In this document: positions 1-64,000 of the stretch, one piece after another
Position numbering within the stretch: position 1 is the stretch's first letter
How the letters are laid out: every line of letters begins with the position of its first letter
Assembly (NCBI GenBank): GCA_963823665.1
Contig: CAWGMQ010000003.1
Location: 96,001-160,000 of the forward strand
Source: an uncultured Planctomycetota bacterium
GTDB lineage: Bacteria > Planctomycetota > Planctomycetia > Isosphaerales > Isosphaeraceae
Direction of reading: 5' to 3'
Length of the DNA: 64,000 nt
The notes under the pieces: generated by a model
The model's input: only the letters and a program-made list of their open reading frames with translations
Databases searched by the model: none
What the model was told of the DNA's origin: nothing
Translations under genes and position numbers: made by a program

Positions 1-15
1 GGCACGATCGACTCC

Positions 16-915
16 GTGTACTCAGCCGTTCCGGCGCGTTTGTTCACCCTCACGACGGGAGTACCCCGCTTCCGGCTGATCGATGATGGACGATCGCTAC
101 GGTCCGGCCTCGTGCTGTACCTGCTCGAAACGTTGATCGAGGCTGTTCCCTCCCCGTGGCTCCAGTTCGGGTTGAGCGGTGCCCTGTCGGCCGACCCCGG
201 CAGCGACGCTCGCGAGCAGCTCTTACGCAGAATGAAAGTGGCCATCCAAAACGACACGACCGTGAAAGCCGACCAGCTTTTTTCCAGGCTGAGCGTTCTG
301 CAGACGCACGAGCTAGCGAGCCCCCTGATCGATCACGATCGCTTCGCACTGTTTGCGCAGTGGAGGGCACAGTCTCGGTCCGTGATCGAGCATCTCACCG
401 GCTCCGAGGCACCCCCGGATCGCCTGGGACGATTCCGCTCATTCCTCTGCGACTTGAAGGCAGCACCCTCCGAGGAAGCGGTGTTCAGACGCCACTTCGG
501 CTATGGCTTCGAAGCGTTGCTCGAACACTGGCAAGCCTGGGTCGACGAGCAGAGTTTGGGCGGCGACCCGATTCCACCGCCGGAGGTCCGCATCGCGATC
601 ATCGACCGACTCGTTCCCGCGATCGCCGATCGCAGCAAGAAAGCCCACGATCGAATCGTCGCGATGCGCTCGCTGGGCCTCACGGGCTTCGTCCTCGGCG
701 CCGACACGCTCATCGACGTGCTACGCGAGCGAGACGACCGATTGACTCCCACAGCCACTTGGGCGCTCGAATCAATCTCAGGTTTGTCCTTGGGCAACAA
801 CGCCGACTGGTGGTCCGACTGGTGGTCGACCCACAACCCAGCCGCCCGCGGCGATCTCGAGCGCGCCGAGCCGTTCGCCGCCGCCCCTGCGGTCGCTCCA
901 CTCACTCCCCCGTAG
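16..915 (+). CDS. Hypothetical protein, probably 5'-truncated by the window edge; C-terminal HEAT-like helices
   Basis: 299-aa ORF with coding-like codon usage, open to the window start; ends ALESISGLSLG..WWSDWW, as in planctomycete HEAT-repeat proteins. Confidence 0.55.
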   Translation: MYSAVPARLFTLTTGVPRFRLIDDGRSLRSGLVLYLLETLIEAVPSPWLQFGLSGALSADPGSDAREQLLRRMKVAIQNDTTVKADQLFSRLSVLQTHELASPLIDHDRFALFAQWRAQSRSVIEHLTGSEAPPDRLGRFRSFLCDLKAAPSEEAVFRRHFGYGFEALLEHWQAWVDEQSLGGDPIPPPEVRIAIIDRLVPAIADRSKKAHDRIVAMRSLGLTGFVLGADTLIDVLRERDDRLTPTATWALESISGLSLGNNADWWSDWWSTHNPAARGDLERAEPFAAAPAVAPLTPP

Positions 916-970
916 GATCCGCCATTGCGAACCGTCCTCCTGCATGCCTGTGACGACGCGTCCGCGCCGA

Positions 971-1801
971 TTATTTTCCCGAGTAGAACTCCGCATCCGC
1001 CCAATCCGCTGGCAGCTTCTCATTGCCCGCCATGGTCGAAATACCTTCAAAGATCTGGGGCGAAACCGTTGCTCGAATCCTTCGCACCGATCCATCCGCC
1101 ATCGCCACAAGCACAGAAGGTCCGTGCTGGCCGCCGAATTGCCGGCCTGCGCCGATGTACGGCTGGCGCGCCGGATCCAGTCCACGGACGGTCGCCCAAC
1201 CGGCCTGTATCCATGACCCGCCCACGTTCCCCGTTTCCGCGATCATCATCGTGTTCGCGGTGCCATCCTTGATGTCAGCCAAGATCGTCTGCCTGTCATA
1301 GCCGAACACGCCCGCACGGGCATCGCTCTTGGGGAGCCGGGCCGCGTCCTTCCCGAGCCCGGCGATTCCCACATAGGAGGCTGGTTCCGGACTTCCCAGC
1401 GCTGTGAGGGCAGCTCGCTCACAGTCCAGCAGCTTCTTCCTCTCATGTGCCATCACGAGGTTCTGGCCTGAATCCCAAGGCTCGTCCTTTTCAAGGGTGT
1501 CGTACTGATCCTGCTGATCAAGCTGAGCAAGAATCTGGGCATACCAGCTCAGCCGGCTCTCGGGCTCGAGGTCAGCGTTCGGCCAAGACCCGGCGGGGAA
1601 GACACCGTTGGCCGATTCGTACCCCAAAATTCCCAGCGCGATGTTATTGAGATTGCTGATACAGCGACCGCCAGGAACTTCGCGCCTCTCCGATTGACGT
1701 ACCGTTAACGCGATGAATGCAAAGACGAAACCAAGACCGACGATGACACGCATCGATCGCCCAATCGTAAACCGCGGTAAGAGCAGCGATCTCAAATTCA
1801 T
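971..1801 (-). CDS. DUF1559 (SBP_bac_10) / H-X9-DG domain protein
   Basis: N-terminal TM helix, CISNLNNIALG, SWYAQIL, DIKDGTANTMMIAE, and GQHGPSVLVAMADGSVR (H-X9-DG). Start has an ATGA overlap with the upstream paralogue. Confidence 0.9.
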   Translation of the reverse strand: MNLRSLLLPRFTIGRSMRVIVGLGFVFAFIALTVRQSERREVPGGRCISNLNNIALGILGYESANGVFPAGSWPNADLEPESRLSWYAQILAQLDQQDQYDTLEKDEPWDSGQNLVMAHERKKLLDCERAALTALGSPEPASYVGIAGLGKDAARLPKSDARAGVFGYDRQTILADIKDGTANTMMIAETGNVGGSWIQAGWATVRGLDPARQPYIGAGRQFGGQHGPSVLVAMADGSVRRIRATVSPQIFEGISTMAGNEKLPADWADAEFYSGK

Positions 1802-2631
1802 GGGCTCGCCTGTCCCCAACCCCTCGGCATCTTCTCGCCCCCCGCCATGGTCGAAATCGCCTCAAAAACCTTGGCCGAAATCGACGCGTCGATCCGTCGA
1901 ACCGACCCATCCGCCATGGCCACCAGCACGCCCCCGCCATGCTGGCCACCGAATTGTCGCCCAGCCCCGGTATAGGGCTGACTCGCAGGATCCAAACCAC
2001 GGACCGTCGCCGGACCAGCTTGAAGCCACGACCCGCTCACGCGCCCAGTTTCCGCGACCATCATCGTGTTCGCAGCACCATCCGTGATGTCAGACATCGC
2101 GGTCTGCCTTTCATATCCGAATACACCCGCGCGGGCATCGGTCTTGGCAATCCAGGGAGAATCCTTCCCGAGCCCAGCGATTCCGACGTATGGCGCCGGC
2201 TCGGGACTTCCCGGCGCACGGCGCGGCGCAGAATAGCAAGCGAGAATGCCAAAACGCTTGTGGGCAAGCTCGCCATTCTGCCCTGCATCCCAACGCTGGT
2301 TCGTTTCCAGGCTCTCATATTCAATGTGATGTTCGATGTAAGGAAGAATCTGTGCATACCAGCTCAGCCGGCTCTCCGGTTCAAGGTCGGCGCTAGCCCA
2401 GCTCCCGGCCGGGAACACACCGTTGAATGACTGGAACTCCAGAATTCCGAGCGCGATGTTACGCAGATTGTTAATACATCCGGCGCCCGGCGTCTCTCTC
2501 GGCCTTGGCCAAACGGCATACAGCAACATCGGGCCAACGAACATACCAAACGCGAGCAAGGCAATAATCAACATCGCTCGCCGGATCGTGACTCGGGGCA
2601 TGCGCAACGCTCTCTTCTGCACCAAACCCAT
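1798..2631 (-). CDS. DUF1559 / H-X9-DG domain protein (tandem paralogue)
   Basis: CINNLRNIALG, DITDGAANTMMVAE, GQHGGGVLVAMADGSVR; clearly homologous to 971..1801. Confidence 0.9.
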   Translation of the reverse strand: MGLVQKRALRMPRVTIRRAMLIIALLAFGMFVGPMLLYAVWPRPRETPGAGCINNLRNIALGILEFQSFNGVFPAGSWASADLEPESRLSWYAQILPYIEHHIEYESLETNQRWDAGQNGELAHKRFGILACYSAPRRAPGSPEPAPYVGIAGLGKDSPWIAKTDARAGVFGYERQTAMSDITDGAANTMMVAETGRVSGSWLQAGPATVRGLDPASQPYTGAGRQFGGQHGGGVLVAMADGSVRRIDASISAKVFEAISTMAGGEKMPRGWGQASP

Positions 2632-2676
2632 CAACTCCACCAATCCCTTGGCGACTGCCCACCCCCGCCAACTGCA

Positions 2677-4106
2677 TCATTTCGTCTCTACCCACTCCCT
2701 CCGCTCGAGCCCAAACCCCATTCGCGTCCGGAACCCCAGCAAGCTCCTGGTCAGCTCGCCCCCCTGGACAACCAGGTCATGAAGCGCCTGGTCGAGATGT
2801 TCGTCCGTCACGACGATCGCACCCTCGTCACCCACGGCAAACAGCGCAGCCCTTCGCAACAGCTCGCGGATGAACGCGGCGCTGCCGCTTTCGGTTCGCG
2901 CGATGAATCGAGACAGATTGGCGACTCTCAGCTCGAGGCCCTGGCCATAAAGCTCAAAAAGCCGGCGGCGGCACTCTTCATCCGGCGGCGGTATCTCGAC
3001 CGCCTGGTCCACTCGCCCGGGCCGGGCCGCCAGCGCCGGCTCGAGCAGCTCGGGACGGTTGGTCGTCAGCAAGAACAGCACATCCGCGTCGTCGGAAAGC
3101 CCGTCCATCTCGTTGAGCAGCTCGAAGAGGAGCGGAGTCGCACCTCCCGAGCCGCCCTCGGGCCGCGCGCCGGCGATCAGGTCCACATCCTCGAGTACGA
3201 CGATCGAAGGCTGCAAAGCTCGCGCCATAGCGCACGTGCGGCCGACCATCCCCAGCCCTCGCCCGCTCAGGAGTAGCACCGTCCGGTCGCGCATCGCGCC
3301 GGCGAGGTACATGATGGTGAGCGTCTTCCCCGTACCGGGCGGGCCGTGCAACAGCAACCCGCGCTTGAGGTGGCGTCCGGCTTCGAGCAATCGCCTGCTA
3401 TGGCGCCCGAACTCCACCGTCTGCCGCTCGATCCTCTCCAGCAATCCCGCCGGCAGAATGATCGCCGAGCGCTCGATCTCGGGCAAACGGTGAAACTTGA
3501 CAACCACATCCCGATGACCTTCGTTCGAGAGCGAGATCACATGTCCGCGATAGACGTTGCGCACTCGCATCGCTTCGCGAATGTCGCGCAAGAACCGCTC
3601 CGCCTGGCCGCGATCCGGCGCCATCACTTCGACCGTCAAGTTCTCCCGCGCGCGATGCGATCGTCGTGACGCACGAAGATGACCAGACGTGCTTCGCCAT
3701 CGCTCACCAGGAACAATCCGCGCTCCACGCAAGCAACAACCCGGTCGCCGTCCAGCGAGACATTGGCATACTCAACCGGCCCCTGATTGGCCTCACTGCG
3801 GAAGGCACCATGCGGAGCCACCAGGTCCGCCAGTCCACTTCCCATGAATCCATTGAGACCGACAACACCCAGAACCTCGGCAGAGCGGTTGCCGGCCGAG
3901 AGATACTCCTCGATCGCCGAATGCAAGTTCGGGTGGTCATACGCCAGAATCGGCTCGCCAACGACCGGCAGCTTCGACGGATCCGTTCCAAAGTGATCCC
4001 GCAGCTTCCGCACGAAAAACGGAGCTTCTTCGGGTTTCTTCTGCGACCGCATCTGGTCGATGAAGTCCTTGAACGAAGCGCCGAATTCGTCGGGATTGAT
4101 CGCCAT
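2677..4106 (-). CDS. AAA+ ATPase (proteasome-regulatory/FtsH-like single AAA domain), one frameshift near 3655
   Basis: ORFs 3636..4106 and 2677..3732 join; Walker A GPPGTGKT, Walker B VVLEDVD, LLNEMDG, TTNRP, ARPGRVD arginine finger. Confidence 0.85.
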
Positions 4107-4150
4107 GAAAGTCCTCCGTTCGATTGATTGTAGCATCGACATCGCCAGGA

Positions 4151-4174
4151 TCGTCAGGCTAAAGCCTGACCTAC
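4151..4174 (-). repeat. GTAG-type REP palindrome (GTAGGTCAGGCTTTAGCCTGACGA)
   Basis: GTAG tetranucleotide followed by a GTCAGGCT/AGCCTGAC hairpin; other copies at 10089, 52953 and 52988. Confidence 0.7.
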
Positions 4175-4333
4175 CAGGGGTTCCTCCCGCGCTGGTGGCC
4201 TCCGCGCGGTCGATTCGCGTACAATGGGGCATCTCGCGTGAGCACGCTGCCAGTCGATTTCACCCCCCGACTGACCTGACCCGGCAGCACGCACACGCGT
4301 GCATTCCCGATCCGATTCCCTGGAGCCTCGCTG

Positions 4334-5182
4334 ATGACCGAAACCGCCTTGACCACGATTCACGTCGGCCATAGCCCTGACTCGGACGATGCGTTCATGT
4401 TCTACGCCCTCACGCATGACAAGCTCGACACCGGCGGCCTGCGGTTCATCCATCAGCTCGAAGACATCGAAACCCTCAACCGGCGTGCCTTGAACGGCGA
4501 GCTCGAAGTCTCCGCCGTCAGCATCCACGCCTTCGCCCACCTGGCCGATCGCTATGCTCTGCTCGCCTCCGGCTCGAGCATGGGCGATCGCTACGGACCA
4601 ACCCTCGTCACCCGCGAGCCCATGACCCTGGACCAGATCCACGGCCAGACGATTGCAATCCCCGGCACACTCACCACAGCCTACCTCGCCCTCATGCTCT
4701 GCCTGGGCAAGGATGTGCCCGTCGTGGTCATGCCCTTTGACCGCATCCTGCCCGCTGTGGCCGAGGGACGCGTCACGGCAGGGCTCCTGATCCACGAAGG
4801 ACAGCTCTTTTACAGGGACCGCGGCCTTCATAAAGTGGTGGATCTGGGCGCCTGGTGGTTCGAGCAGACAGGTCTTCCCCTCCCCTTGGGCGGCAACGTG
4901 GTCCGCAAGGACCTGGGGCCAGAGATGGTCTCAAAAATCGCACGGCTCTTGAAGGAAAGCATTCGCTATGCCCTGGACAATCGCCAAGAAGCCCTCGACT
5001 ACGCGCTGGGCTACGCCCGCGGGCTCGATCCCGCCCTGGCTGACCGCTTCGTGGGCATGTACGTCAACGAGTGGACGGTCGACTACGGCCCGCGCGGACG
5101 TGAAGCCGTTCGCACCTTGTTCGCCCGCGCCTGGGAAGCCCGTTTAGTCCCGGGCCCGATTCCAGTAGAATTCACCGACTGA
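4334..5182 (+). CDS. mqnD: 1,4-dihydroxy-6-naphthoate synthase (futalosine menaquinone pathway, MqnA/MqnD family)
   Basis: [60 protein letters not shown]. Confidence 0.85.
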
Positions 5183-5201
5183 TTCACGCAAAGGATTCGA
5201 C

Positions 5202-7981
5202 ATGGCCAATTCATACGGCTCGCTTTCGTCTCTGGAAGTCGACAATCAAACCTTCAGCTATTACCGCCTCGACGCGCTCGAACAAAGCCGGGCTGCCGAT
5301 TTCGCATCTGCCTTTTTCACTCAAGGTCCTGCTCGAGAACCTGCTGCGCCATGAAGACGGCGTCACCGTCACCCGGGACGACATCAAGGCGCTCGCCAGT
5401 TGGAACCCCAAGGCCCAGCCCGACCGCGAAATCGCCTTCAGGCCCAGCCGCGTGCTCCTTCAAGATTTCACCGGAGTCCCCGCGATCGTCGACCTCGCCG
5501 CCATGCGCGACGCGATGAAGCGCCTGGGCGGCGACCCGAAGAAGATCAACCCCCTTCAACCCGTCGAGCTCGTCATCGACCACTCCGTGCAAGTCGATCT
5601 GGCCGGAACGCCGCAGGCGTTCCTGGTAAACGCCGCAAAAGGAGCTCGAGCGCAACCGCGAGCGTTACGCCTTCCTGCGCTGGGGCCAGAACGCCTTCGC
5701 CAATTTCCGCGTCGTCCCGCCCGATACCGGCATCGTGCACCAGGTCAACCTCGAATACCTGGCGCGAGTCGTCTTCTCAGCCGAGCAGAAGGGCGGCAGC
5801 CCCCTTGCCTATCCCGACACGCTCGTCGGCACCGACTCGCACACAACGATGATCAACGGCCTCGGCGTCCTGGGCTGGGGCGTGGGCGGCATCGAGGCCG
5901 AAGCCGCGATGCTCGGCCAGCCGGTTTCCATGTTGGTGCCCCAGGTCGTCGGCTTCCGCATCACCGGCACACTCCCCGAAGGCGGCACCGCCACCGACCT
6001 GGTCCTCACCGCCACACAAATGCTCCGGAAAAAGGGCGTCGTCGGCAAATTCGTCGAGTACTATGGGCCCGGTCTCGCCGGGCTTCCGCTGGCCGACAGG
6101 GCCACCCTCGCCAACATGGCACCCGAGTACGGCGCCACCTGCGGGCTCTTCCCGATCGACGCCGAAACCATCCGCTACCTCAAGCTCTCCGGGCGAAAAC
6201 CCGATGCGATCCGCCTGGTCGAAGCCTACGCGAAGGCCCAGGGCATGTTCGCCTCGGCGGGCTCGCCCGAGGCCGAATACTCCGATACACTCGAGCTCGA
6301 CCTCGCCACCGTCGAGCCCAGCCTGGCCGGCCCCAGACGGCCACAGGATCGAGTTCCGTTGAAGGATTCCAAATCTTCGTTCAAGGCAGCCCTCAAGGAG
6401 TTGATCGCCGCCGCGCCGGCCAAGAAAACGCCCTCCACAATGTCGCTGCCGCTGGTTGAGCGGTTCGCCTCCGAAGGCGGGGGCACCGCCGTCGGAGCCG
6501 ACGATCAGGTTGCCCATGAGACCACGTCGAAGTCGGCCCCGATCACCCACGGCTCGGTCGTGATCGCGGCAATCACAAGCTGCACGAACACGTCAAACCC
6601 GTCGGTGATGGTTGCCGCCGGCCTGCTGGCGAAAAAGGCAGTCGAGCGCGGGCTGCGCACCAAACCATGGGTGAAGGCGAGCCTGGCGCCTGGCTCGAAG
6701 GTGGTCACCGACTATCTCCAGGACGCCGGCCTTCAGTCTTACCTCGACCAGCTTCGTTTCAACCTGGTCGGCTACGGCTGCACAACCTGCATCGGCAACT
6801 CGGGCCCGCTCTCCCCCGCCGTGACCGAGGCCATTCACAAAGACGACCTGGTCGCCGCCGCGGTGCTCTCCGGCAACCGCAACTTCGAGGGGCGCATCAA
6901 CCCCGAGGTCCGCGCCAACTACCTGGCCTCCCCTCCCCTCGTCGTCGCCTACGCCTTGGCCGGCACCATGGATTTCGACATGCAGCGCGAGGCGCTGGGA
7001 AACGATCAGCAGGGTCGCCCGGTCTTCCTCAAGGACATCTGGCCCAGCCAGCGGGAAATCCAGGACACCATCTTGAAATCGGTTCGATCCGAGATGTTCC
7101 AGAGCAAGTACGCCGAAGTCTTCGAAGGCGACGAGAACTGGACCTCGCTCCCGACTCCCCAGGGTGATCTCTACGAGTGGGACTCCTCGTCCACGTACGT
7201 GAAAAACCCGCCCTACTTCACCGACATGACGGTCAAGCCCGCGCCGATCGCGCGTATCGAGAACGCGCGGGTGCTGGCCTTGCTGGGCGACAGCATCACG
7301 ACCGACCACATCTCACCAGCCGGCTCGATCAAGAAGGATAGCCCAGCCGGCCGTTACTTGATCGAGCGCGGCGTGAGCCCGGACGACTTCAACTCCTACG
7401 GAGCGCGCCGCGGCAACGACGAGGTGATGGTGCGTGGCACGTTCGCCAACATCCGTTTGAAGAACCGGCTCGCCCCGGGCACGGAAGGCGGCTGGACGCG
7501 ACACCTCCCCGACGGCGAGACCATGACGATCTTCGACGCTTCGGTGCGCTACCAGGCCGAGGGCGTGCCCTTGATCGTTCTGGCCGGCAAGGAATATGGA
7601 TCGGGCTCGTCGCGCGACTGGGCCGCCAAGGGCCCGCTGCTGCTCGGCATCAGCGGCGTCATCGCCGAGAGCTACGAGCGCATCCACCGCTCGAATCTGG
7701 TCGGAATGGGCATCCTTCCCCTTCAGTTCAAGCCCGGTGAAACCGCCGAAACCCTCAAGCTCACCGGCGAAGAGCTCTACACGATCGCCGGTCTGGACGA
7801 TCTGGCCCGCGGGACTTTCAAAGCGGGACGTGAGCTCGTGGTGACCGCTCGCGCCGCGAGCGGACCGCCGCTCGAATTCTCGGTCGCCGTCCGGATCGAC
7901 ACCCCCCAGGAAATGCGTTACTATGAACACGGCGGCATTCTGCCCTACGTGCTCCGACAATTGCTCGCCGGAGGAGCCTGA
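5202..7981 (+). CDS. acnA: Aconitate hydratase A, two apparent frameshifts (~5283, ~5640)
   Basis: [96 protein letters not shown]. Confidence 0.95.
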
Positions 7982-8010
7982 GCCGCCTTCCACGATCACG
8001 AGACTGGCTT

Positions 8011-8057
8011 GGGTGGCACTGGCTCTGCCAGTGTGGGTGCCACTGGCTGTGCCAGTG
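8011..8057. repeat. REP-like palindromes (GGTGGCACTGGCTCTGCCAGTG) between acnA and pdhA
   Basis: Two CACTGGC-n-GCCAGTG hairpins; a related copy lies near 27810. Confidence 0.5.
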
Positions 8058-8092
8058 TTTTCTTTCCGCGTCCACGCAGGAGTTAGAGGAAC

Positions 8093-9107
8093 ATGATGCA
8101 AGTGGAGACGGCCTCTGAGCCAATCGTCACGCGGGAACAAGCCCTGGACTGGCTTCGCCAGATGATGCTGATCCGCCGCTTCGAAGAGCGCGCGGAGATG
8201 ATGTATCAGAAGGGGAACAAGATCGGCGGCTTCTTTCATCAGTATAGTGGACAGGAACCGGTCGCCGTCGGTTCGATCGGCGCGCTCCGCGACACCGATT
8301 ATGTGATCACGGCATACCGCGATCACGGCCACGCGCTCGCCCGCGGTATGAGCGCAAACGCCGCCATGGCCGAATTGCTCGGCAAGGCAACCGGCTGCTC
8401 CAAAGGCAAAGGCGGCTCGATGCACTTCTTTGACGTCGAGAAGGGTTTCCTCGGCGGCCACGCCATCGTCGGCAGCCACATCGCGCTCGCCGCCGGGGTG
8501 GCCTTCGCCATCAAGTACCGCGGCGAAGACCGTGTGTGCATTTGCTACCTGGGCGACGGAGCCATCAACCAGGGGTCCGTTCACGAGGCCTTCAACATGG
8601 CCGCCCTCTGGAAGCTCCCCGTGATCTACGTGCTCGAAAACAACTTTTACGCCATGGGCACCTCGGTCAAACGCTCCTCGGCCGTGCTCGACCTGACGCT
8701 GCGCGGTGCCAAGGCTTACGGAATTCCCGGGCCGGCGATCAACGGCAACGACATCGAGCTCATGGCCAAGACCGTGCGTGACGCAGCCAAGCGCGCCCGC
8801 AACGGCGACGGACCCACCTTCATCGACGCCCACACCTACCGCTACAAGGGGCACTCGATCAGCGACCCGGCGAAGTACCGCCGCAAGGAAGAGCTCGATT
8901 CGGCCGTGAACCACGATCCGATCGTCGCCTACCAGAACGTCCTTCTGGAGAGAGGCTGGATCGATCAGGAAGAAATTGACGCCATCGTCACCGGCGTCAA
9001 GGACGAAGTCGAGCAGAGCATCGCATTTGCCGAGGAAAGCGATCCAGCCTCGTCCCGAAGCGCTGTACGAAGACATCACGGTCGGCCCTTACATCCCGCA
9101 GGAGTGA
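8093..9107 (+). CDS. pdhA: Pyruvate dehydrogenase E1 alpha (frameshift ~9043 near the C-terminus)
   Basis: IRRFEE, GFFHQYSGQE, GKGGSMH, TPP motif GDGAINQG..N, YRYKGHS; corrected end ALYEDITVGPYIPQE-TGA at 9105-9107. Confidence 0.93.
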
Positions 9108-9109
9108 TC

Positions 9110-10092
9110 ATGGCGGTGCTTTCGTTCCGTGAAGCCTTGAATCAGGCAATGACCGAGGAGATGGAGCGCGACGAGAACGTCTTTCTGATGGGCGAGGAAG
9201 TCGCCGAGTACGACGGCGCCTACAAGGTCAGCCAGGGTATGCTCAAGCGATTCGGCGATCGCCGCGTGGTCGACACGCCCATCTCCGAGGAAGGCTTCGC
9301 CGGCATCGGCATCGGCGCGGCCATGGTCGGCCTGCGGCCGATCATCGAGTTCATGACGTTCAGCTTCAGCCTGGTGGCGATCGACCAGATCGTGAACAAC
9401 GCCGCCAACATGCGCTACATGAGCGGCGGCCAGTTCTCGGTTCCCATCGTCTTTCGCGGCAGCTCGGGAATGGCCGGCTGCCTGGCCGCCACCCACTCGC
9501 ACCGGCTCGAAGCCTGGTACGCCCAGGTACCGGGCCTCACCGTGGTGCTGCCCGCCACCCCCGCCGACGCCAAGGGGCTGTTGAAAAGCGCCATCCGCTC
9601 CGATGACCCCGTCGTCTTCATCGAGCACGAAGTTCTCTATCCCGATAAAGGTGAAGTACCCGACGGCGAGCACCTCGTGCCGATCGGCAAGGCCGACATC
9701 AAGCGCGAAGGCTCGGACGTCACCCTGATCACGTATTCGCGCTCGCTCAAGGCCACCCTCGCGGCCGCCGACAAGCTGGCCGCAGGAAAACATCGACGCC
9801 GAAGTGATCGACCTGCGCACCGTGCGGCCGCTCGACCTCGACGCGCTCGTCCGCTCGGTAACCAAAACGCACCGCGCCGTCATCATCGAGGAAGACTGGC
9901 CCTATTGCGGCCTTGGGGCCGGCATCTCCGACCGGATCATGCAGGTCGCCTTCGACGAGCTCGACGCCCCCATCCGCCGCGTGGCCGCCAAGGACGCGCC
10001 GATCCCCTACAACCGTGCCCTCGAAGCCTCGATGCTCCCGTCCGCAGACACGCATCATCGCCGCAGTCAACGACGTCCTGTATCGCTCGTAG
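9110..10092 (+). CDS. pdhB: Pyruvate dehydrogenase E1 beta (frameshifts ~9782 and ~10049)
   Basis: FREALNQAM, GEEVAEYDGAYKVS, DTPISE, GLRPIIEFM, EVIDLRTVRPLD, LDAPIRRV. Confidence 0.93.
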
Positions 10093-10112
10093 GTCAGGCT
10101 TCAGCCTGACGA
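10089..10112 (+). repeat. GTAG-type REP palindrome overlapping the pdhB stop codon
   Basis: GTAGGTCAGGCTTCAGCCTGACGA. Confidence 0.7.
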
Positions 10113-10127
10113 TCACGGAGAACCGAA

Positions 10128-11441
10128 GTGCCGATCGAAGTCACGATGCCGAAGCTCAGCCCCACCATGGAAACCGGCGTGATCGCCCAGTGGCTGAAGA
10201 AGGTCGGCGACACGGTCAAGGAAGGCGACGTGCTGGCCGATATCGAGACCGACAAGGCCACCATGCCGATGAAGTCCTACGATGACGGCACGATCGTCCA
10301 CATCGATCACGCCGCCGGCGAGGAGGTCGCGCTCGGCCAGCGCGTGCTCGTGCTCGCCAAGAAAGGTGAAGACCCCAAGCAAGTCGCCGCCAGCCTCGGT
10401 TCCACCGGAGCAAAAAAAACGCCCGCTCCCGCTGAGAAAAAGAAGGCCGAGACCGAAGCCGCGCCGGCACCATCGGCAGAGAGCAGCCCTGCCGACAACG
10501 GCCAGGAATCTCCGACGGCCGAGCCGGTTCGCGCCGCATCCGGCCGCGTGAAGGCCAGCCCCCTGGCCAGGAAGGTCGCAACGGCCTCCAGCGTCGAGAT
10601 CGGCCAGGTACGCGGTACCGGGCCAGGCGGCAGAATCATCCGCCGCGACGTTGAGCTCTACCTCCAGAAGAAACCCGCCGGCTCCCCCGCCGGCCCCGGC
10701 CGCGCACCCGCGCCCCAGCCGGCCGGCGCACCTCGCTCCTCGCCGCCCCCGATCGCCGCCCAGCGCATTCCCCATTCACGAATGCGCAAGACAATCGCCC
10801 AGCGCATGTCGCAGGCCAAGCAGACGGCTCCCGAGATCCACCTGAGCGCAGATATCGTCGCGGACCGCATCGTCGCCGCCCGGGCCGAGATCAACAAGCA
10901 CCTGGCCGCCGAAGGAATCAAAGTCTCGATCAGCGACTTCGTCACCAAGGCCGTCGCGCTCTCATTGCGATTCAACCCGGGATTGAACGCCAGCTTCGAG
11001 CCCGACGCCATCGTTCGCCACGGCGAGATCAACATCGGCATCGCCGTCGCACTTGAGGACGGCCTGATCGTCCCTGTGCTTCATCATGCTGATACGCTAG
11101 GCCTACGCGAGATCCGCTTGCAGAGCGAAGCGCTCGCCGCTTCCGCCCGCAACAATACGCTCTCCGGCGAACAGCTTTCCGGCGGCACGTTCACGATTTC
11201 GAATCTTGGCATGTTCGGCACGCAGCAATTCGACGCAATCCTGAATCTTCCCCAGGTCGGAATCCTCGCGGTCGGCGCGGCCCTCAAGCGGCCAGTCGTG
11301 ATCGGCGACCGTCTCGAGGTCGGCACCGTGATGACGCTGACACTCACTGCCGACCACCGTGCCGTCGATGGAGCAAAGGCCGCCAGGTTTCTGCAAACCC
11401 TCAAGGGCTTGCTCGAAGAGCCGGCTTCCATGCTGGTGTAA
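10128..11441 (+). CDS. pdhC: Dihydrolipoamide acetyltransferase (PDH E2)
   Basis: Lipoyl domain IETDKAT, E3-binding ASPLARK..GTGPGGRI, catalytic TADHRAVDG. Confidence 0.95.
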   Translation: MPIEVTMPKLSPTMETGVIAQWLKKVGDTVKEGDVLADIETDKATMPMKSYDDGTIVHIDHAAGEEVALGQRVLVLAKKGEDPKQVAASLGSTGAKKTPAPAEKKKAETEAAPAPSAESSPADNGQESPTAEPVRAASGRVKASPLARKVATASSVEIGQVRGTGPGGRIIRRDVELYLQKKPAGSPAGPGRAPAPQPAGAPRSSPPPIAAQRIPHSRMRKTIAQRMSQAKQTAPEIHLSADIVADRIVAARAEINKHLAAEGIKVSISDFVTKAVALSLRFNPGLNASFEPDAIVRHGEINIGIAVALEDGLIVPVLHHADTLGLREIRLQSEALAASARNNTLSGEQLSGGTFTISNLGMFGTQQFDAILNLPQVGILAVGAALKRPVVIGDRLEVGTVMTLTLTADHRAVDGAKAARFLQTLKGLLEEPASMLV

Positions 11442-11466
11442 TCCAATCATTTCAGGATAAACATCA

Positions 11467-12852
11467 ATGGCTTACGACTACGACATCGTCGTCCTGGGCG
11501 GCGGTCCCGCCGGATATGCCGGCGCCATCCGTGCCGCCCAGCTCAAAAAACGCGTTTTGTGCGTCGAGCGAGACAAGCTCGGCGGCATCTGCTTGAACTG
11601 GGGATGCATTCCCACCAAGGCGCTCCTGACCAACGCCCATCTGGTCGAGTTGATCAAGCACCACGGTGCAAACTTCGGCTATAGCGGCGAGCCAACCTGG
11701 GATTTCGCCCAGATCATCAAGCGCAGCCGCAACGTCGCCGGCCAGTTGAATAAGGGCATCGAAGGCTTGTTTCGAAAATACAAGGTAGGCTCGAAATTCG
11801 GCACGGCGAAGATCATCGCGCCCCACAAGGTTCAGATAGGAAGCGAGACAGTCACGGCCCAGTCGATTGTCATCGCCACAGGGGCACGGCCGCGGCCCCT
11901 CCCCGGCCTCGACTTCGACGGCAAGACCGTGATCACTTACAAGGAGGCGATGTCGCTGCCGAGCAAGCCGGAATCAATGCTCATCCTGGGCGCCGGCCCG
12001 ATCGGGCTCGAGTTCGGCTATTTCTACAATGCGATCGGAACCAAGGTCACCGTCGTCGAGTTGCTCGACCGCGTCCTTCCCGCCGAAGACGAAGACGTGT
12101 CTGCGGCCTTGCACAAGAGCCTCGCGAAGCGCGGCCTCACCATCATGACGAGCTCAAAGACCACCAAGATCGAGAAGACCTCCTCCGGCATCAAAGCCGA
12201 GGTCGAGACGAAAGACGGCAAGAAAACCGTTGAAGCCGCAACCTGTCTGGTCGCCATCGGAGTGCAAGGCAATGTCGAAGGGCTCGTCGCCGACGAGCTC
12301 AAGCTCGAGATCGTCAAGAACCACATCAAGGCCGACCCCAAGAACGGTTATGTCACCAGCGTGCCCGATTTCTACGCCGTCGGCGATGTCATCGGCCCTC
12401 CCTGGCTGGCCCACGTTGCCACACACGAAGCCATCTGCTGCATCGAGCGCCTCTGCGGCTTCGCCGACCATACGATCGACTACTCGAATATCCCGGGCTG
12501 CACGTACACGGACCCCGGGGTCGCGAGCGTGGGCCTGACGGAGCGCGCCGCCAAGGAAGCTGGCCACGAGGTGCGCATTGGCAAGTTCCCCTTCCAGTTC
12601 AGCGGCCGCGCGATCGCATCAGACGAAACCGAGGGGTTTGTGAAACTCGTCTTTGACACTAAGTTCGGCGAGCTTCTGGGAGCCCACCTGATCGGCTCGC
12701 AGGCCACCGAATTGATCGCCGAGCTGGTCATGGCCAAGAAGCTCGAGGCGACAGAAGAAGAAATCATCCAGGCCATGCACCCTCACCCCACCTACTCCGA
12801 AGCCATCATGGAAGCCGCCGGCCAGGGATTGGGGCAGTCCGTTCATATCTAG
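11467..12852 (+). CDS. lpdA: Dihydrolipoyl dehydrogenase (E3)
   Basis: GGGPAG, GGICLNWGCIPTK, GAGPIGLE, HPHPTYSE. Confidence 0.96.
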   Translation: MAYDYDIVVLGGGPAGYAGAIRAAQLKKRVLCVERDKLGGICLNWGCIPTKALLTNAHLVELIKHHGANFGYSGEPTWDFAQIIKRSRNVAGQLNKGIEGLFRKYKVGSKFGTAKIIAPHKVQIGSETVTAQSIVIATGARPRPLPGLDFDGKTVITYKEAMSLPSKPESMLILGAGPIGLEFGYFYNAIGTKVTVVELLDRVLPAEDEDVSAALHKSLAKRGLTIMTSSKTTKIEKTSSGIKAEVETKDGKKTVEAATCLVAIGVQGNVEGLVADELKLEIVKNHIKADPKNGYVTSVPDFYAVGDVIGPPWLAHVATHEAICCIERLCGFADHTIDYSNIPGCTYTDPGVASVGLTERAAKEAGHEVRIGKFPFQFSGRAIASDETEGFVKLVFDTKFGELLGAHLIGSQATELIAELVMAKKLEATEEEIIQAMHPHPTYSEAIMEAAGQGLGQSVHI

Positions 12853-13007
12853 ATCATTGATCGTTGTGCAACAACGATCAATGATTGGTTGCCGCGGTCT
12901 GGTCGGGCACTCGCTCGGGCGCGGCGACGACGGGGCCCAGAGTCGCCTTTCGCTCCGGGAAAGTGCGTGTCGTTGCTCCGACGCTCGGCATTGGAACATC
13001 CGCCCGC

Positions 13008-14555
13008 TTACGGCCTGAGCTGGTGCCTCTCCTCAAGGGCCGGCAGCCGATAGATCAGATCGCCCGAAGGCTTGATATCGCGGTCGCAATCGACGCGCCC
13101 GCCCTGGTCGATGCCGTCCCGCCCGATTGAATACACGACCGGTTGTCCATCGATCACAGTGAGCTTCATCGGTTGGCCGTCATAGGGATCAAGCGGCACG
13201 GTTTTGAGCCCAACCCCTTTCACAACCGACGCCAGGTCCTTGGGTAATCCGCGATGGGAGATTTGCCATCGCTTCAAGGCGACCAGGCACTCCATTGCGC
13301 GAAGACTGGCCAAAGTGCGGGCGGCCGCTCGAGCAACAGCTTCGATTCCTTCGGGTTGCTCCAAGCCACGGACCACGAGAGAGAGGGGGTCGGTGCCCGA
13401 AGCCGCCGTGAGACCGGTGACTTTCTCGATTCGGCGCGAAAACGGCAGCGTGCTCATGTCCAGAAGATTTCGGTAGAATTGAGTCATCTCCTTGGTGTGG
13501 CGCGATACCTCGGCGGGCGTCGCACGCGCAACGATTTGATCCCAATCACCCCCCGGCTGACCGGATTTTGGATCATCGCCCGGTGCGTGCGACATCGCGC
13601 CGCCGGTAATTACAGCGCGCACCACCGACTCACCCCTCTTGAGCCCGAACGATGTGGCGAGTTTGCTCTGATCGTGGACGACGCTCTCGAGAGTCGAGCG
13701 CGCTACAAGGTACGCCGCCCGCAGCCCCTCGGCATACCCGTCGACGGATTTCGCGTCATGTGTTTCAAGCACCTTCATCAGTCGCTCGCACTGCTCGGCT
13801 CGCAACCGCGGCGAAGCCAGGACGGTCGGAACCGCGACCGAGCAGATATACTGCGAGCACGCGTCCGCCACAAGCTGAGTGATCACGATGCCCCGAGGCC
13901 TCAGATCTTTGGCCAGCCTGAGCACCAGCTCGATCTCGTAGATCGCCGCGGCGATATCGCCGCGCTGTACGGCGCGTTGCACCTTCAGTATCGAAATGCG
14001 ACAAACCTCGCGGGCCACTTGAGCGTGGGGAAGAAGCGTCGCGATGTCGAAGCCAGTCTCGAAGACGCACTGGTTCAGGCGCTGGGCTCCGGCGAGCTTC
14101 CTGTAGCCTACGTCGTGGAGTTTGATGAGGGCATCGACGGCGGAAGCGTCCAGCTCGAGCTTCGAATCGGCGCCGACGGTCTGGACCAGATCGGCGTACT
14201 GCTTCGCGCGATCGCGCGCCGCCTGGGTTCGCCGATCCCGCTCCGGGCCCGCCGGGAAACACACTTCCACATCAGCCGCGAACTCGAAGAGCGCGTCGAG
14301 ATAAAGCGGCGCGGCATTCTTTTCCCGCGGCACGGCTTTGAAGAACGCATTGACGTCGAACGGAGCATCCGCGCCAACCCCCGCCGGAGCCTTGGTCACC
14401 GCGCCGGGCACTCGCGGATAGGTGCCTCGCGTCGAGGTTCGCACCGAGACTTCCTGGCCGATCGCAGCTATCGCGACCAGAAATAAAACGGCCGTCCGAA
14501 CAGCGCCGAGCGCGATCTTGCTCGCCGCGCGGTGCTCGGTCTTCGTCGAGTGCAT
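13008..14555 (-). CDS. Exported hypothetical protein with a GspG-like C-terminal tail
   Basis: Signal-peptide-like N-terminus, NAAPLY, C-terminal PLDPYDGQPM..VVYSIGRDGIDQGG; GGAGG RBS upstream. Confidence 0.65.
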   Translation of the reverse strand: MHSTKTEHRAASKIALGAVRTAVLFLVAIAAIGQEVSVRTSTRGTYPRVPGAVTKAPAGVGADAPFDVNAFFKAVPREKNAAPLYLDALFEFAADVEVCFPAGPERDRRTQAARDRAKQYADLVQTVGADSKLELDASAVDALIKLHDVGYRKLAGAQRLNQCVFETGFDIATLLPHAQVAREVCRISILKVQRAVQRGDIAAAIYEIELVLRLAKDLRPRGIVITQLVADACSQYICSVAVPTVLASPRLRAEQCERLMKVLETHDAKSVDGYAEGLRAAYLVARSTLESVVHDQSKLATSFGLKRGESVVRAVITGGAMSHAPGDDPKSGQPGGDWDQIVARATPAEVSRHTKEMTQFYRNLLDMSTLPFSRRIEKVTGLTAASGTDPLSLVVRGLEQPEGIEAVARAAARTLASLRAMECLVALKRWQISHRGLPKDLASVVKGVGLKTVPLDPYDGQPMKLTVIDGQPVVYSIGRDGIDQGGRVDCDRDIKPSGDLIYRLPALEERHQLRP

Positions 14556-14681
14556 GCCATAGCCTCCAAGGTGCATTCTGTGCTTGGTCGGGTGGCATTC
14601 TACACGAACTGGCCCACTACCGCGCCGATTTGCTATCCTTGAGGTCAATCAATACTCGATGACTTGACGTGGGGAGTGGGC

Positions 14682-15122
14682 ATGTCAGCCGAACTAATCC
14701 ATGACCGCGGCCGTGGCCCGGAGATCGTGGGAACGCGGATTACCGTCTATAACTTGCTTCCCGACTTTCTGGACGCCGCCAAGACCGAAGCGGAAATCTG
14801 CGAGTTCTACGAGCTGCGGCCCGAGCAGGTTGCGGCCGCGAGAGCTTACGTGCTCAATAACGCCGAAACCGTACTGGCCAAACATCTCGAGTTCGAAGCA
14901 AGGCTCGCGGGCGGAAATCCTCCGGAATTGACCGAGAAATTACGTGAAACACACTCCACACTCCTGAAGTTCAAAGAATGGCTCGTGAGCCGTGAAAAGG
15001 CGGACGCCGAAAATGAAACGACCGGCCAGATAGCGGAAGGAAACGCGAATGGCTCGCCTCCGTTTCTGAAATTCAAATCATGGCTCGCGGAACAGGCCTC
15101 GGCACCGAGGGCCGGGTCGTGA
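14682..15122 (+). CDS. DUF433 domain protein (putative antitoxin)
   Basis: GRGPEIVGTRITVYNLL..EICEFYELRPEQVAAARAY. Confidence 0.8.
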   Translation: MSAELIHDRGRGPEIVGTRITVYNLLPDFLDAAKTEAEICEFYELRPEQVAAARAYVLNNAETVLAKHLEFEARLAGGNPPELTEKLRETHSTLLKFKEWLVSREKADAENETTGQIAEGNANGSPPFLKFKSWLAEQASAPRAGS

Positions 15123-15238
15123 AAATGCAGGGTCTGGTGGGCGATCGCAATGTGGCGTACACGATCGCCGACGTGCGGTTCGGCATCGCCGGCGACCACG
15201 AGTACTGCGATCGCCCAAGAATCTTCGTCCCCGATTAG
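15119..15238 (+). pseudogene. Internally deleted DUF5615/PIN-like toxin remnant (39 codons)
   Basis: GTGA-coupled to the DUF433 gene; MKMQGLVGDRNV resembles a PIN first strand and ...PRIFVP resembles the family C-terminus, with the middle missing. Confidence 0.45.
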
Positions 15239-15276
15239 GCGAAGGTGGTCCGATCCGCGGTCCACGAGCGTCCGAA

Positions 15277-16116
15277 TCAAACTGCCGCTACTTGAGCCCC
15301 CTCCCGCACCTTGATTTCCAGCTTCTGAAGCGTCCCTTCAAACCGCTTCCATGGCACGCTCTTGGAAGGCAGTGGAGCGCACTTCGTGTCGAGCCCCAGG
15401 TCCAGCAAGTACATCGTCTCTTCAAAGTTCGCACGCCGGCCCGCCGCACGGCGGCCCGCGATCGCGGCCTCCTGGCGCTCAAATTCCACTGCCGTGTTCA
15501 TCAGAGTGAGTATCCGCTCGCCGTGACTGGCGTGTTCGACTTCGATCGCTGCGCACTCGTCCCAGTCGCGGAACCGCAACAGGTCGTCGCGCCGGATGAG
15601 GAGCACCGTCGACAGGAAGTGGCCGCCGAGGTAAAGCGCCCCGCGCTCGTACACCGGTGCCATCACCCATACGTCGTGCCGGAACCCGCGCTCCCTCAAC
15701 TGCCCGCAAACCCAGATCGCAAGCTCTTGAAGGAGATAGGAACCCATCTTTCCATCCATCGAGACCAGCGGGCGAGCCGCCGTCGTCGCACCCGTGCGGG
15801 TCTGAAACTCGTCGCGGGCCGCCTGATTCGGAAACACCGTCTCGATCGGATCGCGCCCGCACGACCGGATGCGCATCACCTGCGTTCCATCATCGCGGCG
15901 GTCGAGCAAGATCTTCTCGATCGTGACCACATCCTCCGACACCCCGCCCTCCGCGATCTTCTTCTGGCGATACCTGCGCCACATGGCCCAGAGCCGCCCT
16001 GCCACCACACCCAGAATAAAGAACGCCCCCGTCGCGACCACCCGGAGAATCTCCACGCGCAACGGAGAGTTCCAGAAACCCTCGAGCCGCAACAGAGAGC
16101 CCCAAAAGTCGGACAC
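15277..16116 (-). CDS. Hypothetical protein with one N-terminal TM helix
   Basis: Long ORF with coding-like bias; hydrophobic VVATGAFFILGVVAG then a basic stretch; GTG start chosen. Confidence 0.6.
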   Translation of the reverse strand: MSDFWGSLLRLEGFWNSPLRVEILRVVATGAFFILGVVAGRLWAMWRRYRQKKIAEGGVSEDVVTIEKILLDRRDDGTQVMRIRSCGRDPIETVFPNQAARDEFQTRTGATTAARPLVSMDGKMGSYLLQELAIWVCGQLRERGFRHDVWVMAPVYERGALYLGGHFLSTVLLIRRDDLLRFRDWDECAAIEVEHASHGERILTLMNTAVEFERQEAAIAGRRAAGRRANFEETMYLLDLGLDTKCAPLPSKSVPWKRFEGTLQKLEIKVREGAQVAAV

Positions 16117-16608
16117 AGTCGTTGTCCTTCCGTCTAAAAAGGTCGTCAACCCACCCCGGCGAGCACCTTCCGCGAAGCCAGTTCGTTTTCCATTGGAAGC
16201 CCCATCGACCCGAGACATCTCGTCGGGATGATCGCAACCACGTTCGTCGAATCTCGCTCCCAAGCACGTCCTGATGGACCGCGCACGTGTATTCGTCCAT
16301 GCGCGGGCAATCTTTGATCGGAATCGCGCCAATGATACTGGTTTTGCGTTCAGTTCGATTCGCGGTCACGCTGACGGGCCCGTCCGGGAAATGGACCTCG
16401 CCGACGTCGCCGCTCTGTCTCAAGCGCCCGAAAGCCACAAGACGCGTGCCATGGCTGCTTGACGGCGCTTCCTCTCTAGTCTTAAATTCTAAGGGGCGAT
16501 GTATGGTTGCCTATTCCGGTGGAATTCACGGACTTCATTTCCGTTCCGGCATGTGGCTCTAGCGCGGAAGTAATTTGGGCGAAAGCGGTTGTGGTGGAGG
16601 ACCCGAAG

Positions 16609-19369
16609 ATGCCTGGGCGTTCTCTCGCTCTCAAATGGATCGTTCCGGTTGGCCTGGCCTTGATGCTTTGCGCCACGAGCGCATGGGCACAGCCCGGCGA
16701 AGATCCAAGAACGGCCCCACGATTCCTGAAAGAGCTGAGAGACCAGGGCCTCGACGACATGGCGCTCGATTACATCAAGGTCCTCAAAGCCGACACGGGG
16801 CTCCCGGCCGAGTTCAAGGACATCCTCGATTACGAGGAAGGCGCGCACCCTGATCGATGAGGCCGCCAGGTCGAACGACCTGGTGCTGCGCGAAGAGCTT
16901 CTTCGAGACGCGTCCGATAAGCTCGACGGCTTCGCGAAAGCACACCCGAAGCTCCCGCAGGCGCGCGAAGCCCAGGTGCACATGGGCAAGCTGCTCTTGC
17001 AGCGCGGCCACACAGCGATGCTTCTGAGCGAAGACGCCCAGGATGCGGCCAAGAAAGCGGCCAAGGTCGCCGAGGCTCGGGCGGCTTTCAATCAGGCACG
17101 CGAGGCTTACGGCAAGGCAATCGAGCCGCTCAAGGCCGAGCACAAGAAGTTCGCCCATTTCCTTGAGAAAGACGACCCCAAGATCGCCGAGCGCGACGCC
17201 ATCTACACGACGCTGCTGGACGCGATGCTCCAGCAAGGCGTCGCCGACTACGAGCTGGCCGAGACTTACCCGGAGAAGTCGCCCGAGCGGACGAAGTCAC
17301 TCAAGGACGCGTTGGCCCAGTTCGACGACATGTACAAGAACTATCGCGCCCAGTGGGCTGGCCTCGCCGCCCGCATGTGGCAGGCCAAGTGCTTCGAGGA
17401 ACAAGGCGAGATCGGTGCCGCAGTCGCGATCTACAAAGAGCTCATGGGCCACACCGAACCCGCGCTGCGCGGCCTTCAGCTTCACGTCGGCTACTTTTAC
17501 ATTGTCGCGCTGGGGAAGCGCAAGCAGTATGCCCTGGCGGCCGACGAAGCCGCTCGCTGGCTTTCCTTCTACAATCGCCGCGGTGAGCACACGTCCGCCG
17601 CCGGCGTTGGCGTCTTGACCGAGTACGCGAAGAACCTCGACGCCCAGATGCCCGAGATCACCCCCAATGAGCAGCCCAGGGCAAAGAAACTCATTATCGA
17701 CTCGGCCAGCCAGGTGGTTCGCTTCGCGTCTCCGTACAAGAAAGACGCGCTCGATCTCCTCAAGAAGTACAAGCCCAGCGCCGCGCTCAAGGCCGAGGAT
17801 ATTCTCCGGATCACCTATGAAGACGCAGTCGAGAAGGCCAATGAAGCCATCGGTGCACAAGACTGGCCCAAGGCGATCACTTTGCTCAAGGCGGCCATCC
17901 GCAAAGCCGACCCGGCCCGCAATGTCGAGAAGGCAAACCTCGCCCGCCACACGCTCGCATTTTGTTATTACAAGAATAACCAGTTCTACGAAGCCGACGT
18001 CCTCGCCGAGCACCTCGCCAGGCGCTACCCGGGAGGCGGAGTCTCCCCCCAGTCAACCGAAATCGCCATGCAGTCGCTCGCCGATGCCTATAGCACCTAC
18101 ACTGAGGTCGATCGCATGAGCGATTTGAACCACCTGATCGACCTGGCAACCTATACGGTCGAGACGTGGCCCGAGAAGGAACAGGCCAACGCCGCCCGGA
18201 TGAACTTGAGCATGATCTATTTCGGAATGGGGCGCTATGACGAGGCGATCAAGGCATTGACCGACGTGCGCACTCGCTCGCAGCAATGGATCCCCGCGCA
18301 AAACCGGTTGGGCATGGTGCACTGGCGCAAGAGCCGCGTCGCCGAGAGCAAGGGTGATGCCGCCGGCTCTCAGGCCGAGGCCCAGAAGGCGATCGACACT
18401 TTGAACACCGCCCTCAAGGCGCGCCGGGATGCCGGCACCGGTGTCACCGATCCCGGCTTGATCGGAAACGTCGCCGACCTGGCCACCGTATTCAGCGAAA
18501 CCGGCAAGCCCGCGGAGGCACTTGCCCTGCTCGACCCGGTCATCAAGGCCCAGACCGTCAAGACCGGGCCCGGCTTCTCCCTCCTGATGGAAGCCCAGCT
18601 CAAAGCGTTTATCATCACCGGCAACGTCGACGCCGCGATCAAGTCCATGCAGGACCTCGAGCAGGCCGGCGGAGCAGCCGGACGAGCCCAGCTCTACTTC
18701 AAGCTCGGCAAACTGATCGAGAGAGAGCTTGAAAACGTGCGCGCCAAGAAGAATACCAAGGCACTTGCCGACTTGAGCCGCTCCTACAAGACATTCCTGA
18801 CCACCGTCGCCGACTCCAAGACCGGCCAGACCTACGAATCACTGGATTGGGCCGGTTCCAGCCTGCTGGCGCTCGAGGCCAACCAGGACGCCGAGAAGGT
18901 CTTCCGCCGCATGCTGAGCGACTACACGCAAGATGCTCAGTTCCTTGCGCAACCCAGCAGCACGGGCCGGTTGGTCCTCGTCCGGATCAAGCTGGCCTCC
19001 GCCTTGAGGGGTCAGAAGAAATTCGACGAGGCCAACTCGCTGCTCGATGAAGTACTCACCCACAAACCCCCTTATCGCGAGGCGTTGCTCGAGAAGGGAA
19101 TGCTCCTCGAGGCCGAAGCCGAGGCGGGCCAGGGAAGCTGGGCGCGCGCGATCAACCACTGGGAAGACCTCACCAGGATCATGGAGCGGTCCCGCCCGCG
19201 GCCCGCGGCCTACTACGACGCCTGGTACCACGTGGCATGGGGGTTTTCCAAGCAGAACAACACCGCCAAGGCCCGCCAGGCCTTGATGGGCGTGATGCGG
19301 CTCTCCCCCGGTGTCGGCGGCCCCGAAATGAAAGCCAAGTACCAGGGCCTGCTCGCACGGCTCAAATGA
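16609..19369 (+). CDS. Large exported TPR-repeat protein (frameshift ~16843)
   Basis: GGAGG RBS and signal peptide in ORF 16507..16860, which joins the 828-aa Ala/Leu-rich helical-repeat ORF. Confidence 0.8.
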
Positions 19370-19388
19370 TTCAGGAAGGGAACAAGAT

Positions 19389-20465
19389 ATGCCAACGCGA
19401 TTTCATGCTTGCGGCTCTCAGAGGCTTTTGCGATTCGGCGTCGCGGTCCTTGTGATCCTCGCCGGAGGCAATGCCTTCTCCGATGATGTGAATCTGGTTA
19501 CAGGTGCGAAATTCGAACAGGCGATCGGCGGGCGCGTTCGCGGCCAGGTGCAGTCCGAGTCGGCAAGCGAAGTTGCCGTGCAACTGGGCGGCAACACGAT
19601 CAAGGTGCCCACCGAATTGATCCAGTCGATCCGCTACGACGGCCAGTCGGCATCGTTCGCGCTGGGCGAGGCCCGCGAATCGTCAGGCCAGCTCGCCGAG
19701 GCAGCCGACTTCTTCAAGAAGGCTGCTGCCGAATCGGCCAGCAAGCCGTACCCGCAGCAGGCAGCCCTGTTTCGCGAAGCCGAGGTCTTGACGGATCTCG
19801 CCGCCGTCGAGCCCAACCGCATCAAGGACGCCAAGGACGCCCTCAACAAGTTTGTCAGGCAGTATCCCAGCAGCCGCCACACTCTCAGTGCACGCGCCTG
19901 CCTGGCGCGGATTCAGTTGGCCTCCGGCGATTTCCCGGCCGCCGAGTCCGCCATCGCCGAGCTCGCCAGGCTTCCCAAGGGGGCAGAGCGTGCAGCCGTT
20001 CTCCGCACCAAGCTCCTCGCCAAGCAGAACAAGCACCAGGAAGCAATCGACGAGCTCGACAAGTTGATCGCATCGTCCCCCAAAGGCTCGGAGCGTCTGC
20101 GGGCCGCCCAGCTCGCCAAGGCCGAGAGCCTGGCTGGTCTGAAGGATTTCGCCAAGGCCGAGACCCTGCTGCGCGAGGTCATCAAGTCGACTCCGCCCGA
20201 AGACGCCGCCGGCCAGGCTCCTGCGTACAACACCCTGGGAGACTGCCTCCGCGCCGCCAATCGCCCCAAAGACGCCCTTCTCGCTTATCTCCACACCGAC
20301 CTGCTCTACAGCAAAGACAAGGAAGAGCACCCGCGAGCGCTACACCAGATCTCGGCGCTCTTCCGCAAGCTCAAGCTGGACGCCCGCGCCGACGATTTCG
20401 CCCAGCGCTTGAAAAGCGAATACCCACACAGCCGGTGGACGACCGCCAAGTCTGACGAAGGGTGA
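19389..20465 (+). CDS. Exported TPR-repeat protein
   Basis: Signal-like N-terminus; AYNTLGDCLRAANRPKDALLAYLH TPR; ends LKSEYPHSRW. Confidence 0.8.
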   Translation: MPTRFHACGSQRLLRFGVAVLVILAGGNAFSDDVNLVTGAKFEQAIGGRVRGQVQSESASEVAVQLGGNTIKVPTELIQSIRYDGQSASFALGEARESSGQLAEAADFFKKAAAESASKPYPQQAALFREAEVLTDLAAVEPNRIKDAKDALNKFVRQYPSSRHTLSARACLARIQLASGDFPAAESAIAELARLPKGAERAAVLRTKLLAKQNKHQEAIDELDKLIASSPKGSERLRAAQLAKAESLAGLKDFAKAETLLREVIKSTPPEDAAGQAPAYNTLGDCLRAANRPKDALLAYLHTDLLYSKDKEEHPRALHQISALFRKLKLDARADDFAQRLKSEYPHSRWTTAKSDEG

Positions 20466-22300
20466 CGCTTCAAACTCGAATGCTTCCCATCAGTCCGATG
20501 GTTTCGCTTGCGTTTGCTGTTTATTCCAGCAGGGGCGTTTTCGCCGTGCTCCTGGGCTCAGGAGCGTCAACGGCCTCGGGTATCCCGACGGGATGGGAAA
20601 TCCTCATCGACCTCATCAGGAAGCTGGCGGAAGTCCAGGGCAAATCTTGCGGCGACGCCCCAGACAAATGGTATGAAGCCGAGTACGGCGTATCTCCAAA
20701 TTACTCCGACTTGATCAAGGCACTTTCCAAGACTCCTGCGGAAAGCGGTCTCCTGCTTCGAAGCTATTTCGAGCCAACCTACGAGGATCGCGAGCAGGGC
20801 AAGAAAGTGCCCAGCCCGGCGCACAAGGCAGTGGCCCAGCTCGTCGCACGCGGATATGTGCGCCTGATTGTGACGACGAACTTCGACCGATTGATGGAAC
20901 AAGCTCTGGAATCGGCTGGCATTGTCCCGACAATCATCTCCTCGCCCGACGCGATTCAAGGTGCGATTCCGCTTGCCCATTCGCGTTGCACAATCGTCAA
21001 GGTGCATGGTGACTACCTGGACACGCGCCTCAAGAACACGCGTGACGAACTCGAGACCTACGACGAGCGAACGGATCGATTCCTGGATCGAATCTTCGAC
21101 GAGTACGGCTTGATCGTCTGCGGCTGGTCCGCTGAGTGGGACACCGCATTGAGAAAGGCGGTCGCTCGAAGCCCGAATCGGCGTTTCACGACCTACTGGT
21201 CGTGCTTCGCCGCGATGACTCAGCCTGCGCTCGACCTTTGCACGTTGCGACAGGCGGAAGTGATCCACGGCCATGACGCCGATTCGTTCTTTGGCCTCTT
21301 GTCCGACGGTGTGAGGTCGTTGGCCAATCTCGCCGCTGAGCATCCGCTCACAACACCGGTCGCGGTCGCCACTCTCAAGCGATACGTTGCCGAGGCTCGG
21401 CACCGGGTCCGCCTGGAGGAATTCGTGCTGAAGGAGGTAGAGACGGCCAAGCAGCGCATCTTGAGCTGCATGAGAGGGCTCGACGTTGACCCGCAGAACA
21501 CCGACCGAGCGCCGGTACTATCTCATCTGGAGGCTTGTTCAGATCGATTGCTACGGCTCCTCATCGCGGGCGCGTACTGGGGAGTCGCGGCGCAACGAAG
21601 GCTGTGGATTGGTGCGATTGAACGAGTTTCCCGAACTATGTGCGAGCCGCCGGATTCGGCGCCCCAAAACAGCTTGAATCTCTACCCTGCAATGCTGATG
21701 TTCTACGGATGCGGGCTTGCGGCCATGCTCGGCGGAAGAAATGCTACACTTGCCCTGTTATTGACGCACAACGGCTTCCGCTCTCATCATGTGCTCATGC
21801 CGTTTCCTGTCTTTTTCTATAACACGCATCTAGGCAGCCCAATCGGTGCGTTCGCCCATGGGCTTTCAGATTCGGTAGGTTCCAGCCCCAGTCCCCGTCT
21901 CTGGCTTAGCACCCGGCTCGCCAAGGTGCTTCGCGAGCCACTCAGTTCGTTCCTACCAACCGACGACCAGTTCAGGATGCAGTTCGCTCGCTTTGAGTAT
22001 TTACTCGCACTTGCCTTTCTTGATTGGTCTCATGTCAATGATACGACTCGTATGCCAGCGATCAGCAATTGGGTGCCTCCCGGTACCTTCGAGAAGGAGC
22101 CTCTTGCGATAAGAGAGCTGAAGCTCGAGATACAGTCGAAGGGCGCCAAGTGGGCATTGCTTAAAGCCGGGCTTTGCGACGGATTGATGCACGTGCTTGG
22201 TCAACGGATCGATCAGCTCGACGCGATCATTCAATCGGCACGAAGGAACGCCGAATCGAATGCGATCTCAACGAGGACAGGCATGGAGGCGCATACATGA
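20462..22300 (+). CDS. SIR2-like (SIR2_2) domain protein with an unknown C-terminal domain
   Basis: LLGSGASTASGIPTG, VTTNFDRLME, VKVHGD, LIVCGWSAEWD; start may be the ATG near 20480-20498. Confidence 0.85.
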   Translation: MTLQTRMLPISPMVSLAFAVYSSRGVFAVLLGSGASTASGIPTGWEILIDLIRKLAEVQGKSCGDAPDKWYEAEYGVSPNYSDLIKALSKTPAESGLLLRSYFEPTYEDREQGKKVPSPAHKAVAQLVARGYVRLIVTTNFDRLMEQALESAGIVPTIISSPDAIQGAIPLAHSRCTIVKVHGDYLDTRLKNTRDELETYDERTDRFLDRIFDEYGLIVCGWSAEWDTALRKAVARSPNRRFTTYWSCFAAMTQPALDLCTLRQAEVIHGHDADSFFGLLSDGVRSLANLAAEHPLTTPVAVATLKRYVAEARHRVRLEEFVLKEVETAKQRILSCMRGLDVDPQNTDRAPVLSHLEACSDRLLRLLIAGAYWGVAAQRRLWIGAIERVSRTMCEPPDSAPQNSLNLYPAMLMFYGCGLAAMLGGRNATLALLLTHNGFRSHHVLMPFPVFFYNTHLGSPIGAFAHGLSDSVGSSPSPRLWLSTRLAKVLREPLSSFLPTDDQFRMQFARFEYLLALAFLDWSHVNDTTRMPAISNWVPPGTFEKEPLAIRELKLEIQSKGAKWALLKAGLCDGLMHVLGQRIDQLDAIIQSARRNAESNAISTRTGMEAHT

Positions 22301-22328
22301 GTGATAATGCCATCGCCGAGAATGAATT

Positions 22329-24558
22329 TCAATTAGTTGGCGGCTCGGAATCGAGATCGTCATCCACCAGAACATTGCCGAGCTTCCTCACTTCGTTTCT
22401 CGCGGCAGCATTCAAGTGGCGCATCTCGATCTTGCCGCGTTCCGCTGATGCCGCGAAAGCGGCGCCTAGAACGATACGTTTGATGCTTCCTCCATTCAGC
22501 CGGAACTTGCGCGAGCAACTCTAGATCGAGATCCGTGCTCTTCGGGGCATCAGTCGGGAGAGCCGTTTGCCAGATCAGCAGTCGCTCGTCCGCTGTCGGC
22601 TCGTGGAAGTTGACGACAAACTGAGTCGTCTGCAAGAACGCCTGATCGAGCCTGCTGTCGAAATCTGTCGCCAGGATCACCAAGCCATCGTAAGCCTCGG
22701 TGCATTGCAGCAGCGAAGCAGTCTCGAGATTGGCGTGTCGGTCACGGGAGTCCTTCACGTCGGACCGCTTTCCGAAAAGAGCATCGGCACCGTCAAAATA
22801 GAGGATTGCGTCGGATGTGTCGACCTCCTGGAAGATGGTCTCGAAGCGCTTTTGAGTGTCAGCGGTGTGTTCTCCCAGGACTGCGGCGATATCGACTCGA
22901 TAGAGGTCTAAGCCGAGGTGATTTGCCAGAATTTGGGCGGCCAGCTTCTTACCCGAGCCCGGTGACCCCACGAACAGCGCCATCACGTTTCTGCTGCCAG
23001 CGCCTTCTCGCGAAAACCCCCACGAACTGTAGACTGTGTGTCTTTCGGAAAGCGTTTCACAAATTGCCCACAAAGTCGCCCTCTGGGCGTGCGAAAGCAC
23101 CATGTCTCTCCACGTATAGTTCGAATTGAGTTTTGTCGTGATTGATCCCACGTTTTGACTGCCGTGTACTCGGCATGCAGAGAGAAGATCGTGGCCGCTC
23201 AACCAATTGCTCTCGTCTCCCCGCAGACTCGCGAGTATGGCCGCTTGAGCCAGGACATCGCGAATTTGACCATCGCCAAAATTGAAGCGACCGGCAAGAG
23301 TCTCAAGGACATGTTTTTCTACCATCGCTCCCGATTGTGCTGCGGCCGCTCGCCAGTCCCGGAGACGCTCGTCGAAATCAGGTTTCGGTAACGCAAGACT
23401 AACGAACGCTCGTCCTCCCAAACTCGTTCCGGGTTCCCAGTGCTGCTCCGCAAGGAGAAAGGTGACGACGCTTCCGCCAGCGAGGCCATCGACGAAGTCG
23501 ATCGAGGCTGCTTCGTCCCCTGGACGAGGATTCAGGAACCGGTCCACGTTGAACCAGCATGGCACCGTCCCAATCAGCCACGCGTTCCGCTCAGCGAGGC
23601 GCATTCCGGCGCGCACACCGCTGACATTTCTTCGCAAGGCCCCGGCGTTGAGAAACTTGATCGGCACGTCCAGAGCGCTTGCGAATCGTCGCGCAAAGGC
23701 GTGTTTTTTTGCGCCGTGCCCACCGCGGATGAGCAGAACCGGCTCCCTTCCGTTTCGAGCTAGAGTTGTCGCTCGCAACCATCGCGCCATATTCTCACGC
23801 TGATGAGAAACCGTCGCCGTGTCTTCATGTTCAAACACATCGACCGAAAACGGCAACAGCTTGGGGTCATCGACCTCCAATCCCATTAGAAAGCCCGCAA
23901 TCCAATCGTCCAGCTTCAAAAATCGAGAAAGGATCACTTGCTGCGATGTCGCAGTGTCTTCCGGCATCGTCACCAGCTCCCATTGCATCAGACGAGAGCC
24001 GGCGTGCAAGGACCGTCGCGCCTCGAGCCGCATTTCCTCAGTTGAGCAAAGAAGGCGCAAAACGAGGTCCACAGTCGGGCGTTTCTTCGTGATGTCGTCG
24101 TGAAGGTACGCGAAAAGCTGCTCGTACCTCAGGTCGACCTCAATCGAGAGACAGACCACGAGCACATCCAACTCGAAGGAAGAGAGGCCGAATGCGCGGC
24201 GCATCCGCTCGAAAGGAGAATCCGCGCCTTCCGTGCGACACTGCGTCTCTTCCTGCGCGATCCAAACTTCAAGTTCCCGTATCCGGTCATCAATCGATTC
24301 AATCCCGGCATCGCTTTCTCCCACGCACTCTCCCGTCACGAGCGGATTCGTTACGCTGGCTACCGGAGCGACGTGGCGATCGAGTAGTCGATCGACCTTC
24401 GCGTCCGAGATAAACAATCCAGCAAACCCTTCGCCTTCAGAAACCCGGTTCCCACGGCGGAACCTCACCACTTCCTTGCGGATCAAGAGATCGAGCCTGG
24501 TCAGTCTACGAGACAAGATTTGTGACCATCTGGCTGAGCTGCTATTGTTGGCTGCCAC
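22329..24558 (-). CDS. AAA ATPase of the eCIS-associated (Afp15/Pvc15-like) type with degenerate Walker motifs; frameshift ~22510
   Basis: FGLSSFELDVL..DLRYEQLFAYLHDD..RPTVDL N-domain; GSPGSGKK; LDLYRVD; LYFDGADALFGKRSDVKDSRDRHAN; corrected tail FRLNGGSIKRIV..EVRKLG. Confidence 0.8.
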
Positions 24559-24869
24559 AATTGAAACCTATCTGCGTTACGCCGATAACGCGAGGCCCGC
24601 AAATTGTAATGGATACCAGACTGCCGCATCGAGCCTCGAGTACAACCACGAGTCTCTAGCTGCCGAGCGCGGAACCGCAATCCATTGATCGAGCGCCTTA
24701 CCAATAAACGGCTCCCGCACGGCCGCGAACACCGGATGAACCCAACCGCCGGCCAGCGGCAGACTCAGAGTCAGCGCGCGCATGAAAACCGCCGCCTGAC
24801 GGTATGGTCCATCATGTCACCATACCGCCCCGAAATGTGGACGTTCAACGGCGCTCGAGTATTCTGCAC

Positions 24870-25898
24870 TCAGGCCGCATCGCCCGAAACCTTCGCTGCA
24901 TCACTCCTGACCGGAATCGGATCAGCCCATACCGTCGCACCCGCATTCGTCTCGACCGGCATTCCCAGCAGACGCTTCACCGTGCGCGCCGTCTTCGGGA
25001 ATCGCAGTGAAGTCGTCCGCACCAGGAAGTTGATGTAGCCGACGATCACATCGAGTTCCCCTTGAATCGATGCGCAGCCCGTTCGTCGAGAGATCCCACT
25101 TGAGTGAAGGTCTTCCTTCAAGCGAATACGCGTGCATCTCAAGCCACCGACCGCAAAGCCTGTGCAAGATCGCAAGCTGCCGCGGCGTCGCCAGGGTGCG
25201 CCACGACGCCGCTCCTTTGCCTCGCATGTGATTCCAGTGCAACAGCGACGACGGATCGCAAATTTGAACATTGCCGCCGCTATCCAGATCGACTCCGGCC
25301 TGCTCGAGCCGCTGCTTGAGAGCCTCCGTCCGCGCCCGGTTCGACTCCTGCGAATAGAGCGCGGCGATCCGCTCGGCTTCGCCCGCCTCCAGCCGAAATC
25401 CCAGATGCGAGGCCAGCTCTGTCACCCCGCGGCAGGCTCTCCGATCAAGTCGTCGTATCGCTGCACGAGCACATTCGGCTGACCCATCCAGAAGCGGTCG
25501 TTCGCCAGGATCTGGTGGATCATCCCCTGGCGAAGGAGCTCCTCGAAGGTTTTCCCCCTCTTGTGCATGAGCGAGAATACAACGTCGCGCACGTCGCGAA
25601 AAGCATAGAGAGCGCACGCTCTGCCAGCCTTCAGCTCGCGGGCCATTGCACGCTCGCCTTCGTGCGCCTTGATCACACGGAACCCGCGCCGTTCGCCGGA
25701 AAGAACGACCGAGCTTCCCGCGTCCCGGGCCAGGAGAGCCGTGTACGCACCGCTGAGCAAATATCCCAGTCGCAGGCCGCCGCCATGCTCTTCCACCAGA
25801 TGCGCAGCAACCTCGTATTGCCACGTCGAGCAGGCGCGGTACATGCCCGCGCAGATCACATCGGACGCCGATCTGTTCACAGTCGCTCGCAAGCGCAT
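24870..25898 (-). CDS. Sulfotransferase-like protein (two apparent frameshifts)
   Basis: VICAGMYRACSTW (5'-PSB-like), YAFRDVRDVVFSL (3'-PB), VQRYDDL; continues in ORFs 24922..26010 and 24870..25271. Confidence 0.7.
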
Positions 25899-26022
25899 GG
25901 TTCCTTCCCTGGTCCCCAAAATAAGCGCGCGCCGCACCCCCGGCGGCAATCCCAGGCGCCTTTTTATCTCGATTCGCCTTTCGCTGCCAGGCGGGATTCA
26001 CCCCGCGCAAACCGCGCCCCGA

Positions 26023-26274
26023 TCAATCTGGGTCGTCGTCCAATCGCATCTTCTTATTGCGTAACGGCTTATTGGAATACACGATGAACACCCCGGCCAA
26101 CCAGACGATCAGGCCGAAGACGACAGCCAACCAGGCGACCGGGATTGGGCCCACGCCCCCGATCGAGATGACCAGGGGCGTCTCACTGTGATTGGCCTGA
26201 TAGACGCCCCAGACTCCGAGCATCTCGATCAGCATGCCGACCATTCGGATGATGTGCCCGGTCGTCTTGTTCAT
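26023..26274 (-). CDS. Small two-TM membrane protein
   Basis: Two hydrophobic helices; starts just downstream of the oxidoreductase stop. Confidence 0.65.
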   Translation of the reverse strand: MNKTTGHIIRMVGMLIEMLGVWGVYQANHSETPLVISIGGVGPIPVAWLAVVFGLIVWLAGVFIVYSNKPLRNKKMRLDDDPD

Positions 26275-26279
26275 GATTT

Positions 26280-27635
26280 TCAAACTTGCGGAAGCTCGTA
26301 GCCCTTGCGCGGCTCGCGCGAGAGCAGTGCATCAGCAGCCGGGTCATTCTTGAAGCGCTCGGTCTCCGTGTCCCATTCGAGCTTGCGGCCCAGCTTGTAG
26401 GAGATATTTCCAAGATGGCAAGTGTTCGTCGAGTGGTGGGCGATCTCGATATCGCAGGTCGGCAGCGCCCGCGACTTCACGCAGTCGAGGAAGTTGCGCA
26501 CGTGCGGGTCCTGGCCGTCGACGCCTTTGACTTTGCTACCTTCCAGGTCGATCTTGCGTATTGAGCGGTCGCCGAGCGCGAGCTTGATTCCGTAGGGCAA
26601 GACGACCTTGTCCGGGATCACCTCGAATCCACTCCGATCGAGCATAAGGCTGCCGTCGGTGCCGCAAAACAGGATGCCGTAATCGTGGCCGTTGAGCTTC
26701 AGGCCGTTCCCCTTGTGCATCGAGTAGGTCAGCGTGCAACCAGGGAATTCGTAGATGACCTGCATGGTGTCGGGCGTGTCGCGGTCGTCATCGGTCGTGA
26801 AGATGCCGCCGGACGTGTAAACCGACTTTGGACCTTTGGCGCCCAGCGCCCAGACCACGATGTCGTTCAAATGCACGCCCCAGTCGCTCATCATCCCGCC
26901 CGCGTAGTCGAAGTACCAGCGGAACAGCAGGTGGAAGCGAGTCGGGTTGAACGGCTTGAGCGGAGCAGGCCCGAGCCAGCGGTCGTAGTCAACGGATGAA
27001 GGCGCTGCGGTGTCGGGAATCTTGCCCATCCCGACGGGGCTGATGTTCTCGTAGTTCCAGGTCTGGACCCAAAAGATCTTGCCGAGCTTGCCCGAGCGAA
27101 CAATCTCCACAGCCTGCTGGAAGTGCGATGACGAGCGCTGCTGGGTGCCCACAGCCATGATCTTGCCCGTCTTGCGTGCCGCCTTCAACATGGCCTGGCC
27201 CTCGGCGACGTTGTGGGCAACCGGTTTCTCGACGTAAACATCCTTGCCCGCGAGCACCGCCTGAATGGCGGGCAGGGCATGCCAGTGGTCCGGCGTGGCG
27301 ATGATCACACCGTCCAGGTCCTTGCGGTCGAGCATCGGGCGATAGTCGCGGGCGCCCTGGGGCGTGTTGCCCTTCTCTTTCTTGATGCGTTCAACCGTCT
27401 CATCGGTGTGTTTGTCATCGACGTCGGCAATCGCAATGATCTCGATGTCGGCCTGCTTGAGGAATGAATCCAGAAGCTGATTTCCCCGGCTCCCCGCCCC
27501 GATCAAGCCCAGGCGGATCTTCTCGTTCGCCCCGGTCGCGCGGGCGATCGCGGGCGAGGAAAGCAGCGAGGCCGCCCCCGCTGTAAAACCGACTGTTTCC
27601 ACGAAGCCGCGCCGCGTGACCCGATCGGTGTTCAT
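26280..27635 (-). CDS. Tat-exported Gfo/Idh/MocA oxidoreductase
   Basis: TRRGF twin-arginine motif, GLIGAGSRG, IATPDHWH, VYVEKP, DWGVHLND. Confidence 0.92.
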   Translation of the reverse strand: MNTDRVTRRGFVETVGFTAGAASLLSSPAIARATGANEKIRLGLIGAGSRGNQLLDSFLKQADIEIIAIADVDDKHTDETVERIKKEKGNTPQGARDYRPMLDRKDLDGVIIATPDHWHALPAIQAVLAGKDVYVEKPVAHNVAEGQAMLKAARKTGKIMAVGTQQRSSSHFQQAVEIVRSGKLGKIFWVQTWNYENISPVGMGKIPDTAAPSSVDYDRWLGPAPLKPFNPTRFHLLFRWYFDYAGGMMSDWGVHLNDIVVWALGAKGPKSVYTSGGIFTTDDDRDTPDTMQVIYEFPGCTLTYSMHKGNGLKLNGHDYGILFCGTDGSLMLDRSGFEVIPDKVVLPYGIKLALGDRSIRKIDLEGSKVKGVDGQDPHVRNFLDCVKSRALPTCDIEIAHHSTNTCHLGNISYKLGRKLEWDTETERFKNDPAADALLSREPRKGYELPQV

Positions 27636-27928
27636 GATGTTGACCTCCGGCTCTTGACTCAGGGCATTTTCCGTTCGTCCTTGCCCACCAGGACGGCGAC
27701 CCAACCTGAATCGTAACGGAGCGCACGCGGCGCCGCCAGGGGTCACGCGGCTGATCGCTGGGCCGTACCAATCTGTTGACGGTCAGCCAGGTCGGGGTTA
27801 CGGTGAACGGGTGGCACTGGCTTCGCCGGTGCGCGTGTCGCTGGCCGGGCAATTTCAGGTGACGCTGGCTCGGCCAGTGCTCCAGGTAGCATGCATCCTG
27901 TCTTTGCTATCGCAGATCGAGGTGAGCC

Positions 27929-29056
27929 ATGACGGTCGCGAACGTTGCGCGTGGCGTGGTTGCATCCATCCTCTGGTCCGCGGTGGCCTCGGCTCAGACA
28001 TCGCCGACCGCCGCGCGAATCGAGTCGGTTCCGCTGGAGCTGACGATGCCCGAGCGCTATCAGAACACGGAAGTTCTCGAGCCCATTCGCATGGTCACCT
28101 TGGTCGCGCCCCGAGATGCTCTCGTGCGCTCGATCACTGCGCGTCTGGGCGCGGTGGTGCGCGAATCCGAAGAGATCGCCCAGCTCGACCGCACGGAAGC
28201 CGCGGCACGCCTCAAGATGGCCACGGCCGAGCTCCGCGAGAAACAGGCCCTGTTGAAGGCGAACAAGAATGATTCCGAGGTCTACCGGGCCCAGGTCGAA
28301 GCCGCCGAGGCCCGCGTGGAGCTGGCACAGCTCGATCTCGATCGCTGCACCCTGCGGGCTCCATTCGCGGGCCGCGTGGTTGCGCTGCCGGCATGTGCTG
28401 GTCAATATGTCATGCGCGGGGCAGTCCTCGCCGAGCTGGCCGACGTCTCGAGCCTGAAGGTGATGCAGCCTGTCGACCGCCGCAGTGTCGCCCCGAATTC
28501 GTCCTTCAGCGTTCAAATCGAAGGTCGCGATGTTCCGGCCAAGGTGCAAGCGGTGCTTCCCTTGCCCGAAAGCATGAAAGTCCTGCGCGAGTTGGTCACC
28601 CCCTTGAGTGCCGCCACGCTCATCATCGCCAACTCCAAGGGAGAGCTCGAGCCGGGCCTGCGGGTTCAGAGCCCGACCGTTCCCTCGACTCCGATCGCGA
28701 CGGTCCCGAAACGGGCCGTCAAGTCCGAAGACACGCGTGGCGGCGGCACGAGCATGATGGTGCAGGTCATCCGCGACGATTACGTGACCAATGTCCCGGT
28801 GCGGGTCCTCGGTGAGACGGGCGCCGAGCGCGTGCAGATCGCAGGGGCACTGCGGTCATCCGATTCGCTGATCGCATCCACGTCGGTTCCCCTCCTGGCC
28901 GGAACGCTCGTCCGCTTCGGCGACAACGGCGGCGAGGCCGGAGGCAACCCCCACGCCGGGCGCGGCCGCCTGCAGGCACCCGGGCCCGGCGCAACCCCGG
29001 GCACTCCCGCTTCCCGGCCGGCTGCGCGAACAAATAGCGGATCAACCCCATTCTGA
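27929..29056 (+). CDS. HlyD/RND membrane-fusion (periplasmic adaptor) protein
   Basis: Lipoyl-like halves (APRDALV..GAVV; LRAPFAGRV..GQYV) around a coiled coil; LEPGL. Confidence 0.8.
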   Translation: MTVANVARGVVASILWSAVASAQTSPTAARIESVPLELTMPERYQNTEVLEPIRMVTLVAPRDALVRSITARLGAVVRESEEIAQLDRTEAAARLKMATAELREKQALLKANKNDSEVYRAQVEAAEARVELAQLDLDRCTLRAPFAGRVVALPACAGQYVMRGAVLAELADVSSLKVMQPVDRRSVAPNSSFSVQIEGRDVPAKVQAVLPLPESMKVLRELVTPLSAATLIIANSKGELEPGLRVQSPTVPSTPIATVPKRAVKSEDTRGGGTSMMVQVIRDDYVTNVPVRVLGETGAERVQIAGALRSSDSLIASTSVPLLAGTLVRFGDNGGEAGGNPHAGRGRLQAPGPGATPGTPASRPAARTNSGSTPF

Positions 29057-29284
29057 CCCCGCGCGATTCCCACCAATAAGTCATTCCAACACGCGAATCT
29101 CTCAGAAACAACGCGGCCCGGTGCCCGGAAAAAAAAGTTTTAATACTGGGCCGCCGGCCGCCCCGGTCGTATTCTATTCCGAAACAATCACCCGCGCCCG
29201 AGCGACGAGGCGGTGCTCGAATTCCTCGGAGTGCGCAGGAATTGCGCCTGCTCGTAAGCAGGCGCCAGTGGGAGAAGCATCACC

Positions 29285-30325
29285 ATGGTCAATTACATTT
29301 CCGGTCTCGTGTTCGTCGTGCTCGCAATCTTGGGAGTCGTGATCGCCGGGCTCGTGGGCGCCGGCGGCTACGTGGGCCCTGCCGCTATCCTCGGGTTGGT
29401 GTGGCTCTTCATGACGATGTACATCTCGTCAGCCATCCGCCTGGCCGCACAGTGGGAAAAAGCCGTCGTTTTTCGCCTGGGCAAATTCAGCGGCATGAAG
29501 GGCCCCGGGCTCTTCACAATCGTGCCCCTGATCGACCAGCTCAAGATGGTCGACACCCGCGTGCTGACCGCTAACTTTCCCCAGCAGCAGGTCATCACAC
29601 GCGACAACGTTCCGGTCACAATCGACGGCGTCCTCTTCTTCCGCGTCGACAACGCCGCCGAGGCGATCATCACCGTGCAAGATTATCGTTACATGATTAC
29701 CCAGTATGCTCAGACCTCGCTCCGCGACGTCGTCGGCCAGATGACGCTCGACCAGCTCTTGACCGAGCGTGAAGAGATTGCCAAGCTGATCGAGCAGCAT
29801 GTCGAGAAAGACACCAAGGGCTGGGGGCTCGAGGTCACCGGTGTGCGAATTCAGGACATCGACATGCCCGAAGATCTCAAGAAGATGATGTCGCGGCAGG
29901 CCTCGGCCGAGCGCGAAAAACGGGCGACGATCACCAAGGCCGAAGGCGACCGCGATGCAGCCGTCAACCTGGCACTCGCCGCCAAGACCATGGCGGAAAG
30001 CCCGGGTGCCATGCAGCTTCGCACGCTGCAGACGATTGACGGCCTCGGGCCGACAGCATCCAACACCGTCGTCCTTGCCGTGCCAGTCGAAGTCCTCGAG
30101 AACCTTCGTGGCATTGAAGCAATCCTACCAGGGCCGCGGAACGGCTTGATAACGGAACCGAGATCGTCTGAGTACGACGGGCGGGAGCTTGGGGCGCTCG
30201 CAGCATCCAAGCACCGCCCTGGTGTCGATCGCTACGCGCGCCTCCTTCGTTATGGCAAGGCGCTGCCCGAGGGTTTGCCTCTGTCACCAGCCGACCGCGA
30301 ATGGTTGGAGAGCATCGGCCGCTGA
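29285..30325 (+). CDS. SPFH/band-7 (stomatin/slipin) protein
   Basis: WEKAVVFRLGK..GPGL, VITRDNV, AQTSLRDVVG, QASAEREKRA, AMQLRTLQT. Confidence 0.92.
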   Translation: MVNYISGLVFVVLAILGVVIAGLVGAGGYVGPAAILGLVWLFMTMYISSAIRLAAQWEKAVVFRLGKFSGMKGPGLFTIVPLIDQLKMVDTRVLTANFPQQQVITRDNVPVTIDGVLFFRVDNAAEAIITVQDYRYMITQYAQTSLRDVVGQMTLDQLLTEREEIAKLIEQHVEKDTKGWGLEVTGVRIQDIDMPEDLKKMMSRQASAEREKRATITKAEGDRDAAVNLALAAKTMAESPGAMQLRTLQTIDGLGPTASNTVVLAVPVEVLENLRGIEAILPGPRNGLITEPRSSEYDGRELGALAASKHRPGVDRYARLLRYGKALPEGLPLSPADREWLESIGR

Positions 30326-30355
30326 AGCAGGGGGACCAAGAGGGCCAGAGGGGCC

Positions 30356-30985
30356 AGACACCCGCTCTGCTCCGGAATCGACCCGACGGCGCCTTACGAT
30401 GGTCCGACGCCGAAGTCGCACTGCGCTGGCGCAAGCTCTTTCCGCAACATGACGATTCGATTGGACGGGCCGGGAATTGAGGCAGGACAAGCGTGGGGCG
30501 ATCCCTGAAGACCTGGCTCCCATTCTGGACCGGCTGGGCGGGTGTGGATCGATCGAATTGGGTGGACACAGTGCGCGATTTCGGTCGCGTGTTCAAGCAA
30601 GCGGCAGGTCGAGCGAGTTCGCTTCGGCTCGATGCACCGCGTTGCTCACGGCGCTGGTTTCAGGGCAAGGCAGCCGCGCAAGTCGCGTTTCTGTAAGTAA
30701 TCGGCTCGCTCGCTTGCGAGCCCTGGTCGTAGCGGCAGGCGCGGAATTCGATTGGATTCGAAGCCGGCCAGCGTGGTTTCCTTCGCCGGCGCGGCAAGCG
30801 ACGCGTGCAAAACGCCGGCGACGTAGCCGAGCGCACCCAGTTGCCGACCGTGTGTGGCAAAACGCGTGCTGTGCGCGTCGTCGGCCGCGAGGCACCCAGC
30901 GATCGCGGGACGCAAACCGGTGCGAGCCACGTGCGTCTGGCTTTCCCCGGCACCGACTGTCGACTGCAGAAGAGGGTGGGTGTCT
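30356..30985 (+). mobile_element. Decayed HUH/Y1 (RAYT-like) transposase remnant with its putative end
   Basis: Fragments read WSDAEVALRWRKLFP, DWTGRELRQDKRGAIPEDLAPILDRLG and WVDTVRDFGRVFKQAAGR (stop 30696); bounded by AGACACCC (30356) and GGGTGTCT (30978). Confidence 0.65.
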
Positions 30986-33003
30986 GGGTCCCCCCAGTCG
31001 CGAAGCCTGTCGTAGGTAATCCCCAGCTTCTGAGCGAGGTCTGGCAACCACCATTCGTCGCTCTCGAGCTGTTCACGGCCAACGGCCCCCCCGGTGAGAC
31101 CGCGGCGACATAAGAGCTGACGCACCGATGTCGGCGTATAGCCCTTCTGGGTTCTTGGCGTCCGATACCCCTCTCGAGTGAGATGGGCCGCCAGCTCCTT
31201 GATCGTCAGGCCTTCCCGACGCAGTTGCACGATCCGATCCATCATCCGATCGTATTCACCCAGAGACTCGTACCGGGAAACCGACCTGATAATCTCGTGA
31301 CTCGTGGTCTGGCCGCCTCGCCACGTAATCGCAACGCCGGCGCGTTCGGTGTTAGCGCGAACATCGACCACGATGCGCTCGGTGATAAGCCGTATGATCT
31401 CCTTGCGATCCATCGCCGTCGTCTCGGGCGCGTGCCAGAGTGTCGGAATGTCGGCGGCAACCGCCAGGATCCGACCGCGCTCCTCCTCCGTGAGCCGAGT
31501 CGGTTGTTCATTTAAGAATCGATCATACTCTTCCCGCAATTCGCGTTGGGCACGTAGCGCAGCCTCCCACTTTTGCTCCAGCCCCCGAGCCACCAAGCGA
31601 TTCTCGGGCTCGACGGCTTGGTACTGGCGTTCGGCACGCTCGACCTCATAGGAGGCACGCTCAAGCCGTTGCTCCCAGTGCCGGTTGAGATGCTGACGTT
31701 CCCGCTGCAAGCTCTCGATCGCCTTGAGGCTCAACTCCAGGGCTGCCGGTTCCAAAGCCAGGAGGACCTGCTTTGTTACCAGGTCATCAATGGCCGCCGA
31801 CGCCAGCCCCCGACAATCGGATCCCTCGAGGTGCTTTCGCATGCACACGTAGTATGCGGTCGACTTGCTGCGGTAGGTCGCGTGCATCCGCCGCCCGCAG
31901 TTCCCGCAAACCATGACACCCGCCAGAAGCGCCTTGCCGACACGAGGCGCTCCGACTGATCCGGGCTGGTAGCGATTCTGTTGAAGTCGCTCTTGGTTGG
32001 CCAAGTAACGGTCCCACGTGATGTAAGCCGGCAGTCGATCCGTTTGGAGCACCGTCCACTCTGACATCGGCATCTCGCGCATCTTGACCTTGGTGCCACC
32101 CGAAGCCGATTTTTTGTGATCCACGCGGCGACGCCCATAGGAGTAGGCTCCGGCGTAGATCGGATGGTGGAGCATTCGAGAGACCGTGGCCAGCGTGGGC
32201 CGGCGCCATTCCAGTTGGCCCCGCCGTGAGCCTCGCTGCACTCGCATTCCCAAGCGGATTTTGTTCCGCACCAGATAGCGGTAGACCCGCCCGAAAGAGC
32301 CCAGCTCGTCGAACGTGTCGAAAACCAATTGGACGATCGACCTCGCCTCTTCATCGGGGTCGATAACGACCTCGCCGGTGGGTAGTTTTAAGTACCCGCA
32401 CGGTACGCTGAGGATTAATTCGCACCGCTGGGCCTTGTAAAGTTTGCCCCCTTCCAGGCGGTTGTGCATCGTAACCAGCTCATATTCACTCATGGTGCCT
32501 TTCAGCCCCAAAAGGAGACGGTCGTTGGGGTCCCGCGGATCGTAGAGACCGTCCTCATCCGCCAGGATCGTTCCGAAGATGGAACACATCTGTAATAAGT
32601 GATGCCAATCCTCGTTGCAGCGGGCCAACCGACTCATCTCGATCCCCAGGATCAAACCGACGTGTTCCATGGTAACTTCGGCCAGGATGCGATGAAATCC
32701 GCTCCGATTTTCGGCCGTCTTGCCGCTGAGTCCTTGGTCGTCGTCGATGATCAGGATACGGTCGCGGGGCCATCCCAGTGCGATCGCGTGGTTGACCAGC
32801 GCGTACTGGCGTTCGCGTGATTCTCGGTGATCGCGGATTTGCTGCGGAGAGGATTGGCGGACGTAGATGATCGCCAGCAATCCGAGGTGCCAATCCGTGA
32901 TCAGGCCGGGCCGGACGCGACGTACGGTAGGATTCGCGGTGGGCACGGCCACCGGTTGCGGGTTTGCCGAGAGGAGCGGGCAGATGGTTTCACGAGCGCT
33001 CAT
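30986..33003 (-). CDS. Large serine recombinase (resolvase + recombinase + Zn-ribbon), C-terminally truncated
   Basis: IYVRQSS catalytic Ser, DDDQGLSG, EMSRLAR, GLKGTMSEYE, HPIYAGAY, CGNCGRRM..YYVC, YQAVEPENRLV; plausible homology ends at RLRDW, at the GGGTGTCT motif. Confidence 0.9.
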
Positions 33004-33150
33004 GCGTCACCTCCTTGCCGTCTGGAGGCTTCGCCAGTTGCTGGGCGATGACACGGGTCAGTGCGCTGAGAATTCGTTCTCGAAGCTCGACGGGGAAGGT
33101 CACCCAGATCTGCTGAGAATTGGGATGACTGTTTACTTTCCCGCGGCGCG
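32990..33150 (-). CDS. Small ORF overlapping the recombinase start
   Basis: QQIWVTFPVELRERILSALTRVIAQQL..GKEVTHERS; its 3' end provides the RBS of the recombinase; start uncertain. Confidence 0.55.
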
Positions 33151-33319
33151 GGGGGGACGACGGTGGTTCGAGATTGGAGCGAGACAACCCTCCTTGCTGA
33201 GTTCTCCGCCGGCGCTCCTGATACCACTCCGCCAATCGGAGTAGCGCCGGCAACCCGATGATAGCCACCGTCGACGGCGTCTGGCGAGGTGTGACTAGAT
33301 GAGCAGTTTGTTCCACAGA

Positions 33320-33368
33320 TCCGGATCAGTGGGAGCCCTGGCGGAGCGATCCGCCAAGGCGACCCGGC
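33320..33368 (+). ncRNA. Group II intron 3' fragment (distal half of domain V plus domain VI)
   Basis: 48/49 nt identical to 35036-35084; followed by GACATCC, the 3' half of the target GGGTGTCT^GACATCC seen intact at 35335. Confidence 0.85.
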
Positions 33369-33408
33369 GACATCCTCCAGGAACAGTTCCCTTGTACTTT
33401 CCGATGCG

Positions 33409-33800
33409 CTACGTGGTCGATGCTTTCCTGGATTTGCTTCCCTTAGCGGCCTTGACGGCTGAATTCTTGCGCGTGGAGGACTTGGCGATATTGGAGAGCG
33501 ACGTTTTTGCGGTGCGTTCGTCCATGAGTGGGCCGGTCAAGTCGGCGAGTGTGCCCCCGAGGACGAAGAGGAGCGTCACCATCGCATCAAGCGTTACTCG
33601 GGGCGAGCAGTTCTCGATTTTGGCCACCCGCGATTGATCCACGCGGGCCATTGCGGCGAGTTGCTCCTGCGTGATCTTGCGCTGCGTGCGCAACCGACGA
33701 ATGGCCATAGCCGTCGTGATTTTCAGGTCGATCAGGAGCGACTCTTCGTCGCTGAGGCCGAGGAAATCGGCGGTGTCCCCCTCCACCCATCCCGGCTTTC
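33409..33800 (-). CDS. XRE/HigA-type HTH antitoxin (native N-terminus probably lost)
   Basis: GWVEGDTADFLGLSDEE..IRRLRTQRKITQEQLAAMARVDQSRVAKIE. Confidence 0.75.
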
Positions 33801-33814
33801 GGTCCACATCTCTG

Positions 33815-33943
33815 ACTTTCCGCATTGTGAAGGCGTCTCAAGAGCATACCCGCCTCGCGTCTGCCTTCGTTGGAGAAGGGCGGAGACTTGACCTCGCCCT
33901 TCAACCAATGCAGTCGTTTGACCTCGGCAGGCCCCGTGCTCAT
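33815..33943 (-). pseudogene. HigB/Gp49-like RelE toxin N-terminal fragment
   Basis: KRLHWLKGEVKSPPFSNEGRREAGMLLRRL, then similarity stops; the catalytic C-terminal part is missing. Confidence 0.7.
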
Positions 33944-34127
33944 CCATGAGGTTTAGGACAAAACTGTCATAATGTCAATCTGAATCGGCTGCATTGATCA
34001 GGAAATTGCTCGAATCGTGAAACGGTTGGTGCCGGATTTGGCTTCAGGCGATCGGCTCGCCCATCTCTTCGCGGAGGGGGAGGAGCGCGGGGAACGGCAG
34101 GGTTGCCAGACACCCACAGCGTTGCCA

Positions 34128-34288
34128 GGCAGGGTTGCCAGACACCCACAGATGGCACCGCGGAAAGTGGGTGTCTTTGCGTCACCCATCGATCGCAGAA
34201 CGCGAACGGGTGCGAGTTACGAGTGCCTGGCTTCTAACAAAACCCACTCCAGAGACCGGGCATCTGGCTGGCCAGAGTTTGGGTGTCT
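34128..34288 (+). repeat. ~160-bp repeat module, copy 1
   Basis: Near-identical to 35410-35571; the distal ~100 bp recurs at 42488-42587; contains AGACACCC and two GGGTGTCT. Confidence 0.85.
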
Positions 34289-34351
34289 GGCTTCCCCTCT
34301 GGCTTCCCCTGGCTCCCCTGGGTGTTTGGCTTCCCGAGAGGGTGGGTGTCT

Positions 34352-35084
34352 TTGCGTCAGGAAAAGCTCGAGAAAGGGGGAAGTGCCTCGAAACACAGAA
34401 ACCTTTCATCGCGACCCTGCGGGTTAACGAATCCCGCCCGGCAGAGCCTGGCCGGCAGCCGGAAGCAAGTCTTGCGTGGGGAGGGGTGACCCTCACTGCG
34501 AAGCGTAGACAGCGAGTCCACATGCCATGCTATCGAGCCCCGAAATACTCATCGTGGGAGCCTCCGTTGTAGACACAAGCGGGGGCCGTGTCGACACGCC
34601 GCAATGGCCTGGCGTGTTCGGTCCTGCCGGGGTCCAAGAACATGGCGCAGGGACGCGAGGGTTGCTCGGGAACCTGAGAGCCCCATCCGTCTCCACTGAC
34701 ATTTCCGGCTCGGGAACCGGAATACCAACTCCCCGGCCCACGACCCCGCGTCGGGTCGCTGGGAGCGAACAAGACGCAAGGGTGGTATCGCCAAGCGAAG
34801 GCAACGAAGTGCGGCGAAAGGGGCGGATGGGAGTCGGAGTGCTCCGTAGTAGCAGTGAAGCGGGGGAATGGGCCCTCCCAGACCCTGTGGAGCGAAGGGG
34901 GCACCGTGTCGTGGACTGGACGCCGGAACCACGCCGAGGGCATTGGACCTCAGAGCGCGTCACCGCGAGGCGACCAGATCGTGTGAGGGACAGCGACGCC
35001 GCGACATGACGAGCCGGATGCCTTAATTGGGCACGTCCGGATCAGTGGGAGCCCTGGCGGAGCGATCCGCCAGGGCGACCCGGC
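34352..35084 (+). ncRNA. ORF-less group II intron (733 nt)
   Basis: 5' TTGCG; domain V GAGCCGGATGCCTTAATTGGGCACGTCCGGATC (35011); domain VI hairpin ending GGCGACCCGGC; removing it restores GGGTGTCT^GGCTTCCC; EBS1-like AGACAC (34571) is complementary to the exon end GTGTCT. Confidence 0.88.
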
Positions 35085-35118
35085 GGCTTCCCTCTGGCTT
35101 CCCTCGCAACGACCGAGA

Positions 35119-35350
35119 GAGATTCCAGACGCCCATCTTTTGGTCACGGTCGACCGGATTCCATTCATTCGCGACTCGCACAATCGGCGCACAACCACGA
35201 GATTCCAGACACCCATCGTTTGGTCACGGTCCCCCGCATTCCATTCATTCGCGGCTCGCACGTTCGGCGCACAACCACGGCCTCTGGTCATTTCCAGCAC
35301 GCATCAGGCGAGTGTCCGACGCTCCGCAGACGGTGGGTGTCTGACATCCC
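35119..35350 (+). repeat. Two tandem 80-bp units plus a ~90-bp module also found at 43662-43750
   Basis: GAGATTCCAGACRCCCATC..CATTCATTCGCG..CGGCGCACAACCAC twice; CGGCGCACAACCACGGCCTCTGGTCATTTCCAGCACGCA..TCTGACATCC is duplicated at 43.7 kb. Confidence 0.8.
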
Positions 35351-35409
35351 GGTGTCTGACATCCCTGACATCCCTTCTTCAATAAGTCCTCGGGGACGAT
35401 GTGAATCGA

Positions 35410-35602
35410 GGCAGGGTTGCCAGACACCCACAGATGGCACTGCGGAAAGTGGGTGTCTTTGCGTCACCCATCGATCGCAGAACGCGAACGGGTGCGAGTT
35501 TACGAGTGCCTGGCTTCTAACAAAACCCACTCCAGAGACCGGGCATCTGGCTCGCCAGACTTTGGGTGTCTGACTTCCTTAGAGTTTGGGTGTCTGGCTT
35601 CA
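35410..35602 (+). repeat. ~160-bp repeat module, copy 2, plus extra GGGTGTCT motifs (left border of the AT-richer island)
   Basis: Direct repeat of 34128-34288; GGGTGTCT at 35451, 35564 and 35588. Confidence 0.85.
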
Positions 35603-35786
35603 GAATGATAGCTGATACGACGCCTGCCCAGCTCTTCCACATCCACGTTTGAAACCCAACCGCTTCGGCTATCTTAGTAATAAAACCGGTTACTTCTTCC
35701 TTCGGTGGCATCGCGGTTAAAATTTTGAAGTCATCATTCGCAATATTATACTGCCGCTTTATCTCCTCTCTTGTAGGTATGCTCAT
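35603..35786 (-). pseudogene. Truncated hypothetical gene (N-terminal fragment)
   Basis: GGAG RBS, then MSIPTREEIKRQY..WAGVVSAIIL running straight into the GGGTGTCT repeat. Confidence 0.45.
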
Positions 35787-35890
35787 GAGTTGTCTCCATG
35801 TTATACGCCGCACTTAGCTAACCCATTGTCACAACAGCGTAATCTGATTCAGGGCGGACGTCTACAGGCGGATAGCCACAACCAAAGAGA

Positions 35891-35929
35891 TTGTATCACT
35901 TGACATCAAACGATAACAAACGATACAAG
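35891..35929 (+). promoter_or_regulatory. Putative sigma70 promoter with direct-repeat operator
   Basis: TTGACA at 35900-35905; CAAACGATA twice (35907, 35917); inverted TTGTATC/GATACAA; ATG at 35936 has no obvious RBS. Confidence 0.5.
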
Positions 35930-35935
35930 AGACGC

Positions 35936-37948
35936 ATGGCATCCACGCAATGGCTGAATACGGACGAAGCGGCTCAATATCTGGGGCTTGGGAAAACATT
36001 TGTTTACGCAATGGCTCAGGAAGGTAAAATCCCGGCCAATAAAGTGGGTAAGCAATGGCGGTTTAACACTGTCCATCTCGACGAATGGCTTCGATCGAAA
36101 AAGGACATCAAGTCGTTCTTTAGCACTGTTGTTTTCAACATCGCTGACAACACCGAGCTTCGCCAACCGCAACAAGATGGGTATGACCGAATCTATGAGT
36201 TTTTCACGCGAGGCGGTCGCGTTGCAATTGTGCAATTTCCGGTAGGGTGCGGCAAGACCGGGCTTGCTGCAATCGCTCCATTCGGCATTTGCAAGGGCCG
36301 CGTTCTGTACATCGCTCCAAACCTGACGATAAACGGCGAATTATACGATAATCTGAACATTAGCAACCGTCAAAAGTGTTTCTGGCGGCGGCGGCATGTG
36401 CTCGATGAGAAAGACATGGCAAACGGGCCGTACGTAACGACACTTGACGACTCGAATGTTAATGTCTGCCAACAATCGCACATCATCGTTACGAATATCC
36501 AAGAGCTGGCGTTGGTAGACGAAAAGTGGCTTCACAAATTCGGCAGTGATTTCTTCGACATGATCGTTGTCGATGAGGCACATCACAATGCGGCTGCGAG
36601 CTGGCAGAAAGTGTTTCAGCAGTTTCCAGAGGCGAAGGTCTTAAACCTCACTGCAACCCCTTTCCGAAGCGACAAAAAGGAGATACAGGGCGACCTTGTT
36701 TACCGCTATTCATTCAAAAATGCCGCGATTAAAGGCTACATAAAAAAACTGCGTGCCAGTTATGTGGCTCCAGACGAAGTAGTGATGTTCACGGCGGAGG
36801 GCAAAAAGACGACTTACACCCTCGCCGAAGTTATGAAAATGAAGGAAGATGAATGGTTTAGCAAAAACATCGCCTTATCCGAAGCGTGCAACACGAATAT
36901 CGTAAATAACAGTCTGGAAAAGCTCGAGCATCTGAGGCTGACTGGAACACGACACCAGGTTATCGCCGTGGCGTGTTCGATTCGGCACGCTAAGCAGGTT
37001 GCAGCACTCTACAAAGAGCGGGGCTTCTCTTGCGAAATTCTGCACAGCCACATGAAAGAGGATGAGCAGACGCAAGTACTGCTCAGCCTGCGAAACGGGA
37101 CGCTTGATTGTATTGTTCAGGTCGCGATGCTGGGTGAAGGTTTCGATCATCCCAAGCTGAGCGTAGCGGCGATCTTTCGCCCATTCCGCACATTGGCCCC
37201 GTACATCCAGTTTGTCGGCCGGATCATGCGGGTCATCGTGCAAAATAACCCAACGCACCCAGATAATTACGGCCACATCGTGACGCACGTCGGCATGAAT
37301 CAGGATGTGTTGCTGAAAGAATTTCGCGAGTTTGAGAGGGATGACGAAGAGTTCTGGGCAAAAGTCATCGGCGGTGAAGAGCCCGAGCCCCCGGGCAACG
37401 TGACATCTGGGGCTGCTCGCCTCCGTGGCCACAACGACGTGCGGATCCACGAAGAGATCGTAGACAATCTGTTTGAGGAAGCGTTCCTGGACGAAGATGA
37501 CGAAGCCATGTTGAAGGCAATTCGCGAGCAGCTAGAGGCACTTGGGCTTGATCCTGCGGCTGCCCAGGAAATGTATGAAAAAGCTAAACGGGGACGTTCC
37601 GGCCTGCAAAAGGTCGATGCTGCGGAACCTTTTGCAGTGCTCCCACAGAAAGCATTTCAAGAGGCCCGAATACTGTTATTAGATGATGTAAAACACCACG
37701 CCAAGATACTGCTTAACCGATGTGAATTACCGCTGATGGGCATGGAGCTTCAGGCGAAAAAAGCAATCCTGGGTCCGAATCTGGCGGTGGCGACCATTAT
37801 GTTCAATAAGGAACTCGGTAAGAGGGCGGTAAATAAGGAAGCTCGCTCACAGTGGTCGGTAGACGATTTCAAAGCCGCGAAAGACCTCCTCCCGGATATC
37901 CTGAACGCATTAACCCGTCAACTGAAGAAAGTACTCGCGGATGAGTAA
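35936..37948 (+). CDS. Excisionase-like HTH (HTH_17) fused to a SF2 DEAH helicase (ResIII-like)
   Basis: WLNTDEAAQYLGLGKTFVYAMAQEGKIPANKVGKQWRF; LRQPQ, PVGCGKT, VDEAHH, LTATP, MLGEGFDHP, QFVGRIMR. Confidence 0.88.
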   Translation: MASTQWLNTDEAAQYLGLGKTFVYAMAQEGKIPANKVGKQWRFNTVHLDEWLRSKKDIKSFFSTVVFNIADNTELRQPQQDGYDRIYEFFTRGGRVAIVQFPVGCGKTGLAAIAPFGICKGRVLYIAPNLTINGELYDNLNISNRQKCFWRRRHVLDEKDMANGPYVTTLDDSNVNVCQQSHIIVTNIQELALVDEKWLHKFGSDFFDMIVVDEAHHNAAASWQKVFQQFPEAKVLNLTATPFRSDKKEIQGDLVYRYSFKNAAIKGYIKKLRASYVAPDEVVMFTAEGKKTTYTLAEVMKMKEDEWFSKNIALSEACNTNIVNNSLEKLEHLRLTGTRHQVIAVACSIRHAKQVAALYKERGFSCEILHSHMKEDEQTQVLLSLRNGTLDCIVQVAMLGEGFDHPKLSVAAIFRPFRTLAPYIQFVGRIMRVIVQNNPTHPDNYGHIVTHVGMNQDVLLKEFREFERDDEEFWAKVIGGEEPEPPGNVTSGAARLRGHNDVRIHEEIVDNLFEEAFLDEDDEAMLKAIREQLEALGLDPAAAQEMYEKAKRGRSGLQKVDAAEPFAVLPQKAFQEARILLLDDVKHHAKILLNRCELPLMGMELQAKKAILGPNLAVATIMFNKELGKRAVNKEARSQWSVDDFKAAKDLLPDILNALTRQLKKVLADE

Positions 37949-38198
37949 ACCGCCATCCCTGATTAGTGGCTGCAACGGTAAACCGGAAGCGTACCAAGCA
38001 AGCCGTCAGGTAACGTGTTGCCGTTGTGACACGAAAATCGTGAAAGACGGTGCTGCTGTCAAAATCCCAACGAAGACGCAAGGCTACGCGGCGAAAAAAA
38101 TCTACTGTCTAGTCTGTTTTGCCGCGATCGTTAAACAGACACGCCTGGATTTAACTCACCTTGAGCAAACATTGATCCCGATACACGCCGCACAATGA
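37941..38198 (+). CDS. Small Zn-ribbon-like protein
   Basis: Overlaps the helicase stop by 8 nt; CCRC...YCLVC. Confidence 0.7.
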   Translation: MSKPPSLISGCNGKPEAYQASRQVTCCRCDTKIVKDGAAVKIPTKTQGYAAKKIYCLVCFAAIVKQTRLDLTHLEQTLIPIHAAQ

Positions 38199-38229
38199 GA
38201 GTTGTGCCTGGGCGGTCAAAGGTGACGCG

Positions 38230-38700
38230 ATGATACTTCCGGCAGGGACAGTGAGGTGCAACATGTGCGGCGGTAGCGGTATCTCGAGGCTGAGCAACCT
38301 CGCATGCGAGGAATGCAACGCTTTTGGGTTTCGCCCGGCTGATCCGACACGGACCTTGCGGTGCAACATTTGTGGAGGCAGCGGGATATCGAGGCTATCC
38401 TCACAAAAGTGTGAAAGATGTGATGGATACGGCACCGTCGCTCCACCGAGCTTTGTTCGCGGCGGCGATGACAATGTGGTAAGGAGGGGTTTGAAAATAC
38501 CGTGGCCGAAAGGATTAGGGCAGCGGGGTGACGTGGTGCTTGCCACGGTGGAGATCGCATTGTTCGTTGCAGCAGCGGTTTTCGGAATACTCTGGATTAG
38601 AGCGTCAGGCAGCAGCTATGAAGCGTTGGCCGCGTTCTTCGCCCTAGTAAGCGGCGGGGGCGTCGGCCAGTTGCGTCGCTATCTAGGGCACCGGCAGTGA
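38230..38700 (+). CDS. DnaJ-type CxxCxGxG zinc-finger protein with two C-terminal TM helices
   Basis: CNMCGGSG, CEECNAFG, CNICGGSG, CERCDGYG; two hydrophobic segments. Confidence 0.65.
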   Translation: MILPAGTVRCNMCGGSGISRLSNLACEECNAFGFRPADPTRTLRCNICGGSGISRLSSQKCERCDGYGTVAPPSFVRGGDDNVVRRGLKIPWPKGLGQRGDVVLATVEIALFVAAAVFGILWIRASGSSYEALAAFFALVSGGGVGQLRRYLGHRQ

Positions 38701-38873
38701 ATCGTCGTCTGATCGTGTTCCCGATCCAAGTCGACCACGACATGGGCGGTGAATAGCTCGGATTATCCGACGCCAAGAAGATTGGCGGTTGCTGGGAGGC
38801 GTCGCTTGCCTTACAAGGTAGAGAATCGATGCCTGCGGGTAGTCATGTTGCCAATCACTTAACGATTATTAGT

Positions 38874-39530
38874 ATGGACAAATCCACACTTACGGTCGAA
38901 CTATTGCTGGATGAGGCGAAGATCTTCTCAGAACAAGAATCGGTGCACCCAGAACCGACAATTTTCGGCGTGACCGATGGAAAAGCCATCGGCACCTATC
39001 TCGAGCATAAGTTTCAGCAGCATTTAGAAATAAAGTATGTGCATGCTCCTGGAAATTCTGCGAGCGGCATCGACCTGCCCGGCCTCGCGGTGGATATGAA
39101 AGTAACAAGCATTCGTCAGCCGCAGTCGTCGTGCCCTTTCAAACATGCTCGTCAAAAGATCTACGGCCTCGGATATTCGTTGCTTGTTTTCGTATATGAC
39201 AAGACAGATGATTCAGCAAATCGCACCGCGATTTTGAACATCCAACACACCATCTTTATTGACGCCAAACAGACGGGCGATTTCCAGATGACCAAGGGCT
39301 TGCGCGAAATCATCGAACGGGAAGGCAATGAGGACGACCTGGTTTCTTTCATGCAAGACAAAATGCTGCCGGTGGATGAGATCGAGGTCCGTCGGATCGC
39401 ACAGGATCTTTTGAAATCGCCCCCCGAGCAAGGCTATCTTACAATCTCGAACGCACTGCAATGGCGGCTTCAGTATGGTAGGGTGATCGTACAAGCCGGT
39501 GCAGTAGCAGGGATTACAAGGATACGGTAA
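38874..39530 (+). CDS. Type II restriction endonuclease (resembles the NspV family)
   Basis: GVTDGKAIGTYLEHKF, GIDLP..VDMKVTS (PD-D/ExK), QPQSSCPF, NALQWRLQY; directly upstream of an MTase. Confidence 0.8.
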   Translation: MDKSTLTVELLLDEAKIFSEQESVHPEPTIFGVTDGKAIGTYLEHKFQQHLEIKYVHAPGNSASGIDLPGLAVDMKVTSIRQPQSSCPFKHARQKIYGLGYSLLVFVYDKTDDSANRTAILNIQHTIFIDAKQTGDFQMTKGLREIIEREGNEDDLVSFMQDKMLPVDEIEVRRIAQDLLKSPPEQGYLTISNALQWRLQYGRVIVQAGAVAGITRIR

Positions 39531-39534
39531 ATCA

Positions 39535-41055
39535 ATGGCTTCTGGAAGGATCGCAGCGGTGCCCGATGAGTTCGGCGATTTTCAAACTCCTGAAACCTTG
39601 GCGGCGAGTGCATGTCGGCTTCTTTCGGGACGTGGCCTGAACCCGGCTTCTGTTCTCGAACCGACCTGCGGTGTGGGCAATTTTCTGCTAGCGGCAATCG
39701 AGCAGTTTCCCGATTTGACGACCGGAAGCGGCATCGATATTAATAATGACTATGTGTGCCTGGTTAGAAAAAGGCTAATCGACGGCTCTTATGCCGATAA
39801 GGTGAAAGTCCTTCAGGAGAGCTTCTTCGACGTCGACTGGAAGACCATTCTCCACGATTTGCCGGAACCAATCCTCGTTGTCGGAAACCCGCCGTGGGTG
39901 ACGAATTCGACACTCGGCGTGATCGGAAGTTCAAACCTGCCGAAAAAATCCAACTTCCAGAATTTCAACGGGCTGGAAGCCCTTACCGGCAAAAGCAATT
40001 TCGATATATCGGAATGGATGCTGATAAAACTGTTGGAAATGCTCGATGGACGTAGGGCAACTCTGGCCATGCTATGCAAAACGGCGGTTGCCCGAAAGGT
40101 CTTGGTCAATGCTTGGAAAAACGATGTCGGCCTAGCTGGTGCCGAAATCTATCCAATAGACGCCGCGGCGTCGTTCGGTGCTGCCGTCGATGCCTGCCTG
40201 TTGGTCTGCTCTCTGTCGCCCGCCAGTCACGGTCGGGATTGCCGCGTTTTCAAGAGTTTGGAAGATTCAATGCAGGTCGCGACCATCGGCTTTCACGATG
40301 GCCAGTTGGTGGCGGACGTTTCGGCCTACGAGCGTTGGAAGCACTTAAGTGGAAAGGAAGTCTACAAGTGGCGTTCCGGCGTCAAGCACGATTGCTCGAA
40401 GGTGATGGAACTGCGAAGAGAAGGCAATAACTTTCGCAACGGATTTGACGAACTAATTGATTTGGAATTGGATTATGTTTATCCGATGTTGAAAAGCTCG
40501 GAGATTACTAATGGGAAGAGCAAGCAACCGACCCGCTGGATGCTGGTTACACAGAAAGCCGTAGGCGATGAGACATCGGCCATACGATTGGACGCACCAA
40601 GAACTTGGGCGTACTTACAGAAGCAAGGCGAATTGCTGGATCGCAGGGGCAGCTCAATTTACCGGAATCGTCCTCGATTCTCGGTGTTCGGCGTCGGCGA
40701 TTACTCGTTTGCACAGTGGAAGGTGGCAATTTCTGGATTTTACAAGAAGCTGCAGTTCGCGACTATTGGTCCCCATGAGGGAAAGCCGGTAGTTCTTGAT
40801 GATACGTCGTATTTTGTGGCGTGCCAAAGTGAGCGGGAAGCCCGATTCATCGCGGATTTGCTAAACTCTGACACTGCCCGCGAGTACTTCTCTGCGTTCG
40901 TGTTCTGGGATGCAAAACGTCCGATAACGATTGACATACTGCGGCGGCTCGATCTGGCCGCTTTGGCGTATGAGCTCGGCTCGATCGACACTTTGGAGAG
41001 TTTTCGGGCAAAATCGCGAACGCACCAGCCCTATCGCCAAGTTGAGCTATTCTGA
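39535..41055 (+). CDS. N6-adenine DNA methyltransferase (gamma class; resembles M.NspV)
   Basis: FGDFQTP, VLEPTCGVGNF (motif I) before VVGNPPW (motif IV); C-terminal TRD WRSGVKHDCSKVME. Confidence 0.88.
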   Translation: MASGRIAAVPDEFGDFQTPETLAASACRLLSGRGLNPASVLEPTCGVGNFLLAAIEQFPDLTTGSGIDINNDYVCLVRKRLIDGSYADKVKVLQESFFDVDWKTILHDLPEPILVVGNPPWVTNSTLGVIGSSNLPKKSNFQNFNGLEALTGKSNFDISEWMLIKLLEMLDGRRATLAMLCKTAVARKVLVNAWKNDVGLAGAEIYPIDAAASFGAAVDACLLVCSLSPASHGRDCRVFKSLEDSMQVATIGFHDGQLVADVSAYERWKHLSGKEVYKWRSGVKHDCSKVMELRREGNNFRNGFDELIDLELDYVYPMLKSSEITNGKSKQPTRWMLVTQKAVGDETSAIRLDAPRTWAYLQKQGELLDRRGSSIYRNRPRFSVFGVGDYSFAQWKVAISGFYKKLQFATIGPHEGKPVVLDDTSYFVACQSEREARFIADLLNSDTAREYFSAFVFWDAKRPITIDILRRLDLAALAYELGSIDTLESFRAKSRTHQPYRQVELF

Positions 41056-41126
41056 AACGTTGACGCGTCTATTCGGTGATTCAAAACCAAGGCGGGGCAG
41101 GCGTGCGGAGTGCGAGAGCGATGGAG

Positions 41127-41798
41127 TCAGGCCAGAGCGTCATCGGAATCTTGCTCCTGACCATCCCGATCGAACGAGTCCGCATACTGCTGTAATACTT
41201 CTGACATTTCATACCGGCTTTGTTCAAGATCTGTCTCCACATTCAAGCCGAAATCGATGGCTTCTAGACCGGCGAGAACCTCGCTCATGGTTGTAGAAAA
41301 GGCGTGTAGACTGATTGTCTGATTTAGTGGGGTTGCATGCTTGCCATCCCGATCGATGGGGTAGCGATAGGAGAATGATTCGGGATCGATGCGGGCGAAC
41401 TCGGACGCCGTTGTCAGTGTTTTTTGCAGGAAGAACTCCAGATCATTGTCGTTTGGGAACAATCGTCTGAGTATCTTCGCGGCAGCTTCGGCGAGCGGCA
41501 CAAGCCGGTGGTCGTTCCAGAGTTTTCTTGGGAAGTCATGAATACCCTTAAATGCACACAGCAAAGCTGGCGTATAGATGACGTGCTTTAGATACAATTC
41601 AAATGCGTGCCGATATAAGAAAACAGCAGGATACGCTTCGTAATCGCGGAAGCCGTACTCCCTGGCGAGGAGTTCCTTCGCCAACATCTCTGCTGCACGG
41701 CTATATCCTTTGGCAAATACGCCGAAGTGATCCTTCGGTGTACTGCCAAAGCCAATACTGAAATCGTGTGTGTTGCTGATCGTGTTGTAAAAAGCCAT
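41127..41798 (-). CDS. HEPN-like hypothetical protein
   Basis: YPAVFLYRHAFELYLK..HRLVPL..DPESFSYRYP follows the E-xx-LK / H-x-L-xx-L / RYP HEPN pattern. Confidence 0.6.
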   Translation of the reverse strand: MAFYNTISNTHDFSIGFGSTPKDHFGVFAKGYSRAAEMLAKELLAREYGFRDYEAYPAVFLYRHAFELYLKHVIYTPALLCAFKGIHDFPRKLWNDHRLVPLAEAAAKILRRLFPNDNDLEFFLQKTLTTASEFARIDPESFSYRYPIDRDGKHATPLNQTISLHAFSTTMSEVLAGLEAIDFGLNVETDLEQSRYEMSEVLQQYADSFDRDGQEQDSDDALA

Positions 41799-42162
41799 GG
41801 TCACGCACCTGACAAGCCCGTCTCAGTAAAACCACAGATTCCATGCGCCCAGACACACTCATAATAGTTTGGTTCGGTAACTGGTACTATGCCCACGGCC
41901 TGGCTTCGTCGCATTTCCCCGCCACATTTGTCTCACGCACCAGATAGCCGAATTTTCCTGCCTCGTCAAAAAAAGACGGGCCAGTTACCCACCCCCCGCC
42001 TGCTTCAGCGTTGTGGTTCACACTCCGCCGGGGCGTGGATAACTGGCCCGGCATCCTGCCATTAACCACTCATCACGCGGCTAAGCGTAAATCCTTACTG
42101 TGTCAGTCGGATGGCTAAATAGCCTGTTTTCAGGCTGTTTTCGCGTAAGGAGATTCCAGACA

Positions 42163-42420
42163 TCGCGCCAAGAAGCTCGGAAAGGGAGGATCATCTTAAA
42201 TGTGAAACCTTTTAGTCGAACCCTGCGGGTATACAATCCCGTCCGGCAGAGCCTGGCCAGCAGCCGGAAGCCAGTCTTGTATGTGGGGAGGCGACTCTCA
42301 CTGCGAAGCGTAGACAGCGAGATCAAACGCTGTGCGATTGAGCCCCGAAATTTCCCTCTTTGTTCTGAGCCCTCGTCCTTGTCTGACGCGGGGGGCCGCG
42401 CCGGGCATTAGCGACACCTG
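42163..42420 (+). ncRNA. Group II intron 5' fragment (domain I), second lineage
   Basis: Colinear with 34352-34600 (ACCCTGCGGGT..CCGGCAGAGCCTGGCC..CACTGCGAAGCGTAGACAGCGAG..GAGCCCCGAAAT); EBS1-position loop reads TGTCTG (42380); no domain V/VI found. Confidence 0.82.
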
Positions 42421-42487
42421 GACCCACAAGCGTGCCCGGTCAGACCGGGGTCGAGGGACATGGCGAAGGGGGACCGCGAGGCACCGA

Positions 42488-42587
42488 TCGATCGCAGAAC
42501 GCGAACGGGTGGGAGTTACGGGTGCCTGGCTTCTAAGAAAACCCACTCCAGAGACCGGGCGTCTGGCTCGCCAGAGGTTGGGTGTCA
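42488..42587 (+). repeat. ~100-bp repeat module, copy 3
   Basis: ATCGATCGCAGAACGCGAACGGGT..AAAACCCACTCCAGAGACCGGGC..GGGTGTC, as at 34188 and 35470. Confidence 0.85.
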
Positions 42588-42783
42588 GTCTTCCGCTGTG
42601 CGCGCTGTCGGCCGCGAGTCATCTGGCAATCGCGGGGCGCGAACTGGCGCGAGTCATCTGTGCCTGGCTTTTCCCTGACTCAGTCCGGAGAATGGTAACC
42701 GGCTCGTCTCGGGCTCCTCTCCGTGTCATGTGTGCCTGGCTTTTCCCGGAGCCGAGTCCGAAGAATGGATGTTTGGCTTGCCC

Positions 42784-43422
42784 TTACCAAGTTGCCGGTT
42801 TATGGATCGTTCCGTGGGCATCGGTGAGGGTCCCCGGGAGTTGGCATGTGGGCAGAAGCGAGGTATCCACGAGCAGCGATTTCGTGGCCACCTTGCGTAA
42901 TTCAAAGCTGGGTTTCCGGCCGGGCCTGCACGGATGCAGCACCAGCACGTTCTTTTTGAATTTCTGCCGCACGAGGCGGATCGGCTCCGCCAGGTCGGAA
43001 TCATTGGAGACGATCACCGCTGTTTCATACTCGTCGTCGAAAGCGTCCACCAGTAGGTAGGTCGCAATGTTCACGTCCGACCCTTTCTCCTCGCTCTTCA
43101 TCACCTGCACCGTCTTCGGTCCCGTTGCCGGCATCGGGTGCAACGGCATGCGTGTCGGTTTTTCCAAGTAACTGCCGAGGTGAACCGTCAGATGAGGCAG
43201 GGTCCGCAGGGCACGCAGATAAGTTTGCTGCCGAACCCGTTGTTGCGGATTATTCGACCGGGCGTTGACGTGAGCTGTGAAATAGCGGATGCGAGTGATC
43301 TGATTGCGTGGAGGAGGAAAGGACGCTTGGCAAAAAGTAGCGAGGTCAAGCCATTTATGTGGGGTGCCTTTCAGGCAGCCATAATACAGGTTGAAGCCGT
43401 CGATGTAGACGTTCGTCTTCAT
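42784..43422 (-). CDS. NYN/LabA-DUF88 (PIN-fold) ribonuclease
   Basis: VYIDGFNLYYG, IRYFTA, EEKGSDVNIA, VSNDSDL acidic catalytic motifs intact. Confidence 0.92.
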   Translation of the reverse strand: MKTNVYIDGFNLYYGCLKGTPHKWLDLATFCQASFPPPRNQITRIRYFTAHVNARSNNPQQRVRQQTYLRALRTLPHLTVHLGSYLEKPTRMPLHPMPATGPKTVQVMKSEEKGSDVNIATYLLVDAFDDEYETAVIVSNDSDLAEPIRLVRQKFKKNVLVLHPCRPGRKPSFELRKVATKSLLVDTSLLPTCQLPGTLTDAHGTIHKPATW

Positions 43423-43435
43423 CCATGATCGCTTG

Positions 43436-43507
43436 GGGAAAAGCTAGGGCCACCCGGTGAAGGGTGGCCCTGCTACCCAACCGCCGAAGTGGTTGGGGGG
43501 GTGATGT
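43436..43507 (-). ncRNA. Candidate structured leader/small RNA upstream of NYN
   Basis: Hairpin 1 CCCAACCAC-UUCG-GCGGUUGGG; hairpin 2 AGGGCCACCC/GGGUGGCCCU followed by AGCUUUU. Confidence 0.55.
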
Positions 43508-43513
43508 AAGCAT

Positions 43514-43542
43514 ATTATGCTTCAAAATGACCGGATTGTCAA
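43514..43542 (-). promoter_or_regulatory. Near-consensus sigma70 promoter
   Basis: TTGACA - 17 bp - CATAAT on the minus strand. Confidence 0.75.
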
Positions 43543-44025
43543 CAACGGCATTCTAGTGGCGTCGAATCGCAGCATGTAGGTTCGCTTGTGAAGCATGGCA
43601 CCTGTGCGACTGGGTGCTCAATGATCCCCACTCCTCGAATGCAGCAAGGAAGGAAATACGCCGTTCGGCGCACAACCACGGCCTCTGGTCATTTCCAGCA
43701 CGCAAGAGACGCGTGTCCGACGCTCCGCCGACGGTGGTTTCTGACATCCGTGGACGGCCCATACAAGGATTCCCGATCGCGGCGCCGGCGAGTACCGCGC
43801 GAGTGAGTTCACGCTTCGCTGAACGAGCATTTTCCGAAAAGGGCGCGCGCTCTCCCCGCTGGATTTCCGCCTTGATCTCTGGGGGAGTGTCAGAGATTTT
43901 GGTGTGGCCCGGCCGTTCATCCGGCTCGCCCGTTCAACTTTCGTTGACGGAGGAGTCGCATGCTGGGGATCGATCTCGCTCTCGGGCGGCCGAGCGTGAA
44001 ACCACCGATGGCGGAGGCTTGCGCG

Positions 44026-44262
44026 ATGCGTGACTCGAATCGACGTGGCTTCCTGGCAACCTCAGCCGCGGCGGCAGCCGCGCCACTCTTGCCGGATCTT
44101 GGCTTTCTTGCCCCGGTCAGCCGGGCGGCCGCCACCGATACGCGAATCGACCCCAATCAGGTCCGCCATAGCCCGAGCATCGGTCAGTTGATCAAGCTGA
44201 TCCAAACGACGCCACGGGACAAGTGCGTCCCCGTCTTCCTCGAGCAACTTCAGGCCGGGGGT
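44026..44262 (+). pseudogene. N-terminal fragment of a Tat-exported protein, truncated at AGACACCC
   Basis: SNRRGFL twin-arginine signal; IKLIQTTPRDKC..EQLQAG, then the motif at 44266. Confidence 0.65.
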
Positions 44263-44358
44263 TTCAGACACCCGCATTTCCCTCTGTGAGGGAATTCAGG
44301 CGGCTGACAGCGCCCAGGAGCTTGCAAGGAAATTGTGGATGTCTGCAACTCCCGTCGA

Positions 44359-45492
44359 TCAACGCACTCGCGGAAGCGTGCTCGGCGCGAGGCGATAAAC
44401 CATCGACTTCAACCAGACCCCGATCTCGAGCACATCCACGTCTCCATTCTGGCTGAGCGCCGTCCATTTCGGGATCGGGTTAGCAACAGTGCCGCGGGGG
44501 ATGGATTCGGTCAGGCTGTAGGCCGTGGCCACGCCCTTGGGATTGATGCGGCCGATCGCGTAGCCGTTCAACGTCGAGAACCAGAGCGAACCATCGGCCG
44601 ATCCCAGATACGTGTAAAATGCGCTGGCAATCGCGGCAGGGAGCTTGTAAGGCGTGATGGTCCCGGCGGTCGACACCCGATCGACCACGTTCTGCCCCTT
44701 CGCGTTGGCAGCGGTCACGATCAGAGTGCCGTGTGGCCCATTCCCCACCTTCGCATAAGCCGCGTGATTGATCGGGAATTCAGTGACGGCGCCCGCTGGC
44801 GAGAGCCGGCCGAGGACCGAGTTATTGCCGGAGAGCTCGGTGAACCGGAGATTGCCGTCGGCTCCCACCGTGAGCGAGTTGAGTACCGTTTGGGGACCGA
44901 CGGACGGGAGGGGGAAAACCGTGATCGCTCCAGCGTTCGTCACCAGGTCGACGTAGTTCTGGTTCTGGCCGGACGCATTCTGGCCATTCCAACCGAACCA
45001 GGCGTCGTCGCCGGAACCGCTGACGATCCCGACCGGCAAGGTGAATCCTCCGGAAGGATCAGGAACCGCAAATTCGGTGACTGCACCGACCGGCGTCAGT
45101 TCGCCAACGAAAACGTTCAGGCTTTCATTAGAGGTGGAAGCATAATTTAACCCCGCGAACCACACGTTGCCATCCGACCCAGCCGTGAGCATGAAGGCAA
45201 ATGCGTTGCCGGGGACGGGGAACGACGTGAGCTTACCGCTGGGGCTGATCCGATCGATCTCGTGTGACAAAGGGTTTGCGGCGAACCACCCAGGGTCTTC
45301 GCCGAGCCACAGGTTTCCGCCCGGACCGGAGGCCACCTGCGACGGGTAGTCGGACAGCGTCACAGGCAGATCGATCGCCTGCGACAAGAGCCGGCGGCCT
45401 TCGAGGTCTTCGATGGCGAACGGCCGGCTGCGTTTCGGTGGCCGTCGTGATGGGCGGGGGAGCGACTTCAACGCGGAGAAGAACCATGCCAT
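44359..45492 (-). CDS. Vgb (virginiamycin B lyase)-like beta-propeller, exported
   Basis: IEDLEGRRLLS planctomycete export motif; repeated GP/ADGN(L/V)WF..I.R..P.G..T.F blades. Confidence 0.8.
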   Translation of the reverse strand: MAWFFSALKSLPRPSRRPPKRSRPFAIEDLEGRRLLSQAIDLPVTLSDYPSQVASGPGGNLWLGEDPGWFAANPLSHEIDRISPSGKLTSFPVPGNAFAFMLTAGSDGNVWFAGLNYASTSNESLNVFVGELTPVGAVTEFAVPDPSGGFTLPVGIVSGSGDDAWFGWNGQNASGQNQNYVDLVTNAGAITVFPLPSVGPQTVLNSLTVGADGNLRFTELSGNNSVLGRLSPAGAVTEFPINHAAYAKVGNGPHGTLIVTAANAKGQNVVDRVSTAGTITPYKLPAAIASAFYTYLGSADGSLWFSTLNGYAIGRINPKGVATAYSLTESIPRGTVANPIPKWTALSQNGDVDVLEIGVWLKSMVYRLAPSTLPRVR

Positions 45493-45864
45493 GATCGAGC
45501 CTCCATGCTTGAATGAGTCCGGGTTGTGGGCTCTCTGACGTGTTTATCGCTGACGTCGCCAACATGTACAAGGCCAATCGCGAGTTACCGTTCGGAGAAA
45601 CCAGCTTTGGCGCGAATACGAGCGCGGACTTGGTCCGCTGTGGGTGCTGATACTCAGCAGCATCACGGACGTGTTCGCGATGCTTCCGAACAAGACCAAG
45701 GACCCTTCTCCCGAAGAGGCCAAGAGGTGTCGGAAAGTTAGCGATGAGGCTTGCAGGATGAGCTTCGCTTTGTTGCAGACTTCGGCCAACCAGGCGGCTT
45801 TCATGCAGGCCGCTCGCAGCCTGCTTTGTGTCAAGGCGACGCGCGACCCGCACGACCTCCAGTA

Positions 45865-46008
45865 CGTGGGCGAAGCCTCGACCCACACGTCGAGATCCTT
45901 CGTGTAGCGCGGCTCCGTGTACTTAATCACCGCAAATCCGCCTACGACGAGGTAGCGAACTTTATGCTCGTTGAAAACTCTCAACAGATCTTTGAAGTCT
46001 GAGTTCAT
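45865..46008 (-). pseudogene. Truncated nucleotidyltransferase (MNT-like)
   Basis: MNSDFKDLLRVFNEHKVRYLVVGGFAV..PRYTKDLDVWV (GG..DxD), cut after ~48 aa. Confidence 0.75.
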
Positions 46009-46237
46009 CCGGCTTCATGCCTTGTTGTCGGTGATAGAACTCGATCAATTCCCACGCGGCGCGATAAATTGCAGCGTCGCCTTGCCGTTGCCAGTACTCG
46101 ATGTCGAACGAACGATCTGCGTCCTTAATGCGGCCGAATCGCTCCATCACGAAATCAGTCTCGGTGCTTTCGACTGAGGCAGAATTGACATTGAGACTTG
46201 CTTTGGTTGCTTGTGTTTCTCGAGAACGCTTTCTCAT
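45962..46237 (-). CDS. Small partner protein upstream of the nucleotidyltransferase
   Basis: DRSFDIEYWQRQGDAAIYRAAWEL..RLQRSV; overlaps the NTase start. Confidence 0.6.
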   Translation of the reverse strand: MRKRSRETQATKASLNVNSASVESTETDFVMERFGRIKDADRSFDIEYWQRQGDAAIYRAAWELIEFYHRQQGMKPDELRLQRSVESFQRA

Positions 46238-46743
46238 GGCTGATGCCTCGGTTAACCTGGCGCCCGTCGATTCGTCCGCGGGTTGAAACGGTCGGCCTGT
46301 GCGTGGGTCAATTATGCGAAGTCCACCGTATTCTTGGAAGGGTCGGTTCATTCGCAAGGGAAGCTGGAGGTCTAGGCTTGCAGGATGAGCTTCGCCTTGT
46401 TGCAGACTTCGGCCAACCTGGTGGCTTTCATGCAGGCCGCTCGCAGCCCGCTTTGTGTCAAGGCGACGCGGAGACCCGCACGACCTCAAGTATCCCGTGG
46501 CGGCATTCGAAGACACGAGCCTGGCGAATGCGGAGTGGCGCCCCTACCTTCTGGCCTCGTCGGTCCATGCGCTCCACGGTACTGCGAGCGCCGACTCGAC
46601 CGCGCTCGTCCAGGCGCGGAAGGCGCTGATGTAATCGGCACGACTTGCGTCAGCGGAATCCGCGCGGCAACTCGGAAGCACAGTGTATGTTCTTTTTTCT
46701 TTCGAACTGAGCTTGAGTGCGATCGAGCACACGAGCCGAGGGC

Positions 46744-48708
46744 TCATGTTGTTCCGAGCAGGAGAGACGCGACGCTCGCTGCCACCGGCGCCAGGATCGA
46801 AACGCCGGCGCGGAGGTGCTCAACCGCACCTGAACCTATTTGCATGCGTTTTTCGAGGCTCTTGCGGTTGGCGTCCCAACCGGAGAACTTAGCCCAGTCC
46901 AGATCGAACGCGGTGATCGGATACGCCGAATCAATAAGATCGGACCCGACAGAGGCGAGGAGTGTATACAACGGTATGTAGACCAACGCGAGCAGCCCTG
47001 TGAAATATCCTCCCTCGAGCAGCCCGTATTCGGGCGGGAAATGCAGCAGCAGCCCCTCCGGTGGCCAAGATTGCCTGTCGTAAGGCGCCGTTGGCCAGCA
47101 CGGTCAGGGCAATGATCGCTCCCAGCACCGTGATGAAGCGCTGCAAGTAGGCCCGCAAGTCGATAATGGTCTGAATTCCTGCTTGAAGGGAGCTTACGGG
47201 ACGGCCGCCTGTGCCTTTTTCCGTAAACGTTTTCACGGCGCGGCGCGGACGTGCCAGATCCCGGCCATGGCGACCAGCGCGACCGCAGAGGCGAGCGTGC
47301 TCACGATCACCATCTTCAGTTGGTGATGGGCCAAATTGGAGTCGGGCACGATGAGGGTCAGGAAGAAAACGGGCAGGACGAAAAAGAAAGCAGCGGCCGT
47401 GGCCTTCAGCGGGATATCACGATTCAGGCGGACGCCATAGTCCAGCCGCAGCCTCGACCGCCAGCGCCAGACCGGCCCAATAATCGCGGCCCAGAAAGCG
47501 ACCTGACCGGCGACCAGGCAAATCCAGACCAGAGTTTTCGGCGAATGGAGAAACGTCCAGTTCCTCGAAGACAGCCACGGACCGGCCCACATGTAGTCGG
47601 CAGTAATGATCAGGAGCCCGGCAAAGAAGCCAAGGAGTACTCTCATGAGGATCTTGATCGGTATTCGATCCGTGTCGGATTCCTTCAGCGTTGATGGAAA
47701 GCTTACCGCTTCCTGCGTCGAACTGGGATCGCTCACAATCGAGACAGCAGGAGTCATGGCCGAAGCCGTTTCTGGTGCGCTCTTCAGAAACTCCCTCAGC
47801 TCGTCTGCCATGTCTCGAGCTGTTGTGAAACGGTCGGTGGAACGCTTCGACATCGCTTTCAGGCAGATGCGTTCGAGCTCCTTGGGAATCGTGTCGTCGA
47901 TCTGGCGCGGTGGACGAGGTTCGACGGTGGCGATCAGGTCCAGGAGTTCGACGAGGGCCTCGACCTTGTCGTGCGCTTTCGCGATGAACGGTCGTCTCCC
48001 GCTCAGCAATTCGTACAACACGACCCCAAGGCTGAAGATATCGGAGCGCCCGTCAACCCTGTGTCCCTCGCCCAGTGCTTGTTCTGGGCTCATGTACGAG
48101 GGAGTTCCCGCGACTCTTGCGCCGCTGCCAAAGTCCTCTTCCTTGAGCGCCAACCCGAAGTCGGACAGGAATGGCTTCCCCGAAGCATCAATCAGAATGT
48201 TGGCTGGCTTGACGTCGCGATGAACCAAGCCGTGCGTATGGGCGCAATGAAGGGCTTCGGCCACGTTCGCCACCAGCAAGGCGGCGGCGCGGCAATCGAC
48301 CCGTTGTTGTTTCAGTGTTTTCGAGAGGTCGGTCCCGTCGATAAATTTCGAGACAACGTAGCAGGGGCAGTTATCCGTGCTTCCCACATCATGCACTGGG
48401 ACGATGCCGGGATGGTCGAGATTGGCGACCGTGCGAGCCTCGGCCAGATACGCTTCGGTATCTTCGGGTTGCGAGATCAGGCTGGCGTGCGGCACCTTGA
48501 CGGCGACGGGCCGGTTCAGTTGCTCATCGTGAGCGAGATAGACGAGGCCGAAGGCCCCTTGGCCCAGCACTTTCTCGATGCGATAGCGACCGATCCGCTG
48601 GGGATGCTCGGCAGGCGCAGCCCCACGTTGGGAGATCGGTTTCCCTTTGTAGTCCTCCGTCACATCGAGTGCATTGGTTTCGTCCACGTCTGCTGTCGCC
48701 ATGCTCAC
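46744..48708 (-). CDS. Ser/Thr protein kinase with a multi-TM C-terminal domain (frameshifted tail)
   Basis: LGQGAFGLVY, VAVK, HRDVKPAN, DFG, GTPSYMSPEQ, DIFSLG; hydrophobic C-terminus continues in ORFs 46931..47236 and 46744..46986. Confidence 0.85.
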
Positions 48709-48993
48709 CCATGCCCGTCATCTTCGTCAGCTCTGGATCAGGTTCGATTTTACAGGCATGATTCGAGATCGGCCACAACCCATCAATCATCGTCAAGCCT
48801 GGGCGGACCTCTATTCGGACGCCGGTTGGTAACAAATTAGTAACGGCTTCGGCAACGTCAGCCGCATACGGCCACATCGTGAAATCACCAAGGTGGCGAC
48901 GCGCTAGCCCTGGATTCGCAGACTTCAGGCGCAGCGGCAACGTTTTCGGGCGGGACTCAAGGAAAAGGGGAGAAGTCAGGGAGAAGTCAGACA

Positions 48994-49028
48994 TTGCGCA
49001 AGAAGCTCGGAAAAGGAGGATCATCTCA
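48994..49028 (+). ncRNA. 5' tip of a group II intron (second lineage)
   Basis: CAGACA^TTGCGCAAGAAGCTCGGAAAAGGAGGATCATCT matches 42157-42197. Confidence 0.7.
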
Positions 49029-49337
49029 AATCTCCGCAGATGACGCCGATTGACGCAGATAAGAAAGAAAGGGGCGGCCGTATTTGCTCGGATTGCCTTG
49101 GAGCTGGGACGGTGGCGGCCAGATATTCCGCCGTAGCGGCGCCTTGGGCGGCTGTTACTTAGGCGGGCGATCCAGCCCTTCCTCGCCGATGTCCTCCAGG
49201 AACGCGAGCGTCCCTGCGCAGATGTCGGAACGTCTGCAGCACTTGGTCATACGGCGGGTAGGCCGACAGATCATCCCGAGTCTCGCTGCCCCAGTGATCG
49301 CGCTGGGTGCCGAGGTACGCGACCTTGATGCCGCTGA

Positions 49338-49811
<474 letters not shown>

Positions 49812-50259
49812 GACCTTCGCCGCCCGTACGGAGACCGATGGCCCGACCAGCGGGGTATGGTTTCACAGAGCGCTTACGTGCCGCGGGCTGATGACAGCTT
49901 GCGTAAACGCCAGTCGCACGGCACATGATGAGTTAGACGTGTTGAGGACGAACGATCCGATCGGTCCGGAGATCGTGAGACTCCAGCCTGAGATGTCGGA
50001 CGCGGGGAGAAAATCGCCCAAAGCTCCGTTCGTGGTGATCGTGCCCTCGGCCGTATATCCGTTCTGAGGAGGCGCGGCGGCAGTGGCGGGCGGTGTTGGA
50101 GGAGTGGCCGGGAGATCGGGAGGCGGTTGCGCGGCTGGGCGATGTTGGATCATAGGGTCGGCTATCTGCGGGGCGTGCGGGCGGATGTGATGCCGGTTGC
50201 GCGGGCGGTTACTGGAGGAAGCCGGCGCCTGCAGAGCCCGGGGCTTACGCGGGCTCGAT

Positions 50260-50706
50260 CCCGGGGCTGACGCCGGCGGGCTATATGATGTCGCCCGTTT
50301 GGGGCTGGCGTGGCGGTGGGTGCCATTTCGAGGGACCCGGGGCTGACGCGGGCTCGATCTTACGCCGCCGGGCTTTATGATGTCGCCTCTTCGAGGCTGA
50401 CGTGCTGCGCGCGCCGATTCAGGGGCCCCTTACGCCGCCGGGCTATATGATGTCGCCTCTTCGAGGCTGACGTGCTGGCGCGCGCCGATTCAGGGGCCCC
50501 GGGGCTTACGCCGCCGGGCTTTATGATGTCGCCTCTTCGAGGCTGACGTGCTGGCGCGCGCCGATTCAGGGGCCCCGGGGCTTACGCCGCCGGGCTTTAT
50601 GATGTCGCCTCTTCGAGGCTGACGTGCTGGCGCGTGCTTTTCGGGGAACTTCGGGAAACCCGGGGCTTACGCCACCGGGCTATATGATGTTGCCGCTTAC
50701 GCGGCT
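50260..50706 (+). repeat. Tandem array of six REP-like units
   Basis: Core (CCCGGGGCT)TACGCCGCCGGGCTWTATGATGTCGCCTCTTCGAGGCT at ~50269, 50361, 50431, 50507, 50583, 50668; the linkers between the central units are almost identical. Confidence 0.85.
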
Positions 50707-50720
50707 TCGGAGTTACCCAC

Positions 50721-51100
50721 ATATCTCTCATCGCCTTTTGTTTGCGTCGATTCACAGCTACCTCGACCCGTCAAACGGTGCGGCGCTCGCAACGCGCGAG
50801 CTGCTCGAATTGCTGGCGGGGCGCGGGTGGGATTGCCGGGCCTTCACTTGCGGCGTGCTTGACTATCAGAACGAGACGCCCATTGAGAATGTCCTGAGTT
50901 CGATCGAGCGGCCGGGTTCGCGCGTCGGCGCGGCGCTCAGCCTTGGGGGCGAAGCTGAGGTTTTCGATCTGGACGTCGACGGTGTGCGCGTCACGCTCTT
51001 GCCCACGTCGTCCAGCCGCGGCGACAAGTCACCCAATCCGCGGGACGGGGCCATGTACCTCGACCTGGCCACTGCGGTGCTCGATCGGTTTCCGGCCGGA
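50721..51100 (+). pseudogene. Glycosyltransferase (GT4-like) N-terminal fragment
   Basis: RLLFASIHSYLDPSNGAALATRELLELLAGRGWDC; no clear start; ends after VLDRFP. Confidence 0.6.
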
Positions 51101-52952
51101 GATTCTGCGACTGGTCCGTTGTCAAATGCGAACCATGCTGGTCGGAACGGGCCAACTGGATGCGGGAATCGCGACGGGCGTCTTTGGCGGGTGACGGGTG
51201 GTGCGTGGCGGGTGGTGCGACTCAATTGAGAATGCGCGTTGGCTCTCGATTCGGGGGTCGCGATCGCTTTGATCGTTGGATTCATTGCGATCGGAATAAA
51301 AAGCCTAGATTTTCTGGGCGATGAAATTGCCGAATCGCGAAAGTCGATCCATGTTATAGGTAGCTCAGTCTCGATCACTGACATCGGAGTCGGTGCGAGG
51401 GGCCACCCATGTCTCTGGAACCGGGAATGATTACCGACGGAAGAGTTCCAGGCGCTCGAAGTGTTCCAGGCGGTCGAAGGCCCTGCCTGTTGACCTGCGC
51501 CCCATTGAATCGGCGCAACCTTGCCCGCGCCGGTGGGCGGGTACAGACTGAATTCAGATCAAGATCGGGATTCAGAATGTGGCCCCTTTACACTAGTGTA
51601 CGGATGCTGGAAGGCAGCCGTAAAGCGCCACTTTGCGCCACTTTGTGCCACGTGTTCGACGATCGTTTCGGGTGGACTCATTCTTTGCAAGTTCAATGGG
51701 CGTCAACAAATGGGAACAGGGCGAGGCGTTCTTCGGCGATGGCGCACGCGAGTGGCGCGTGCCACCAAGAAGCGCCACGACAAATCGATGGCTTTGTTCA
51801 CTATGTATTTTCGTCCCTTTTTCGCTGCACTCGGAGGGGTGTCTGGCTTTCCCGATGTTGGCCGGGTTCGGGTCTGAGACAGAAAATGGCGCGGCCATGG
51901 CGTTGGGACGCCCGGGTCCCGAGCAAGCGATGCAAAGCCTTGGCGTGGGATGAGATCGGTGAGTGGAATGTGACTATTTTTGGGCAAATTCGTCTCATTT
52001 CGTCTCATTTCGTCTCACTATCCAATCCATGTGAGAACCGAACGTGACTCCACCTGCATTGAGCAAGATTCTATCAGGCGACGGACGAGGCCCAGTCCGC
52101 ACTGCCGGAAGCGAGCAATTTACAGTAGTGTACTGATGCTTTAAGGCCCTCGTAATATTGCCACTTTTTGCCATTTTTTCGAGGGATTCAGCGATTGCTT
52201 TGGGTAGAGTGGCTGTTCTGTAAATGCAATGAGCGTAATCAAATGGGAATAGAGCGAGGCGTTCTTCGGCGATCGCACTAGCTTTTGGCACGTGCCACTG
52301 AGAATTGCCACGATCAGGTGCTGGTCTTGTTCACTATGTTTTGGGCCGTGATTTCACGGAACTGGAGGAGGATGCCGTTTCAAAGCGTGTTGAACGGGCA
52401 GAACATTATGAAATTATTTCAACCTTAAGAACCTATGCTGATTGAAGTTGCGTCTTCACGCCGGTCGCGGAAGTGCGGTCGAAGGGTGTGTCAGACCCAA
52501 ACCCGCGCATAATATTACTTGGCGGAGAGTTCGTCGTCGTCGCGGACGGGCGGTAAGGCGGCGCGAACCTGACCGTATCCTGGGCAACCATGCTGGTTGG
52601 TCCGTGGCTCGAATCGCGCAAGCCGACCGAATCGCGGGAGTGGAGCGCGGAGGCGTCTGGCACGCATCGGTCGATGGCGCGATTGATTGCATGTTGCGTT
52701 GTTTCAAACGCGGGGCGGGAACGCGGGGCTGGACCGGACCGAGAGACAGAGAGAGATACAAGAATTTCTCGCGTGGATTACCATAAATTACCAAATATTA
52801 CCATGGGTGAAACACTTTCGATGAGGCCGAAAACCCAAGTCGCCTTTGGTGTTACGGAGGGCGTCGTGCTCGTAGAGTGCGTGTGAGACCATCAACCCGG
52901 AGCTTCGCCGTCGTGCGAAGGCTATTTTCATTTTGCACGGGCGTGGCGAAAT

Positions 52953-53010
52953 CGTCGGGCTAAAGCCTGACCTACAACTGGGGGAATCGTCAGGCTGAAT
53001 CCTGACCTAC
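52953..53010 (-). repeat. Two GTAG-type REP palindromes
   Basis: TCGTCGGGCTAAAGCCTGACCTAC and TCGTCAGGCTGAATCCTGACCTAC. Confidence 0.7.
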
Positions 53011-53464
53011 ACTAGCGCCGGGTCGTTCCCTTAATGCTTACAGGCAAAGAAGCATCGTCAAAGTTACAAAACGAACGAACGGTCATGTCTAGAGGGGCGT
53101 CACCCAGCCCGATGAAAATGCGTGAATGCACGATCCAGCCGCGGGAGCTCAATTTTCAGAGTAACTGTTGGGCGATCGACGGAGGGCGAATGGGTTGAAT
53201 CGCAGGACGGAGGTCGGAGGGCGGAGGACGAGCGGCGGGGCGGCACGCGGATGTCATCGCGGAGCGCGCCGCGGAGCGGCGAGGGGGACGTTCCGACGCG
53301 GAGCATCGGAACGAGTGGAGCGCTCCGCGGGGCGCGGTGGACGGCGGTTGCCGTCCCATCCATGAGCCTGTTCCTGCGTCGGATGTCACGCTCTAGCCGA
53401 TCCCGCTCCCGAAAGGGTTACAATAGCGGATGGAGTTCTTCTCTTTCCAACCCGGAGTTGCAAC

Positions 53465-53962
53465 GTGGCCGATTCACATTCTTTCGATGTCGTCAGCGAG
53501 ATCAACCACGCCGAGATGCATAACGCAATCGTGCAGGCTCAGCATGAGATCGCGGTGAGGTTTGACTTCAAGGGAACGCGCGCTTCGATCGAATTCGATA
53601 AGAAAGAAAACACGGTCAAGCTCGAGGCCGATCACAAGGGTCAGCTTGATACCGTCGTTCAGATCGTGAAGGAAAAGATGGCGCGTCGAAGCGTGCCAGT
53701 GGGAGCACTTCGGCGCGGCAAGATCGAGGACGCCACACACGATACGGTGCGCGAGACCCTCAAACTGCACACGGGCATCGAAACCGATGACGCCCGCAAG
53801 TTGATCAAAGAGATCAAACAGCTCAAGATCAAGGTGCAGGCCCAGATCATGGAGGACAAGATCCGGGTGACGGGCAAGAAGATTGACGATCTGCAGGCGG
53901 TGATCGCGTACTTGAAAGCGCACGGGCCGGAATACCCGCTTCAGTTCGTCAACCTTGCCTGA
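53465..53962 (+). CDS. yajQ: YajQ family nucleotide (c-di-GMP)-binding protein
   Basis: SFDVVSE, RFDFKG, KIKVQAQI..IRVTGKKIDDLQ, PLQFVN. Confidence 0.93.
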   Translation: MADSHSFDVVSEINHAEMHNAIVQAQHEIAVRFDFKGTRASIEFDKKENTVKLEADHKGQLDTVVQIVKEKMARRSVPVGALRRGKIEDATHDTVRETLKLHTGIETDDARKLIKEIKQLKIKVQAQIMEDKIRVTGKKIDDLQAVIAYLKAHGPEYPLQFVNLA

Positions 53963-54124
53963 CTGACAGGATGGCGGCGATACGCACAATCTCGCGGGCT
54001 CGTCGGGCTGTGGCACTACAGAGCCGGGACTCTTTCGCCCGATTTAATAGTCACCCGGGCCGGACTGGCCGCGGGCCGCTTCGTCTACGTCGCGGGCGCC
54101 TCGAGGATCACTGGAGAGAAGAAC

Positions 54125-55310
54125 ATGGGCTTCTGGAACGGCCGAGTCACATTCACCCGGTATCGAGTCAGCGGCGATAGAGCGCTTCCGTTCGGCGAAG
54201 AACTGCTGGAGCGCACCCGGGAACATTTAATCGGTGTGCACGGTTCCACGGCGGCTGCCGATGGCGTGGCCTCGGGTTGGGCCGGCGGCGATCACGTGCT
54301 CGACCTGAATATCGAACTGGGCAAGAACATTGTGGACGACGCGCTTCACCTCGCCATGCGGATTGATACGGACAAGATTCCGTCGGCCCTGTTGCGAGCA
54401 TATACGCAGATCGAGATCGACGCGCTCGCGCAACTAAACCCAAGCGGCGTCGCGACCAAATCCCAGCGTCAAGAAGCCAAAGAGATTGCGCTCGAAGCGC
54501 GCCGAGGCCGAGGCGGCGGACGGGCGGTTTCGCCGTCTCAAGCATCAGCCTGTGCTCTGGGACGGCCGGACCAATACGCTTTATGCCGGCACGACGAGCT
54601 CTAGCGTGCTCGAGCGGCTGCAAGCGCTTTTCCGCGAGACATTTGATCGTGACCTGGAGCCGATTTCGTCGGGCAGCATCGCCCAGGCCCTTTCCGACGA
54701 TCCAAACGGAGATGCAGGGGTGCTGGCGGCAAGCTTCGAGAATGGCCGGTTCACGACCAGCATCGAAAAGGGCAGCGAGCCTTCGGTTCTGGCCTGGTCG
54801 GGCGATGACCAGACCGGCCTCGACTACCTGGGGAATGAGTTTCTGGTATGGATCTGGCATGCGCAGCAAAGCGCGGGCGGGAACATCAAGCTGGGAGACG
54901 GCTCGGATGTCAGCGTGATTCTGGCGAAGACGTTGACGCTGGATTGTCCGCTAGGTGAGACGGGTCGCGATCAGCTCGCCGACGATGCGCCCACGCGTCT
55001 GCCGGAAGCGATGCGCGCGCTTCAAGCTGGAAAGCTTCCCCGCCGGGCGGGGATGATGCTGGTGCGTCAGGGGGCGGACTATGAGCTGACGATTCAGGCC
55101 GAGAGCTTCGCGGTTTCGGGGGCTACCTTGCCCAAGCCGGAGGGCGGAAAGCTCTCGCCGCATGAATTCCGGATCGCCAGACTGGAGAGCCTGCGGCATC
55201 TGACGGAAACGCTCGACCTGCTGTTTTCGGCCTATCTCGATCGCCGGACGTCGCGGAAGTGGTCGGAAGAGCTGCGGCGCATTCGCGGGTGGTTGCACGA
55301 GGCCGCGTGA
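54125..55310 (+). CDS. RdgC-like protein (frameshift ~54497)
   Basis: MGFWNGRVTFTRYRV, MRIDTDKIPSALL, LGNEFLVWIW, EAMRALQAGKLPRRAG; two ORFs join. Confidence 0.65.
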
Positions 55311-55462
55311 AGTCGAGATGAGGGAGCGGGCTTGTCTGCTGGCCTCACGGACAAATCGATGGTGGCACGTGACGTTGGTAACAGAGTGCTCATTGAGGCA
55401 TCAGGTCGCCCAGTCTTCGATTCGCAGTCCAGGCACGCGGCCAAAATCGCGACGATTGCGGG

Positions 55463-55777
55463 TCACGACGGTTGCTCGGTCTCGCACCCATTGGAGCTTT
55501 CCAGCGTTTCCCGATCGGCGCGATATGTCTCCACTGCCGCCAACCAGGCGTCGAACAAGGGGTTTTCGGCTAATGGCAGAACCGGAATCGGCGGCCGAGG
55601 CGGATGGACGGGCCGATCGATGAGAATCGCCCCTCGCTCAAGCCGGTTCGCGATCTTTTCCTCCAGGGCACTGACAGCCTCGGCAGCGGAGACCGCTTCC
55701 GCCGACAAATCGAGCGGTCCACCCGTCGTCGCGCGAAACCCGACCCCGTTGGGTTCCACCAGAATCGAAATCGTCAT
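55463..55777 (-). CDS. HicB-like small protein (putative orphan antitoxin)
   Basis: ISILVEP..FRA..LSAEAVSAAEAV..L; GGAGG RBS. Confidence 0.55.
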   Translation of the reverse strand: MTISILVEPNGVGFRATTGGPLDLSAEAVSAAEAVSALEEKIANRLERGAILIDRPVHPPRPPIPVLPLAENPLFDAWLAAVETYRADRETLESSNGCETEQPS

Positions 55778-56052
55778 GGCAACCTCCAGCGCGTATGGGC
55801 TTCGTTTACCGCTACTCTAGTCTATCAGTCAAGTCATGAGGCCGGAATCAGCCAGGGGAGAAGCAGACAGCCAAGATCCGAGGCGAGGGACGCCAGCACG
55901 GTCGCTCCGTCGGTAACGCCGTCGGACTACTGCCGCACCCACCTCGATTGACAACCGCCTTGCAAGACCGCGGTACGAAGGCAAAGCTAGGAATCCGTTT
56001 GCGTCCGGCCGAAATAGGGCATGGAGCCGAAACGGGTCATTCCGGAGCTTGC

Positions 56053-58320
56053 ATGAGCCACACGACCGCGGAATCGCTGGCGCCTGCGATGGCGGTGCCG
56101 CATTCGGCCTCGAACCGCGACCGCCTGCGCGATCTTTTTCTGATCAGCTTCTTGCTCCTTTTTCTCGAGCTCAGTTCGATTCGCTGGTTCGGCAGCACAG
56201 TCATTTTCTTGTCGTACTTTACCAATCTCGTGCTTCTGGGCTGCTTCCTCGGAATGTCGGTAGGATGCCTGGCCGCGCCCTCGCGGCGCGACTATGTCTC
56301 CTGGACGCTGCCGCTCTTGCTCCTGGGAGTGCTGCTCTCGTGGCTGACGACCGCGCTCCACGGCATCTTCGGCAAAGTGCTGATTGACGTCGGCGGCCAG
56401 GGATCGCCGCAGCAGGTCTTCTTCGGTATTCAGTATCGGGCACGCGATCCGGGCACGTTCGTCATCCCGATTGAAGCCGTGGCCGCCGTCTTTTTTTTGA
56501 TCGTCGCGCTGTCGTTCGTGGGGCTCGGCCAGGAGATGGGCCGGGTACTCTCCTCGATCCCGAATCGCCTCTGGGCGTATACCGCCAACGTGATCGGGAG
56601 CCTGGCCGGGATCGTCGTCTTCGGTCTCATGTCCGAGCTCCGCACGCCGCCGGTGGTGTGGTACGCGATATCGGCTCTGCTCGTGTTTCGGTTCCTCCGG
56701 TCGTGGTCGGCAGCTCAGATCATCTGCGCGGTCGGGCTCATCACCACGCTGGGTTTTGTCTCGTACCGCGACAGTATGAGGCTCGTGACGATCTGGTCGC
56801 CCTATTACAAGGTCTCATATAGCCCGCAGCGCGGAACGGTGGTCGCAAATGGCGTCGGCCACCAGGTGATGGCCAATATCCTCGAATCGGGTGGCGCTTA
56901 TATGCTGCCCCATTTGCTCAACCGCGACGCCGGCCGCCCGCCGTTCAGAGACGTGCTGGTGATCGGCGCCGGCACGGGCAACGACGTTGCCGCGGCCCTG
57001 GCCGTGCGAAGCCGCCACGTCGATGCGGTCGAGATCGAACCGGTCATGAGCGAGATCGGCCGGGACGACCACCCCAACGACCCCTATCATTCGCGGCGCG
57101 TCTCAATGTATCTGACAGACGGCCGCAGCTACATACGCAACGCTCGCGAGTCGTACGACCTGATTGCCTACGGCCTGGTCGATTCGCTCGTCTTGCATTC
57201 GGGCTACTCGACATTACGGCTCGAGGATTTCCTGTTCACCAAGGAGGCGTTTCACGACGTCGCAGCGAAGCTCAATCCCGACGGTGTCTTTATCCTGTAC
57301 AACTTCTACCACCGGGGCTGGATCGTGGGCCGGGTCCAGAAGATGCTCGAAGAAGTCTTCGGCACCGAACCCCTGGTGATCCCACTGCCTCATAGCGACG
57401 CGATTGCGGCGAGCGGAACGGCCGGCAGCGGCGTCACGTTCTTGATTGCCGGCAAGCCGGGCAGCAAGACGCTCGAGGCCATCCGAGGCAAATTCCGCGA
57501 GAAGTCGCGGTTCTGGCTCAGCGAGCGGCCGAGGGATAACGAGAAAATCAATGGCTACGCGCAAGAGCCGCCGCAGGTCGCCGGAGTTGCTGAAAACCGC
57601 TGGCTCATGATCGCCCCATGTCGCGTCGATGCGACGGGAGTCTCGACACTCGCCACCGACGACTGGCCCTTTTTCTACCTGCGCGACCCGATCATCCCTG
57701 CCTTGAACCTCCGCGGGATGGCGATCGTTGCCGCGCTTTCGCTCTTGCTCCTTTTCGCGTTCGCCCCGGTCCGGACACTACGCCCGAACGGGCGGATGTT
57801 CTTCTTGGGCGCCGGATTCATGTTGCTGGAGACGAAGAGCGTCGTGCACATGGCCCTCCTCTTCGGCTCGACCTGGTACGTCAACTCGATCGTTTTCGTC
57901 GCGATCCTGGTCATGATCCTTTTGAGCAACCTTTATGTGCTCGCGAACAAACCGCGCCGACTCTGGCCATGGTACGTGCTCTTGATTGCCGCACTTCTGG
58001 TCAATGCTTACGTCCCGATGAGCGCATTCTTGAGCCTGCCGGGAATCACGAAGGTGGCAGCATCATGTGGCGTCGTCTTCGTGCCAATCTTCTTCTCCGG
58101 CGTGATCTTCGCCGCAACGTTCCGTGACAGCCGGCATCCCGATGTTGATTTCGGCTCCAATATCGCAGGCGTCATCCTGGGCGGCCTGTGCGAGAATCTC
58201 TCGCTCGTCATCGGCTTTAGCCATCTGACGTTGGTGGCCGCGGCAATCTATGCGCTGTCATGGTGCCTGCGCCCGCGACTGGCGATCGGCGGCGCCCTAC
58301 CGACGGGAACAGGGGTATGA
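56053..58320 (+). CDS. Spermidine-synthase-like SAM-fold protein with N- and C-terminal TM domains
   Basis: WSPYYKV, VLVIGAGTGNDV, VDAVEIEP, TDGRSY, ATDDWPFFY, FFLGAGFMLLE. Confidence 0.85.
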   Translation: MSHTTAESLAPAMAVPHSASNRDRLRDLFLISFLLLFLELSSIRWFGSTVIFLSYFTNLVLLGCFLGMSVGCLAAPSRRDYVSWTLPLLLLGVLLSWLTTALHGIFGKVLIDVGGQGSPQQVFFGIQYRARDPGTFVIPIEAVAAVFFLIVALSFVGLGQEMGRVLSSIPNRLWAYTANVIGSLAGIVVFGLMSELRTPPVVWYAISALLVFRFLRSWSAAQIICAVGLITTLGFVSYRDSMRLVTIWSPYYKVSYSPQRGTVVANGVGHQVMANILESGGAYMLPHLLNRDAGRPPFRDVLVIGAGTGNDVAAALAVRSRHVDAVEIEPVMSEIGRDDHPNDPYHSRRVSMYLTDGRSYIRNARESYDLIAYGLVDSLVLHSGYSTLRLEDFLFTKEAFHDVAAKLNPDGVFILYNFYHRGWIVGRVQKMLEEVFGTEPLVIPLPHSDAIAASGTAGSGVTFLIAGKPGSKTLEAIRGKFREKSRFWLSERPRDNEKINGYAQEPPQVAGVAENRWLMIAPCRVDATGVSTLATDDWPFFYLRDPIIPALNLRGMAIVAALSLLLLFAFAPVRTLRPNGRMFFLGAGFMLLETKSVVHMALLFGSTWYVNSIVFVAILVMILLSNLYVLANKPRRLWPWYVLLIAALLVNAYVPMSAFLSLPGITKVAASCGVVFVPIFFSGVIFAATFRDSRHPDVDFGSNIAGVILGGLCENLSLVIGFSHLTLVAAAIYALSWCLRPRLAIGGALPTGTGV

Positions 58321-58428
58321 CGAATTCATGGGCGGAACGGCGCGGTCGCGCATCGCGGATTGGTGGGGGTCCGCACGATGCCCTTGAAGCATCTCGGCGC
58401 GGCTTGCTAAGATTCTCTTCAATTCACC

Positions 58429-58471
58429 GGGCCGCGTCGCTTCAGGGTTAATCACCGAGGCGACGCGGCCC
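58429..58471. other. 15-bp GC-rich hairpin in the carB upstream region
   Basis: GGGCCGCGTCGCTTC / GAGGCGACGCGGCCC; no U-tract. Confidence 0.45.
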
Positions 58472-58550
58472 CGTCTACGTCCACAGGCAACTTCAGGCCG
58501 TTTGCGCTCTTGTGTCCGGCCGGAATGTCACACCGGGAAGGCTCTCCACT

Positions 58551-61790
<3,240 letters not shown>

Positions 61791-62029
61791 ACGTAGAAGC
61801 AACCTGGCGTGGAGCAAGAGACAGCGGTCCATGCAGTTCCGACGCTGCTGACGGCTGAGGAAGCGAGATATTCGATGAAATGGCGGCGCACGAATCGACG
61901 AAATCCGTATAATCGCTAGGCGGGGTTGATCGCTCGGCATCTCATGATTGCATTTCACCGCAGAAGCACGAGTGGAATCCCGGACGTTGGGTCCTGACCG
62001 CTTGAATGTCCGAGAGGGAGACTGTTTCG

Positions 62030-63167
62030 ATGCCGAGGCGATTACGAAATGTATTTCTGTCCATTATTGCGGCAGCCTTGACCGGCCTCGCGGCGCGCAG
62101 GCGCAGCAGGCTCAGACCAAAACAGCCCTGGCCGCGGCGCCGGCGGCGCGCCCGCCGGTGGCGCGGGTGGCATTCGCGGGGAGATTCAGATTCCGGGTCA
62201 AAACGACGTGCTGGCAACGGTTGTCGACGGGACCTTGACGGAGACAGTGACGAGGGGCGATCTGATCCGGTTTCTGAGCAATTATCAGATTCCCGAGGAT
62301 GAAGATCGACAGGCGATCTATGACGGGGCGATGGAGCGGCTGCTGAATACCAAGCTGCTCATGATGTTCCTCGCCCGGCAACAGATACCGGTTTCCCCGG
62401 AGAAGATCGACGAGATGGTTGAAAAGCTCAAAGCGGAACTGAAGCGAGATGGCCAGGATCTGGGGTCGGCAATCATCCAGCACAAGATTTCGATGGAGAG
62501 CATCCGCAAGGAGTATGAGAACCGGATCCGCTGGCAGGAGTATCAGAACAAGCAAGCGACCGAGGCGACCCTGCGCCGGTATGCAAGCGAGCACCGCGAT
62601 CTCTTCGCGGGAACGCAGATTCGTGCAAGCCACATCCTGATCAAGGTCGAGCCCGATGCGCCCGCGGCTGAGAAGGAGAAGGTCAAACAGAAGCTCGTCC
62701 AGATCAAGAAGGACATCCAGAGCGGAACGACCACGTTCGCCGCTGCGGCCAACAAGTTCTCGCAGGATGAAGCGAATTCAGGCGGGGCCGGCGGAGACCT
62801 GGATTATTTCACGCTTACCACTGGATACGTGGAGGAATTCACCGACGTCGCGTTCAAGCTCAAGAAAGGCGTGATTTCCGATCCCGTCGAGACTCCGTTC
62901 GGGTTCCACCTGATCATGGTGACCGACCGCAAAGAGGGTAAGCCCGTCGATTTCGCGCAGCACGAGCCTTATATCCGGACGGAGTTTGCGAACGAGCTTC
63001 AGCGAAACGTCGTCAATGCCGAACGCGGGCGTGCGAAGATCGACATCAAGCCGATGCCCAAGGATCTCTTCCCGGCTCCTGCGCCGGCTGCTCCGCCGAG
63101 CGGTAGCAGCGCTGGCGCCGGCACCCAAGCGGCGCCAAAACCCGCTGCGGCGGCGCCGAAGTTTTGA
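62030..63167 (+). CDS. PpiC/parvulin peptidyl-prolyl isomerase (SurA/PrsA-like); frameshift in the N-terminal linker
   Basis: Signal peptide at 62030; IRASHILIK, FAAAANKFSQD, GGDLDYF, SDPVETPFGFHLI. Confidence 0.88.
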
Positions 63168-63173
63168 CGCGGC

Positions 63174-64000
63174 TTAGAGATCCGACAGATCGAGCTCGCC
63201 CCGATCGCGGAGGGCGACGAAGCGATGAAACGTCTCGGCGATCCCGTCGCGCAGCGATGTGCGCGGGATCGGGCCGAGCGTGGCTTCGAGGCGGCTGTCA
63301 TCGAGCGAGGGGGCGATTGGAAGCTGGCGCTGGCCGTGGCTCAGGAGCGGGCGGGCTTGCGGGACGACGTCGCAAAGCGCGCTGACAAATCGTTCGATGG
63401 GCTCAACGGCACCGCGAAGGTTAAACGCGTCGGCGCCCTGGAACGGTTGAGTGAGGGCACGGACGAAGGTCGCGGCGACGTCGGCCACGTACTGGAGGTC
63501 TTGCTGGCCGCCATAGCTGATCTGATAGGGTCGGCCGACGGCCACCGACTTGATTGCCTTGGTTGGCTCGCTGGTCATTCCGAAGTCGCGACCGACGCCG
63601 TAGACCGTCCAGGGACGCAGGCCGATGCTGGTGATGCCGTGATCGAGCCAGTAAACGCGGGCGTTCAGCTCGTTGCAAACCTTGAAAGCCCCGTAGTGCG
63701 AGAGGGGGGCCAGTCGGACGCGGTCGCCGACGGGGGCCGTGGTGTTTGGCTCGGGCGGGCCATGGACCGCGGCGGAGCTGGCATAGACGACTCTGTGGAC
63801 CTGGTCCTTGAGCGCGAGCGCCGTCTCGAATACCGCCAGGGTGCCGATCACGTTGACTTTCGCGCCGAGATCGGGTTGGCGCGGCACGCGGGAGTTTGCA
63901 GCCCGGCGAGATGAAGAATATGGCTGGCCTGGATGGAAGCGGCGGCGGCATGCAAGGCACCTGAGTCGGAGACGTCTCCTTGCAGGAAATGAACGGCCGC
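63174..64000 (-). CDS. NAD-dependent epimerase/dehydratase (partial; 5' end beyond the window)
   Basis: VNVIGT, VVYASSAAV, YGAFK (YxxxK), LRPWTVYG. Confidence 0.88.
   Translation of the reverse strand, partial: GRSFPARRRLRLRCLACRRRFHPGQPYSSSRRAANSRVPRQPDLGAKVNVIGTLAVFETALALKDQVHRVVYASSAAVHGPPEPNTTAPVGDRVRLAPLSHYGAFKVCNELNARVYWLDHGITSIGLRPWTVYGVGRDFGMTSEPTKAIKSVAVGRPYQISYGGQQDLQYVADVAATFVRALTQPFQGADAFNLRGAVEPIERFVSALCDVVPQARPLLSHGQRQLPIAPSLDDSRLEATLGPIPRTSLRDGIAETFHRFVALRDRGELDLSDL

Follow-up and report, generated by a model that had tools for sequence, protein, structure and literature searches.

A stretch of 64,000 nt from an uncultured Planctomycetota bacterium (the window, part of assembly G000) holds an accessory region in which genes break off or end at one 8-mer, beside a remnant of a HUH/Y1 transposase. 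The locus raises the question of what this 8-mer is and what it does to the DNA around it. We found that the 8-mer, GGGTGTCT, is the core of an outward-pointing terminal repeat belonging to a Y1/HUH element, to its deletion derivatives and to miniature elements of ~150 bp. The motif scrambles accessory regions and does not build tidy integron-style cassettes. The features of the window are listed in Table 1.

Table 1. Motif ends, element parts, introns and cargo in the window (positions counted from its first nucleotide).
Positions	Strand	Feature	Remark
30326..30363	-	Terminal motif, tandem tip re-duplications; left island edge	G001 homology ends at 30329; joined 4 nt behind stop of DUF4058 remnant fused to SPFH gene
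30368..30696	+	Y1/HUH subclass-2.3-like transposase remnant	5' part lost, frameshifted
30697..30993	+	Element 3' untranslated part and native right end	8-mer 30978-30985; terminus ~30993
30993..33003	-	Large serine recombinase	Truncated by element end after residue 670-671
33320..33375	+	Intron A 3' stub (part of DV and DVI), then outer motif half	Stub ends 33368
33409..33943	-	HTH antitoxin-like cargo gene, broken upstream partner	Second copy G000:C10:2347432
34096..34351	+	Miniature element type 2	Both tips tandemly duplicated
34352..35084	+	ORF-less group II intron A, 733 nt	Follows 8-mer 34344-34351; EBS1 34571-34576
35085..35110	+	Outer half of interrupted motif (3' exon)	Tip duplication
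35119..35374	+	Miniature element type 1 (~150 bp, 35199-35351)	Left part: 80-nt duplication; right: tip duplications
35409..35601	+	Second miniature element type 2	
35602..42150	.	Low-GC cargo: HTH-ResIII/helicase, type II restriction endonuclease, putative methyltransferase, unknown ORFs	No second copy found
42150..42460	+	Motif end on opposite strand (42150-42162) and intron B 5' fragment at 42163	EBS1 42380-42385
42474..42783	+	Element 3' untranslated fragments	End in degenerate right ends (42580, 42767)
42784..43422	-	NYN-domain gene, stop abuts end	Adjoins recombinase in G012
43662..43749	+	Right half of type 1 miniature element	Degenerate motif
43960..44273	+	Tat-signal gene	Cut at 44259 by inverted end (8-mer 44266-44273)
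44337..44353	+	One-mismatch end facing Vgb-like stop	Vgb-like gene 44359-45492, strand -
48970..49031	+	End with tip duplication and 38-nt intron B 5' stub	Stub starts 48994
51837..51853	+	Isolated end, typical outer half	Amid other repeat families

Abundance and distribution of the motif

The 15 exact copies of GGGTGTCT/AGACACCC in the 64,000-nt window, all of them at the positions given in the initial annotation, were recovered, and a scan of the whole window gave none outside 30356-51844, as had been claimed for the core regions. Chance would give a mean of 1.23 copies and at most 5; 15 were reached in none of 100 dinucleotide shuffles. The near-matches reported alongside were of different kinds: those at 42580 and 44337 are one-mismatch copies, those at 42767 and 43734 are degenerate ends, and those at 42158 and 48989 are motif ends split by an intron (intron B, see below). 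A logo of 376 motif contexts gave the consensus T-GGRTGTCT-G-N4-CC and no fixed tetranucleotide foot (GTAG or GTGG). Single motif ends folded no better than shuffled sequences, so the stable hairpin of REPs and REPINs was not seen.

Counts of TGGGTGTCTG, obtained by pattern searches and from stretches fetched for their motif richness, were 194 in G000 (control, 8), 126 in G001 (control, 7) and 0-28 in 39 other relatives. The motif repeat is dispersed as singles, dimers and clusters. A neighbour within 15 kb was found for 61 of 104 motif sites (null 23, maximum 40) on the 7 contigs covered by the test (14.75 Mb; all but C1, C2, C9, C11 and C12). The clusters occur in accessory regions with toxin-antitoxin (TA) and restriction-modification genes. 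This clustering in accessory regions agrees with the initial annotation, but most clusters have no transposase beside them.

The Y1/HUH element and its miniature derivatives

The transposase is a multicopy protein of 408 aa with H75-L76-H77 and Y188-VDL-N192-P193 (Y---NP); the H, H, Y, N and P residues are invariant in 7 of 7 aligned proteins. With 111 residues between HUH and Y it resembles the long TnpA-Y1 proteins of subclass 2.3, which are described with a spacing of ~110, Y---NP, long insertions, a C-terminal tail and several diverged copies per genome (10.1101/279083). A search gave 48 matches, and 20 loci included five full-length genes that are 87.5-100% identical to L030; the genome thus has several copies that are not near-identical. 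The protein scored 33.7 bits against NF047646 (cut-off 80) and is not single-copy as group 2/3 RAYTs are. The Pfam Y1_Tnp profile misses this family: its 11 matches in G000 belong mostly to other Y1 families, and one is a distant 2.3-like protein.

Relatives of the transposase carry the motif at their flanks in the outward orientation (upstream 19/28, downstream 24/33; inward 0 and 1, respectively). Of the 16 genomes, 11 have relatives with such ends at their flanks, and in the other 5 no motif was found at the flanks scored; loci were picked for motif richness, the kin genomes are non-independent, and one of the 16 may overlap G001. The RAYT-like remnant that had been placed between the first two motifs of the window is real, although on its left side the join to the motif falls within the gene and not at the native left end of the element, which lies ~230 nt upstream of the transposase start.

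Full-length, deleted and ~150-bp miniature forms of the element are dispersed in the genome. The remnant in the window has an internal deletion of ~670 nt that also occurs in other copies, and one deletion junction is common to 5 dispersed copies. As the searches yielded no clean filled/empty pair that shows the two ends of one element, and the empty site of a single miniature element, sought twice in G001, gave no syntenic flanks, transposition as a unit is argued from these shared deletion derivatives. Type 2 miniature elements have inverted motif ends and an inner part derived from the 3' untranslated region of the element. The inner sequence of type 1 matched no transposase flank, and its parent enzyme is therefore only assumed. 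Judged by local GC skew, a weak proxy, type 1 copies lay on the C-rich strand in 19 of the 23 clusters scored (p=0.003), and neighbouring copies were co-oriented in 41 of 45 pairs. The strand bias of transposase genes (2 vs 4) and introns was not significant.

Group II introns in the element ends

Part of the mosaic is ascribed to the homing of group II introns, which the initial annotation had missed. Rfam intron domains were found at 34428-34642 and 42233-42460, with RF02005 (domains I-IV) scores of 139.5 and 103.9 bits against a threshold of 49. Intron A sits exactly after the 8-mer: 20 of 20 distinct 5' junctions of the family follow TGGGTGTC(T/C), its EBS1 AGACAC pairs with GTGTCT at 6/6 positions, and its 3' exons restore the outer half of the motif. 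Intron B inserts on the opposite strand and within the 8-mer (42163, 48994); its EBS1 UGUCUG pairs with CAGACA (6/6), and CAGACA precedes 9 of 13 copies. Among 40 parsed relatives, 35 show covariation of EBS1 and exon. Judged by these pairings, the motif is a homing site for two related families of group II introns, one on each strand.

There are 6 RT-bearing copies of intron A (judged by length) and 13 ORF-less ones; the RT-bearing form passes TIGR04416 (326.7 vs 300). DV- and DVI-like stems were obtained by folding, and no DV/DVI Rfam family reached its gathering threshold. Classes E and F are recognized by IEP phylogeny, a 5-nt DV loop and the lack of an endonuclease; the DV loop is of 5 nt here, and no HNH match was found. 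A third intron, of RT-HNH type, is nested between DV and DVI, and head-to-tail intron copies were seen at locus L077. The exact motif copies at 34169, 34344 and 35451 precede either an intron 5' end or an 8-nt look-alike of one. The look-alike, seen behind 34169 and 35451, may be a scar left by an intron or a variant of the motif that occurs naturally; the latter is suggested by a similar natural end in one record (L155).

In a phylum-wide search G000 alone had the intron A junction in quantity (26 vs 6 control); 1-2 matches each came from nine of the 250 further genomes, and the 10 matches inspected were not intron-like. No spliced or empty form of the intron was seen in the contigs of public runs, RNA runs included.

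Junctions 6-9 nt beyond the 8-mer

DNA outside the element begins 6-9 nt past the 8-mer, mostly in a run of C (leftmost placement accounts in part for the C found there). When compared with unbroken homologues, 25 of 58 junctions fell at +6 to +9 (range 0-44); tip duplications or SNPs explain some of the other 33, not all. Tip duplications were present in 112 of 376 motif contexts, and in 80 of these 112 the donor end lay at +6 to +9. The partner sites vary, are often nearby and are unrelated to the fixed donor tip, sharing at most 1-3 C's with it. Such variability of the partner points to one-ended joining.

These results refine what had been said of individual genes. The serine recombinase is indeed cut, but at 30993 (compared with a 94%-identical intact copy in G012) and not at 30985; the Tat gene is cut at 44259 (compared with a G021 homologue) and not at 44266. 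The ORF with a supposed cut at ~35602 gave no Pfam or NCBIfam match and no homologue among the loci compared. The stop of the NYN gene (42784) abuts the end at 42767-42783, that of the Vgb-like gene lies ~6 nt past the end at 44337-44353, and the low-GC block (49-54% GC at 36-42 kb vs ~60%) is bracketed by motif ends, all as described. The link of the motif to a HUH/Y1 family and its fixed terminus hold, but the join does not lie inside the 8-mer.

Interpretation and alternatives

As a whole, we consider it probable that a TIRtron-like element has the motif as its terminal inverted repeat, that a putative HUH/Y1 enzyme joins DNA at this repeat, and that two introns home into it. The enzyme would act in trans on single-stranded DNA at the replication fork, bind the 8-mer, cut 6-9 nt beyond it and join the fixed tip to loosely specified sites. 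One-ended joining of this kind would duplicate tips, delete adjacent DNA, truncate genes and cause rearrangements, and at times it would move a neighbouring segment. Dispensable regions would be the main places where such events survive, so that ends would accumulate there along with TA pairs and foreign genes. The ORF-less copies of intron A would be mobilized in trans by the RT-bearing ones, and intron insertion would part the 8-mer from its tip.

The integron-like alternative, a dedicated system whose HUH enzyme would cut out gene cassettes, insert them between motif sites and assemble them into ordered arrays, draws on the clustering of the sites, the co-orientation of adjacent type 1 copies, and spacers that carry TA pairs and short unknown genes. 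G000 and G001 share 32 segments at different places that are 87-98% identical (syntenic core mostly 82-88%), although the 87% identity filter itself favours high identity. The ends of such segments lie near termini more often than expected (within 10 nt, 5/61, null 1.2, p=0.005; within 120 nt, 18/61, null 9.6, p=0.004), a relaxed motif gave a similarly weak result (16/61 within 60 nt, null 8.9), and one TA pair has its ends 7 and 9 nt from termini. Yet just 2 of 29 segments had both ends within 60 nt, and 51 of the 61 ends lay further away. Genes beside the miniature elements are randomly oriented (19/19/18/13), junctions cut genes mid-frame, the co-orientation of the repeats follows GC skew, and the motif is present at one of four island edges compared with G001 and absent at the other three. 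No integron integrase was found (TIGR02249, 0 of 18 matches over cut-off; genome 92% complete), and no paired R boxes of attC were seen by eye in type 1. The outcome resembles a cassette graveyard, and the evidence fits imprecise one-ended joining and not a site-specific cassette system. We therefore regard the integron-like arrays of the initial annotation as unlikely. A composite transposon spanning the 70-kb accessory region was also considered, and dropped because its far edge (C3:170520) has no motif.

It is distinctly unlikely that the ends are passive relics, with junctions that owe nothing to the transposase and arose in a junk region through slippage, recombination by the host and selection. 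Near-identical repeats (introns 97-99%, miniature elements 80-95%) would be substrates for recombination, microhomology is seen at the intron stub (33320) and at the transposase deletion, an inversion relative to G001 breaks in other repeat families, and the enrichment of termini at stop codons is mild (10/87 within 30 nt). A fixed tip with unrelated partners is, however, unlike homologous recombination or slippage, and many genomes show this tip pattern again at flanks.

That the introns make the junctions and assemble the cassettes, as proposed for IIC-attC introns, is very improbable. The stretches fetched from G000 contain 21 5' ends of intron A, concentrated in the arrays, and recombination between copies could shift DNA between ends; but introns sit at +0 (A) or inside the 8-mer (B) and junctions at +6 to +9, 36 G001 stretches with the same arrays have no intron A 5' end, and other genomes have duplicated tips at ends that carry no intron.

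An assembly artefact of a repeat-rich metagenome bin (16.5 Mb in 12 contigs, with no public run examined that spans the mosaic) is scarcely probable against the base-level junction rule, cut genes that are intact in other genomes, repeat copies that differ in flanks and substitutions, and an independently assembled congener with the same repeat families in similar clusters. In the public runs at most 27% of words were present, and contigs of four soil runs cover intron and miniature elements, not cargo; a 785-nt contig (X2) joins intron A to the flank of another G000 copy, and its run may be the source sample.

Comparison with known systems

The precedents are TIRtrons and RmInt2 in the repeats of ISRm17; our searches of the open-access literature gave no report of this motif, of introns residing in the ends of HUH elements or of cassette arrays built by HUH enzymes. 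TIRtrons/TIRYTs, as described, likewise carry a Y1 gene between terminal inverted repeats that are not GTAG REPs, and their repeats also occur as singles, dimers and clusters (PMC3733652). They differ in consensus (GGGGWSAS for the majority of described TIRs, against TGGRTGTCT-G-N4-CC) and in enzyme (HTH-bearing, 2.1, against the long subclass-2.3 type) (PMC3733652). In the present case a joining tip of fixed position was mapped, and so were derivatives with deletions that were copied as units. For subclass 2.3, the description reports no REP-like flanks by automatic or manual search (10.1101/279083), whereas here a short conserved motif lies on both flanks.

REP/BIME/REPIN systems with TnpA-REP share ~150-bp inverted doublets, tandem amplification and variable junctions; the E. 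coli enzyme is described as cutting C|T near the repeat and needing a 3' C for strand transfer (PMC3333891, PMC8266576, PMC5581495). In contrast, the present system has no GTAG foot, no strong hairpin, a multicopy transposase and clusters in accessory regions. IS elements that target REPs are reportedly the subject of one paper.

RmInt2, an endonuclease-minus group II intron, homes into the terminal inverted repeats of ISRm17, also with two sites per element and head-to-tail copies (PMC4615759). The host here is a HUH element with its miniatures, and there are two intron families on opposite strands, mostly ORF-less A copies and a nested RT-HNH intron. Integrons/CALINs and IIC-attC introns are similar in that repeats alternate with short genes and TA pairs and that the introns colonize the repeats they target, but IIC-attC introns are described as homing by hairpin (PMC7923331, PMC4424553) and those here pair through EBS1. 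Integrons/CALINs differ further: here IntI is lacking above cut-off, the cargo is not co-oriented, and the junctions are one-ended and imprecise.

Implications

Parasitism at this locus has three layers, namely the HUH ends, introns lodged in these ends and an intron lodged in the introns, and bacterial introns without an ORF are present in unusual profusion. For HUH proteins of subclass 2.3 the defining paper, as far as its description goes, names no DNA substrate (10.1101/279083), and the motif is a candidate. Together with the tip at +6 to +9 it gives a concrete substrate and a predicted product, so that whether RAYT-like enzymes move themselves or other DNA can be tested with one protein and a few oligonucleotides. 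A more ambitious reading, which we advance tentatively and think rather doubtful, is that subclass 2.3 enzymes are true transposases and not domesticated RAYTs, with one-ended capture in which the ends serve as handles that move genes between lineages and leave polarized arrays of TA, restriction and unknown genes. An outcome like that of integrons would then have been reached through a rolling-circle-like mechanism, and two intron families would have adapted in evolution to one strand of the handle each. Should this mode of capture prove real, it would let genes flow in planctomycete genomes of very large size.

Abundance and clustering of the motif

The 8-mer is the core of the outward-pointing terminal repeat (consensus TGGRTGTCT-G-N4-CC) of a Y1/HUH element with a 408-aa transposase. 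In the initial annotation, 15 exact copies had been reported between positions 30356 and 51844 of the window. All were found at those positions and none in the rest of the window; in shuffled windows the mean count was 1.23 and 15 was never reached. The observation was confirmed. In the source genome G000, a 16.46-Mb assembly that holds the window at C3:96001-160000, GGGTGTCTG occurred 257 times against 52 for the reversed control, and TGGGTGTCTG 194 times against 8. The congener G001 had 126 copies of TGGGTGTCTG (control, 7), and among 39 other relatives of G000, which are mostly planctomycetes, the count was 0–28 per genome. When sites on seven contigs were collapsed, 61 of 104 had a neighbour less than 15 kb away, compared with 23 expected.

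Position of the junctions

A logo of 376 contexts showed that conservation extends to a C run ~6–8 nt past the 8-mer. The tip (the outermost end of the motif) was re-duplicated in 112 contexts. The first tip copy ended at +6 to +9 (nt beyond the 8-mer) in 80 of these duplications, whereas the second could begin at any point between 38 nt inside and the last base of the 8-mer. For 58 of the 354 termini queried, the DNA outside had an unbroken homologue; judged against these homologues, 25 of the 58 junctions fell at +6 to +9, the others being spread up to +42. The partner sites had little in common except a C or two, and were often at the same locus. By the mapped junctions, the 8-mer was rightly taken to mark a joining site, with the amendment that it is the recognition core and that the join is one-ended. 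Passages of PMC3333891, PMC8266576 and PMC5581495 describe the E. coli enzyme as cutting at C|T near its repeat, a 3′ C being required, and as capable of assembling tandem units. By analogy, the present enzyme may act in the same way.

It may be noted that in L322, a locus of the relative G012 (contig C35), the NYN gene (79%) lies ~800 nt from that of the recombinase (94%), the two being convergent, whereas in the window they are co-oriented, 10 kb apart, and each abuts a right end.

Features of the window and of related loci (L, fetched locus; C, contig; DV/DVI, intron domains V/VI)
Location	Feature	Remarks
Window 30201-30329	SPFH gene without its own stop; its reading frame continues into the final ~30 codons of a DUF4058 gene	~830-nt deletion relative to G001
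Window 30329	Left island edge	
Window 30368-30696	Deleted copy of the multicopy transposase gene	48 matches (40 of 105 candidates scored)
Window 30993	End of recombinase match to relatives	Residue 670-671; base placed against 94% copy
Window 34352-35084	733-nt element with group II domains I-IV (Rfam)	Many copies at 97-99%
Window 42233-42460	Group II domains I-IV (Rfam)	
Window 44259	End of Tat gene match	
Window 45544-46516	Small gene pair, two diverged copies (97-nt repeat, 96%)	Homologue in G001
Window 50237-50706, 51500-53380	Other repeat families: 70-92-nt tandem unit and multi-copy segments	Many matches, both genomes
C3:170.5 kb	Breakpoint	Repeats resembling, by eye, those of window 50237-50706/51500-53380
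C3:200.5 kb	Type 2 mini end	Joined into a copy of the second 2.3-like Y1 gene of L011
L011:1000-1370 (G000:C10 ~188.5 kb)	At least 5 direct repeats of 36 nt, spacers 26-39 nt; CRISPR-like by eye	Run stops directly upstream of second 2.3-like Y1 gene
L001 (G000:C5 ~1.392 Mb)	IS200-like Y1 gene	Long ~70-nt tandem repeat array before the gene, another family
L068:9493-11914	2.4-kb RT-HNH group II intron between DV/DVI of introns A and B	Also L071, L073, L075, L080, L081; 7 RT copies of identical score
L072:3731-3900 (G000:C11 ~568.7 kb)	Mini end, then at +0 a different insert beginning GTGCG	Possibly a further intron at the motif site

The Y1/HUH element and its miniatures

Intact reading frames of the transposase were found in L014, L025 and L030, the 408-aa protein being encoded at L030:510-1733, and among 20 loci there were five full-length genes, with 87.5–100% identity to L030. 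The protein has HUH at residues 75–77 and Y188-x3-NP, a spacing of 111 residues. The marks seen in it are those of TnpA-Y1 subclass 2.3 in 10.1101/279083, where a search of the flanks of this subclass is reported to have yielded no REP-like repeats; the present element is probably a member. Transposase relatives were examined at 43 loci of 16 genomes, one of which may overlap G001. The outward motif stood upstream in 19 of 28 scorable flanks (inward, 0) and downstream in 24 of 33 (inward, 1), and 11 of the 16 genomes had the motif at such flanks. One internal deletion junction was common to five dispersed copies of the element; a deleted, defective version has thus been copied as a whole. Left ends of the long family are directly adjoined, in L007/L018 and in L003/L029, by short Y1 genes that belong to a different subclass.

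TIRtron, as presented in parts of PMC3733652, has the same layout as the present element but a different consensus. The present system operates as HUH systems of the TIRtron/BIME type do, its join being one-ended. A canonical REP system was rejected as its identity. The motif could already stand in the supplements of 10.1101/279083 or in the TIR figure of PMC3733652.

Two types of miniature elements (minis) share their ends with the transposase element. Type 2, with inverted motif ends, stems partly from the element's 3′ untranslated region. Type 1 (~150 bp) was present in 47 copies in the scanned stretches of G000 and 42 in those of G001, and its interior gave no match to the transposase flanks. 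No transposase adjoins most of the motif clusters; hence, any action there would be in trans.

Group II introns in the ends

The initial account of the mosaic had overlooked a layer of group II introns, brought out by Rfam. No DV or DVI family of Rfam reached gathering, although DV/DVI-like stems do fold. Two intron families, A and B, occupy the motif. Family A gave 20 distinct 5′ junctions, every one of them directly after TGGGTGTC(T/C), and its 3′ exons restore the outer half of the motif. Among 20 copies of intron A with both ends, 13 were ORF-less, two had an RT, four had an RT together with an RT-HNH intron nested between DV and DVI, and one was ORF-less with the nested intron. The loop that pairs with the 5′ exon (EBS1) reads AGACAC in intron A, its partner being GTGTCT. 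In intron B it reads UGUCUG, and insertion followed CAGACA, on the opposite motif strand, in 9 of 13 junctions, drawn from the two genomes together.

For relatives of the introns, 80 of 497 loci were kept and the 5′ end was parsed in 40, of which 35 showed 6/6 pairing of the EBS1 loop with the exon. Nine insertion sites resembled GGGGWSAS or GGTGTC repeats. A Y1 gene lay <2.5 kb away in 7 of the 80; in two of these, L258 and L270, the intron was just upstream of its start. A preference for HUH ends thus holds for one part of the clade and not for another. Passages of PMC4615759 provide a printed precedent, RmInt2, an intron in the inverted repeats of ISRm17. According to the literature, introns without an ORF are rare in bacteria and occur alongside related RT-bearing introns.

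Movement of neighbouring genes

It is possible, though we hold this tentatively, that capture is one-ended, motif ends serving as handles that move neighbouring genes between lineages with an integron-like outcome. In the initial annotation, the HUH enzyme builds integron-like arrays of gene cassettes between motif sites. In line with this, minis in the motif clusters alternate with short genes, TA pairs and restriction genes, and 32 accessory segments (87–98% identity; filter, 87%) are common to G000 and G001 at different places, and their ends lie close to termini more often than under the null (10 nt or less, 5 of 61 against 1.2; 60 nt or less, 10 of 61 against 5.5). However, just 2 of 29 shared segments had termini near both ends. 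Neighbouring type 1 minis were co-oriented in 41 of 45 pairs, but in 19 of 23 clusters their orientation tracks the local GC skew, as expected of lagging-strand HUH targeting. Moreover, genes beside minis were randomly oriented (19/19/18/13), genes were cut mid-frame at junctions, the motif stood at only one of the four island edges (the left), and a profile search of G000 for an integron integrase gave none above the cut-off. Ordered cassette arrays are improbable, and an integron was rejected as the identity of the system; the initial interpretation as a whole has support in part. That the mosaic is a misassembly is unlikely.

G001 is without the island, its DUF4058 gene being followed by the gene at C3:170520. 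The core block at 149.4–170.5 kb is inverted relative to G001, from which the opposite-facing repeats at 126–148 kb and 194–206 kb would follow.

Proposed mechanism

For the one-ended joining system, the data show the layout, where the junctions fall, where the introns are inserted and how EBS1 pairs; from these we infer the catalysis, the strand, the action in trans and the movement of cargo, most probably as follows. A HUH enzyme encoded elsewhere in the genome would recognise the 8-mer in single-stranded DNA, and the tip 6–9 nt past it would be joined to nearby or incoming DNA. In successive rounds, tips would be duplicated and neighbours deleted or truncated, with a segment occasionally carried along; the record would be kept in dispensable regions only. 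Introns A and B home into the abundant ends, and every intron copy in turn adds a substrate for recombination.

Follow-up and report, generated by a model that had tools for sequence, protein, structure and literature searches.

The window, i.e., the whole 64,000-nt stretch of planctomycete DNA analysed here, carries a complete ORF-less group II intron of class E, inserted in a repeat that recurs throughout the genome. The intron domains (DI to DVI) and the exon- and intron-binding sequences (EBS, IBS) are placed as follows.

34352-35084 (+): ORF-less class E group II intron, family A, 733 nt (RF02005 match, copies, sites)
34352-34645 (+): domain I, 99% identical to the resident sister that encodes a reverse transcriptase (RT)
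34644-34831 (+): domain II region, 98% identical to the resident sister
34837-35008 (+): domains III-IV, a cross-genus ORF-less module, with a degenerate ribosome-binding site (RBS) and start-codon remnant in DIV
35011-35043 (+): domain V, AGC triad and 5-nt loop, from the fold
35047-35081 (+): domain VI, branch adenosine 35078, from the fold
34341-34345 (+): candidate IBS2 GGTGG, inferred pairing with two G-U
34346-34351 (+): IBS1 GTGTCT, last six 5′-exon bases and end motif of a Y1 element family
34549-34553 (+): candidate EBS2 TCATC, tentative, in partial overlap with a stem of the Rfam model
34571-34576 (+): EBS1 AGACAC, loop of hairpin 34561-34585, from covariation
34635 (+): EBS3 C (intron C284), the column covarying best with exon +1
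35085 (+): IBS3 G, first 3′-exon base (G in 17 and A in 2 of 19 sites read)

The element (34352-35084, + strand, 733 nt) starts with TTGCG and ends with ACCCGGC, and positions 34428-34642 match the Rfam family RF02005 (group-II-D1D4-6) at 139.5 bits (E = 1e-39; cut-off, 49). It contains no RT, and the first-pass annotation, made from the letters alone, was right to call it a complete ORF-less group II intron with a TTGCG start and with DV and DVI at the 3′ end. DV folds as a hairpin with an AGC triad, a bulge and a 5-nt loop, and DVI as a hairpin whose bulged A35078 lies 7 nt from the intron end; domains II to VI gave the expected folds, and none of 20 shuffles was as stable as the whole intron (z = -3.06). 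Excision of the 733 nt yields GGGTGTCT^GGCTTCCC, which equals the empty site at 34281-34296, as the annotation also had it; the insertion is precise, with no target duplication. The covariance-model search that it proposed gave a divided answer, with RF02005 matched but RF00029 (Intron_gpII) not at threshold: DV and DVI reached the gathering score of no Rfam family, a narrow search included, RF00029 was unlisted, and the best D5-type match scored 14.1 bits. DIV had been said to keep the first and last codons of an RT gene. The former stand, as a degenerate RBS and ~16 N-terminal codons in which ATG has become ACG and the frame is broken, and the old stop position can be placed at ~35002-35004 (TGA to CGA), but C-terminal RT codons are not recognisable in DIV. 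The class E feature alpha′, the tip of a stem-loop in DId3, found no 6-nt complement within the ranges tried. Four RNA runs gave short contigs, mostly of relatives’ RNA, in which neither an exon junction nor a lariat joint was seen; the splice search left out runs that had only a small share of words. Among other classes, the hairpin-seeking class C is ruled out by the 6-nt covarying EBS1 and the EBS2 signal described below, and classes F, g1, g3 and D by the only 27-35% identity of the sister’s RT to g1, g3/F and D references, compared in a quick tree that held no labelled E row and from which two rows were dropped as short.

Target recognition can be read from a set of 97 related introns in which both ends are present, thinned to 43 representatives that share less than 93% identity. 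For each of the exon positions -1 to -6, the strongest covariation is with a single EBS1 column (36-42 Watson-Crick pairs of 42-43), and exon +1 pairs with intron C284 in 38 of 43. The loop AGACAC of hairpin 34561-34585, proposed earlier as EBS1, is an exact complement of GTGTCT, and since the EBS1-IBS1 pairing covaries across the 43 introns, the call is confirmed independently of the window copy. Column-wise covariation gave no signal for EBS2 among the 43 representatives, and a position-free shuffle test in which 40 of them were scored gave a mean of 4.63 against 3.76 ± 0.18, reached in 0 of 5000 shuffles; EBS2 probably pairs with GRTGG. The intron had also been described as site-specific, and a check for copies at non-complementary sites found all 20 family A copies behind TGGGTGTC (-9 to -2) followed by T or C.

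The target proposed as multicopy is abundant: TGGGTGTCTGNNNYCC occurs 89 times in this genome, against none for the reversed control, and 67, 111 and 27 times in three relatives; 27 of 101 genomes have one or more occurrences (controls, 0-1). This repeat is the end motif of a ~1.8-kb element that codes for a 409-aa Y1/HUH-type transposase, and of miniature derivatives of that element. In the full layout, AGACACCC stands ~225 nt before the gene and GGGTGTCT ~250-370 nt after it. Among 14 near-complete 409-aa Y1 loci, four of which were chosen because the repeat was nearby, six had the end motif at both ends and eight at one. The protein carries an HUH motif (HLH at 76) and a Y---NP motif (YVDLNP at 189), is 34-51% identical to Alteromonadales ‘transposases’, and has no Pfam match itself, while a 33%-identical relative matches PF01797; the family was reached via weak matches among 30 loci, and two of three distant Alteromonadales homologues have one end motif, in the same orientation. 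At two such elements (L293, L295; G000:C3:448682-450612 and C8:1395091-1398699), the AGACACCC...GGGTGTCT ends read outward and end fragments are tandemly reiterated. The window holds several derivatives of these elements, together with pieces of other introns.

30356-30985 (+): internally deleted Y1-element derivative with both end motifs kept (82-88% DNA and 76-93% protein identity to L293)
33320-33368 (+): 3′-terminal 49 nt of another family A copy, then the proper 3′ exon GACATCC
34177-34288 (+): repeat Q, an 8-nt intron stub (TTGCGTCA) fused to a Y1-right-end-like piece; second copy at 35459-35572
34281-34296 (+): empty target site, by sequence check
35207-35342 (no strand assigned): repeat R, a ~136-bp miniature element with AGACACCC...GGGTGTCT ends (44 matches, 40 of 96 candidates scored)
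42163-42467 (+): truncated family B intron, EBS1 TGTCTG, at the same motif on the opposite strand (CAGACA^)

Repeat R is the commonest landing site of the intron elsewhere in the genome and, by our reading of the matches, 18 of the 20 family A copies adjoin R, Q or a Y1-element end, or a tandem duplicate of one; at the other two (L014, L020) the motif is present with no recognisable element. Tandem duplication of the end motif is common. The opposite strand of the end motif is the target of family B, a second ORF-less family, whose EBS1 is TGTCTG. The 8-nt TTGCGTCA stubs are scars of deleted introns, fused to element ends and copied within a composite repeat (window 34177-34184 and 35459-35466; G000:C3:198250, C3:200627 and C10:1466452). 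The end motif is multicopy and lies outside genes, and it therefore offers the intron a renewable target in two orientations; the site may also be harmless, the ‘safe’ target of the first-pass annotation. As for the repeat itself, it was considered as a classic REP or attC and rejected, with no attC-type ends and no cassette pattern established in the cargo between repeats. In two regions (G000:C11:548000-584000, C6:908000-927000), copies of R are spaced 2-7 kb apart, with one or two unrelated genes in between. Within the window, a gene for a large serine recombinase, preceded by a small ORF (30646-33316), is broken at its 3′ end by the end of a Y1 derivative and adjoins an intron 3′ fragment, and a defence-like island lies between repeats (33412-33947, 35891-43422), with an HTH gene and small partner, an HTH-helicase, an NYN nuclease and, by reading and without a Pfam match, a restriction/methylase-like pair.

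The genome was also searched for copies and for an RT-encoding parent, as had been advised. A DNA search in which 40 of 79 candidates were scored found 14 short family A copies, 97-100% identical and five of them identical to one another, and six long ones of ~2012 nt. Short copies at such identity, in an intron whose 733 nt lack an RT, agree with the earlier description of a non-autonomous element. The junction GGGTGTCTTTGCG has 26 exact sites in the whole genome, made up of 19 family A copies, one 27-nt stub, five 8-nt stubs and one chance match, and the twentieth copy follows GGGTGTCC; a 5′-end pattern search with mismatches misses copies lacking one A, and the counts rest on the DNA search, the site reading and the exact junction count. 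Head-to-tail intron pairs with 24-33 nt of duplicated target between them lie at G000:C10:1458546-1460035 and C3:193335-194658. The long copies encode a 450-aa RT-maturase (TIGR04416, 326.7 bits) in which no HNH or other endonuclease domain was found; the ORF is intact in two of the six, one of them at G000:C6:911026-913037, and frameshifted in the other four, where assembly error may contribute. This RT is 53-54% identical to plasmid proteins labelled class E at the same coordinates in the part of the PMC8919778 supplement consulted, and its nearest named relatives are from Planctomycetota, many of them Isosphaeraceae, so that the host probably belongs there too.

Which enzyme mobilises the short copies is a question with more than one answer on offer. 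Mobilisation by another protein (a lost family B RT, that of an RT-HNH intron or a 479-aa RT), or protein-free splicing and integration, is in our judgement unlikely. The genome holds 22 RT matches, and the DIII-IV module of the short intron (see below) is common to family B, whose RT survives as a fragment only. Yet identity to the family A protein is 28-36% for the other intact RTs (RT-HNH, 479-aa), a 5′-truncated fragment is the sole further RT that comes close, and the short copies are young, as the five identical ones indicate, while family B copies are mostly broken. The preferred donor is the long sister, whose endonuclease-less RT-maturase would splice and reverse-transcribe the short RNA in trans.

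The orientation of the copies bears on how they arrived. By fourfold-site GC skew over ~0.9 Mb around ten intron clusters, the G-rich strand carries the intron sense in seven of eight regions with clear skew (p = 0.035); counted singly, 14 copies follow this trend, one goes against it and five are unclear. The one exception is the window copy, on the C-rich strand, which an inversion or a minor pathway could explain. The bias fits reverse splicing into the lagging-strand template, which is known for the endonuclease-less introns RmInt1 and RmInt2 (PMC4615759, as far as consulted). Passive spread inside Y1 or miniature elements, by DNA transposition or duplication and with no retrohoming, could account for the adjacency of most copies to R and for the common tandem duplications of the end motif, but we hold it to be very improbable: near-identical introns sit at right and left ends of R, at right and left ends of Y1 elements and at lone motifs, their host elements are only 77-94% alike with differing 3′ flanks, orientation tracks the replication strand and not the element, and a copy-by-copy disagreement between host-element and intron trees is seen in part.

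The short intron and its long sister are not alike throughout. In 40-nt windows, their identity is 95-100% up to nt 480 and then falls to 72, 65, 56 and 41%, and the same drop is seen in G003 against its own resident long intron; G014, which serves as a control, shows little drop and is a plain, fresh ORF deletion. DIII and DIVa of the short intron have their nearest matches in family B and in ORF-less introns from other genera. DIII, non-coding in both forms, is 82-87% like that of ORF-less family B or of another genus and at most 72% like that of the long sister, and DIVa, the expected RT-binding region, is only ~55% like the donor’s, a point against borrowing of the sister’s enzyme. A tree of DIII-DIVa groups the 14 module-bearing introns in one clade (99/98), a grouping partly by construction, as nine of the 14 rows, and not the other five, were found with the module as query. 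In the DI-DII tree the same introns need nine changes, and the AU test rejects the module clade there (p = 2e-43). Conversely, in DIII-DIVa it rejects a clade of short and long introns (p = 4e-6 here, 0.002 in G003).

On these alignments the short intron reads as a mosaic, with the front half from the RT-bearing sister and the middle from an old ORF-less lineage. Simple loss of the ORF from the resident long intron, with DIII-IV drifting afterwards and its likeness to ORF-less introns arising by convergence once coding constraint was lost, could draw on the 98-99% identity of DI-DII to the sister, on the fresh deletion in G014 and on the origin of TeI3 by deletion (PMC2882425, in the part consulted), but 28-59% divergence in DIII-IV beside 1% in DI-II is incompatible with one clock, and together with the DIII identities and the AU test this largely refutes it and leaves it a scant chance. 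The TeI3 mode of origin, by deletion from a resident RT-coding intron, is contradicted here by the mosaic identity and the AU tests.

Of 121 genomes from a single family, 38 contain matches to the module, some of these matches short and weak. Among 30 module-bearing loci fetched, 12 gave a whole intron (729-750 nt), none gave an RT-coding intron bearing the module, and at one an RT match was close by, in the form of an upstream C-terminal piece. The module is joined to at least three different front halves, and its structure is kept, with compensatory change in 28 of 70 pairs among 20 introns. In families A and B, DV-DVI side with the backbone, although weakly resolved, which suggests a double crossover. 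An ORF-less intron observed in a relative (L225, G030:C12) has the same EBS1 and target, and its DII is interrupted by a ~2.3-kb insertion in four copies.

Taken together, we consider it likely that the 733-nt element was assembled as a mosaic by recombination and, being a class E group II intron that cannot move on its own, relies on a borrowed enzyme for retrohoming. An old ORF-less DIII-IV module would have replaced DIII, DIV and the ORF of a family A intron, the phylogenetic conflict being observed and the mechanism, presumably recombination at the conserved DII/DIII and DIV/DV junctions, deduced from it. Through this recombination the module would take over the target specificity of family A: EBS1 pairing with GTGTCT and EBS3 with the +1 G, both supported by covariation, and EBS2 probably with GRTGG would jointly read the Y1/HUH end motif. 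The RNA, spliced with the sister’s protein, would be reverse-transcribed mostly after reverse splicing into the lagging-strand template. Trans mobilisation has a precedent in PMC2882425, and the targeting of IS inverted repeats has one in PMC4615759, both in the parts consulted. The pattern suggests that such parasites acquire new targets by part-swapping.

Introns of families A and B are themselves targets. Seven RT-HNH introns (627 aa) all lie at the base of DVI in family A or B introns (G000:C3:190298, C3:1262265, C6:914750, C6:1322411, C8:517990, C8:676453 and C11:559674), and five of them are identical over the 1.5 kb compared. Their predicted EBS2 pairs with GGATCT. None of 13 short A copies with GGATCA is invaded, against seven of ten copies with T (Fisher p = 0.0005, for events that are not independent), and the following position tracks with non-invasion.

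35044 (+): A replacing T, within the predicted IBS2 of the RT-HNH intron

Many of the relatives’ targets are repeats of the TIRYT type. Among 33 TTGCG...GG(C/T) representatives, 17 share a single insertion register within the reverse complement of GG[GT]G[AT][CG][AG], and 22 do so with one mismatch allowed (background, 0.13% exact and 1.7% with one mismatch), whereas none of ten GTGCG...GAC introns does; the core was taken from the published consensus with flanks and written after the target sites had been seen, and kin among the 33 are not independent. The remaining 11 use other targets. The GG[GT]G[AT][CG][AG] motif is the core of repeats that flank short Y1 (TIRYT) genes, whose consensus is GGGGWSAS (PMC3733652, part consulted), and such repeats were present at 18 of 35 loci; at L185, an intron sits directly in the right repeat of a short Y1 gene. 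The focal target is not such a repeat, since no short TIRYT gene occurs among the flanks read and the focal site has p = 0.19 under the TIRYT matrix. At free register neither the focal nor the family B sites were significant under that matrix, and the focal site is off the relatives’ register. At four relatives’ loci (L063, L102-L104), the target is the DII sequence ACGAAG.

Comparison with known systems is made here with those parts of the sources that were consulted. TeI3 of Thermosynechococcus elongatus (PMC2882425) is similar in that ORF-less copies outnumber RT-coding ones, with good EBS/IBS pairing, ORF-end remnants and twintrons, and the combination of multiple ORF-less copies at matched sites with a related RT-coding intron in the genome is found here too. 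However, TeI3 copies are reported as mobilised in trans, which here is deduced; TeI3 represents one deletion in one genome, as opposed to a cross-genus ORF-less module on several backbones; and its lineage protein has an endonuclease, unlike the class E protein here. RmInt2 of Sinorhizobium meliloti, which inserts in the inverted repeats of ISRm17 (PMC4615759), likewise lacks an endonuclease, targets the terminal repeats of another element, and shows two orientations, a lagging-strand bias and head-to-tail copies, but it is a class D, RT-coding intron at one IS in one strain, whereas here two intron families, together with relatives throughout a bacterial family, make use of Y1/HUH-element and miniature ends on either strand. 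Class E introns (PMC3753933, PMC8919778) share the 5-nt DV loop and an RT-X protein without endonuclease, and the nearest labelled proteins are class E; in PMC3753933, splicing of class E introns proceeded by hydrolysis. The present introns differ in their ends (TTGCG...CCCGGC), in being ORF-less and in having DV/DVI below the RF00029 threshold. As for the host element, TIRYT/TIRtron (PMC3733652) and TnpA-Y1 subclasses 2.1 and 2.3 (PMC6006769) also have inverted repeats flanking Y1 genes, a GGGGWSAS-like core and dispersed repeat families. The 409-aa element resembles subclass 2.3, reported without a flanking REP-like structure (PMC6006769), yet has AGACACCC...GGGTGTCT ends, and these are oriented opposite to TIRYT repeats (PMC3733652). 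The consulted portions of PMC3733652 and PMC6006769 link no intron to TIRYT or TnpA-Y1 ends.

ORF-less trans-mobilised introns, inverted-repeat targeting and twintrons have already been published (literature covered, in part: PMC2882425, PMC4615759, PMC4424553, PMC8643678, PMC3552965, PMC7923331, PMC12584367), so the features that the first-pass annotation emphasised have direct precedents. What the analysis adds is the identity of the target, the family-wide specialisation on Y1 ends and the travelling ORF-less module. At the level of titles and abstract openings, the literature gave neither introns at Y1-element ends nor an exchanged DIII-DIV module; Simon et al. 2008, Dai and Zimmerly 2003 and the repeat lists in figures and additional files of PMC3733652 and PMC6006769 lie outside that scope and may bear on novelty.

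A broader reading, on which our confidence is evenly balanced, is that the DIII-IV module of Isosphaeraceae-like planctomycetes is a long-lived, RT-less portable adaptor and not a decay product. It would recombine into a locally active class E intron, remove the ORF, keep the targeting domain and out-copy its victim with the victim’s own enzyme, in a four-level chain of parasites; if true, this chain would bring together the adaptor module, the focus on Y1-element ends and the RT-HNH intron that invades DVI. For a poorly described family of Y1/HUH elements whose ends are otherwise undefined, the insertions serve as end markers, and the natural swap of a targeting half against a protein-binding half provides ready chimeras for studying the RNA-domain basis of RT specificity, which bear equally on the persistence of non-autonomous introns. 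Surveys requiring RF00029 above 24 bits (PMC8919778, part consulted) would probably miss ORF-less module introns and, if the adaptor reading is true, such introns are a persistent and under-counted bacterial lineage.
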